Part shown: positions 1 through 36,182 of the stretch, one piece after another
Layout of the letters: each line of letters opens with the position of its first letter
How positions within the stretch are numbered: position 1 is the stretch's first letter
IMG/VR virus record: IMGVR_UViG_3300017912_002026
Span: 1-36,182 of that record
DNA: 36,182 bases
Direction: 5' to 3' (one strand)
DNA from: a virus
Lineage: Duplodnaviria > Caudoviricetes
Notes under the pieces: model-generated
The model's input: the letters and a program-made list of their open reading frames with translations, nothing else
Told to the model about the DNA's origin: nothing
Database searches by the model: none
Program-made: the position numbers and the translations under genes

Positions 1-1218
1 AATGCTTGTACAATTTATGCTCAAACAGGTAGTACTTTAACTGGTCAAGTAGAGTTTTCTACATCTCAAGGTTGGATTACAACTAGAACAAATAGTCCTT
101 TAAAATTTGGTATAAATAACAATGTTAGAATGATGATTGGTGCAGATGCACAAGTATTAGCATCAGATGGTTCTGCTTCATCTCCTAGTTATGCGTTTAT
201 ATCAGATTCAGATACAGGTATGTACTGGGGTGGAGCAAATACTTTAGATTTCGTTACTGGTGGTTCGCAAGCGTTGAACCTAGATGCTAGTCAGAATGCT
301 ACATTATTAGGAAATTTGACTATAAGCAATACAGGTTCTAGCTCATCTATAGATATTGATGGCAATCAAGGGTCAGGTGATGATGGTAGAATATATATAA
401 AAGGTCACACTTCTAGTAATTCTAGAGCTTTTATTTATTTTAACAACGGTCAAACAAGTGGTGGTCAAAATTGGTATTTAGGTGCATTAAGAGGAAGTCA
501 AAATTTTACACTTTCGACAGTTGACGATTACAACAGTGGTACTAATGTTTTTGCTGTAGATAGTGGTCGTAGAATTGGAATTAACACTAACCCATCTTCT
601 TCATATAGAGTAAAAATATCAGGAACTGTATACAGCGACACTACTGCACAATTTGCAAGTACAATGATTGGTGGTGTTACTATAAGTAGCACTAGCTATG
701 CTATGATAGGTTCTAATTCATCAAGCAGAGGTATAGCTATATGTAGAGATGGTTCAGCTAGTTTTCCTGATTTTAGAATAAATGGAGATGGCACTTGTCG
801 AATAAACAATGAACTGACTGTAGGCTCAGGCATTATAAATGGTGGAAATTTATACTCTAGTGCATCTTCAGGCTCGCATTATTGTGGATTAAGTAATCAT
901 CGTTGGCATACTGTATATGGTGTTAACTCAAATTTTTCTTCAGACCAAACATTAAAGAAGAATATTAAAACCTCTGACTTAGGTATTGATTTTATTAACT
1001 CATTAAACCCTGTAAAGTTTAATTGGAAAAAATCATTTCAAGATGATAGTAAAAATCATTATGGATTTTTAGCTCAAGAAATAGTAAAGACAGCTTTAGC
1101 AGATAGTGTTAGTGGGGATGAAGGCGAAATGGGAATGAATTACAGTGAGCTTATTGCACCTATTGTTAAGGCTATACAAGAATTATCAGATAAAATAACT
1201 GTTTTGGAGGGTAACTAA
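1..1218 (+). CDS. Tail fibre, C-terminal part with intramolecular chaperone (peptidase S74) domain; 5'-partial, probably continues from 35307..36182
   Basis: Frame open from base 1 (NACTIYAQ...). G/S/N/T-rich beta repeats (ASSPSYAFISDSDTGMY, RIGINTNP). C-terminal S-D-x-x-L-K-K-N-I...L-N-P-V-K-F-N-W-K...GFLAQE...YSELIAPIVKAIQEL is typical of S74 chaperones. Confidence 0.88.
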   Translation, partial: NACTIYAQTGSTLTGQVEFSTSQGWITTRTNSPLKFGINNNVRMMIGADAQVLASDGSASSPSYAFISDSDTGMYWGGANTLDFVTGGSQALNLDASQNATLLGNLTISNTGSSSSIDIDGNQGSGDDGRIYIKGHTSSNSRAFIYFNNGQTSGGQNWYLGALRGSQNFTLSTVDDYNSGTNVFAVDSGRRIGINTNPSSSYRVKISGTVYSDTTAQFASTMIGGVTISSTSYAMIGSNSSSRGIAICRDGSASFPDFRINGDGTCRINNELTVGSGIINGGNLYSSASSGSHYCGLSNHRWHTVYGVNSNFSSDQTLKKNIKTSDLGIDFINSLNPVKFNWKKSFQDDSKNHYGFLAQEIVKTALADSVSGDEGEMGMNYSELIAPIVKAIQELSDKITVLEGN

Positions 1219-1256
1219 TGAAAGACTGTGATTGCTGTAACTGTGAATGTTGCTAA
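1218..1256 (+). CDS. Putative 12-aa Cys-rich micro-peptide MKDCDCCNCECC
   Basis: ATG overlaps the tail fibre stop (TAATG). GGAGG at 1206-1210 lies 7 nt upstream. Not in the ORF track. Confidence 0.35.
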   Translation: MKDCDCCNCECC

Positions 1257-1503
1257 GGTTATTAGAAGAATTAATAAGTTTTATTTTGGTATGCTTACTG
1301 GTATTTGTCTTGTTGTCATGGTCACTGCTTGTGCTGATGAATACTATTTTGGAAAAGACGTACATGAGCTTGAAGCAGAGATTTATGAAGATTTATATCA
1401 GTTGCAAAAACGCACTGACTCATTAAGATTTTTTTTAGAACCCCTAATTAACGAAAGGAAACCTCTAGATGACTCTACAAGAACGATTAGAGAGCTTGAC
1501 TAA
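1228..1503 (+). CDS. Putative lipoprotein (exact start uncertain)
   Basis: Basic N-region (RRINK), hydrophobic stretch and lipobox V-T-A-C; lies upstream of the lysis genes. Confidence 0.5.
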   Translation: MIAVTVNVAKVIRRINKFYFGMLTGICLVVMVTACADEYYFGKDVHELEAEIYEDLYQLQKRTDSLRFFLEPLINERKPLDDSTRTIRELD

Positions 1504-1636
1504 TCAGTACAAGGAAGTATCAGAGCAAGCCATGAATGCCAATACAATGAAGGTAAAGCTTGAAGGAGCTATTGAGATTACGCAGGCAATGATACAAGAA
1601 GAAGAACAAGCTAAAGAAACTAAGAAGAAAAAATAA
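1469..1636 (+). CDS. Small coiled-coil protein (55 aa, MTLQERLESLTNQY...KKKK)
   Basis: Translated by hand. AAAGGA upstream; stop overlaps the next ATG (TAATG). Confidence 0.7.
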   Translation: MTLQERLESLTNQYKEVSEQAMNANTMKVKLEGAIEITQAMIQEEEQAKETKKKK

Positions 1637-1875
1637 TGTCTCGCTCTACTCTCGACATTCCGCCAGTTCCTAAAAATTTAACAGAGTATCGATCTCGAAT
1701 ATGGACTGAGGTTCATATGTTAAGATCTGATTTTCATACAGTTGAAATACTAGAAGCTGAAGTTGGAGAGCTAAGAGAAGAGGTTCAGTCAGCAAAAACA
1801 TGGGCTAAGTCATTTGGGGTTTTCCTTAGCCTGTGTCTTGCTGTATTAGAAACTATTAGGAGACTCTTTCCCTAG
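1636..1875 (+). CDS. Coiled-coil protein with C-terminal TM helix (lysis-region membrane protein)
   Basis: C-terminal hydrophobic FGVFLSLCLAVL; coupled to the upstream stop. Confidence 0.6.
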   Translation: MSRSTLDIPPVPKNLTEYRSRIWTEVHMLRSDFHTVEILEAEVGELREEVQSAKTWAKSFGVFLSLCLAVLETIRRLFP

Positions 1876-1906
1876 TTTAAACGTGTATAAAATAAGAGAT
1901 TAATCA

Positions 1907-2023
1907 ATGTCATACGATATGAAAAAGAAAGGCTATTCATTACACCTTCCTGAGGACAAAAAGAAAATGAGGAAGATGATGTCTGAACAGCTTAAAAAGT
2001 ATAAAAAGAAAAAGAAAAAGTAA
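1907..2023 (+). CDS. Small Lys-rich peptide (38 aa, MSYDMKKKG...KKKKKK)
   Basis: Translated by hand; fills the gap before 2027, with AAGAG upstream. Confidence 0.5.
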   Translation: MSYDMKKKGYSLHLPEDKKKMRKMMSEQLKKYKKKKKK

Positions 2024-2026
2024 TAA

Positions 2027-2329
2027 ATGCTAGAAGCTTATCTTCAGGCAGGTGCTGTTGGACTTGTCTGTGTGCTTTTTGGATACATGATTTTAAACCT
2101 CATGCAGTCTCAAAAATCACAGAATGAAGATTTAGATGAGATACGACAAGCCAATGCTAAGCTAGAAACTAAGATGAGCAACGTTGAAGGAATCGTACTT
2201 AAAATGCTAGACCGTTGGAATAAGTCTGACGAAACTAGCCAGCGCCATAGAGAAGCGATCGTATCGGAGCTTAACGACGTGACTGATGATCTATCATACA
2301 TTAAAGGAAGGATGAACGGTAAAGGATAA
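2027..2329 (+). CDS. N-terminal TM plus coiled-coil protein (holin- or spanin-like)
   Basis: GAVGLVCVLFGYMIL TM followed by heptad repeats; in the lysis cassette. Confidence 0.6.
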   Translation: MLEAYLQAGAVGLVCVLFGYMILNLMQSQKSQNEDLDEIRQANAKLETKMSNVEGIVLKMLDRWNKSDETSQRHREAIVSELNDVTDDLSYIKGRMNGKG

Positions 2330-2505
2330 TGGATTATATTATAGAAAATTGGGCTACCATACTATCTGCAATCACAAGCATAGTAGGTGGTTTCAGTATT
2401 ATAGCGACAATGACTCCAAATGAAGCTGATAATATGCTAGTTGATAAATTGATGAAGGCAATTAATTTTCTTGGAGCAAACTTAGGAAAGGCAAAAAATG
2501 CTTAA
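2329..2505 (+). CDS. Putative holin (58 aa, MDYIIENWATILSAITSIVGGFSIIATMTPNEADN...)
   Basis: Translated by hand; TAATG coupling; TM helix then TPxxxD amphipathic helix as in small phage holin-like proteins; near the endolysin. Confidence 0.6.
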   Translation: MDYIIENWATILSAITSIVGGFSIIATMTPNEADNMLVDKLMKAINFLGANLGKAKNA

Positions 2506-2659
2506 AAGATTAATAGGTAGAATGGTTAAAAAGCATGGCATGAAGGGTTTGCTTTTTATGATTGGAGACTGGGCAGTCAAACAATCTAAAGGCAAAGACG
2601 ATGATAGAATATGGCATGACGAAGTAAAACCTTTTATTGAAGAACACTTTGATGGCTAA
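2498..2659 (+). CDS. Hypothetical protein (53 aa, MLKRLIGRMVKKHG...EEHFDG)
   Basis: Translated by hand; overlaps both neighbours by 8 nt; GGAAAGG upstream. Confidence 0.55.
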   Translation: MLKRLIGRMVKKHGMKGLLFMIGDWAVKQSKGKDDDRIWHDEVKPFIEEHFDG

Positions 2660-3053
2660 GTTAGGCACTACATCATTAGCGCGTTTAAACGGTGTAGACC
2701 CACGATTAGTCGCCTTATGTCACGCAGTGGTCAAAGACTATGACATTACTGTAATTGAAGGATTAAGATCGCAGGAACGACAAAAGGAATTGTTTGACAA
2801 AGGCAGAACTAAAACAATGAACAGCAAACACTTGACTGGTAGGGCAGTAGATATTGCACCGTATCCAGTTGATTGGGAGAACTTAGCTAGGTTTGATTAT
2901 TTAGCAGGGGCAATGTTCAGTTATGCCAGCATGATGGGAATTAAGCTAAGGTGGGGTGGAGATTGGGATGGCAATAAAGAGTTTGGGATCAAAGGTGAAA
3001 CAAAAGGAACAGAAACCTTTAAAGACCTTGTACATTTTGAAATTTTAAACTAA
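2652..3053 (+). CDS. Endolysin, M15 family L-alanyl-D-glutamate peptidase
   Basis: EGLRSxERQ, SKHLTGRAVD, RWGGDW and DLVHFE Zn-binding motifs. ATG at 2652 preferred over TTG at 2637. Confidence 0.92.
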   Translation: MAKLGTTSLARLNGVDPRLVALCHAVVKDYDITVIEGLRSQERQKELFDKGRTKTMNSKHLTGRAVDIAPYPVDWENLARFDYLAGAMFSYASMMGIKLRWGGDWDGNKEFGIKGETKGTETFKDLVHFEILN

Positions 3054-3138
3054 ATTTTTGTACTTACTATTGACATAATATTGTATTTTACTATCTCACT
3101 TGTTAGAAAAATCTTTTATTTATGTCTCTATGTGTTTT

Positions 3139-3167
3139 AGCCCTCTGAGAAATCAGGGGGCTTTGTG
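3139..3167 (+). terminator. Intrinsic terminator after the lysis cassette
   Basis: AGCCCTCTGA-GAAA-TCAGGGGGCT hairpin followed by TTGTGTT. Confidence 0.7.
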
Positions 3168-3169
3168 TT

Positions 3170-3320
3170 ACTAAAAGTGCATAAACATTATGAACCATAT
3201 CTGCCACAGGATATAACCAACGGTTGTTCTCATTGGTGCCCTTAAATTTAATTTGTGTTTATGCGTTCTCAAAGGTTTGTATGTTATGTTAACAGATTGT
3301 TTATTAATAAACATAATTAA
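3170..3320. other. Candidate attP region
   Basis: Non-coding, directly downstream of the integrase. Inverted GCATAAACA/TGTTTATGC (3179-3187, 3256-3264) flank a central AACC-AAC-GGTT; perfect 16-bp palindrome TGTTTATTAATAAACA at 3298-3313. Confidence 0.4.
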
Positions 3321-4313
3321 TCACGCTCTTGCTAACTCCTTATTAATTACATTCTCAACTTGAGACATATCTATATGCGCATACCTTGCAACCTCAGTTT
3401 CAGTAGCGGTTATCTCGCCTACGCTCTTACGATCAAAGCCACCCTTAACTAACAAGGTAAACAATGTATGTCTAATAGAATGCAAGTCTACTCTTGGCGC
3501 GTTCTCTTTTTGATAGTCAGGGAATTCTCGTAAAACAATCTCTCTGAATCTTTTTACGCTAGTTTCTTGCATACCTTTTGATGGCATACAATTGTATATC
3601 TTATTGCCTAATTCTTTAAGCGCGTCAGTATAAGGTATTTTACGATAGGTCTTGCTTTTTTCCTGATACAAACCTGTCTTGACATGAGAGGGCTCTAAAT
3701 TGCCAGCTTGATTAGTTCTTAATCCAGTGTGTAGCATAACTGTCCACAGTGTAGCATCTTTCTCAGTAGGGGCAAGGTCGATCGCTCGTTGTACAACTCC
3801 TATAGGTAGGTCTTGTCTTGGTTTTGTGGCTCTTGTAGAAGGCATGTAGTTCTTAATAGCAAAAGGATTGTCTTCAATCATCTTTGTATTTACTGCCCAC
3901 TGAAACATTCTTTTAATTTCTGTCAAATGATTGTGCGCAGTTTTTGTTGTATACTTTTTTTCTCCTAGCAAATACTCTCTATACTGACAAGCATTTTCAT
4001 AAGAAAAACAACTAATATCCAAAGTGCCAAAAATCTGTTTAAACAACTTAAGTTTAGAGGTGTAGTACACTGGTCTTTTTTTGTTCTTTAGTTCTGCACT
4101 ATAAAACTTGCTGTAGACCTCATCTATTGTATACTCTTTTACAATCCTAGTTGCTTCTAGTCTTGATATGAGACCAGCTTTATATCTTTGAAGCCTTAAA
4201 ACAAATTCATTTTCAAGCTGTGTAGCAATTTTACAATCTTTAGTGCCTAACGATCTGCGCGGTGTTATAGAATCTTTATAATACCAGTATCCATTTTTAT
4301 GTTTAAACTTCAT
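3321..4313 (-). CDS. int: Tyrosine recombinase / phage integrase
   Basis: N-terminal arm-binding-like GYWYY...RRSLGTKD, core-binding helices, HTGLR, HSIRH and RY motifs. Start set at MKFKH (4313) because AAAAGGAG precedes it. Confidence 0.9.
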   Translation of the reverse strand: MKFKHKNGYWYYKDSITPRRSLGTKDCKIATQLENEFVLRLQRYKAGLISRLEATRIVKEYTIDEVYSKFYSAELKNKKRPVYYTSKLKLFKQIFGTLDISCFSYENACQYREYLLGEKKYTTKTAHNHLTEIKRMFQWAVNTKMIEDNPFAIKNYMPSTRATKPRQDLPIGVVQRAIDLAPTEKDATLWTVMLHTGLRTNQAGNLEPSHVKTGLYQEKSKTYRKIPYTDALKELGNKIYNCMPSKGMQETSVKRFREIVLREFPDYQKENAPRVDLHSIRHTLFTLLVKGGFDRKSVGEITATETEVARYAHIDMSQVENVINKELARA

Positions 4314-4345
4314 ATGACTCTCCTTTTTAGTATAAAATTTATTAC

Positions 4346-4374
4346 TTGCGTAATATTTGTAAGTGTGATAAGTT
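4346..4374 (+). promoter_or_regulatory. Sigma70-type promoter for the xis/replication operon
   Basis: TTGCGT-17 nt-TAAGTT with an extended -10 TG. Confidence 0.5.
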
Positions 4375-4413
4375 CTTTTGAACATATCAAAGGTATTCAA
4401 CGGTGTTAATGTA

Positions 4414-4614
4414 ATGCGGAAAGACAATAACTCACAAGTGATATTTTATAAGGTCAATGAAGTAGCTAAAATGCTACAGACAACCCCTAAGACGGTACGA
4501 TCGTATATACATTTAAATAAGCTGGATGCCCATCAATTACCAAATAACGGTGGGTACAGAATACATGAAAGTGATCTTAATCGTTTTATTAGTGGGTTGA
4601 AGATTGCCAAATAA
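4414..4614 (+). CDS. xis: Excisionase-like HTH (MerR/HTH_17) DNA-binding protein
   Basis: YKVNEVAKMLQTTPKTVRSYIHLNKLDA...YRIHESDL pattern; divergent from the integrase. Confidence 0.8.
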   Translation: MRKDNNSQVIFYKVNEVAKMLQTTPKTVRSYIHLNKLDAHQLPNNGGYRIHESDLNRFISGLKIAK

Positions 4615-5413
4615 TTATTTAACCAATTACTTTCCTAACACAACTCGTCAGACAACCCCTTTGGGTCGTGCGTATAAAGACTCAAACGACGAGTCAGAGA
4701 ATCCTTTCCTTGCTTTATCTGTCACTACTATCCTCGGTCTCGTGCTCAGTAAAGGAGCATTTTTTGAGAAGTGGCTGAAGTCTACTGGAAGGCATGCTGA
4801 TGTTGTTAGGGATTATAAAGCTCATCTTGGTACAGTTGTTCATGTATTGTGTGAAGACTTGCTTAACCTCAGTGAGGTATCTCTCTCCACCATATCTGAG
4901 CGTATTCAACGATTCGTAACTGAGCAAGACTTGAACGAGGGCGGTGGCTATGACGCTGTCCAGTATACTGTTCAACTGTATCTTGAGAGCTTTATGGCTT
5001 TTTATGATGAAAATGAATTAGAACTATTTGAAGCAGAGCTACAAATGTTTAGCCCTGATGTGCCTTATGCAGGTACGGCAGATATAATAGGTCGTTTAAA
5101 CGGAAAAACTGCAATCATTGATATTAAGACTGGTATGGAGTCATCACAGCATGATTTACAATTGGTTGCTTACGGTGCATTGCACAATTATTTATTTCCT
5201 AAAAATAAGATACAAGAATTATACGTCCTTTACATAAAGAGCGGTTATAAAAGAAAGCCAACTTACAAACTATCTAAGGTTAGTTGGGATAGGTTGGCAG
5301 ACTGGAAAAGAATATTAAGGTACAGCTTAAGTCAGTATGGCAAGAAGGGAAAGTGGATTTTCCCTAAAAGATTTGAGCCTAGAGAAAATTTTACACTGAA
5401 AGGAGCTAAATAA
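4604..5413 (+). CDS. PD-(D/E)XK exonuclease (phage recombination nuclease)
   Basis: SVTTIL, GTVVH, YAGTADIIG...IIDIKTG and QLVAYG motifs. Confidence 0.85.
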   Translation: MPNNYLTNYFPNTTRQTTPLGRAYKDSNDESENPFLALSVTTILGLVLSKGAFFEKWLKSTGRHADVVRDYKAHLGTVVHVLCEDLLNLSEVSLSTISERIQRFVTEQDLNEGGGYDAVQYTVQLYLESFMAFYDENELELFEAELQMFSPDVPYAGTADIIGRLNGKTAIIDIKTGMESSQHDLQLVAYGALHNYLFPKNKIQELYVLYIKSGYKRKPTYKLSKVSWDRLADWKRILRYSLSQYGKKGKWIFPKRFEPRENFTLKGAK

Positions 5414-5646
5414 TGGCTTATGAAATAAAAGAAAAGGGTGGGTCAATGTTTCCTAATGACAAAAAAGGGAACGACAAAGCGCCTGACATGACTGGTAATG
5501 TCAAGATTGATGGTAAGATATGGAATGTGGCTGGATGGAAAACCAAGTCTAAGCAGGGAAAGGCTTACATGAGTTTAAAAGTAAGTGAGCCCCAAGATAG
5601 TAACGGCAGTCAAGCACAAACAAGCGACGACGATTTACCGTTTTGA
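5413..5646 (+). CDS. Small single-stranded DNA-binding protein (DUF736-like)
   Basis: K-x-x-DKAPDMTG...VAGW...GKAYMSL plus an acidic DDDLPF SSB-type tail; AAGGAG RBS. Confidence 0.75.
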   Translation: MAYEIKEKGGSMFPNDKKGNDKAPDMTGNVKIDGKIWNVAGWKTKSKQGKAYMSLKVSEPQDSNGSQAQTSDDDLPF

Positions 5647-5840
5647 CCTACACTAAATTATGCGAGATGGCTGAATCGATGGATACTGAAAACCAAATTG
5701 CTTTATTTAAACAATATCGTGATAAGGACTGTACTGCCTGTCGTGAAGGTCACTCGTATGATTTTGAAACTGGATACATTGAACCATGTTGGTGCCTACA
5801 AGTGGACTATGAAGAAGACTTGGGGTCAGGACATAACTAA
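5643..5840 (+). CDS. Small Zn-finger-like protein
   Basis: CTAC...CWC; TTGA overlap with the upstream stop. Confidence 0.55.
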   Translation: MTYTKLCEMAESMDTENQIALFKQYRDKDCTACREGHSYDFETGYIEPCWCLQVDYEEDLGSGHN

Positions 5841-6019
5841 AATAGTATTGATATATTGAAGTTTAATTTCACACTTAACTTAAATCAAACAGTTTTGATC
5901 CCATTAGAAACTAGGTGTGTACCTATCTCCTTGATTTGGTTATATCTATATGGAGTTGCAACACCTATAACAGGGGGCAGGCATGCATGTAAACGCCCTC
6001 CTAGCCCCCTTTAAATTTT

Positions 6020-6496
6020 ATGAAAGTTAAATTAAAATTCTCAGAGTGTTTAAACGGTACAATGGTTGGAGCTCTCCGATACTACGAATCTTTATTTAAG
6101 GGTCGTACGACATCTTTCCCACGCTCATATATTGAGCAAGGACTATTGCATCATCAGCAGGGAGCTTTAGCAGAGCTTGCTTATTCTAAATTAAGTGATA
6201 GGTACTGGTCACAGCACGTCAATCGATTCCATGATGATGACCTCAGGGGAGTAGAGGTACGCTACAGCAACCGCAAAGATACAAAGGTACGCCCTGATGA
6301 TAATAACATATGGATAGTATCGATGGGAGGGGAGCTACCAGTATACGAATACAAGGGGTGCATATACAGTGAGGATGCTAAGCGCCCTGAATGGGAAAAA
6401 GATTTTGGGAACTGGGGCAAGCCAGCTTTCTTTGTGCCGAATGAACACTTGACTACCGACCTTCCACCTACCTACACAGAAGAGCCATTGCCATGA
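6020..6496 (+). CDS. Hypothetical protein, possible PD-(D/E)XK-fold nuclease
   Basis: GALAELA...DD...VEVRYS resembles the E...D...ExK motif. Confidence 0.5.
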   Translation: MKVKLKFSECLNGTMVGALRYYESLFKGRTTSFPRSYIEQGLLHHQQGALAELAYSKLSDRYWSQHVNRFHDDDLRGVEVRYSNRKDTKVRPDDNNIWIVSMGGELPVYEYKGCIYSEDAKRPEWEKDFGNWGKPAFFVPNEHLTTDLPPTYTEEPLP

Positions 6497-7155
6497 TACC
6501 TGAAGTCTTCAAAGGGGTATGGATACCTAAAGCAGTATTTGTTTTGGATGACCTAACCTTACATCAGAAGATCGTCTTAAGCATGATACTTAGTTTAACC
6601 AGCGACAAGCCTTGTTTCGCTACTAATCATTACATAGGAGAGATACTTGGTATACATCCTAATCGTGTTAGTGTCCATTTAAATAACCTTAAAAAACTTA
6701 AGTATCTAAGAATAGATATAAATCGTGATGACGATACCAAGCAAATCTTGAAACGATTAATTACCCCTACCCCCTATTTGCGTAATCGGTTAGAGGGTCT
6801 CAACGAAACCGTTAATACCCCTATCAACGAAACCGCTAAAGGAATAACAAAGAGAGATAATAAAGAAGATAATAAACATATACATGTTGACAAGAAACGA
6901 TTAGAACAATTTGAAAAGTTTTGGAATACCATCCCCCCAATCAGGAGAATCAATAAAGCTTTAACTAAAAAACATTGGCAACAGGCTACACATAAGGAAA
7001 GCGTTGATACTATACAAAAAGCTATGGAGCTTTTCGTCGAACGTGTTGAACCTCAATATATAAAGACTAGCTACAACTGGCTAAAGCAGGAATACTGGAA
7101 TTCAGTTCCTGATGAACAACCGAAAGTGAGAAAAGGTTTTGAGTTTGTCAAGTAA
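6493..7155 (+). CDS. Phage replication initiator (N-terminal winged HTH, lambda O-like organisation)
   Basis: FKGVWIP, CFATNHYIGEILG...VSVHLNNLKKLKYL HTH; internal iterons; C-terminal FEKFW...YIKT..NWL domain. Confidence 0.82.
   Translation: MIPEVFKGVWIPKAVFVLDDLTLHQKIVLSMILSLTSDKPCFATNHYIGEILGIHPNRVSVHLNNLKKLKYLRIDINRDDDTKQILKRLITPTPYLRNRLEGLNETVNTPINETAKGITKRDNKEDNKHIHVDKKRLEQFEKFWNTIPPIRRINKALTKKHWQQATHKESVDTIQKAMELFVERVEPQYIKTSYNWLKQEYWNSVPDEQPKVRKGFEFVK
6771..6840 (+). repeat. Iterons, probable replication origin
   Basis: TCAACGAAACCG at 6800 and 6824 (24-bp period), CCCCTAT repeated, and a degenerate upstream copy, all in the initiator linker. Confidence 0.65.
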
Positions 7156-7756
7156 TGAAGAGTTACTGACTACGATGTTTGCTGTGCATGGCAAGAGACC
7201 AATGGATGCACAGTTCAATGAGTACCTGAAGATATTTGATAAGCTGGGATTTGAAAAGGCGGAAAGACTGTTTAAACATGTTAGGGATGAAGAAGACAGG
7301 TTCCCAACTATCAAGCAGTTATGGGGTATCATAAATAGTATGGGTCTGATCGAGAGAAAGCAAGAACAGTTAGAGTCTTATGATGACTGCTATTATTGTG
7401 GTGGGGTAGGGTATGTACCTAGAATGTTTAGCCCTAGACGTGACAAGACATTGATTAGTTATGTGACAAGAGTGTACGCCTGTCAGTGTAAAGCTGGTAT
7501 GAGCCTACCTAAAACATTGCCAAGATATTTTGCTGTATTTGATGCAGTTCAATTTGAACCTATGGATGGTCTGAATTACCCTCAGTTGGTTACTAGGAAA
7601 CAGATTGAACTTAATAACAAGTTACATGAGGAGAAAAATAATGGCGGAGATAACGAAACAAGAAGTAGAGAGCATACAAAAAAACTGGGAGCTCAAGAAC
7701 TTAGAGCAACATTTGAGAGAATTACAGGAACGAATATTGCGGATGAAAATAGATAA
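7139..7756 (+). CDS. Putative replication accessory / helicase-loader-like protein with Zn finger
   Basis: Follows the initiator; RFPTIKQL motif; CYYCGGVG...CQC. Confidence 0.55.
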   Translation: MSLSSNEELLTTMFAVHGKRPMDAQFNEYLKIFDKLGFEKAERLFKHVRDEEDRFPTIKQLWGIINSMGLIERKQEQLESYDDCYYCGGVGYVPRMFSPRRDKTLISYVTRVYACQCKAGMSLPKTLPRYFAVFDAVQFEPMDGLNYPQLVTRKQIELNNKLHEEKNNGGDNETRSREHTKKLGAQELRATFERITGTNIADENR

Positions 7757-7835
7757 TAAGAACATCGTTGCTATACAAAAACTTCAACAACAAGTTGATA
7801 AAACAGTGAGAGAGATTGAAGTCATGCGTGGCTAA
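7641..7835 (+). CDS. Small coiled-coil protein
   Basis: ATG at 7641 (MAEITKQ) with GAGGAG upstream. Confidence 0.5.
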   Translation: MAEITKQEVESIQKNWELKNLEQHLRELQERILRMKIDNKNIVAIQKLQQQVDKTVREIEVMRG

Positions 7836-8265
7836 GAACTACAAAAGTTTTTACAGTGGCTTTCCACAGAAGATTAAACGTGGATGGACTGACCAAATAT
7901 TTAGTGAGTACATACGCGATAGGGCAGGGTGGAGGTGCCAAAATAAGAGATGCGGAAAAAGGTTTGATAAAAATAATGGTAAAGAAAAAAGAAAATTACA
8001 TTGTTGTCATCTAGGATATGGAAGAGCTCATATACAAACTAGATGGAATGAATTTAATTGCCTTGCTCTTTGTAATGGCTGTCATTTACGAGTGGATCAG
8101 CACCCATTACGAGCCCTAAAGATACTGCATGAGAATTTTACCTTAGAGCAAGTGCTTTATGTTAGAGACCAGTACAAAGTGGACATAGGCATGAAACAAA
8201 AAGAATTTGAATTGATTGAGCGAGAAAGAATTAAGAAACTAATAAAAGAGCTTAATAATGAATGA
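7828..8265 (+). CDS. ninG: NinG/Rap-like HNH-type endonuclease
   Basis: DQIFSEYIRDR...C..C...LHCCH...TRWNEFNCLALCNGCH. Confidence 0.8.
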   Translation: MAKNYKSFYSGFPQKIKRGWTDQIFSEYIRDRAGWRCQNKRCGKRFDKNNGKEKRKLHCCHLGYGRAHIQTRWNEFNCLALCNGCHLRVDQHPLRALKILHENFTLEQVLYVRDQYKVDIGMKQKEFELIERERIKKLIKELNNE

Positions 8266-8443
8266 CAAATACAAACTACCTGATGGTGGTCTTGAGGTTA
8301 TAATGATGGCGTTAGCTATGCTGGAGAAATTCGGACATAAGTTTCCCAATATAATTAAAGGCAAGCATTATCAGATAGCGTCAGTGATATATCAAGACCT
8401 GTTAAAGAAAACACAATATGAGCAAAAAGAATACGAATCTTAA
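8258..8443 (+). CDS. Hypothetical protein
   Basis: ORF tightly packed in the operon. Confidence 0.5.
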   Translation: MNDKYKLPDGGLEVIMMALAMLEKFGHKFPNIIKGKHYQIASVIYQDLLKKTQYEQKEYES

Positions 8444-8621
8444 CACGCTAAATAGCAATCTTAAATACATAAGAGCTAATTATAAGAAACTCATATTGAA
8501 AAACTTAATAGCTGGTAAACCTACGAATCGATTAGTGGAAAGATTAAAAGCAGTGGAAATACAAATATGGATGGCAAAAGAATCTCAGGATGGACAGAAA
8601 AAGACAGTATCCAATGGGTAA
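8418..8621 (+). CDS. Hypothetical protein
   Basis: ORF overlapping both neighbours. Confidence 0.4.
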   Translation: MSKKNTNLNTLNSNLKYIRANYKKLILKNLIAGKPTNRLVERLKAVEIQIWMAKESQDGQKKTVSNG

Positions 8622-8824
8622 TTGAGCAGTTAGAAAAGAGCGTTGTACAGGAGGTTAAGCCTGAAGGGGTATGTAACCTCAACTATGATAAAAGCCTAGC
8701 GGATAAACACCTTGTATGGTGCGGTATCTGCGGTATGGTGTATGACAGGGTATACAAAGATATCTATCCTGACTTCCCTAAACTTGGAAAGGAAAGACAT
8801 GACCACAAAAAATGTAAAAAATAA
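8567..8824 (+). CDS. Hypothetical Zn-binding protein
   Basis: WCGICG...YPDFPKLGKERHDHKKC. Confidence 0.55.
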   Translation: MDGKRISGWTEKDSIQWVIEQLEKSVVQEVKPEGVCNLNYDKSLADKHLVWCGICGMVYDRVYKDIYPDFPKLGKERHDHKKCKK

Positions 8825-9143
8825 ACCATTGGATGTAACAGAACATATGATGAAAGAGTATCCTGTTTTGATGAACAGTATTAAAAAACATTTCAATGGA
8901 TGCTTTTCGTTATTTGCTAAGAAACAAATGGATTATGGGTTAGGTAATATTGCTATGAATGGAGATAAAAAATTAGCATTGCTTGGAATCTTAATACGTT
9001 TAAACGACAAAGTTCAAAGAGCATTAAACATAGCTTTAAATGATCAAAATCCTAATAACGAGAGCTTAGAAGATACAGGAAGAGACATCACTAATTATGG
9101 AGCAATATTTAATACGGTACTAAAGGATGAGTGGAAGAAGTGA
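8799..9143 (+). CDS. Nucleotide-modification-associated domain 1 (Nmad1/DUF1599-like) protein
   Basis: KKQMDYG.NI...GILIRLNDKVQR...NESLEDT..DITNYG motif; ATG 8799 with AAGGA upstream. Confidence 0.75.
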   Translation: MTTKNVKNKPLDVTEHMMKEYPVLMNSIKKHFNGCFSLFAKKQMDYGLGNIAMNGDKKLALLGILIRLNDKVQRALNIALNDQNPNNESLEDTGRDITNYGAIFNTVLKDEWKK

Positions 9144-9435
9144 GGGTCTACGACGAAAACGAACACGATACTATAAGCACTCAGCCTTTAAAAAGAAAGA
9201 GCAAGACATCCTTGATTTTAAGACTGATTACAGTGACCAAGAATCTTGGCACCGTTGCATTGAACGAATTGCGATTGCTCAGTCTAAAATTGGGGTTAAG
9301 GATGCGTTACTGTGTGTTGAAAGTGTGGTCAGTAATGTTGAGTATCGTAAGGAAGGTTATGTCTATTGTTCGCCATATCAATTAGAAAGAGCTTTAGAGC
9401 TCATGCGAAAAGTCTATCTGCGTAAGAAGAAGTGA
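9127..9435 (+). CDS. Hypothetical protein (last gene of the rightward operon)
   Basis: ORF ending just before the terminator. Confidence 0.5.
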   Translation: MSGRSEGLRRKRTRYYKHSAFKKKEQDILDFKTDYSDQESWHRCIERIAIAQSKIGVKDALLCVESVVSNVEYRKEGYVYCSPYQLERALELMRKVYLRKKK

Positions 9436-9504
9436 GTTTGGTTGGCGCTAAATAAACTTTTAAATAACCTGTGGTTGTACTGTTTAAACAAGGTAAGCGT
9501 AGAT

Positions 9505-9542
9505 AAAAAAAGCCCCCCAAGATAATTCTCAGGGGGCTTTTT
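9505..9542. terminator. Bidirectional intrinsic terminator between convergent operons
   Basis: AAAAAAAGCCCCC...GGGGGCTTTTT hairpin with flanking A and T tracts. Confidence 0.85.
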
Positions 9543-9545
9543 AGT

Positions 9546-9734
9546 TTAGACTAAGTTCTCTTTAGCCTTCTCTAGAAGATCTGATTTAGGGGTGGCATTG
9601 GCTACCCAATCCTTCAGGATATATCCTATCAATCTCTCTTTCGTTGTGCCTATCTGAACGCTCTTAATAAGTAGCGTATCTTCAGTTGTCTTATTCACGA
9701 CCGCTCTGATAGTCTTTGCTTTTGCTCTGTTCAT
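9546..9734 (-). CDS. Small protein, possible ribbon-helix-helix DNA-binding protein
   Basis: KTIRAVV strand-like segment followed by two helices (GTTKERLIGYILKDW); RHH call is inference. Confidence 0.45.
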   Translation of the reverse strand: MNRAKAKTIRAVVNKTTEDTLLIKSVQIGTTKERLIGYILKDWVANATPKSDLLEKAKENLV

Positions 9735-9931
9735 TCCTGCACCTCCTTTCCATAGTCTTGGTTTATTAAGTAATAGTCAACACTGTCAATCTTTTTATAA
9801 AACCTAACAAACCCACGTTCTAATGCTTTTTCAAGCAATTGGTCTGCGTTTAATTCAAAATTAAATAAAGGTGCTTGTTGCTGGAACAAATCCTCTTTGT
9901 TAATTATCCATGGCATTTTTCTAGGCATCAT
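9731..9931 (-). CDS. Hypothetical protein
   Basis: GAGGTG RBS and coupled to neighbours. Confidence 0.6.
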   Translation of the reverse strand: MMPRKMPWIINKEDLFQQQAPLFNFELNADQLLEKALERGFVRFYKKIDSVDYYLINQDYGKEVQE

Positions 9932-10116
9932 TACACCTCGCTTTCTTTTTGCATATCTGATTTTATTTTGTCTAGTAACTTGCCCATTCTTAAAAGCTCT
10001 GACTTTGCAAGCACTGTAGCATCAAAACCAGCACAAGGGTTTTGCAGTATTGTAATGCAGTTTGATGCAGTTCTCTCCCATGTTGGGGTTAGGTCTATGT
10101 ATTGTTTCTTAGCCAT
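9931..10116 (-). CDS. Hypothetical protein ending KESEV
   Basis: GAGGTG RBS; IDLTPTW motif. Confidence 0.65.
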   Translation of the reverse strand: MAKKQYIDLTPTWERTASNCITILQNPCAGFDATVLAKSELLRMGKLLDKIKSDMQKESEV

Positions 10117-10118
10117 CG

Positions 10119-10283
10119 TTACACCTCACTTTCTTTAGGTTGCTGTTCTTCACGATATGGGTCATCCTCTATCATACGTTGTTTCCAAGAGCGCAATTCC
10201 TTGAGCTCCAGTTCTTGCTCCTGTAGTTTGTTTTCTAAGTCTCTAACTAATTTCTTTAGTAACTCTAAATTAAACTGATTCAC
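10119..10283 (-). CDS. Small coiled-coil protein (54 aa, MNQFNLELLKKL...PKESEV)
   Basis: Translated by hand; GTG start with GAGGTG RBS; not in the ORF track. Confidence 0.65.
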   Translation of the reverse strand: MNQFNLELLKKLVRDLENKLQEQELELKELRSWKQRMIEDDPYREEQQPKESEV

Positions 10284-10284
10284 G

Positions 10285-10626
10285 TTACACCTCACTTTCT
10301 TTGTTTAAACGCGTTTTGTATAAACGCTCTAATCGATCGACTCTGTCAACAGCATACTTTCTTAATCCTGCGCAAAAGATTAATGTTCTCTTATAATCTA
10401 GATTAGCTAGGTAATAGTCTAGGTTGTCTCTGAAGTCCTTGAACTTGCCTGATACATATTCTCTATACTTAGTATTGCTATTATTGAAGTCAGGATAAAA
10501 GTATTCGTAAAACGTCCAGCCATCCATCTCGTTGTGCGCATTTAAAAGTGTTCGTATGTTTGCTAAAATATCCTCATCAGATTGAGGTGCTATTTTTTTT
10601 GCATATTTTTTATCTATTTCTAACAT
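10285..10626 (-). CDS. Hypothetical protein ending KESEV
   Basis: ATG at 10626 preceded by GGAG. Confidence 0.65.
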   Translation of the reverse strand: MLEIDKKYAKKIAPQSDEDILANIRTLLNAHNEMDGWTFYEYFYPDFNNSNTKYREYVSGKFKDFRDNLDYYLANLDYKRTLIFCAGLRKYAVDRVDRLERLYKTRLNKESEV

Positions 10627-10668
10627 TTTATTCTCCATGTGTTTTGTGTTACGGCTTTATTACCGTTG

Positions 10669-10712
10669 AGGATAGGGCTGGAATCGAACCAGCCCAAGCT
10701 CCAAGCTATCCT
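10669..10712 (-). ncRNA. tRNA-like mini-element (acceptor-like stem plus T-arm, no D or anticodon arm)
   Basis: AGGATAG-cttggagcttg-GGCTGG-TTCGATT-CCAGCC-CTATCCT. Confidence 0.5.
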
Positions 10713-10926
10713 AACCCAATGTCTCGCCATACCCATCCCACTCGACAGTTGGGTATCTGTCTTTTCTGTATGGGTACCGTTCAGAGTCGTAGCAGTCGCT
10801 ACAGTACAAGCCAGTAAACATACCATAAGCATCTTTTCGAGACCAATGGTGGTATGTTATTGGCGTTACACTGTCACACTGATTGTCACAGCCCTTGCAT
10901 TGAACTTGTTGTGTTTCATTTAACAT
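10711..10926 (-). CDS. Small Zn-finger protein
   Basis: CKGC...CSDC; AGGAG RBS. Confidence 0.65.
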   Translation of the reverse strand: MLNETQQVQCKGCDNQCDSVTPITYHHWSRKDAYGMFTGLYCSDCYDSERYPYRKDRYPTVEWDGYGETLG

Positions 10927-10934
10927 ATTAGCTC

Positions 10935-11237
10935 CTAACCTTTTACCTGTCTACTCATTATAACTGCTTGCTCAGCGCAAAAGCTCTGAATGCTCATAGC
11001 CAGTTTGTAGAACTCAGGTTTGAGGTTGACTCTATCGTTAGGTGTCTTTTTAACAACTGTTTTAGTCTTGTTAACACAGTGCTTAGGCATGACTGTTTTC
11101 ATACCGTCCTCTGTGGTGTTTAAACAGATATTATCTAGCACCTCCATAAAGCACCTCTCTAGGCTCTCAATTGATTTAGCACTCAATGATAAGCCTTTGG
11201 CATTGATATGCTTTTTTACCTTGCTTTTCTGAATCAT
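10935..11237 (-). CDS. Bacterial-type histone-fold protein with C-terminal helical extension
   Basis: SKVKKHINAKG-LSLSAKSIESL...EDGMKTVM matches the Bd0055-type histone pattern as I recall it; GAGGTG RBS. Confidence 0.75.
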   Translation of the reverse strand: MIQKSKVKKHINAKGLSLSAKSIESLERCFMEVLDNICLNTTEDGMKTVMPKHCVNKTKTVVKKTPNDRVNLKPEFYKLAMSIQSFCAEQAVIMSRQVKG

Positions 11238-11335
11238 AGCGCACCTCTCAAAAAGGCTAGGATAAAGTGTCCGCCAAAATAAAGTATGGCGAACACTATA
11301 AACCAGTTAGTGAGCTTGTCGATGTATTTATCCAT
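11234..11335 (-). CDS. Small single-TM peptide (33 aa, MDKYIDKLTNWFIVFAILYFGGHFILAFLRGAL)
   Basis: Translated by hand; GAGG RBS; ATGA coupling to the histone gene. Confidence 0.6.
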   Translation of the reverse strand: MDKYIDKLTNWFIVFAILYFGGHFILAFLRGAL

Positions 11336-12083
11336 TTGCGACCTCTTTTCTGAGCTTTTCCTGTTCATGTAGATAAACTCTACGTTCCAAGTGTCTAATT
11401 ATGATGCCGTTGACTTCAGGGTCATCAGAGAACATTGGCTGGCGACACTCAGGACAAACTGCACTTCCATATTCTACAATGTTTTTTCTACTTGTCCTGA
11501 CAATGTAGTCATGGTCTACAGCTTGACAGTTAAGCTTAAGCATCCTAGTGGTCTGAACTCTGCGCTTAACAGGCAACCATTTAGTATGAGGAATCTTACC
11601 TACCTTTTTAACCATTTTGTCGATCTTCTTGACGAGCTCTTTAGACTCTGTAGTTGCAGTCATTTTACCCTCTAATCCTACAGCTAACGCTAGGGTTTTG
11701 AATTTACCTCTGTGACCCTCGGCTGGTGTCAGGTAATGAATTAGCTCATGGATAAGAACACCGACTATCTTTGTGGTGTCAGTCAAGTCAGGAGTAATAA
11801 GTATCTGAGTCTTCATTTTCTCCTTGTCAGATATGCTGTAGCCAGCCCAGCATTGACCTATAATATTGCTGGTCTTTTTAGCTCTGTAGAGCTTGCCATT
11901 GACAACCTGACCATTGATACGTTTATTAGGTGGAAATGCCATGCTAAACTGTAGGTCTTTAATATTGAATTTCTTCTTAATACCTAGCTTGTTAAGCAAT
12001 GGTTGTTTAAACAGGTCTTTGTTGACTACCTGAGCCATCTCAAAGAGCCACTCTTCACGAGAATGTATCTTAGGTTTATTCAC
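11328..12083 (-). CDS. SprT-like zinc metallopeptidase with C-terminal Zn ribbon
   Basis: VLIHELIH...GHRGKF (HExxH...H); C-terminal C..H...CPEC; GTG start with GGAGGTG RBS. Confidence 0.8.
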   Translation of the reverse strand: MNKPKIHSREEWLFEMAQVVNKDLFKQPLLNKLGIKKKFNIKDLQFSMAFPPNKRINGQVVNGKLYRAKKTSNIIGQCWAGYSISDKEKMKTQILITPDLTDTTKIVGVLIHELIHYLTPAEGHRGKFKTLALAVGLEGKMTATTESKELVKKIDKMVKKVGKIPHTKWLPVKRRVQTTRMLKLNCQAVDHDYIVRTSRKNIVEYGSAVCPECRQPMFSDDPEVNGIIIRHLERRVYLHEQEKLRKEVANG

Positions 12084-12292
12084 GCTACACCTCCCTCGAT
12101 TTTGCACTGTATCTCGTATTGTTTTGTCTCTAGCTTTTCTTTCTTGTGTTCTAGCGAGTCTATTTTGCGTTCTTGCTTGGGAGTTGCGTTAACAATATCA
12201 TATAAGTCTGTAAGTTCTATCTCTATGTCATCTATAGACTTAGCGACCTTAGCAAACTTATTTTCTAGTTTCTGTATTGTTTTGTTTGACAT
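12080..12292 (-). CDS. Coiled-coil protein, first gene of the leftward operon
   Basis: ATG at 12292 (MSNKTIQ) with GAGAGGA RBS. Confidence 0.6.
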   Translation of the reverse strand: MSNKTIQKLENKFAKVAKSIDDIEIELTDLYDIVNATPKQERKIDSLEHKKEKLETKQYEIQCKIEGGVA

Positions 12293-12398
12293 TATATATG
12301 TCCTCTCTGTGTTTTTGTGTGTGCTCACGACGAGCCAACCCTACGCGTAGTAAGCAATTGTGTTGTTTTGATGTTTTTTTGGGCTGTTTCATAAACAC

Positions 12399-12428
12399 AT
12401 CTTAATCACATTAATCACAATTGTGCAA
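12399..12428 (-). promoter_or_regulatory. Leftward early promoter with tandem TGTGATTAA repeats in the spacer
   Basis: TTGCAC-18 nt-TAAGAT; AT-rich upstream region containing the ATGTTTAAACAT palindrome. Confidence 0.55.
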
Positions 12429-12783
12429 GTAAATAATGTTTAAACATCTATTTATTTTTAATCTGTCGTCGTGAACAAGATAAACGATTGTATTAGTTTT
12501 GAGTTGGTAATGTGACTATTATTGACCCAATTCAGGCACGCATTTTATGTTTCAGAATTCGTTTTGACATATAATAGGTGTCGACAGCACTAAATCAGAG
12601 GGTGTCAGGGTTAGTTACCCTCCCTTTATCGACGAGAAAGTAGTCGATTAAGTACAGTTTAAGTCCTTTTCGTGGGCGTGTATTGATTTAATTGTGTTTG
12701 GCAGGGTAGGGGAGCCCCCTCCCTTCCGATCGGTACCTTGCGCATGTGCTGGTGGGTAGTTATTAATTGACACAGGGAATATT

Positions 12784-13107
12784 GTGGCTAGAAAACCAAA
12801 ATCTAAAAAAGACATGTTAGCTAAGTCTTGGGGCGAATGGATCAGAAGTCATCCACAGACCCCTGCCTTACTACAAAAATTATTTGATACTGCTATGACT
12901 GATGGAGACCCAAACCAGTTTAAAGCTATTAATATGCTTGTAGACCGTATTGCTCCACACTTGAAAGCCGTTGAGATGGATGTTAAGGGCGAAATATCTC
13001 AAGGTGTCATAGTTTTACCTGAGAAAAAGAAGAAGACCCCTCGTAAGCCTACTCAAGTTGATTTGGTAGCTGAGGAGGTAATTAAAGACATAAGCGCGGA
13101 GGCATAA
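12784..13107 (+). CDS. terS: Putative terminase small subunit
   Basis: Position upstream of terL; helical core, FKAINMLVDR..P.LKAVE and VIVLPEK tail. Confidence 0.6.
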   Translation: MARKPKSKKDMLAKSWGEWIRSHPQTPALLQKLFDTAMTDGDPNQFKAINMLVDRIAPHLKAVEMDVKGEISQGVIVLPEKKKKTPRKPTQVDLVAEEVIKDISAEA

Positions 13108-13263
13108 ATGAGTTTATATGAAAATATAAATAAACGTAAAAAGGCTGGTACAAGCAGATCAAAAGCTAATACAACTATTGATCCTAAGACCTATGCCAAA
13201 ATGCAAGCCAAAAAAGGTGGGTTTGCTCCTAAGAAGAAAAAGAAAAAAGCTAAGATGGTCTAA
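13108..13263 (+). CDS. Small basic protein (51 aa, MSLYENINKRKKAGTSRSK...)
   Basis: Translated by hand; GGAGG RBS; resembles basic peptides common in aquatic phages. Confidence 0.7.
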   Translation: MSLYENINKRKKAGTSRSKANTTIDPKTYAKMQAKKGGFAPKKKKKKAKMV

Positions 13264-13523
13264 TGTCGCAAGCTTGGACAAGAAAAGAAGGCAAGAATCC
13301 TGCTGGTGGATTGAATGCTAAGGGAAGAGCAAGTTACACAAAAGGTAACTTGAAGCCCCCTGTCACTGAATCTAATCCTACTGGTAAACGCAAATCTAGA
13401 AAAAAATCTTTTTGTGCACGTATGTGTGGCATGAAAAAGAAAAGAACAGGTAGAGCAACTGCTAACGATCCTAATTCAAGAGTAAATAAATCATTACGCA
13501 TTTGGAAATGTCGCTGTAGTTAA
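13263..13523 (+). CDS. Conserved basic phage protein (DUF6321-like)
   Basis: WTRKEGKNP.GGLNAKGRASY...KSFCARM...DPNSR.NKSLR.W.C. Confidence 0.7.
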   Translation: MSQAWTRKEGKNPAGGLNAKGRASYTKGNLKPPVTESNPTGKRKSRKKSFCARMCGMKKKRTGRATANDPNSRVNKSLRIWKCRCS

Positions 13524-14902
13524 TGGCTGAAAAAATAATATGGCAACCCCATAAAGGTGCACAGACTAAAGCTTTACAGCAATCATCTAAAGAGATACTT
13601 TTTGGGGGAAGTCGCGGTGGGGGCAAGACCGAAGCTGGTTTAGCTTGGATGATAGAGCCCACCTACCTAATGAATGAAAGATATAGAGGTCTTGTCATTC
13701 GTAGAAACTATGATGACCTAAGAGACTGGATCGATAGAGCCAAAATGTTCTATCGTAGTTTAGGGGTAAAAGTTACAGGTAATCCAGCAGAATTCTCTTT
13801 TCCTAGTGGCGCTAAGATAAGAACTGGTCATTTAGCTGACAGTGACGCTACTTACAAGTATCTTGGACACGAATATCATAAGATATTGATTGAAGAGCTT
13901 ACTATAATACCCTCAGAAGAAAACTATTTACGTCTAATATCTACCTGTAGATCAACAGTTAAAGGTTTGGAGCCTCAGGTCTTCTGCACAACAAACCCTG
14001 CTGGTGTGGGTCATATGTGGGTTAAGCAACGTTTTGTAGATGTAGCGCGCAATAAAGAATATGTTGACCCAAAAACAGGGCAAACAAGAATATTTATCCC
14101 CTCTCAAATATATGACAACCCTACCTTAATGGAGAACGACCCTGACTATGTAAAACATTTAGAGGGCTTACCTGAAGATTTAAAACGTGTTTGGTTAGAT
14201 GGCGACTGGGATTGCTTTCAGGGACAGTATTTTTCTAGATGGAGACACGAAAAACACGTCATTACACCATTTAAGATACCTCAAGACTGGCATAGGTACA
14301 GAATGATTGACTATGGATACAAAGCTAATTTTGTATGCTTATGGGTTGCTGTGGATTATGATGGTACTGCCTATGTATATCGCGAGCACTCAGAAGCTGG
14401 ACAACCCCTATCTTATCATATACAAAAGATTTTAGAATACAGTGGAGATGAAAAATATGAGAACACTCTTGCTGACCCCTCTATGTGGATCAAGAATCCT
14501 CAAAATACTAACACTTGGTCAAATGCTATGCCTACTCATATGTCTATTGCCGACATTATGTTGAAAAACGGTATACCTGTAAACCGCGCTAATAACGACA
14601 GAATAAGTGGCTGGAACCTCATACGCGAGTATTTGGAATGGAATGACTCGGATAAACCTGAACCACGTATTAAATTTTTTAAAAATTGCAAAGAAACGAT
14701 AAAGAACTTACCTATGCTTGTACACTCAGAGCGCAAGCCTGAGGATTTAGATACAACTCAACATGATCACGAAGCGGATGCGCTTAGATATGGAATGATG
14801 TATATAGGTAGTCCAAGCAAAGAAAAGATAAAGCCGTTTTTAGAAAGAGAGTTAGAGAAGTTATTAGCACTAGACGACCAATATATGGGGGTAAGGAATT
14901 GA
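13523..14902 (+). CDS. terL: Terminase large subunit
   Basis: Walker A GGSRGGGKT, Walker B ILIEE, TTNP motif, nuclease IDYG and DHEADALRY. Confidence 0.95.
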   Translation: MAEKIIWQPHKGAQTKALQQSSKEILFGGSRGGGKTEAGLAWMIEPTYLMNERYRGLVIRRNYDDLRDWIDRAKMFYRSLGVKVTGNPAEFSFPSGAKIRTGHLADSDATYKYLGHEYHKILIEELTIIPSEENYLRLISTCRSTVKGLEPQVFCTTNPAGVGHMWVKQRFVDVARNKEYVDPKTGQTRIFIPSQIYDNPTLMENDPDYVKHLEGLPEDLKRVWLDGDWDCFQGQYFSRWRHEKHVITPFKIPQDWHRYRMIDYGYKANFVCLWVAVDYDGTAYVYREHSEAGQPLSYHIQKILEYSGDEKYENTLADPSMWIKNPQNTNTWSNAMPTHMSIADIMLKNGIPVNRANNDRISGWNLIREYLEWNDSDKPEPRIKFFKNCKETIKNLPMLVHSERKPEDLDTTQHDHEADALRYGMMYIGSPSKEKIKPFLERELEKLLALDDQYMGVRN

Positions 14903-15087
14903 TTAAGATTATCCTTTTTGATGAAATGGGAGAATATGAGATATCCCTGCCAACCGATGATAGCTCTGATCCTGATTTAGATGACGCATCTATGTTGGAA
15001 TACGAGAGAGCCATAGCATCTATAGCTACAAGATTTTTAGATATCCAATGCGACCCCAATAACCAGTTAATAGGCACACAATGTTAA
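14899..15087 (+). CDS. Small acidic hypothetical protein
   Basis: Bridges terL and the portal with overlaps; TAAGGA RBS. Confidence 0.5.
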   Translation: MIKIILFDEMGEYEISLPTDDSSDPDLDDASMLEYERAIASIATRFLDIQCDPNNQLIGTQC

Positions 15088-16832
15088 AATACAAACCAAC
15101 ACCACAAGACAAAGAAACTATCAAGCGCACAGAAAATATGTTTCAGATTGCTAGAAAAGCACGATCTGAAGTAACCAAGCTTTGGCGAGAAGCCGAAGGT
15201 CTGTATCAGGGCAACCACTGGGAAGGCATGAACATGCCCCAGTTTAAAAATCAGATAACAATAGATATGATTGCATCAGCTATTGATACTATGATTCCTA
15301 TATTGTCATCTAGACCCCCTAAGATCGATATCCTGAGCGTAACTGGCGACGATAAGGGGATGAATGTAGCTGACACATTACAAGCCTTTATGGACGAATT
15401 ATGGCAGATAAGGGATATGCAAAACCTTATACCTGAATTCCTACTTGATTACTTAGTGTATGGTACTGGTATACTTAAAACACAGTGGAACAATGTAGAC
15501 GATATGCCTGATTGTGATATTATTGATCCATTTAATTTTTATGTCAACCCTTCCGCAACCAAATTAGAAAATGCAGAGTGGGTGTGTCTAGCATCTGCAA
15601 TGCCTATATATGAAATAAAAGAACGTTTTGATAACGGTCAGTTTGTCAAGCCAATGAGCGACCTTGAGAAATATTCATCAACTAAGATAGGTGTATCAAA
15701 CTTTGGAGACGATAAAATCCAAGTAACAGATACAAAAGGACAAGAGACTAATTATTACGAGAGCTATGGTAAAGCTATGGAAGATTTAGAGCCACGCGCC
15801 TTAGTAATAGAGTGTTATATGAGAGACCCCTCAAAAGAATATGTAACTACTGACGACGGCAAAGAGAAACAACAAATGAAATACCCTAATGGTATGCGCC
15901 AAGTCATTGTCAGTAATGGAGTATTGCTTTATGATGGAAAAACAAAATACCCATTCTTTGACAAAAAGAATCACTGTCCGCACCCTTTTCCTTTTGTTAC
16001 GATTAAAAATACTGGTTCTCCTCACTCGTTTTGGGGAAAGCCTGAACCAAAGAGATTAAAGTCTATTAACCTTGCTATGGATCGAATCGCAAGTCAGGTC
16101 TCAGATAATATAGCCCTAACAGCTTCTCCGAACTGGATTGTAGATGAAACGGCTGGGGTTGAAAATCAAATAACTAATAAACCAGCACAAATTATTAGGA
16201 AGAAGGGAGCAGGACAAGTATCTATGCAGTCTCCTCCTTCTATGCCTAGTTATGTATTTAATTTTTATCAACTGCTTGGCGACGTATTCGAGACAGTAAG
16301 TGGAGTCAATAAAGCAACTCAAGGCAAAGAAGCCAGTAACGTAACAAGTGGAGTCCAAGCTCAGATATATCGCCAAGCCAGCACTACTAAGATAGATTTT
16401 AAATCTCGTACCTTAGATCAAGCAATTTCTGTGCTAGGAACTATGTGGGTTGCTATGTTTAAACACTTAGGCAACCAAGTTAAGAGAGTCAACTTTGTTG
16501 GTAACGATGGAGTAACTGAACCTAGAGATTTAATTGGTGTGATGTTTAAAGAGATTGATCTAATGGTCAGGGCAAAAGCTGGCTCAATGTTACCTGAAAA
16601 TAGAATGTTTGTTGAAAACAAAATATTACAACTTGCCCAACTTGGCATCGTGACAGACCCTGAATATATTGTCGAAAACATGGAAATGCCGTCGAAAGAA
16701 AGATTGTTAGCTAAGATAAGAGAAGAGAAAGAACAGCAGGGTCAACCTCCAGCACCTGAGGAGCTTGGTAATAATGAGGATGAAATATTTGAAACATTGA
16801 GGAATAATCCTACCCTAATAGACCAAGTGTAA
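15081..16832 (+). CDS. Portal protein (podovirus/P22-like)
   Basis: Size and position; YGTGILK, DPFNFYVNP, FPFV...SFWG and ETVSGV...QG...SGV motifs. Confidence 0.9.
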   Translation: MLKYKPTPQDKETIKRTENMFQIARKARSEVTKLWREAEGLYQGNHWEGMNMPQFKNQITIDMIASAIDTMIPILSSRPPKIDILSVTGDDKGMNVADTLQAFMDELWQIRDMQNLIPEFLLDYLVYGTGILKTQWNNVDDMPDCDIIDPFNFYVNPSATKLENAEWVCLASAMPIYEIKERFDNGQFVKPMSDLEKYSSTKIGVSNFGDDKIQVTDTKGQETNYYESYGKAMEDLEPRALVIECYMRDPSKEYVTTDDGKEKQQMKYPNGMRQVIVSNGVLLYDGKTKYPFFDKKNHCPHPFPFVTIKNTGSPHSFWGKPEPKRLKSINLAMDRIASQVSDNIALTASPNWIVDETAGVENQITNKPAQIIRKKGAGQVSMQSPPSMPSYVFNFYQLLGDVFETVSGVNKATQGKEASNVTSGVQAQIYRQASTTKIDFKSRTLDQAISVLGTMWVAMFKHLGNQVKRVNFVGNDGVTEPRDLIGVMFKEIDLMVRAKAGSMLPENRMFVENKILQLAQLGIVTDPEYIVENMEMPSKERLLAKIREEKEQQGQPPAPEELGNNEDEIFETLRNNPTLIDQV

Positions 16833-16910
16833 CGATTTATCTATTTTAAACGTTGACACGATAAGAATTTCAAGCAGTACAGTTCTTACAAGATTGGAGA
16901 AAATACAACT

Positions 16911-17825
16911 ATGAGTGAGAACATAGAAGGTGGCACTTACGGTGAAGTCGTAGAAGCGAGCGTGGCTGACTCCCTATTCGCACCCAATGAGGGGGAGCAA
17001 CAGTCAACTGCAACCGAAGAACCAAACAGCGAAGCAACGGCTGAAGAGCAAGTAGAGACTCAAGAAAATGAGCAACCTGAAAGCTTAGATCAAACTGTTG
17101 CAACAGAAGATGGCGAACCTGAGATCATTGATTTTACAGAAATTGAGATTGATGGAGAAACCTACACAACTGAACAGCTACAAGAGTTTATAAAAGACTC
17201 TAGAAATAAAGCTGATTGGCAAAAGAGCAATACTCAAAAAGCTCAAGAAATTGCTAAACAAGAAAAAGCTTTAAAAGCTGAGTTTGAACGCATTAATGGT
17301 GTGATGCAAGATGACGAGGTTGTGGAAACCATGAAAGACTTATTGGGCGATGACCATGAGTTTTTTAAGGAGTCTACTGTAAAGTTTTCTGAAAATGTGG
17401 ATGAACAGAAGCAAGACAACCTTACACCACCTGTGGAAGATCAGGGCGATAGTAGGGTTGATGAATTAGAAGCTCAAGTACGACAGATGCAACTAGAGCG
17501 CGAAGTTGCTAACGAAATAAATACTCTCGTACAATCACATCCTGAGCTTGAGAATGATGGCGATGCAATATCAGAGGTGTTAGATATTGCCGTAGACCGC
17601 AATATAGCGAGTCTCGAAGATGCCTACCTTCTTGCGCAAGCTAAGGCTACTGAAGAATCTGCTGTAATGAAAGCTGTTAAGAAATTGAAAGAGGCTGAAG
17701 ACCTTAAGGCAATACCTGAGGTGGATAGTAATAAGAAAGGGGATCACAGCCCAACGGTTGAGAAATCTCCTGACTTTGACCACGCAAGGGATATAGCTCT
17801 TAAGGAATATCAGCTATTTAATTAA
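16911..17825 (+). CDS. Scaffolding protein
   Basis: Acidic, coiled-coil; IDGE...L......ADWQK..QK.QE.A motif; between portal and capsid. Confidence 0.8.
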   Translation: MSENIEGGTYGEVVEASVADSLFAPNEGEQQSTATEEPNSEATAEEQVETQENEQPESLDQTVATEDGEPEIIDFTEIEIDGETYTTEQLQEFIKDSRNKADWQKSNTQKAQEIAKQEKALKAEFERINGVMQDDEVVETMKDLLGDDHEFFKESTVKFSENVDEQKQDNLTPPVEDQGDSRVDELEAQVRQMQLEREVANEINTLVQSHPELENDGDAISEVLDIAVDRNIASLEDAYLLAQAKATEESAVMKAVKKLKEAEDLKAIPEVDSNKKGDHSPTVEKSPDFDHARDIALKEYQLFN

Positions 17826-17846
17826 TAAATAACAGGGGGAAGACAA

Positions 17847-18821
17847 ATGTCTTTGAACTACGACAATTTATCTGCCTTAACAAAGAATCAATATATTCCT
17901 TTGTTAGTAGATAATATTTTTGAAAGTAATGTTCTAACCCATCGCCTTTTAAGAAAATCTAAAGCATCTGCAAGTGGTATGAAAGTGTTGCAACCAGTCG
18001 AGTATGCTAAGAATACAAGCTCAGGCTTTTATTCAGGCTACGACGTAATGAATACAGCGCCTACAGAGACCTTTACCGATGCTGAATTTTCTTGGAGTCA
18101 AATGTACTCTACTATTTCAATTTCAGGTCGTGAAGAAGCTTTGAACGACGGTGCTGAAAGAGTAATAGATTTATTAGAAGCGAAGGTTAAGAACGCAGAA
18201 AAATCCATGAAAGATAGTTTTGGTACTACTCTTTATGGTTCACAAGATGGTACTGGTAATGATTTTGTTGGTTTACAGCATATAATTGCTGAAGATAGAA
18301 CCTTAGGTGGCATTAACTCCACAACCTACACATGGTGGGATGGAGGATACGTTAATGCTGTATCAGGTTCTCCAACATATGCAAATATTGTTGATTCAAC
18401 CAATGCAAATTTCATTCAAGACCTCTTGAGAAAATCAGTCAGTTCACTTACCATTGACGGTCAAAGACCAACAATGATTGTGACTACACCAATCATCTTG
18501 GATGCTTATGAGGAATCATTAGTAGCTCAAAAACGTTTTGGTGCGTCTGCTGGCTCAGAAGCTGATGCTGGATTTAGGAATTTAACTTTCCGCGATATTC
18601 CAATATTTGCCGATGATCACTGCCCTGCTGGTATGATGTTCTTGTTAAACGAGAATTTCATTCAGTTCAGGCATCACAGAAAGAGAAACTTTACATTCGA
18701 GCCATTTCAAAAGCCGATTAATCAAGACGCTCGTGTTGCAAAGATTCTATGGTTAGGAGCATTAACCTGTTCTGCTCCTCGCTATATGGGTAAGATAACA
18801 GGTCTACCAAGTTCATATTAA
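17847..18821 (+). CDS. Major capsid protein
   Basis: LVDNIF, ISISGREE.LN.G...IDLL..KV.NAE, GF.NL.F..IPI..D..CP; follows the scaffold. Confidence 0.9.
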   Translation: MSLNYDNLSALTKNQYIPLLVDNIFESNVLTHRLLRKSKASASGMKVLQPVEYAKNTSSGFYSGYDVMNTAPTETFTDAEFSWSQMYSTISISGREEALNDGAERVIDLLEAKVKNAEKSMKDSFGTTLYGSQDGTGNDFVGLQHIIAEDRTLGGINSTTYTWWDGGYVNAVSGSPTYANIVDSTNANFIQDLLRKSVSSLTIDGQRPTMIVTTPIILDAYEESLVAQKRFGASAGSEADAGFRNLTFRDIPIFADDHCPAGMMFLLNENFIQFRHHRKRNFTFEPFQKPINQDARVAKILWLGALTCSAPRYMGKITGLPSSY

Positions 18822-18833
18822 TAGGAGTTAATT

Positions 18834-19076
18834 ATGGCAACTGCACAATCAGCATCCGATCTTAAAACCGTTGGAATGCTAACTGAAAAAGACGCTGGTG
18901 GTTTCGTATTCACTGCTATTGGTGGAGTAAGATTTTACTCAGGACAAGGAGCACCGAATCACGCAAGTGTAAAAGGTTCGCTATACATGGACACAAGTGG
19001 AGCAGAAATGTACATATGTGTTACTGCGGATTCAGCTACAACTGGTGCGTGGAAAAAGATCACTAGAGCATCTTAA
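18834..19076 (+). CDS. Small virion protein (possible capsid decoration)
   Basis: AGGAG RBS; G.GAP....KGSLY.DT motif; co-transcribed with the capsid gene. Confidence 0.55.
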   Translation: MATAQSASDLKTVGMLTEKDAGGFVFTAIGGVRFYSGQGAPNHASVKGSLYMDTSGAEMYICVTADSATTGAWKKITRAS

Positions 19077-19086
19077 AACCGTAATT

Positions 19087-19113
19087 GTGGGGTGTTTAAA
19101 CGCACCCCACTTT
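19087..19113 (+). terminator. Terminator-like hairpin after the capsid genes
   Basis: GTGGGGTG...CACCCCAC-TTT, with GTTTAAAC at its apex. Confidence 0.65.
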
Positions 19114-19131
19114 ACATAAATAGGGGAAGAA

Positions 19132-19830
19132 ATGACTGGAACAGAGTTAATCGACATGCTAGGATTGAGGTTAGAAGACCCATCCGAAGCAAACTTTACC
19201 AGCGCAACTAAAATTAAAGCATTAAACATTGCTCAACGTACTGTTGTAAACTTAATTGACAATGCGTATCTCACTGAATTACAAGAAATAGATACAGCTA
19301 CATTTGCTAACACTGTGTATAACGATACTACTGGTAACGGTTTAGACGCAGAAGGTAAAGCAACTTTTGCTAATTTAGGCATTGACCCAATTAGAGGTGG
19401 CGTTATTGCTATCAATGTATACGACATTAATAGTAGCAACGAAAGTGTTGACTTAGGTTTTGCTAATATGATAGAGCCACAAGACGCTAAAAGGCTAGAG
19501 AATTCTTATTTAGCAGGCTCTGATTCAAATCCTGTAGCGTATATATTTAATGAAGCGATATATGTAAAACCTGTAAAACCGTCAGGTGGTATAGATGTTT
19601 GGTATCTAAAAAACCCAACAGCTATAGCGTCAGGCAACACAGAGTGCGAATTAAACGTAGCATTGCATGAGGTTGTATTAGATTTTGCTGAATCTCAGCT
19701 ATGGAAAATGGACAACAAACCTGATAGAGCAGGCGTTGCGTATACTAACGCAATAAATCAGATAAAAGCTCTAAATGATAGGTATGTTGTTGAAAAGCCT
19801 AAAGGAATTGGTACGCAGGGTAGAGCATAA
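19132..19830 (+). CDS. Head-tail adaptor-like protein 1
   Basis: L...R.RL.D...ALN.AQ...P.AY...IYVKP...LHEVVLD.A; position after the capsid. Confidence 0.65.
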   Translation: MTGTELIDMLGLRLEDPSEANFTSATKIKALNIAQRTVVNLIDNAYLTELQEIDTATFANTVYNDTTGNGLDAEGKATFANLGIDPIRGGVIAINVYDINSSNESVDLGFANMIEPQDAKRLENSYLAGSDSNPVAYIFNEAIYVKPVKPSGGIDVWYLKNPTAIASGNTECELNVALHEVVLDFAESQLWKMDNKPDRAGVAYTNAINQIKALNDRYVVEKPKGIGTQGRA

Positions 19831-20753
19831 TGCTTTGGTCGCAGATCGTAGACCGAGCGTCAATACCATTTGAGCCTAGCGATGAAATAAAGCAAAAGGC
19901 TAAAAAGTATGGAGAGGAAGCACAGCAAGACTTTGCTTACCATACCAAGTCTTATGAGCGCACTCGCGGTGTTTACATTGATAGCGGAGATCGAGAAGTC
20001 GAACTTCCTGATGATTTTATTGAGATGGCATCCTATGTGGAGTTTCGCAATAGAATACTAAGACCTTATCCTGAGCACAAGCTCTATCCAAAAAGAAATA
20101 GCGACGGTAGCTTTAGAACTGGAACACCTGAATACTACGAAATAAAAGGCAATAATCTTTGCCTGTATCCTTCCCCAACGACTGTAGGTGTTCTTTTGTT
20201 TGAGTACGTAGCTACTGTTAATAATTTAGAAGACAGCGCTACTGCTTATAAAAAACTAAATTATACTAATCTAAAATCAGGCTATTGGCAAGTTGATAAA
20301 GAAGTACAAGGTATGACTTCTAATGCTAAAGGCACTATTGCTGAAGACATTAACAACAACAAAGAAGGTACTTTAGTTCTAACAAATATATCAGGCACCT
20401 TTCAGTCTAATGAACAAATAGTACAGCTTGACGAAGAGCAAGCTATGAATCTTATCGAACAATCCTCTTTTGATAACTTGTTAACTAATTGGGATAATTT
20501 AGGGCTAGGCGCAAGGGCAACTACAGCAGGTCTAGCTTACAGCTTTGCTAAGGCTGGAGATAAACCAGCTATATTACAAGCCTACCACCCAATGCTTATC
20601 GACTACATAAAAGCAATGCTATACGAAGATCAGGGCAGGTATGATATCTCTGATAGACACATGTCTCGTTACATGGCTAACAGAGCATTAGTAAAGGGGC
20701 AGTTTGTTAGTCGAGACAACTATGGGGCTCAACAAGTACAAGATGTGTTATGA
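19830..20753 (+). CDS. Head-tail adaptor-like protein 2 (with internal insertion)
   Basis: LPDDF...GTPEYY......LYPSP...YHPMLIDY; resembles the preceding gene. Confidence 0.65.
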   Translation: MLWSQIVDRASIPFEPSDEIKQKAKKYGEEAQQDFAYHTKSYERTRGVYIDSGDREVELPDDFIEMASYVEFRNRILRPYPEHKLYPKRNSDGSFRTGTPEYYEIKGNNLCLYPSPTTVGVLLFEYVATVNNLEDSATAYKKLNYTNLKSGYWQVDKEVQGMTSNAKGTIAEDINNNKEGTLVLTNISGTFQSNEQIVQLDEEQAMNLIEQSSFDNLLTNWDNLGLGARATTAGLAYSFAKAGDKPAILQAYHPMLIDYIKAMLYEDQGRYDISDRHMSRYMANRALVKGQFVSRDNYGAQQVQDVL

Positions 20754-22804
20754 TCATAGAAATACCAATATTTGATGGAGGTCTCGTTACAAATGTTGAC
20801 GCAGAGGATATTCCATTAAATGCTAGTTCTGATACAGAAAACTTCGACATAGATGTACAAGGTAAAATAAAAAAACGCAAAGGCTTAGAGTCTAAGGCAA
20901 CTTTAAACGGCACACACCTAACACAGCTATTTTATTGGGTTGATTCAAATTTAACAGGCGGAGCGAATTGGATAGGTTATGAAGATCAAAGCAATGAGAT
21001 AGTAAAATTCAATAAAGATTTTTCTAACAAAACAGTTTTAAAAACCTTTTCTTCTAATCCTCCTGAAGATATTAAGATTATCCCAATGGCAAACAGTTTA
21101 CGTTTTGCTAATGGTCACAATCAAGATGTAGGATTTTTACAATTTATTGACAGGGGATTCTTTTTTAGCGCATATACGTTTAATGCCCTTAAATATGACA
21201 GTGCTAGCCCAGCATACCCCTCGACATGGGATTTAGCTGTAGAGGGTACAGAATCAGGCGCATTAGCCACAGGAACTTATTATTATAAAGTAACAGCCCT
21301 GTTTGACGGCAATCAAGAAGCGCAATTACAAGATCAGTTTATAAAACAAGCTGTTAGTGGTAACGATGATTCTATAAAGTTTTCATTAACAGTTGACACT
21401 GATGACTATAATCCAAGAATTACTGGCGCTAATGTATACAGGCATTTTAGCGCTGATGACACTCTTGTGCCTACCTACAGATTAGTAAAGTCTATAAACC
21501 TAGCCACAAAATCTAATTCTACAGATAAAGAGTCAGGTAACTCTACTTCTCGTATTGGCAATTTTGTTTATTTCCCTGAGGGTGGTATTAGTCAAGCAGT
21601 AGCCAATGCTTTTTCATGGGCTAATGCTGAGTCTAATCCGCAAGTAAGTATAACTATAGGTGGTGTAGAGACTGTGATAAAGACTGATTCATCTACTGAT
21701 GCTAACTTTTTTACAGATACATTAATATTTTTAGGGCAAAACATCGGTGCTGGGCATACTGGATGGGGCGCATCTCTCTCTTTAAATGCATCAAGACAAT
21801 CAGGGGGTGGCGAACAAACCAACAATTTTGCTTTAACGCCTAAGGGGTACTATGGTAGAAATGTTGTATATGATACTAGAACAAGCAATAATTGGGATTT
21901 TTCTATTGGCGAAAAAAATGGATGGATACAAAAAATTGGGTCTCAATATTTGACAGTTACAAATAGTTTAGCTAGGGCAATACAACTTAATGCTGACAGT
22001 ACCAGTCTTGGCTCTAATGTTACTATAGGCGAGCTTACTAATGGATATTATTTTGAAGCATTATCAGGAAATCAATTTAAAATTAACATTATAGATAATG
22101 GATTGACTAATGACAGGACACACCCATTAACTACTACAAAAAATAAAGTTAATTATGAGCATGGAGCTTTTGTAAACGGCAGATTCTTTGGTGGTAACGT
22201 TACTCTTGATCCTGACGATGAAGCTGAAAAGCATGAAGATTTTATTATCTTTAGCTTGATTAACCAGCCTGACATACTACCTGTATCAAACTTTATACAA
22301 TTGAAGGATGCGCAAGGCGGAATTATAAAAGCTATGCGCAGTTTAAACGACAACTTAATTATATTTATGGAGAGAGGTGTGTTTCAGTTATACGCACCTT
22401 CCGCTAACCCACAAAATTACAGCCTTAGAGAAAGCGACATAAACGTAGGATGTATTGCAAGCAATAGTATAGTAGAAGCTGGTCAATATTTATTTTTTGC
22501 AGGGTCAGACAATATCTACATGACTGGAGCAAACATGAGTAGTGTACCAGTTTCTACTGCTGTAAAGGATGTGTATACATCTTCATCGAATCTTGATAAG
22601 ACAATAGGCATATATGACCCTTTAAAAAATAGAATTTTATTTAGATTTGGAAGCGATGGAACTAAGCTATATGCATTAGATTTTTTGAAGATCCAAAATG
22701 GGCAAGAGGTTTGGAACAAATTAAGCTTTGCATCGGCAAAATCAGTAGACATCCTATCTATTGATAACGACCTAAAAATATATACAACACACAATGAAAG
22801 TTAA
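20750..22804 (+). CDS. Tail nozzle / stabilisation protein (gp10 or tubular-B-like), apparently lacking its C-terminal part
   Basis: N-terminal FDGGL.T...D.....S....N.D....G...KRKG; propeller motifs NGRFF, IIFS...PD, LIIFME, VGCIA..SI, YDP...R. Confidence 0.7.
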   Translation: MIIEIPIFDGGLVTNVDAEDIPLNASSDTENFDIDVQGKIKKRKGLESKATLNGTHLTQLFYWVDSNLTGGANWIGYEDQSNEIVKFNKDFSNKTVLKTFSSNPPEDIKIIPMANSLRFANGHNQDVGFLQFIDRGFFFSAYTFNALKYDSASPAYPSTWDLAVEGTESGALATGTYYYKVTALFDGNQEAQLQDQFIKQAVSGNDDSIKFSLTVDTDDYNPRITGANVYRHFSADDTLVPTYRLVKSINLATKSNSTDKESGNSTSRIGNFVYFPEGGISQAVANAFSWANAESNPQVSITIGGVETVIKTDSSTDANFFTDTLIFLGQNIGAGHTGWGASLSLNASRQSGGGEQTNNFALTPKGYYGRNVVYDTRTSNNWDFSIGEKNGWIQKIGSQYLTVTNSLARAIQLNADSTSLGSNVTIGELTNGYYFEALSGNQFKINIIDNGLTNDRTHPLTTTKNKVNYEHGAFVNGRFFGGNVTLDPDDEAEKHEDFIIFSLINQPDILPVSNFIQLKDAQGGIIKAMRSLNDNLIIFMERGVFQLYAPSANPQNYSLRESDINVGCIASNSIVEAGQYLFFAGSDNIYMTGANMSSVPVSTAVKDVYTSSSNLDKTIGIYDPLKNRILFRFGSDGTKLYALDFLKIQNGQEVWNKLSFASAKSVDILSIDNDLKIYTTHNES

Positions 22805-22806
22805 GC

Positions 22807-23349
22807 ATGAAAGAAAAATTTAGTATAAGCGGTCAATGGTCTGCTGAAGTTATCAGGGCAGACGGCAGTGTAGAAACGTTTAAACAGCCTAATGCTATTG
22901 AAAATGATTTTAAAGAAACTTTAGTTGACGCTATGGTTACGTCACAAAATACTTCTTTCTTGTTCGACAGTAGTGTTTTGCATACTAACGATGGTAGCGG
23001 TCAAGGTTCAAATTCTAACACGCTAACAGTTAATGCGACAAACGGTAGCGGTATACAGCTTAATACTGGTGGAAGTGAGTATGTTGGTATGCAGACTACT
23101 ATTGAAAATGCAAATAACGCACCTGTAGCTATTACTAGCTCAGGAAGTACAATAGGATACAAAGCGCAGTTTAAAGGGGTAGTTAGGGTAGTAGCTAGCT
23201 ATACTATTACAGCAATTTTTCTAAAACGTAAAAAAACGACAAATACTAATCAATGGGAAACTGATGTAGCTACTGGAACTGGATGGAATTCATTAACGAT
23301 AAATAATGGTGATCAGCTAACTATAAACTGGGAGATTAGCATACAATGA
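22807..23349 (+). CDS. Tail-associated beta-rich protein
   Basis: G....EVIRADG...N.I and C-terminal GDQLTINWEIS. Confidence 0.55.
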   Translation: MKEKFSISGQWSAEVIRADGSVETFKQPNAIENDFKETLVDAMVTSQNTSFLFDSSVLHTNDGSGQGSNSNTLTVNATNGSGIQLNTGGSEYVGMQTTIENANNAPVAITSSGSTIGYKAQFKGVVRVVASYTITAIFLKRKKTTNTNQWETDVATGTGWNSLTINNGDQLTINWEISIQ

Positions 23350-23927
23350 TTGGGACAGTTCAGATAAATCAAATAAGAGATGGCAAGGTTATTAAGGCTG
23401 TTAACAAGCGAAACACTATTAGTAATCTAGTTACAGGTTTAAAATTTAAAATAATAAATCATATGATTGGAGGAAGCGGTAGTGCTAGCACCGCAGGATT
23501 ATACTTAGAGCCTAACTTTACGTTCCCTTCATTTACTTCAGGGGGCAATGACAATACTGCTGTTATAGGACAAGATGGAATATTTGCTGATGCCCCACAG
23601 TTAGGAACATATACTGGGCAAGGGGGCGATTCTGAAATAGACGGTACATTGCTGTTTAAATACAATCAATCAAAAACAGAATTCACATCAAAAAAAGCTA
23701 GATGGAAAGCTCAGGCTATATGGCAGAACAGTGATTTTGAATCAACGATTAGCTCTTTAGAAGGCACTAGCACTTTTATAACAACGTTTCATTTAGGCAA
23801 AGGATTGAAATCGACGCTAGACACTTTTGACATACCGTTCTCAACAGTTGTTTTAACAGGTAGCGACAGGGTACAGCCTGCATTGAATGACATAATAGAC
23901 GTAACATGGACAATGGAAGTTAGTTAG
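23346..23927 (+). CDS. Tail-associated beta-rich protein (paralog-like to the previous gene)
   Basis: G.V....IRDG......NTI and C-terminal NDIIDVTWTME. Confidence 0.55.
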   Translation: MIGTVQINQIRDGKVIKAVNKRNTISNLVTGLKFKIINHMIGGSGSASTAGLYLEPNFTFPSFTSGGNDNTAVIGQDGIFADAPQLGTYTGQGGDSEIDGTLLFKYNQSKTEFTSKKARWKAQAIWQNSDFESTISSLEGTSTFITTFHLGKGLKSTLDTFDIPFSTVVLTGSDRVQPALNDIIDVTWTMEVS

Positions 23928-24226
23928 TGGCATCGATAACGATAACATCTCCTACTGGAACATCTAACTTTGTAAAAGGAACCACCAATACAATAAGTTG
24001 GAGTAAAAGTACTTTATCAGGCACTTGGGGGAGCGTTGCAATAGATTTATACAGGGATGGTAGCTATGTAAAAAATATTGTGCAAAACCTTTCAGGCTCA
24101 GTACAAAGTTATAGCTGGTCAGTACCATTAAATGATAGCGATATTTTCGAAGACAATGGTTATCAAGTAAGAGTGATTACATCACATGATGACGATGACG
24201 GAGGAGATGGCGGAGGGCTTGAATAA
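23927..24226 (+). CDS. Ig-like (Ser/Thr-rich) domain protein
   Basis: ITITSP.......G....ISW...V.IDLY......SYSW.VP......YQVRV. Confidence 0.65.
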   Translation: MASITITSPTGTSNFVKGTTNTISWSKSTLSGTWGSVAIDLYRDGSYVKNIVQNLSGSVQSYSWSVPLNDSDIFEDNGYQVRVITSHDDDDGGDGGGLE

Positions 24227-24229
24227 TTT

Positions 24230-25441
24230 GTGCCACAAATTGTATCAGCATTTAGCCCTACATTTACCATTAGTGACCCTGATTCGGTCACATTGGATTC
24301 CCCAAACAGTGGTTCTTTTGCACATGATCAGTCAATAAGTATATCTTGGACAAAAACAAACTTTACAAATAATATTGATTTATACTGGACAACCTCTACA
24401 ACGTTTTCCACATCCAATAATATAGTATTTAATTACAACGCCAACTCCTATTCATGGAATATTCCATCATCTATTTCAGGTCAGAGCATTTATATATGGG
24501 TAAGAAAAACTGGCGATTCTGCTGTAAAAGACAGAAGTAATAATGCTATATCAATAACTGGAATTACTTTAGCTAGAGCTATTAATGAAACGTTATCAAG
24601 CTCTGACTCATTTACATTTAGTACAGGTCAATGGAAAAAGGTATTAAATCTTAGCGATACACTAGCAACCTCTGACACTTTTCCTCATACTACAAGACAA
24701 TACATAGATTTTAGATCGCTTGCTGACACGCTAAACACATCAGATAGTTTTACACAACAAGAAAGAGTCTTTATAGAATTTGCAAATATTAATGAGACGT
24801 TGGCTACTTCTGATAGCTTTACTGCTCCTACAAGAAAATGGATATTAGAGCGAAGCTTAGCAGATACATTAACTGGCTCAGATTCTTTTTCTTTTGCAGA
24901 AAGATTGTGGATTAAGGTAAAGGCTTTAGCAGATACCCTTGCGACAAGCGATAGCTTTACTACAGCATCTCGTCAATTTATCAAGTTATTAAATTTAAAC
25001 GATACTTTAAATACAGCAGAAAGTAATTCACTAGGCAGACTTGTGAACCCTACTGACGTTATGGCTGTTACTGATACCTTTACGCAACTAATATCAAAGC
25101 AGGGAAGTGTATACCAGTTAGATGGTAGCAGTAGTAACGAGCAAATTACAGCCTTGTATAGAACTGGCTGGATTATGCCAAACAATCTTGATAAGAATGC
25201 AATTATAAGAAGAGTCAATCTAGACTATAGCAGTGATAGTGCAATAACAATTAAAATATTTAAGGATGACGACATAATCACACCATTTGCCACAAAGACA
25301 CTCAGCGCATCCTCAACACCTGCACATGGAAGTATTAGGTTAGGTACAAGGATTAAGTATTTTCTAATAGCGATTGAGACCACTCAATCTGCAAGTGACA
25401 ACGTACGTATAGAAAGAATTGAAATAGAGGTAGATGATTAA
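24230..25441 (+). CDS. Virion protein: Ig-like domain, 23-aa repeats and nozzle C-terminal-like domain
   Basis: Ig motif; repeats of L.DTL.TSD.F; C-terminal domain similar to 25441..25800. Confidence 0.7.
   Translation: MPQIVSAFSPTFTISDPDSVTLDSPNSGSFAHDQSISISWTKTNFTNNIDLYWTTSTTFSTSNNIVFNYNANSYSWNIPSSISGQSIYIWVRKTGDSAVKDRSNNAISITGITLARAINETLSSSDSFTFSTGQWKKVLNLSDTLATSDTFPHTTRQYIDFRSLADTLNTSDSFTQQERVFIEFANINETLATSDSFTAPTRKWILERSLADTLTGSDSFSFAERLWIKVKALADTLATSDSFTTASRQFIKLLNLNDTLNTAESNSLGRLVNPTDVMAVTDTFTQLISKQGSVYQLDGSSSNEQITALYRTGWIMPNNLDKNAIIRRVNLDYSSDSAITIKIFKDDDIITPFATKTLSASSTPAHGSIRLGTRIKYFLIAIETTQSASDNVRIERIEIEVDD
24563..25087 (+). repeat. Tandem 23-aa (69-nt) coding repeats, about 6 full and 2 partial
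   Basis: For example KKVLNLSDTLATSDTFPHTTRQY / IDFRSLADTLNTSDSFTQQERVF / IKVKALADTLATSDSFTTASRQF. Confidence 0.85.
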
Positions 25442-25800
25442 TGGCTAATTCAACAATTTATCACTTAGGCGGTGCTGATGGGGAATCCATTTCTACTAAA
25501 CGTAGAACTGGTTGGATACCTCTTACTGATATGTCACGCAATACTACTATACGTCGTTTAAACGCACGTTATCTTAGCCCTGAAACAGTAACCGCCAAGA
25601 TTTATGCCAATGGAGACGATAGCAGTGCTATATGGCAATCTCCAAGTGGTCAAATGAGCGCAAACAATAGCTCAGGAGATAAATACAAAAGCCTAGCAGT
25701 AGGCAGAAGAGCTAACAGTATTCTTGTAGAAATATCTACAAGCGCATCTTCAAACACTGCATTGGAAATAAGCAAACTAGAGGTAGAAGTAGATGGCTAA
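25441..25800 (+). CDS. Standalone nozzle C-terminal-like domain protein
   Basis: IY.L.G....I....RTGWI......N..IRR.N..Y.S shared with the preceding gene's C-terminus. Confidence 0.65.
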   Translation: MANSTIYHLGGADGESISTKRRTGWIPLTDMSRNTTIRRLNARYLSPETVTAKIYANGDDSSAIWQSPSGQMSANNSSGDKYKSLAVGRRANSILVEISTSASSNTALEISKLEVEVDG

Positions 25801-26032
25801 AAAGAAAAACCCCTATATCATAAGCCGTACCGACCTTGACCAAAAACAAGGCGTTATAACTTTTGATAATAAAGAAGTAAATGCTGAAAGTCTTGGCAAT
25901 GGAGACTTCAGGTTCACAAGTTTAAAACAACATCAAATAGCACCCTCTGATCCAGCCCAAGATGAAGGCAGGTTGTATGTCAGAGATAAGGATGGTGTGA
26001 TGTATTACATAACCGCAACTAAAGTAGGATAA
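25793..26032 (+). CDS. Hypothetical virion protein
   Basis: ORF in the tail operon; GRLYVRD.DG motif. Confidence 0.55.
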   Translation: MAKKKNPYIISRTDLDQKQGVITFDNKEVNAESLGNGDFRFTSLKQHQIAPSDPAQDEGRLYVRDKDGVMYYITATKVG

Positions 26033-26033
26033 A

Positions 26034-26525
26034 ATGGCACTAGGAACACTATTAAGTCTAGGTGGTGGTCTTGTCGCGTCAGGCATGCAAGCATTTGGAG
26101 GTACTCCAAAAGAAGTAAAAGCCTTTGAACGTTTTCTAAAAAGCAAGGGCATATCTGATGCTGATGCTAGAAAAATGCTTAGCGATCAAGCTGGTATAGC
26201 TGGAGATAAGGCACAACTAGCAAAACAAAACGTAATGAGTAATCTTCAATCACAAGGTCTAGGCAACAGTATCATTGGGGCTCAAGCAGGCTTGCAGGCA
26301 GATATAGCAAAAAATCAATCTATTGCTGACACTGCAAGGTCTATAGATAATCAACGATTAGCCGAGCAACAGCGCAGACAGCAAATGTTAGCAGAGATGC
26401 GCATGCAACAAGGGTTAGCAAGAAGACAGGGCAGAGCAGACTTTTTTGGCAACTTGCTAGGTGGATTAGGTAAAATAGACGATGAAACTGGAATACTTAC
26501 AAACTGGATTAACAAGAGAAGATAA
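26034..26525 (+). CDS. Putative internal virion / DNA ejection protein
   Basis: Gly/Ala-rich hydrophobic N-terminus and Q/A-rich helices, typical of podovirus pilot proteins. Confidence 0.6.
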   Translation: MALGTLLSLGGGLVASGMQAFGGTPKEVKAFERFLKSKGISDADARKMLSDQAGIAGDKAQLAKQNVMSNLQSQGLGNSIIGAQAGLQADIAKNQSIADTARSIDNQRLAEQQRRQQMLAEMRMQQGLARRQGRADFFGNLLGGLGKIDDETGILTNWINKRR

Positions 26526-27556
26526 TGGCTAGAAATCCTTTTGAGATACGCGGTTTAGATAAAAACCCATTAGATGAATTATTAGCTCTCAACAGAGCGA
26601 GAAGAGCACAAGAAGTAAAAAACAGAGAAGCTCAGCGACAACGCGATGAACAAATTGTCCTCAATAAAAGACCAAGCCCAACTCCTGAAGAAATAAAAGA
26701 AACTAGAGGTGGGTTTTTTGGGATAGGTGGAGAGAAGGTAGGCACAGGCAGATATCAATTAGATGGGGAAGAGATAAGCGCTGATGAATACAATCAAATA
26801 CAATTAAGAAACAAAATCATTAACGATGCTACAGCTAGGCTTAGAGGAGGGCAAACCGCTCAAAACGCTCAACCACAACCTAAGCAACCAAGTGTTAAGC
26901 AGGGTCGCATGGGGCTATCTGATCGCGTCAAGCTATTGCCTGACCAATTAAGAACTTCACTTAGTTCATTTATGAGTGGTAACAGGGGCGGTATGGTTGT
27001 TGGTCAACCTAACACACCAATGTCGCTAGATCAATCAGCTACTAAATTGCAACGTGACGCAGAAGCAATGAGCTCAGGCAAGCTACCTGTACAAAGAGAC
27101 AAAAGGCTCGACAAGCAGACTGATAAAACAATTAGACAGTATAAAAGAAAAGAAGCGATTGACAAAGTAAAAGAAGAGGGAAGTCGGCTAAAAGAAGCTA
27201 CTAAGCAAAAGCTTGGCAAGTCAAGAGACCGCATAAAGCAGGCAATTGAAAATGAAAAGCCGTATTTCAATGCCTTAGTCAGAGCTACTCCATCATTTAA
27301 TGATGTTATGTCAAGAATAAAAGAAGGAGCTTTAGAAAAATTTTCACAGTTCAAAGCTAGAGGTTTGCAAGATGTTTTACCTCAGGCTAGAGTTGTACAA
27401 AAAGGGCAACCCACTGCGAGAAATTTAACTGCCAATGAAAGAGCTTTTATGGATATATATGAAAAGGGCATGGACAGACTAAAAAAGAAAAAACTGAAAA
27501 AGGGGGGATCAGTTAAAGGTTCGGTTAGTTTTCCATTACCATACAATAGAAAATAA
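26525..27556 (+). CDS. Putative internal virion protein
   Basis: Basic, helical; lies between ejection-type genes. Confidence 0.5.
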   Translation: MARNPFEIRGLDKNPLDELLALNRARRAQEVKNREAQRQRDEQIVLNKRPSPTPEEIKETRGGFFGIGGEKVGTGRYQLDGEEISADEYNQIQLRNKIINDATARLRGGQTAQNAQPQPKQPSVKQGRMGLSDRVKLLPDQLRTSLSSFMSGNRGGMVVGQPNTPMSLDQSATKLQRDAEAMSSGKLPVQRDKRLDKQTDKTIRQYKRKEAIDKVKEEGSRLKEATKQKLGKSRDRIKQAIENEKPYFNALVRATPSFNDVMSRIKEGALEKFSQFKARGLQDVLPQARVVQKGQPTARNLTANERAFMDIYEKGMDRLKKKKLKKGGSVKGSVSFPLPYNRK

Positions 27557-30500
27557 TGTCAACCATATCTAAGCCTAAAAAAGATTATAATTTTATATAT
27601 GACGCTGTAAATTTATTTGAGCAAGGAGATAGAGCGTTTAAACACAACCAATTTGGCGCTCACGTATGGACTCCTGAACTACAAGAACAATTTGGTGCTA
27701 GACGTGGCGAACCACTTCCTGACAACCCTAGACTGTTTACTGCATATTACGATACACCTGAGATCGGTAGCGAAGCATCTAAATATATCATTGATAAAAT
27801 TTGGGAAAAAAACGGTGGTAATGAATTAGGCTTTGCTACACAATACACAGGGCTTCCTGAAAATCATCCTACTGTTATAAACTATGCTGGAGAGATACGC
27901 AGAAGAAAGACACAAAAAGATAAAGAAAATGCAAAACGCAGAGCTCTAAATGTTTTAGATATAGAAAAAAACAAAGCAGAGCTAGTAGAAGAATTCCCTG
28001 AGTATGAATCAAAAATAAGCCAGTCTTTAAAAGATGGAAAGATGAGCTTGCAAGACCTCAAGACATCCTTTAAAAAATCTCGTATGGGTGTTAAATATGG
28101 GGTCACTACCAACCAAGAGCAGGACACTGCTGTAAGAGATAATTTAACAGCAGGCTTTAAGGATGTTGCATCAGACTTTGCTAAAATGGCTGATTATGTA
28201 TTATCTAGCGATGATTTTATAGAAAGACTACCAGCCACAGATGCAACCAAGTCTATGCTAAGAGGTAGCGATAAAAGTGTGGGCAGTATGGTTTCTCCTA
28301 TCCTCAAAAAGTTTGCTGGGCAAATGGATGCTGAAGTTGCAAAAATGGATAAAGAGTATGCAAGAGACCTAAACAAAGAATTTGAGTTTAGCGATTTAGG
28401 CGATCCTAATTTTTATAAAACAAAAATTGCTAGAACACTGCCAGCAACGTTATCACTAATGGCTCCAGCTATGGGTGTCGCTAGAACAGTTGGCGGATTA
28501 AAAGGAATTGTAGCTGGTGTAATGGCAAGCAGACCATTAGAAAGTGGCATGGAAGCTTTAGGTTTGTACGAAAGCTTAATAGAGCAAGGTGTTGATCAAG
28601 ACACTGCTAGTGATGAAGCATCGCAATTATTTAATAAAAACATGGCATTATCTGTATCTGATGGTGCGCAACTAGGGTTAGCGCTAACAGGTGTACCTAC
28701 TGGAATGCGCAATGCTTTAGGTAGGTATGTGTCAACAATTGGCGGTGTTGGTTTAGGTGCATTTACAGAAGGCGCTGAAGAGGTAGTGCAAAACTTTTTT
28801 ATAGAGCAAGGACAGGCATCAGCCTTAGGTAATCCTGAACCTGAAATAATGGATGCACTAGCCTTGTCTACTCCCCAGCAAAAAGAAGCTTTTGCAATAG
28901 GCGCATTAATGGGAGCAGGTTTTAATGTAGCAGGTCAAACATTGACCAAGCAACAGGTAGACAATATTATACAAGAAGAGCAAGAAAAGTACATAAGTCT
29001 TCAACAGGCAAAAGAATTAGAAGACATTGCTCCAATAACAGTAGAACAAGAATTTTTCCAAGATCGTGTAAACAACCTAAAGAAGCATGGAGATGCCATA
29101 GACATAGGTTTTGTGGATTCTGAGGTCAGACAAGTATTTACCGCAGATCAATTACTTGAGTATGGATATTTTAACTTAGAAGAATTTCAACAAGCAAAAC
29201 TAAAAGAAGGAGATGAAGGATATGTCAACGATGGACAAGATCGATATGAACTCGCAATCCCAGCAACTAACTACCAAACAGGGGATAGCGATGCCCAAAG
29301 GGTCTTACTCAGCCGTTCAGCCACTACAGCAGATTTCCTTGAAGATACAGCAGAAGCTGTCCTCCGAAGACTACAATCAACTAATCCGCAACTTGCGAAT
29401 GATATCTTCGGATGGGTAGATGCAGTTGAAAGAGTTGCCGAAGAACTAGACGTGCAACTACCGTATGGAGGGGCAGAGCTTTTTAGTAAATCTTTTGTCT
29501 ACAATAGCTTAGGCTATGCAGATCAAGGGGCTCTCCCTGACTTTACGGTTATGCCTGATGCTTTGCAGGATGCATTTGTGCAAGAATTAGAATTAAATGA
29601 TGGAAGCAATCTGCTAGACAGCATGACTATCTTAGGGCAACAAGCAGAGCCAACACAAGCTGTTGACTACACACCAATCGAAATTGATACACAATCTCCA
29701 AACGAAATGTTTGCACTAGGCGAAAGAGGGCAAGGCGGTATCTTTGTTATGGGGGGAGATGCTATTGCTAGAGATGCCAAAGGTAGACGATCAATAGAAG
29801 GGATTCGATACCCTGAGAAGTTTAGCGGTTGGCAACTTAGCGAAGCTGGTGCCACAGCTTTACAAAATTATGCAGAAGCAGGTAACAACGTCATAGCTAT
29901 TTATCAATACAAAAAACCGAGTTCGAGCGAATCTAATCCAAGATTTAAAGAAGTGTATGAGCGCGAGAAAAAGAAAAACGCTCGTAGAGTAAAGAAAAAT
30001 CGTAAAACTTTAATTCAGTTACGAAAAGAAGTTGAACGCATGGTTTCTGAGCCTGATATAAATTTAAATAGAGGTAAAATACTTTATGTTGCTGAGTTCG
30101 ATAAGGTTTTAAGGGGTGATGAAAGAACAGAAAAACATAGCACCTATCCAGCGCAAATAGTTTTTAAAAATGTTAAAGAATTGCCTAGACCACTAGATAT
30201 ACAAGACTTAACCGATTCCATAGACCCTACTGTTTCAAATAACGCTAGAACATTTATTAGTTCTAGAGATTTGCGCGCAACCAGTTCTAATTTGTATTTA
30301 CTGCCTTCTGAGTCTCCAATGGTACAGGAAATAAGAAATTTTGCTGAAGGAGAACAGTCAATATTAGATCAACAGCAAGAGCCTAGCAGGGTAATGTCAA
30401 GCTTTAGAATAGAAGGAGAACAAGACGTTCAAGGGGTATTCGACTCTATTAACTCTGAAAGAGAATTAGCTTACATGGGAACCATGTCTGACATAGCTAA

Positions 30501-33468
30501 AGATTTAAATTTGCAAGGCAGACCTGCTCAAGCTGGGGCTGTTACAAATGAATACGGCAAAGAAAATGGCATGGTCTTTACTATTGAAAACCCTAACATT
30601 AATGCTTTGGATTTATATATAGCATATGCAGGTTTGCTAGGTAATCAGTATAGTATTTTACATTTTAATCCTAACACAGGAAACGACAGCATACATATTA
30701 ATGATGAAAGTTTTGAAGACATCAGTCAAGTACGTGAGCTTTCTGAAATGTACGCCAGTAAAGACATAGACCATACAGTAGAAATTAGAGGTTCACAAGC
30801 ACAATTTATATTCATTGACCCTAATAGTGAAAACATTGTAACTTTAAAAGACAAAGGAGTTATTGATGACAATACAAGAACGATTAAAGGCAGTATCGAG
30901 TTTAGAGAAAGCCAAGATAGTAAGTTTCAGGACGCATCCACACCTGAGAAAGAGCGTCGGAAACTCGCTAGAGACTACTGGCAGTCAGAAATTGACAGGC
31001 TCCAAGAAGCAGGATACACCTCAGAAGCAGGAGAATCCGCATCTAGTGATCGCAAGCTTAAATCAAGGCTAGCAAAAGGTCAATCAGGATTTAGCGTCAG
31101 GGTATCAGACACTGATGCATCAGAATTTTTTAATCAAAAAATATCTCGCAAACAAAAGCGCAGAATAAGAAGAGCTCAACGAGAAAGCAACCCTAGACAA
31201 CTTAGGGATTATTATCGTACGTGGAGCTCTCAAATGCGCAGGGCTTTTGACAAACTTATGAACCCTATTGTCAAGCTCCAAAAACGTGAGCTCGATATAA
31301 AGCGCGAGTATATGCAAGAAGCTAAGCCTTTTTTAAAAGTGTTGTCTACTGCGTTTAAACGTAGTAACAGAAAATTAAAGCCTAACAAAGAGATGCAAAG
31401 CGCTTATGCAAATTTGTCACTTGCTTTGAAGAATGGTAACGAAACAGATATTGTTGACATATTAACTAATGTAGAGTTTTTCAAAAGGCGAAATGCGTTA
31501 AACAAATGGAATCAGTTTAGACGCGCTCACGAAAAACTGCATAAAAAAGCATTCAAATCAGGCTTAAAATTAAAGTATATAGATACCCACTTTCCTAGAG
31601 TGATGGTAAATCATTCTGCTTACCTCGATGATACATTCGGCATATTGCCTGATCAGCAAAGAAGTAGACTGCAAGAGATATTAGATAAGACTGCTGAAGA
31701 AGAAGGCAGACCTTTAATTGATGAAGAAAAAGCTGAGATAGCTAACAGATACATGAAAGACATGAAGGGTGTAACTAACTCACAAAAATCATACAATTTA
31801 AAAAGCAGAAAAATTGAAACCCTAAGACCTGAGCAACTAAAGTATTACGCGCATCCACACGAAGCAATGGGTATGTACATTAACAGTATGGCAGGCATTA
31901 TAGCTCAAAGTGAATTTATGGGTAGAAGTAAAGACATATATAAAATACGATTAACCGATAAGACTGTTAGGGTGGCTGGAAGATACGTTAGGCAGTACGG
32001 TATTTTTGATCAAAGAATAAAAGAATTTGTTAGGGGCGAGAATGGCGAGGTTATTACAAGGGGCTCTAAAGATAACCCTCAGCTTATAAAAGAAATGGAA
32101 GCTCGCATAGAGCAGGACGATTATGAAATGGGCGATTTAACAGACATGCCAATAGAAGACCAAATTGGTATGATGATGATTAGATTAGAGAACGAAGCTG
32201 GTGTTATACCGCGTGGTAAAGAAGAGCGCGTTAGAAACCTTTTAAAAAATTACTTTGAAATGAGACAGTCAGGACAGGCAGTTTATTACATTAAAAACAT
32301 TGGTTACATGACTAGCATGGGTTCTCCTTCTAGTGCAATAACACAGTTAGCTGATTTAGGTGGCGCATATTACAGAAGTGTTGAAGGAGACTATGCTAAC
32401 CCTATGAACGTTGCAAGGTTTTTCAAAGCTTTTACAAAAGCATTAACAAATAAATCTACTATAGATTTGCAAAAGCTAGGGGTTGATGACACCTTATTGC
32501 AAGAGCTTACAGGTCAAGGCTCTGCACTAAATAAACTATTCAAACTTACTGGTCTTAGGTTTATGGATCGAGTAGGTAAAGAAACATATGTTAATAGTGT
32601 TATATCTAGATATCAAAAACAAGCCAAGACTTTTTTAAAAAATAGACAAACTAAAAACGATGCAAAATTTCAAGCACGACTAGAGGATAAATTTGAACAG
32701 GCTGAGCTACCACAAGTAATTAAGGATTTAGCTGATGGCAAGAATACACAATTAGTGCAATTGTTAGCATATAGCGAATTACTTGATGTACAGCCTGTAG
32801 CAAAATCTGAGGTTCCTGTAAGGTATTTAGATATGCCAAACGGTCGCGTATTTTATATGTTGAAAACATTTATGCTTAAAAGAATTGACTTCTTCGGCAA
32901 AGAAAGACAAATAGTGTTTAAACAGGCTAAGGTACTAGAGCGTCAGGGAAAGATAAAAGAAGCTAAACAACTTCGCATGTCGCGAGGATATGCACCAGTT
33001 ATACAGCTTGCTATTATTTTAACATTAGCTGAAGCAGGGGCTGATACAATTAAGGACGTTATGTTTGGCAGAAAAACTACTTTAAGTGATTTGGTTATTT
33101 CTAATATACTAAAACTCATTCTTATAAGCAGGTACACGTTTTATAATTTTGCGCACGATCCGCTATATGGATTATTTAAAGCCATTGCTCCACCTTCAGA
33201 TGTAGTTACAGACCCTATGAGAGATATTGTTTATTTTGGCAGGCAGGTCGTTAAAAATCGTGGAGACTTCGAAAAGGCTATAGACAAGGCAAATGAAAGA
33301 GGTTATAGGACTCCTAAGAATATACCATGGATAGGGAAGTTTTTGCACTGGAGAAAAACTAATTGGCTGTCGGATGATCCTGATCGCCAGCTTGGATATG
33401 GTCAAAAACAGATAAAGAAAAGAGAAAAAAAGAAGAAGAAATCGCGAAGCACAAATAGACGATTCTAA
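27556..33468 (+). CDS. Large internal virion / ejection protein (1970 aa), possible N-terminal lysozyme-like domain
   Basis: Size and position; Ala/Gly-rich segment with EGAEE..Q motif; N-terminal HNQFG...YDTPEIG. Confidence 0.65.
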   Translation: MSTISKPKKDYNFIYDAVNLFEQGDRAFKHNQFGAHVWTPELQEQFGARRGEPLPDNPRLFTAYYDTPEIGSEASKYIIDKIWEKNGGNELGFATQYTGLPENHPTVINYAGEIRRRKTQKDKENAKRRALNVLDIEKNKAELVEEFPEYESKISQSLKDGKMSLQDLKTSFKKSRMGVKYGVTTNQEQDTAVRDNLTAGFKDVASDFAKMADYVLSSDDFIERLPATDATKSMLRGSDKSVGSMVSPILKKFAGQMDAEVAKMDKEYARDLNKEFEFSDLGDPNFYKTKIARTLPATLSLMAPAMGVARTVGGLKGIVAGVMASRPLESGMEALGLYESLIEQGVDQDTASDEASQLFNKNMALSVSDGAQLGLALTGVPTGMRNALGRYVSTIGGVGLGAFTEGAEEVVQNFFIEQGQASALGNPEPEIMDALALSTPQQKEAFAIGALMGAGFNVAGQTLTKQQVDNIIQEEQEKYISLQQAKELEDIAPITVEQEFFQDRVNNLKKHGDAIDIGFVDSEVRQVFTADQLLEYGYFNLEEFQQAKLKEGDEGYVNDGQDRYELAIPATNYQTGDSDAQRVLLSRSATTADFLEDTAEAVLRRLQSTNPQLANDIFGWVDAVERVAEELDVQLPYGGAELFSKSFVYNSLGYADQGALPDFTVMPDALQDAFVQELELNDGSNLLDSMTILGQQAEPTQAVDYTPIEIDTQSPNEMFALGERGQGGIFVMGGDAIARDAKGRRSIEGIRYPEKFSGWQLSEAGATALQNYAEAGNNVIAIYQYKKPSSSESNPRFKEVYEREKKKNARRVKKNRKTLIQLRKEVERMVSEPDINLNRGKILYVAEFDKVLRGDERTEKHSTYPAQIVFKNVKELPRPLDIQDLTDSIDPTVSNNARTFISSRDLRATSSNLYLLPSESPMVQEIRNFAEGEQSILDQQQEPSRVMSSFRIEGEQDVQGVFDSINSERELAYMGTMSDIAKDLNLQGRPAQAGAVTNEYGKENGMVFTIENPNINALDLYIAYAGLLGNQYSILHFNPNTGNDSIHINDESFEDISQVRELSEMYASKDIDHTVEIRGSQAQFIFIDPNSENIVTLKDKGVIDDNTRTIKGSIEFRESQDSKFQDASTPEKERRKLARDYWQSEIDRLQEAGYTSEAGESASSDRKLKSRLAKGQSGFSVRVSDTDASEFFNQKISRKQKRRIRRAQRESNPRQLRDYYRTWSSQMRRAFDKLMNPIVKLQKRELDIKREYMQEAKPFLKVLSTAFKRSNRKLKPNKEMQSAYANLSLALKNGNETDIVDILTNVEFFKRRNALNKWNQFRRAHEKLHKKAFKSGLKLKYIDTHFPRVMVNHSAYLDDTFGILPDQQRSRLQEILDKTAEEEGRPLIDEEKAEIANRYMKDMKGVTNSQKSYNLKSRKIETLRPEQLKYYAHPHEAMGMYINSMAGIIAQSEFMGRSKDIYKIRLTDKTVRVAGRYVRQYGIFDQRIKEFVRGENGEVITRGSKDNPQLIKEMEARIEQDDYEMGDLTDMPIEDQIGMMMIRLENEAGVIPRGKEERVRNLLKNYFEMRQSGQAVYYIKNIGYMTSMGSPSSAITQLADLGGAYYRSVEGDYANPMNVARFFKAFTKALTNKSTIDLQKLGVDDTLLQELTGQGSALNKLFKLTGLRFMDRVGKETYVNSVISRYQKQAKTFLKNRQTKNDAKFQARLEDKFEQAELPQVIKDLADGKNTQLVQLLAYSELLDVQPVAKSEVPVRYLDMPNGRVFYMLKTFMLKRIDFFGKERQIVFKQAKVLERQGKIKEAKQLRMSRGYAPVIQLAIILTLAEAGADTIKDVMFGRKTTLSDLVISNILKLILISRYTFYNFAHDPLYGLFKAIAPPSDVVTDPMRDIVYFGRQVVKNRGDFEKAIDKANERGYRTPKNIPWIGKFLHWRKTNWLSDDPDRQLGYGQKQIKKREKKKKKSRSTNRRF

Positions 33469-33506
33469 TAGTTTAAACATAGTAAAAGTGAAATATTCAT
33501 AACATT

Positions 33507-33845
33507 ATGGCAGGTTTAACAGGTAAAACTCCAGCTACTACTTTTAAAGATTTGTTGACTGTGCATTCAGAAAGTGAATCTAATCAAGGCTTAGAAGCAA
33601 CAGTAAAGCCCATAGAAGATGGAGATGGGCTTCAATCTGCTTTGCAAATAAGTACAGTAGACGTTAATGTGAATGGGCATGGCTCTAGCACAGGTCTTTT
33701 ATTAAATGGGGTTAGGGTTACTACTGATGCGTCAGAGTTAAACAACCTGTCAGGTAGAAACTTTGGGGATAGCAGTGATGTAGTCACGTTAAACGCTACG
33801 CAGAGTTTAAACAATAAAACAGTTGATGGGGGTACATTTACATAA
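33507..33845 (+). CDS. Tail fibre-associated protein
   Basis: LTGKT.A.T.KDLL, DGDG..SAL.IST, A.ELN.L and Q.L.NKT.DGG.F motifs. Confidence 0.6.
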   Translation: MAGLTGKTPATTFKDLLTVHSESESNQGLEATVKPIEDGDGLQSALQISTVDVNVNGHGSSTGLLLNGVRVTTDASELNNLSGRNFGDSSDVVTLNATQSLNNKTVDGGTFT

Positions 33846-34741
33846 TGGCATCAAACACTTTACAAATTAAAAGAAATTCAGCCTATGATAGCTCAAGCAA
33901 TCCTTCGTCACTGGCATATGGAGAACTAGCTTGGGCAAATAACAATAATAAAATTTTTGTTGGTAAACAAACTAACAGTGGGGGAACAACCACACCATTC
34001 CACTTAGGAACTACTAGCGACATTACTGGTGGAGACGGTATTACTGCTACACTTGGATCAGGCAATGGAGATAATACACTTACACTGAGCGTTACATCTA
34101 GCATTGCTGGAGACGGTCTAGCCTATAGCAGTGGTGTAGTTTCTATTAATGTAGATGATAGTTCAATAGAAACTAATAGTGATTCAATAAGAGTCAAGGC
34201 ATCAGGTATTACCAACGCCATGTTAGCAGGGTCTATTGCTAACGCTAAACTAGCCAACTCAACATTTGCAGTTACTGATGGTAGCACATCAAGCAATATA
34301 TCCTTAGGAAACACCTTAACATTTGCAGGTGTAGCTAACGAAACTGATGTAAACGTTTCAGGCGGTACAGTTACATATGGCATTGTGTCTAACCCAACAT
34401 TGACTGGTAATGTTACTATCTCAGGTAATTTAGAAGTACAAGGAACAACAACTACAGTTGACTCTACAGTAGTTACAATAGATGATCCAGTTTTCACATT
34501 AGGTGGAGATACAGCACCATCCTCAGATGATAACAAAGATAGGGGTATAGAGTTTAGATATTACAATGGCTCCGCTAAAGTAGGATTTTTTGGTATGGAT
34601 GATACAGACCAAGTGTTCAGATTTATTCCTGATGCTACAAACACATCTGAAGTATTTTCAGGCTCTGTAGGTAACGCAGAGTTCGCATCAATTAAAGCAA
34701 CAGCTATTACTGACGCTACAATTGAGTGCGGTACTTTCTAA
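33845..34741 (+). CDS. Tail fibre protein
   Basis: LQIKR...P.SLAYGELA N-terminal domain; AGDGL, GITNAMLAGSI.N.KL, GNLEVQGTTTTV.S...IDD and DRG.EF.Y motifs. Confidence 0.75.
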   Translation: MASNTLQIKRNSAYDSSSNPSSLAYGELAWANNNNKIFVGKQTNSGGTTTPFHLGTTSDITGGDGITATLGSGNGDNTLTLSVTSSIAGDGLAYSSGVVSINVDDSSIETNSDSIRVKASGITNAMLAGSIANAKLANSTFAVTDGSTSSNISLGNTLTFAGVANETDVNVSGGTVTYGIVSNPTLTGNVTISGNLEVQGTTTTVDSTVVTIDDPVFTLGGDTAPSSDDNKDRGIEFRYYNGSAKVGFFGMDDTDQVFRFIPDATNTSEVFSGSVGNAEFASIKATAITDATIECGTF

Positions 34742-34966
34742 ATGGCTAGTAATAAGCTACAGCTAAAGAAAAGTAGTTCTGCTGGAGCTACCCCTCCAGT
34801 AAGTGGCGGTTCAACATTGCTTGCAGGAGAGGTCGCCATTAATACAGCAGATAGAAAATTGTATTTTAAGGACTCTTCAGGCAATCTTAAATATTTTGTA
34901 GAGTCTGAAGAAGCAAAACAAACAGCTATTGACGAAAGCATAGCTCTAGCAATAGGACTTGGATAG
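34742..34966 (+). CDS. Short tail fibre N-terminal-domain protein
   Basis: LQLKKS...P.....L.AGEVAIN.AD.KLYFKD; C-terminal IALAIGLG; N-terminus resembles 33845. Confidence 0.65.
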   Translation: MASNKLQLKKSSSAGATPPVSGGSTLLAGEVAINTADRKLYFKDSSGNLKYFVESEEAKQTAIDESIALAIGLG

Positions 34967-35307
34967 TGGCAAATACATTTAAATTAAAAACAAAAGCAAA
35001 CCTCACAACATCACTAGCTACTGTATACACCTCTCCTTCAGCGACTAGCACAGTTGTACTAGGTATTGCACTAGCTAATACTTCTGCTAACAGTGTTACT
35101 GCTGATATACAAATTATATCAGATACATCTGACACTGAAACCAATGCAAATGTTTATCTAGGTAAAAACTTACCAATACCATCAGGAGGTACACTTGAGA
35201 TCATGCAGGGCAATAAATTAGTTTTACAAGCTACTGACGCTATAAAAGCTAAAGCATCAACTGGCTCTGCTGTAGACATTAGTCTATCTATAATGGAGAT
35301 AACCTAA
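34966..35307 (+). CDS. Conserved tail-region beta-sandwich protein
   Basis: MANTFK...VYT.PS.T..VV.G..LAN...IP.G.TLE...GNKLVL...D.I. Confidence 0.65.
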   Translation: MANTFKLKTKANLTTSLATVYTSPSATSTVVLGIALANTSANSVTADIQIISDTSDTETNANVYLGKNLPIPSGGTLEIMQGNKLVLQATDAIKAKASTGSAVDISLSIMEIT

Positions 35308-36182
35308 TGGGTTACTTAGGTAATGAACCTGCTGACGTAGCAGTAACCGTAGGTCAAGGTGTTATAGATGCATCTCATATACAAGACTCTTCAATCACTA
35401 CTGCTGACTTAGGTAATGATGCAGTAACTCCTAATAAATTAGACGATGACGGAACTGGTTTTCAAATGGGAAGTCTTGGTCTTAATAGTTCTGTAATAGG
35501 CTCAGATAAATTTACTTTAGGAGGAAACGCCACATTAAAGGGAGATGGTTCTGACCAAACTTTAAAATGGCACAATGGTTCAGCTTATGTAAATGCAAAG
35601 TTAGATGTAAGGCAATTAGCAATATCATTTAGTGGTACAGATAAAGTTACGTCAGATACTAGCGGTAATTTTAATTTTTCAAGTAATATAACAATAAATA
35701 AAGGTGGTGCTTTATTTAACTTACAAGAACCAAGTGGTTCTCAAGCATATCTTTATAGTGGTGGTTCTTTTACAGCTTTTAGAACAACGTCAAACCATCC
35801 AATACATATAACTGCTAATTATAGTAGTTCTGATAAAGCAACTTTTGGAACTGATGGTTCTTTGACCTTAACAGGTGCAGTTACAGCTACTGGTAGTGAC
35901 TATATGATTAAATCAGTTAGCACAAGCACTACAAATGGTGATGCAATTAGAATAAGTGCAGAATCAGGAGTTGCACAGGGTAAGATAGAACTAGATTGGT
36001 TTAATGATAGTTCTCAAACAGGTGGTGGTTATGGAATGATCCAAGTTGGGAAAACATCTAATTCTCCTGAATTAAGAATAGGTGCATCAGCAGTTAGAAT
36101 AGGTAGTCAACAAGGTAGCCATGAATTAAAAGTTAATCGTTCTAGAATGAGACATATAGATGGAGTAGCTGATGCTAATGCT
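35307..36182 (+). CDS. Tail fibre, N-terminal part (3'-partial, in frame with 1..1218)
   Basis: ATG overlapping TAA with GGAG RBS; MGYLGNEP, I.D.SIT.ADL...AVT..KL; read as open to the last base (292 codons). Confidence 0.8.
   Translation, partial: MGYLGNEPADVAVTVGQGVIDASHIQDSSITTADLGNDAVTPNKLDDDGTGFQMGSLGLNSSVIGSDKFTLGGNATLKGDGSDQTLKWHNGSAYVNAKLDVRQLAISFSGTDKVTSDTSGNFNFSSNITINKGGALFNLQEPSGSQAYLYSGGSFTAFRTTSNHPIHITANYSSSDKATFGTDGSLTLTGAVTATGSDYMIKSVSTSTTNGDAIRISAESGVAQGKIELDWFNDSSQTGGGYGMIQVGKTSNSPELRIGASAVRIGSQQGSHELKVNRSRMRHIDGVADANA

Follow-up and report, generated by a model that had tools for sequence, protein, structure and literature searches.

Why does the genome of a marine phage carry 23 copies of the palindrome GTTTAAAC, about one being expected, and which protein reads them? 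The question is raised by the window, i.e., the whole 36,182-nucleotide stretch of DNA analysed here. The copies are probably operators of an SprT-like protein, which would repress the promoter of its own gene and lower transcription genome-wide.

Excess and layout of GTTTAAAC

Each of the 23 start positions listed in a preliminary description of this DNA was matched, and its estimate of about one expected copy agrees with dinucleotide shuffles of the window (n=100; mean 1.32, largest 4). The Markov expectation is 1.3 to 1.6 at orders 2 to 3 and about 6 at order 5. GTTTAAAC is the commonest 8-mer in the window, and its one-mismatch variants occur near chance. Eighteen of the 23 sites lie in genes, nine in each of two frames, compared with a mean of 2.7 (sd 1.4, maximum 7) after synonymous codon shuffling within the window genes (n=2000), and the excess thus holds against the Markov and codon-shuffled nulls that the preliminary description had proposed. 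The codons permit the word at 28 places, 18 of which are occupied. Selection at synonymous positions keeps GTTTAAAC in the window far beyond chance. Of the 46 half-sites, 41 have a pyrimidine (C or T) as 5' flank, which gives the longer word YGTTTAAACR. Five of the 23 sites lie outside genes, compared with 4.6% non-coding DNA in the window. No methyltransferase and no catalytic motif of one was found among the 52 window proteins. A comparison of four runs gave 40/1045 differences, not enough to test individual sites.

Thirteen copies fall within 1875-12438 with gaps of 264-1728 bases, and a 4252-base gap spans the tail-fibre end; the early crowding and the empty distal tail fibre had both been described correctly. 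Spacing in the early half of the window is even (CV 0.44, p 0.003, for a region picked post hoc). In this half, site 1 (1875..1882) overlaps a stop codon, and site 2 (2683..2690) is inside the endolysin gene and recurs in the relatives G008 and G004. The integrase gene holds site 3 (4037..4044) and, in its first codons 5 bases past the ATG, site 4 (4301..4308). Sites 5 (5094..5101, exonuclease; also in G008), 6 (6048..6055, ORF 6020; also in G007), 7 (7270..7277, ORF 7139; also in G008 and G007), 8 (8998..9005, ORF 8712) and 10 (10303..10310, ORF 10285) are genic, and site 9 (9482..9489) is intergenic with converging operons on either side. Site 11 (11118..11125) is inside the histone-like gene and is shared with G008, G009 and G004. 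Site 12 (12005..12012) is in the 5' part of sprT, as in 4/4 sprT-bearing relatives.

Site 13 (12438..12445) stands 9 bases 5' of the -35 box of a likely early leftward promoter (12399..12428, minus strand; -35 at 12428-12423) that drives the operon containing sprT. The -35 box reads TTGACA or TTGACT at the homologous position in G002, G007, G011 and G013. This promoter is missing from the list of a consensus promoter scan, which performed at chance level (39 vs 42), so the promoter calls in the window rest on by-eye reading and on relatives.

Further along, site 14 (16457..16464, portal) is present in G008, G009, G007, G004 and G011 and gone from G002, G014 and G021. Site 15 (19094..19101) is intergenic, within a hairpin. 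Sites 16 (22341..22348, tail gene 20750), 17 (22878..22885, ORF 22807; also in G009) and 18 (25556..25563, ORF 25441; also in G008, G007 and G014) are followed by three inside a 1970-aa gene, namely 19 (27636..27643), 20 (31353..31360) and 21 (32916..32923; also in G008). Site 22 (33471..33478) is directly 3' of the stop of that gene, and site 23 (33805..33812) is inside ORF 33507. The regulatory positions claimed earlier can be read in the sequence for the hairpin, the stops at 1875 and 33471, the early promoter and the integrase start, but the last of these sites is absent from all 5 relatives compared.

The SprT-like protein and its pairing with the word

Word counts across close relatives range from 0 to 21. 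The sprT-bearing G008, G009, G007 and G021 hold 21, 14, 10 and 11 sites, and the sprT-less G002, G014, G013, G022 and G023 hold 0, 3, 2, 1 and 0; the integrase-bearing G002, G013 and G014 are classed as lacking sprT and word alike. Codon-permitted places are occupied at 0.34-0.64 with sprT and at 0.00-0.12 in G002, G011, G014, G022 and G023. The exception is G004/G005 (one species), with 11 and 10 sites and an ArdC-like gene in the sprT slot. No ribbon match was found elsewhere in G004, a record without about a third of the genome, and its one-mismatch density is not raised, which speaks against site decay.

The sprT-like gene (11328..12083, minus strand) encodes 251 aa, with a protease-fold domain and a C-terminal zinc ribbon, and its product is the likely reader of GTTTAAAC. 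The gene was left out of the candidate list of the preliminary description. The protein matches Pfam SprT-like at E 5.6e-4 (20.1 bits, below the curated cut-off of 25.6) and phrog_6361 at E 9e-27. Its model (pLDDT 90) is structurally closest to human SPRTN (6mdx; Z 7.8, rmsd 3.5 over 98 residues) and also matches Wss1 (Z 6.8); a Foldseek search with the complete model found nothing at E 0.001, and an Atlas search gave only leads under 0.9. The HExxH zinc-protease motif (11736..11750, minus strand; H112, E113, H116) and the third ligand H124 are invariant in 73/73 aligned homologues, a set of residues that fits the minimal zincin fold of SprT/SPRTN-like metalloproteases. The zinc ribbon (residues 170-222; 11418..11576, minus strand) is the predicted DNA-binding arm. 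Its residues Q177, R180, K183, C186, R196 and C210 are conserved in at least 90%; no Pfam family reaches its cut-off on the ribbon, sequence comparison gave no relative of solved structure, and the ribbon folded alone has pLDDT 58. Neither an HTH family nor an HTH with a serine autoprotease domain (CI/LexA-type) was found on the protein.

The protein is predicted to form a homodimer via its protease domain. The prediction scored 0.71 (best control 0.13), a mark reached by 20/30 solved homodimers and 1/23 monomers, and its runs had at least 67% of contacts in common with pLDDT of at least 81. The predicted interface comprises residues 4-14, 45-65, 79-98 and 166-172 and leaves the ribbons free; at its centre is the start of the N-terminal RExWL helix (residues 4-14; 12042..12074, minus strand).

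On a wider scale, 64/76 sprT-centred viral loci are enriched for GTTTAAAC or its variant GTGTAAAC, compared with 0/62 control loci. The former contain 553 words (33.6 expected) and the latter 26 (36.7 expected), although p-values overstate the case since the sprT loci are related to one another. In the pooled sprT-centred loci, the word and its overlaps take the first 12 ranks among 8-mers, and 9 of the 12/76 non-enriched loci are under 7 kb. Two of three plasmids with sprT are enriched, and plasmid L264 carries sprT with 0 sites. The ribbon motif is altered in loci L196 and L234, which nevertheless contain 15 and 6 sites. A viral contig scan with a single sprT protein as query returned no locus. 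Among cultured phages with an intact ribbon, GTTTAAAC occurs 34 times in Venkman, 17 in R5C, 16 in Pan1, 7 in Arya, 6 in Bas97 and 4 in Persinger, and GTGTAAAC 41 times in JackieB, 20 in Yang and 16 in Floof; Emotion and Maureen have 17 sites each. Phages with a degenerate ribbon have 0-1 sites (Eden, FP1, Epa43, Psa21) or 0 (Armstrong, Rona, Quenya). The hosts of word-bearing phages include Methylophilales, Pseudanabaena, Dinoroseobacter, E. coli, Enterobacter and Pseudomonas. The word thus travels with sprT across unrelated phages and plasmids, which makes its copies likely landing sites for the SprT-like protein, and this co-occurrence supports the earlier suggestion of a binding site for a phage protein analogous to stoperators. 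Judged from these sequence patterns, binding of the word by the SprT-like protein is very probable. A literature search returned no paper linking the two.

The choice between GTTTAAAC and GTGTAAAC tracks genome GC or host group, and no ribbon residue was found to go with it. Gly versus Thr/Ser after the ribbon Gln was rejected as the selector, as all three classes pair with both words. Five distinct SprT-like copies without HExxH retain ribbon and word, three of them with sites at the operator position, so the core of the system would be DNA binding and not cutting, and catalysis is apparently dispensable in one subfamily. The only two short cases, L314 and L336, start at contig ends, and so no standalone ribbon protein is shown.

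Site placement and competing explanations

A site at the sprT promoter or 5' end was found in 14/14 intact-ribbon genomes checked, within 200 bases before to 100 after the conserved start motif (chance per genome 0.03-0.24). In Yang, Emotion and Maureen, the promoter site abuts the -10 box; in Bas97, Arya and Persinger it lies directly past the box, and in JackieB it falls in the spacer. Within the gene, the site at +47 coincides with a conserved Phe codon and is therefore partly an opportunity offered by the protein. Permitted places are occupied more often in early genes (35/46 vs 32/81, five genomes). Late genes are under-covered, and G009 and Venkman show gaps of 11-15 kb. Against the operator reading, G007 and G009 have no site within 650 bases before terS, and all relatives retain another repeated motif, located between -35 and -10. 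Orientation bias of the asymmetric variant reached p under 0.05 in one of five actinophages (Emotion, 15/17; JackieB none, 19/41).

A considerably less probable explanation than repression is protection, in which the word-docked protein coats the DNA of its element and either blocks or cleaves what lands there (host defence proteins, silencing proteins or DNA-protein crosslinks), and the promoter sites serve autoregulation only. It fits the ArdC-like gene that occupies the sprT slot in G003, G004 and G013, ArdC having an anti-restriction role (PMC7213743, available part), as well as the invariance of HExxH, the SPRTN and Wss1 folds, and the word-gene pair in phages without an integrase match (Venkman, JackieB, Pan1, R5C and G009) and in plasmids. 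Sites are also evenly spaced in JackieB, Yang, Floof, Pan1, R5C and Bas97 (p under 0.0002 to 0.03), as in the early half of the window, but not in the whole window, G008, G009 or Venkman. Dense sites persist in protease-dead copies, the thin late-gene coverage would be odd for a shield, sprT-bearing relatives avoid restriction sites no less than others do, and PADLOC gave no match. The sites of G004/G005, which come without an sprT gene or ribbon match, count against the operator reading.

A host trait, i.e., a word imposed by a host methyltransferase or binding protein, resembles cyanobacterial HIP1, an over-represented 8-base palindrome in coding DNA; HIP1 is chromosomal and methyltransferase-linked (PMC4390886, available part), whereas this word is on mobile elements and linked to a non-methyltransferase gene. 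The sprT-less sites of G004 and the dependence of word choice on GC or host group would suit such a trait, and the chromosomes counted are not those of an established host of the window phage. However, the same word occurs across phages of unrelated hosts, and relatives that avoid restriction sites to a similar degree carry either 0 or 21 copies. E. coli K-12 shows no excess of YGTTTAAACR (21 vs 37 for the reversed control), and a Flavobacteriales bin has 55 vs 43, including 8 on the contig of a phage relative; this bin held the one close contig in a terminase scan of genome contigs and is a candidate host group. M. foliorum hosts both the word-rich Floof and the word-free Eden, Armstrong, Rona and Quenya. 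The host factor or HIP1-like methyltransferase raised in the preliminary description appears largely refuted by these comparisons, and we consider it highly improbable.

Equally improbable is a reading by one of the phage proteins that the same description had named. The histone-like gene (10935) is in six of six word-rich clade members, including the exception G004, but also in the word-poor G013 and G003, and it occurs in 1/152 SprT-centred viral loci (clade member G021) and 0/13 cultured phages. The RHH-like gene 9546 is present in 8/8 relatives holding the region, including G002 with 0 sites. Xis (4414) occurs in G002, G013 and G014, which have 0-3 sites, whereas G009, with 14 sites, lacks it.

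A putative repressor and actinophage immunity

Repression of transcription by the SprT-like protein is likely on the comparative evidence. Its subunits would pair through the protease-fold domain and the two zinc ribbons would grip the word; the bound protein would repress the sprT promoter and lower transcription genome-wide, most strongly in the early genes. The protease possibly turns the repressor off by DNA-triggered self-cleavage, although such a switch, drawn by analogy with SPRTN, is rather doubtful. Integrase-less phages and plasmids carry the pair, so the protein is not an obligatory immunity repressor.

Cluster A phages have asymmetric intergenic 13-mer stoperators oriented with transcription, which are read by the monomeric HTH repressor of the L5 type (PMC9283540, available part). 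The window likewise has more than 20 copies of one short word, some at promoters, and if the SprT-like reading is true, a single phage protein reads it and represses, as in L5. Unlike stoperators, the word is a 10-base palindrome (or a one-base variant) and is mostly genic, and unlike the L5 repressor, the SprT-like protein is a predicted dimer with protease fold and zinc ribbon, found in phages of many host groups and on plasmids. Lambda CI-type repressors have an autoprotease switch. The SprT-like protein would share with these dimers (PMC9283540, available part) a DNA-binding domain plus a pairing domain, a palindromic operator and autoregulation. It differs in having a zinc ribbon and not an HTH, a zinc-metalloprotease fold and not a serine autoprotease, reversed domain order, and tens of scattered sites in place of clustered operators. 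With SPRTN and Wss1 it shares the protease fold, HExxH and a zinc-binding domain after it. DNA acts as the switch of SPRTN, which removes crosslinked proteins, and no sequence word is reported for SPRTN in the available part of PMC5128726; the SprT-like gene, unlike SPRTN, co-evolves with a fixed word, and its catalysis can be lost.

The SprT-like protein may be the long-missing repressor of the temperate AZ/EH actinophages, which are soil phages. The temperate AZ phage Powerpuff forms immune lysogens with no repressor identified (PMC8758107), and the EB sisters, which are lytic (PMC7302621), have lost ribbon motif and word. A mammalian protease-like function was predicted for the AZ/EH protein by the authors of a study whose available part names no binding site and whose main text contains the word 0 times (10.1101/2025.05.26.655371). 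In the same source, Liebe, with a 33-residue N-terminal truncation of the protein, forms clear plaques and Maureen turbid ones; the stretch missing in Liebe would contain the predicted dimer helix.

A new class of regulator is possible, if tentative: an SPRTN-fold, dimeric, sequence-specific repressor that reaches its entire genome via a single short word, turns itself off by DNA-triggered self-cleavage without RecA and confers AZ/EH immunity, or else a word-tethered protease that clears host proteins from self DNA. A protein that is widespread in phages and plasmids, and whose annotation is solely that of a protease, would thereby gain a function and a DNA target, and the word could be used as a metagenome marker for the system. 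One gene would be able to reshape synonymous codons genome-wide. For the AZ/EH actinophages, temperate or turbid, the repressor question would become testable in cultured phages, given a candidate repressor with a predicted dimer interface, a natural mutant of it and an operator word.

An overrepresented palindrome carried by the phage

The excess of the 8-base palindrome GTTTAAAC is real and phage-borne. All 23 copies reported in the preliminary description were recovered, against a shuffle mean of 1.32; the word is the most frequent 8-mer in the window, and its one-mismatch variants occur close to chance. The excess also withstands a codon-aware null: 18 copies lie within genes, compared with 2.7 after synonymous shuffling (maximum 7 in 2000), and they occupy 18 of the 28 places that the codons permit. 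Because 41 of 46 half-sites are flanked by C or T, the word was taken as YGTTTAAACR. Related loci (314 distinct sites) also show a preference for a purine five bases out, seen in 533 of 628 half-sites.

The window spans the whole virus record (36,182 bases), which belongs to a podovirus-like phage. Its early operon runs leftward and its structural genes form a late operon; a tyrosine integrase, replication genes, and an Xis-like gene are also present. The phage was detected in seawater metagenomes, of which the two best matching samples may be its own source. Both ends (35308-36182 and 1-1218) lie within tail-fibre-like open frames and complete relatives measure 40-42 kb; the record could have been cut circularly, or part of the fibre region could be missing. 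Neither CCGG nor GGCC occurs in the window, and the 4- and 6-base palindromes avoided by the relatives vary from one to another, which suggests that the hosts have many restriction systems.

A host factor or methyltransferase had been suggested as the source of the word, and this was not borne out. E. coli K-12 has no excess (21 YGTTTAAACR against 37 for the control), its phage Bas97 having 6 sites in 41 kb; M. foliorum is the common host of the word-rich Floof and of four word-free phages of cluster EB; and no methyltransferase was found among the 52 window proteins.

Co-occurrence with an SprT-like gene

Strong comparative evidence makes the product of the SprT-like gene sprT (window 11328-12083) the predicted reader of the word. 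Relatives were gathered by a terminase scan (31 loci) and a capsid scan (80 loci). Word counts are bimodal among related viral records at 77-82% terminase identity: G008 has 21, G009 14, G004 11, and G007 and G005 10 each, against 0 in G002, 2 in G013, and 3 in both G014 and G011. The gene is carried by the window, G007, G008, and G009, and was not found in G002, G013, or G014. At most two sites occur in each of 11 more distant records without an SprT match in the available locus (a wider gene search covered only G022 and G023); the twelfth, G021, has sprT and 11 sites. The exception is the single species of G004 and G005, which has word sites without sprT. In place of sprT it carries an ArdC-like gene (L121:15195-16184 in G004) with ArdcN and MPTase domains, in the early-operon slot used by sprT elsewhere. 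Genes of this type occupy the same slot in the word-poor G013 and G003, and an ArdC-like gene, recognized by eye, is the first early gene of G011. Three in-gene sites are common to G004 and the window at homologous codons, which would fit inheritance from an sprT-bearing ancestor, but no sign of decay was seen in the G004 sites.

Other binders had been proposed. The RHH-like (9546) and Xis-like products were discarded, as their genes also occur in word-free relatives. The histone-like gene is present in all word-rich clade members but also in the word-poor G013 and G003. Of 152 SprT-centred viral loci one has it, and that one is the clade member G021; none of 13 cultured phages from outside the clade carries it. 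Both names, "RHH-like" and "histone-like", originate in the preliminary description, and the latter is weakly supported. This histone-fold-like protein (window 10935-11237) is confined to the clade, with Atlas leads to archaeal-type histone clusters below threshold.

Beyond the clade, the sprT product matches 159 of 50,697 phage records, of which 18, picked for spread, were examined. Where the ribbon motif is intact, GTTTAAAC occurs 34 times in Venkman, 17 in R5C, 16 in Pan1, 7 in Arya, 6 in Bas97, and 4 in Persinger; the variant GTGTAAAC occurs 41 times in JackieB, 20 in Yang, and 16 in Floof; and Emotion and Maureen have 17 sites each. Where it is degenerate, counts are 0-1 (Eden, FP1, Epa43, Psa21) or 0 (Armstrong, Rona, Quenya). 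An alignment search gave 80 viral loci with sprT, or 76 without four clade members and with duplicates retained. The word is enriched in 64 of these 76 and in 0 of 62 control loci, which are unmatched for habitat or GC; the controls were distant capsid or terminase relatives, excluding L060 (which has sprT) and the close relatives L094 and L103. A ribbon-only scan, overlapping the first, found enrichment in 47 of 50 distinct protease-bearing loci and in 6 of 6 lacking HExxH (five full-length pseudo-proteases and one cut by the contig end). Three of 73 plasmid records with sprT were examined and had 18 sites (0.4 expected), 5 (0.03), and 0; the last has an altered ribbon motif, yet two viral loci with altered motifs have 15 and 6 sites.

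In the pseudo-protease subfamily (L280, L284, L300, L311, L316) HExxH is lost, and the fold motifs, ribbon, and word are retained; in L311, 31 sites fall within 15.9 kb, mostly downstream of the gene. A neighbor of sprT in two relatives (L060:1084-1551, L016:596-1213) is a putative peptide-deformylase-like gene.

The AlphaFold2 model of the sprT product has a pLDDT of 90. The best structural matches of residues 4-162 are SPRTN (Z 7.8, rmsd 3.5 over 98 residues) and Wss1 (Z 6.8), both with middling Z scores of a kind that is common. All 73 aligned sequences keep HExxH and H124 without change. The zinc ribbon conserves Gln, Arg, Lys, and Cys, and neither a curated family nor a solved relative was found for it. 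Homodimer prediction scored 0.71 against 0.13 for the best control, a mark reached by 20 of 30 solved homodimers and 1 of 23 monomers; runs share at least 67% of contacts with pLDDT of at least 81. In the predicted pair the contacts lie in the N-terminal RExWL helix and neighboring strands, and the ribbon takes no part. R9, W12, and L13 are conserved in 68-72 of 73 rows, and the RExWL motif is retained in pseudo-proteases.

Probable repression and a possible protective alternative

A site is located at the sprT promoter or 5' end in 14 of 14 intact-ribbon genomes (per-genome chance 0.03-0.24; several share ancestry). Judged by eye, promoter sites abut or follow the -10 box, lie in the spacer, or fall just before the -35 box, and these are operator positions. 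In the window, one site lies 9 bases before the early-promoter -35 box and another 71 bases into sprT. Across five genomes, early genes use 35 of 46 permitted places and other genes 32 of 81; selection for the word is stronger in early genes. The AZ phages Emotion, Maureen, and Yang have an extra GTGTAAAC site immediately past the end of sprT, ahead of the following gene on the serine integrase side.

Integrase-bearing relatives in the clade manage without the sprT/word system, G007 and G009 have no early-promoter site, and a different repeat, TGTnA, between the -35 and -10 boxes of the early promoter (window 12399-12428 and homologues), is kept in 9 of 9 genomes compared, with or without sprT; therefore, repression by this system would be at most an added layer in this clade. 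The TGTnA repeat may serve as an operator of the RHH-like 9546 protein. No integrase match was obtained in five word-rich genomes, a search of limited sensitivity because the window's own integrase scores below the Pfam cut-off. The region 3321-12780 of the window has the integrase and Xis-like genes, and no CI-like repressor was matched among the 52 proteins.

A protective role for the protein and its word is a less likely alternative, favored by the slot shared with the ArdC-like gene and by even site spacing in six cultured phages, although spacing across the whole window is not even (p 0.17). ArdC is described as anti-restriction, with dispensable protease activity (PMC7213743), and phage SprT-like and ArdC-like peptidases are proposed elsewhere to cleave host proteins (PMC7824862, PMC5512222).

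Among known systems, Cluster A stoperators (PMC9283540) had been offered as an analogy; the system would work in a like manner, but symmetry, position, and reader differ. The likeness to HIP1 (PMC4390886) is limited to an excess palindrome. No paper linking the word to an SprT-like protein was found in a search of the open-access literature.

Repression by the sprT product is likely, and published facts fit this reading: Powerpuff lysogens are immune, no repressor being known for them (PMC8758107); EH phages are turbid and EB phages lytic (PMC7302621); and a preprint on AZ phages puts the SprT-like protein forward as a candidate and describes the plaques of Liebe, whose copy is N-terminally truncated, as clear (10.1101/2025.05.26.655371). 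The protease may be the repressor's off-switch, by analogy with the DNA-induced self-cleavage described for SPRTN (PMC5128726). The sprT product would be a dimeric repressor with negative feedback on its own gene, and the scattered copies of the word would serve as road-block or loading sites.

Follow-up and report, generated by a model that had tools for sequence, protein, structure and literature searches.

The 100-residue basic protein encoded by the gene under study is a histone-fold protein and a member of a published viral class, described as phage histones by Schwab et al. (2024; PMC11390915) and as the viral tail-to-tail cluster (VTTHFP) in a survey of 2025 (PMC13681535). The first-pass annotation had assigned it to the bacterial type represented by Bd0055 of Bdellovibrio; the protein belongs instead to the phage histone/VTTHFP class, as the arginine–aspartate clamp is missing and a tail extension is present. 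The octamer GTTTAAAC, which is dispersed over the window (the whole virus record analysed here, 36,182 bases in length and rated 90% complete), is independent of the histone and, judged from gene and motif co-occurrence, most likely belongs to the neighbouring gene for a SprT-like protease. The features discussed below are listed in Table 1.

Table 1. Features annotated in the window, with their coordinates and strands.
Feature	Position	Strand	Remarks
tRNA-like RNA element	10669..10712	-	Acceptor-like stem, short GG connector, T-arm; no anticodon arm
Phage histone gene	10935..11237	-	100 aa, pI 9.6; member of the phage histone/VTTHFP class
α3-truncated histone fold, residues 1–54	11076..11237	-	AF2 helices 4–13 and 22–43, one-turn α3
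Basic linker, residues 55–72	11022..11075	-	5 K/R vs 1 D/E; low model confidence
Amphipathic C-terminal helix, residues 74–98	10944..11018	-	AF2 model, block pLDDT 80–93
Short hydrophobic peptide	11234..11338	-	Overlaps SprT stop and histone start; second-ATG start inferred (ORF 11234–11368)
SprT-like metalloprotease	11328..12107	-	HELIH motif; phrog_6361, E 9e-27
Dispersed array of 23 exact GTTTAAAC palindromes	1875..33812	.	18 coding, 5 intergenic
GTTTAAAC copy in the histone gene	11118..11125	.	Codons C38-L39-N40

In the accessible text of Schwab et al. (PMC11390915), phage histones are an α3 fold with a C-terminal helix predicted to tetramerise; they lack RxTxxxD, conserve K10, K49 and a side arginine, and possibly bridge DNA. 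The hLife survey of 2025 (PMC13681535) presents VTTHFP as the most abundant viral cluster, with K5, K9, R29 and K48. The window protein likewise has an N-terminal α3-truncated fold, a flexible loop or linker followed by a C-terminal helix, and no RxTxxxD. The corresponding residues K4, K8, R28 and K47 were found in 95%, 90%, 95% and 98% of 97 family members, a numbering that fits the published classes with offsets of 2 (PMC11390915) and 1 (PMC13681535). The published members come from tailed marine phages, as here: the window encodes a terminase, a P22/SU10-type portal, an SU10 capsid protein, a tyrosine integrase and an excisionase-like HTH protein, as expected of a tailed dsDNA phage, and the sequencing runs containing this stretch were seawater metagenomes, two of which cover it in full and may be its source. 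No class-level difference was found. The two best matches among viral folds (BFVD), A0A516M1G1 (64% identity, E 2.8e-11) and A0A516LIY4 (27% identity, E 1.9e-4), both carry the label 'Phage histone' in the source data accompanying PMC11390915; a peptide search of the available supplements of Schwab et al. found no sequences. The window gene adds a member to a class already listed by two computational surveys, in 2024 and 2025. A literature search found no DNA-binding, oligomer or expression measurements on any member of the phage histone class.

The open reading frame agreed with the first-pass annotation in coordinates, strand, length and translation. A GAGG-type ribosome site lies 4–8 nt upstream of the histone ATG, which overlaps the stop codon of the upstream hydrophobic peptide, itself likely a single transmembrane segment. 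The gene is under purifying selection, with a dN/dS of 0.085 against the homologue in L001, although 8 of 15 pairs were saturated at synonymous sites. Seven close relatives (62%–99% identity) were found initially, and a profile search subsequently yielded 93 proteins among 418 candidates; the conservation figures given here were taken from the 97-member family alignment, and the family profile was built from 75 sequences. The window protein itself matched nothing in Pfam or PHROGs, and two of four relatives weakly matched PF00808 (E 0.006 and 0.012). No relative was found by tblastn against 50,697 GenBank phages, and thus no cultured carrier of the histone was identified in that set.

The pattern of Bd0055 cited in the first-pass annotation proved real: phmmer aligned residues 2–54 to 8fvx with one gap and 34% identity, at an E-value (0.08) that is non-significant alone. 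The 75-sequence family profile matched four α3 histones at E 1.4–3e-7, including 9f2c (HTkC, 1.4e-7), 9qt0 (HLp, 1.7e-7) and 8fvx (Bd0055/HBb, 2.7e-7). An AlphaFold (AF2) monomer model computed from 26 sequences (mean pLDDT 83.5, pTM 0.47) was then compared with known structures. Foldseek, which had been proposed as a check against histone folds, ranked HLp first (TM 0.83 by target, 1.3 Å), followed by HBb and HTkC, none of which reached E 0.001. VIA gave HLp a Z of 7.6 (1.3 Å over 54 residues), below the 'distinctive' level of that tool, with HBb and HTkC at 7.2 and 7.1 and the next row at 5.4. The histone fold claimed from the sequence was thus borne out by a family profile at E ~2e-7 and by a model matching HLp at 1.3 Å. 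Conserved residues in this part are K4, K6, K8, R28, K47 and T48. The replacement of the clamp arginine by methionine and of its aspartate by histidine, also pointed out previously, is a family trait (M46 in 94% and H53 in 95% of the 97 members; segment MKTVMPKH), and HTkC likewise has a histidine at the clamp position.

Comparison with cellular histones clarified both the likeness and the differences. Bd0055/HBb, the 'bacterial dimer' of Bdellovibrio (PDB 8fvx, 8cmp and 9ezz), shares the α3 fold, the α1 lysines and a near-gapless alignment over residues 2–54, but it is a cellular gene product that retains RKTxxxD and lacks a tetramerising tail, whereas the window protein has M46, H53 and a 45-residue extension. 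Neither the RKTxxxD motif nor a histone fold free of any further oligomerisation domain, which mark the Bd0055 type, was therefore seen in the window protein. The best structural match, HLp (9qt0), binds DNA without sequence specificity and shields it from MNase, and its backbone contacts S14, K15, K17 and T57 (10.1101/2025.05.08.652872, accessible text) align with S5, K6, K8 and T48 of the window protein. The interface of the face-to-face tetramer of HLp and HTkC is not conserved, as the phmmer alignment places N40, D44 and M46 of the window protein opposite R49, N53 and R55 of HLp. In MJ1647, a Methanococcales histone (PDB 8bdk), and in the coiled-coil histones, a C-terminal tetramerisation module joins dimers and bridges DNA, according to the accessible text of PMC11390915. 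MJ1647 is archaeal and cellular, and matches the window family weakly (profile E 0.44, VIA Z 4.2); the tail modules of the two proteins are likely an analogous solution.

The basic linker and the additional C-terminal helix noted in the first reading are both present, with linker residues 63–65 modelled at a pLDDT below 50. The hydrophobic face of the helix is conserved (residues 72, 76, 77, 79, 80, 86, 87, 91, 94 and 98) and the helix is detached from the fold in the single-chain model (pTM 0.47), as would be typical of a surface used for oligomerisation. An oligomerising function, also suggested previously, agrees with these features and with the tetramer predicted for the class in the accessible texts of PMC11390915 and PMC13681535; the tail helix is thus a predicted tetramerisation element, and the arrangement as a handshake dimer with tail-to-tail tetramerisation follows the prediction in the literature. 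In 75 of the 97 members, a CxxC motif precedes the tail helix, and C87 and H88 occur in 75% and 53% of members, respectively; from these alignment patterns, CxxC is a possible inter-chain zinc site. The window protein and its subclade lack CxxC, and 13 members of this subclade have C54 beside the near-invariant H53. Loss of CxxC with gain of C54 as compensation (13/22 vs 0/75) was considered and set aside: the change falls in one clade of a quick tree (support 92) and is weak evidence because it represents a single event. The main texts of PMC11390915 and PMC13681535 do not mention cysteines or zinc for this class, and the supplementary logos may show the motif. The 97-member family offers clear residues to mutate, including a possible metal clasp previously unremarked in those main texts. 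Examples carrying CxxC are L006 (10001–10306) and P0060. Separately, a histone subgroup with a longer and different tail (~130 aa) keeps CxxC and has the helix end replaced (P0022, P0114, P0117–P0120, P0122–P0125 and P0128; L007, L031 and L035).

The genomic context described in the first-pass annotation, namely a SprT-like reading frame and a hydrophobic peptide upstream, the lack of a CI match and an octamer within the gene, was found as stated. The histone gene belongs to a run of small leftward genes (9546–12328) that is divergent from the packaging genes and convergent on the replication genes; judged from gene content, this run is presumably an 'early' operon. Over 35 IMG/VR loci and the window, the histone occurs in three arrangements, i.e., inside a leftward cluster of small genes (the window group), as a solitary gene pointing away from the replication operon (the group of L014, L020, L031 and L035), or as the first gene after the structural block (a low-GC group, directly after the last structural gene); in all three it lies among or heads small genes of early type. 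A 63% identical copy was found in L324, which has an unrelated virion module. The slot upstream of the histone in the window group holds either the SprT-like gene (window, L001 and L008) or the anti-restriction gene ArdC (PF08401 + PF18818; L002 7865–8926 and L010 8660–9649, both on the plus strand). Among 15 histone-bearing records at least 90% complete, tyrosine integrases were found in two and serine recombinases in none, with the proviso that divergent enzymes may be missed; the integrase of the window itself scores below the PF00589 cut-off. A metagenome scan gave 27 histone loci, and no prophage junction was found in the two long ones that were read.

GGCC, CCWGG, GCWGC, CCAGA/TCTGG, CCCG/CGGG and CCGG were each counted zero times in the window, which points to strong restriction pressure. 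The sets avoided by relatives overlap with this one and differ from it, often including GATC, GCGC and CGCG, which suggests hosts with many restriction systems. TCAGG is in excess across the window (1–36182).

The most likely role of the histone, a reading that we hold with about even confidence, is to coat the phage DNA early in infection, binding it non-specifically and bridging it. The protein would likely bind the DNA backbone without sequence preference, its C-terminal helices are predicted to join two histone dimers into a DNA-bridging tetramer, and the resulting early coat would likely compact and shield intracellular phage DNA. We infer DNA binding, early expression and action on phage DNA; shielding in particular is suggested by the avoidance of restriction sites together with the ArdC/SprT neighbours, although site avoidance could equally mean that the histone protects poorly. 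Furthermore, DNA binding may be weak, because the RD clamp, the family residue R17 (79% of members; serine here) and the equivalent of HLp K21 (asparagine here) are all missing.

Ranked next, as a serious though clearly less probable reading, is action mainly on the host chromosome through nucleoid remodelling, dampened transcription or a dominant-negative partnership with a host α3 histone. The fold is the same as that of bacterial chromatin histones, HLp decondenses the nucleoid when present in E. coli (10.1101/2025.05.08.652872, accessible text), and a non-specific binder would presumably meet far more host than phage DNA early in infection; however, the neighbouring genes are of anti-defence type. 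Replacement of CI by the histone as a silencer of the prophage or of early genes, which had also been put forward, follows in the ranking and is quite unlikely. It is in keeping with the integrase, the excisionase and the lack of an HTH_3/CI match in this 90% complete record, as well as with the isolated, divergent position of the histone in L014, L020, L031 and L035. The scarcity of recombinases in complete histone phages (with the same proviso on divergent integrases) nevertheless disfavours silencing as a role of the family, and the sister phage L329 has the histone as well as a repressor-like HTH gene adjacent to its integrase (17826–18587, plus strand; read by eye). The anti-defence slot and the few integrases together make an early function in a lytic cycle more likely than prophage silencing.

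Condensation of DNA within the capsid or at packaging is very unlikely: the protein is small and basic and the low-GC group places its gene directly behind the last structural gene, but the window and two other groups have it outside or opposite the structural operon, and L324 carries the same gene with an unrelated virion module. Less probable again is an adaptor that no longer binds DNA and instead binds metal or protein. The loss of the clamp, CxxC in 75 of 97 members, C87 and the invariant-like H53 would suit a metal site, yet conservation is highest at the surface lysines and the arginine of the DNA face.

GTTTAAAC is the top 8-mer of the window (23 copies against 1.3 expected; none of 100 shuffles exceeded 4), and the one-letter variants checked were rare. 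Thirteen copies lie within 1.8–12.7 kb (p 0.008); those in coding sequence, 18 in all, are spread over two reading frames. A link between the histone and GTTTAAAC, as implied by the copy within the gene, was not upheld: this site is absent from the close histone relatives L002, L003 and L008, most histone phages are unenriched (8 of 35 loci show enrichment), and motif-rich phages often lack the histone, which was found in none of 131 viral loci fetched by the motif pair (77 of them at least 4 kb). Recognition of GTTTAAAC by the histone, with the array as its binding site, is accordingly barely credible. This reading could draw on the in-gene copy, which is kept in L001, L009 and L010, and on the motif-rich G009 and G010, which have the histone and in which SprT was not found; on the other side, these two records are near-duplicates that are 48% and 67% complete, and 11 of 15 complete histone phages have 0–5 copies, whereas the four with 11–21 copies are the same four that have SprT. 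A host-genome repeat was not found either, as a GTDB scan for triple GTTTAAAC (121 loci, 80 with flanks, 47/64 parts scanned) gave none with at least five dispersed clusters, and the literature search found no relevant report on the octamer in phages.

A false lead was thus removed, as the octamer goes with the SprT-like neighbour. When proteins of motif-rich loci were clustered, the SprT-like gene of the window formed the top shared family. SprT was present in 5 of 9 enriched histone loci against none of 27 others, and in 21 of 30 enriched motif-pair loci against 3 of 41 others, counts obtained after dropping six duplicates and loci under 4 kb, with a profile built from enriched loci and kinship uncorrected. 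Among complete histone phages, the four with SprT carry 21, 14, 13 and 11 copies of GTTTAAAC and the 11 without it carry 0–5 (p 0.002). The counter-case is again G009 and G010, with 10 and 11 copies and ArdC in the slot. Two complete genomes, G014 and G023, share their gene order near the histone; the former carries SprT and 14 octamers, the latter 5 octamers and no SprT, and G023 may represent an array decaying after SprT loss.

An IMG/VR search with the single SprT protein gave no loci, its alignment being too divergent for such a search, and the reverse test was run on GenBank phages. The family was found in 164 of them (tblastn), from which 14 were chosen for host spread before their motifs were seen. 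GTTTAAAC was counted 34 times in Venkman, 17 in R5C, 16 in Pan1, 7 in Mica, 6 in PT1 and 4 each in ep3 and Persinger; GTGTAAAC was counted 39 times in UNTPL, 28 in Reedo, 22 in Zeta1847 and 13 in 4A. Hence, GTKTAAAC is repeated in 11 of the 14 SprT phages, weakly so in ep3 (0.9 expected). Armstrong, Dismas and MW2 had 0, 0 and 1 copies, and these are the three of 11 proteins examined in which the C-terminal Q[STG]TR segment is replaced.

The SprT-like reading frame matches PF10263 at E 5.6e-4, below the Pfam cut-off. A search with a model of residues 11–170 indicated a HExxH zincin domain resembling SPRTN/Wss1 (VIA top SPRTN 6mdx, Z 7.8, rmsd 3.5, 98 aligned, followed by abylysin and Wss1; middling Z), and the C-terminal domain (QTTR..C..Y.R.S..CPxC) lay unmatched outside that search. 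Some of the densest loci have no HExxH or were matched over the C-terminal domain only (L205, L213; L192, L196), which makes the C-terminal domain the likely reader. From co-occurrence and residue covariation, this small Cys domain is a likely candidate reader of GTKTAAAC and would read the octamer array. In the accessible text of 10.1101/2025.05.26.655371, the SprT-like protease of cluster AZ phages (Lizalica gp46), which belongs to the same protein family as the window protein, is described with HEXXH, a small predicted DNA-binding C-terminal domain and a possible link to lysogeny. The main text of that preprint names no binding word ('TAAAC', 0 matches), and the accessible text of PMC7302621 has no match to 'SprT' or 'TAAAC'. 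Genome-wide arrays of GTTTAAAC or GTGTAAAC accompany the SprT-like gene (phrog_6361) in phages from several bacterial phyla. Of the elements at this locus, this pairing is both the more surprising and the easier to test, and culturable models that show it include Arthrobacter AZ phages, Streptomyces phage UNTPL and the Methylophilales phage Venkman. The stoperators of cluster A mycobacteriophages provide a parallel in that many sites for a phage protein are spread over the genome; a stoperator, however, is asymmetric, 13 bp long and bound by an HTH repressor, whereas the octamer is an 8-bp site tied to a protease fusion. In Venkman (L288, 1099–4658), many octamers lie at early-gene junctions, where their TAA serves as a stop codon ahead of the next ATG.

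The tRNA-like element, which lies downstream of the histone in the window, occurs one to three times within the corresponding operon of relatives, in many cases 16 nt past the histone stop (L001 at ~9404–9447 and 10297–10340; L002, L003, L008, L009, L323, L327 and L329). With the structure drawn from the window copy, 95.9% of cells paired over 15 copies and 10 of 13 pairs changed on both sides, against 36%–57% in slid controls. Rfam gave a weak tRNA-Sec match (E 0.62) and no family at threshold, and ARAGORN found no tRNA in the window. The element may act as an mRNA processing mark.

These elements could also be read jointly, as a module for 'chromatin and address' that combines a zinc-clasped histone tetramer, an octamer-docked SprT-like protease and tRNA-like control of mRNA, a combination that we regard as unlikely. 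CxxC pairs would lock the tail helices in the manner of the Rad50 zinc hook, with the metal site moved to H53/C54/C87 in the window subclade, and the histone would coat incoming phage DNA non-specifically. The co-transcribed SprT-like protease would dock on the 23 GTTTAAAC sites and clear either host defence proteins or the histone coat off self DNA, and the tRNA-like elements would set the mRNA levels of the operon genes.

Other features of the record were also observed. A promoter scan of the window was at chance level (12 vs 8.6 ± 2.5), and no RNA run was listed among the 21 runs matching the stretch. The last gene of the leftward run (9546–9734, minus strand) encodes a conserved protein of 62 aa that resembles an RHH repressor by eye, without Pfam support; a similar-sized gene in L031 gave weak RHH/ParG matches (E 0.05–0.07), and the window gene is a candidate regulator of this phage, which lacks CI. 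Between the converging operons, the stretch at 9477–9587 is hairpin-rich, with weak Rfam matches of leader or terminator type and an octamer copy at 9482, and is probably a terminator region. A 1970-aa protein (27556–33468, plus strand) had no Pfam or PHROG match and, judged by its position, is likely an ejected internal virion protein.
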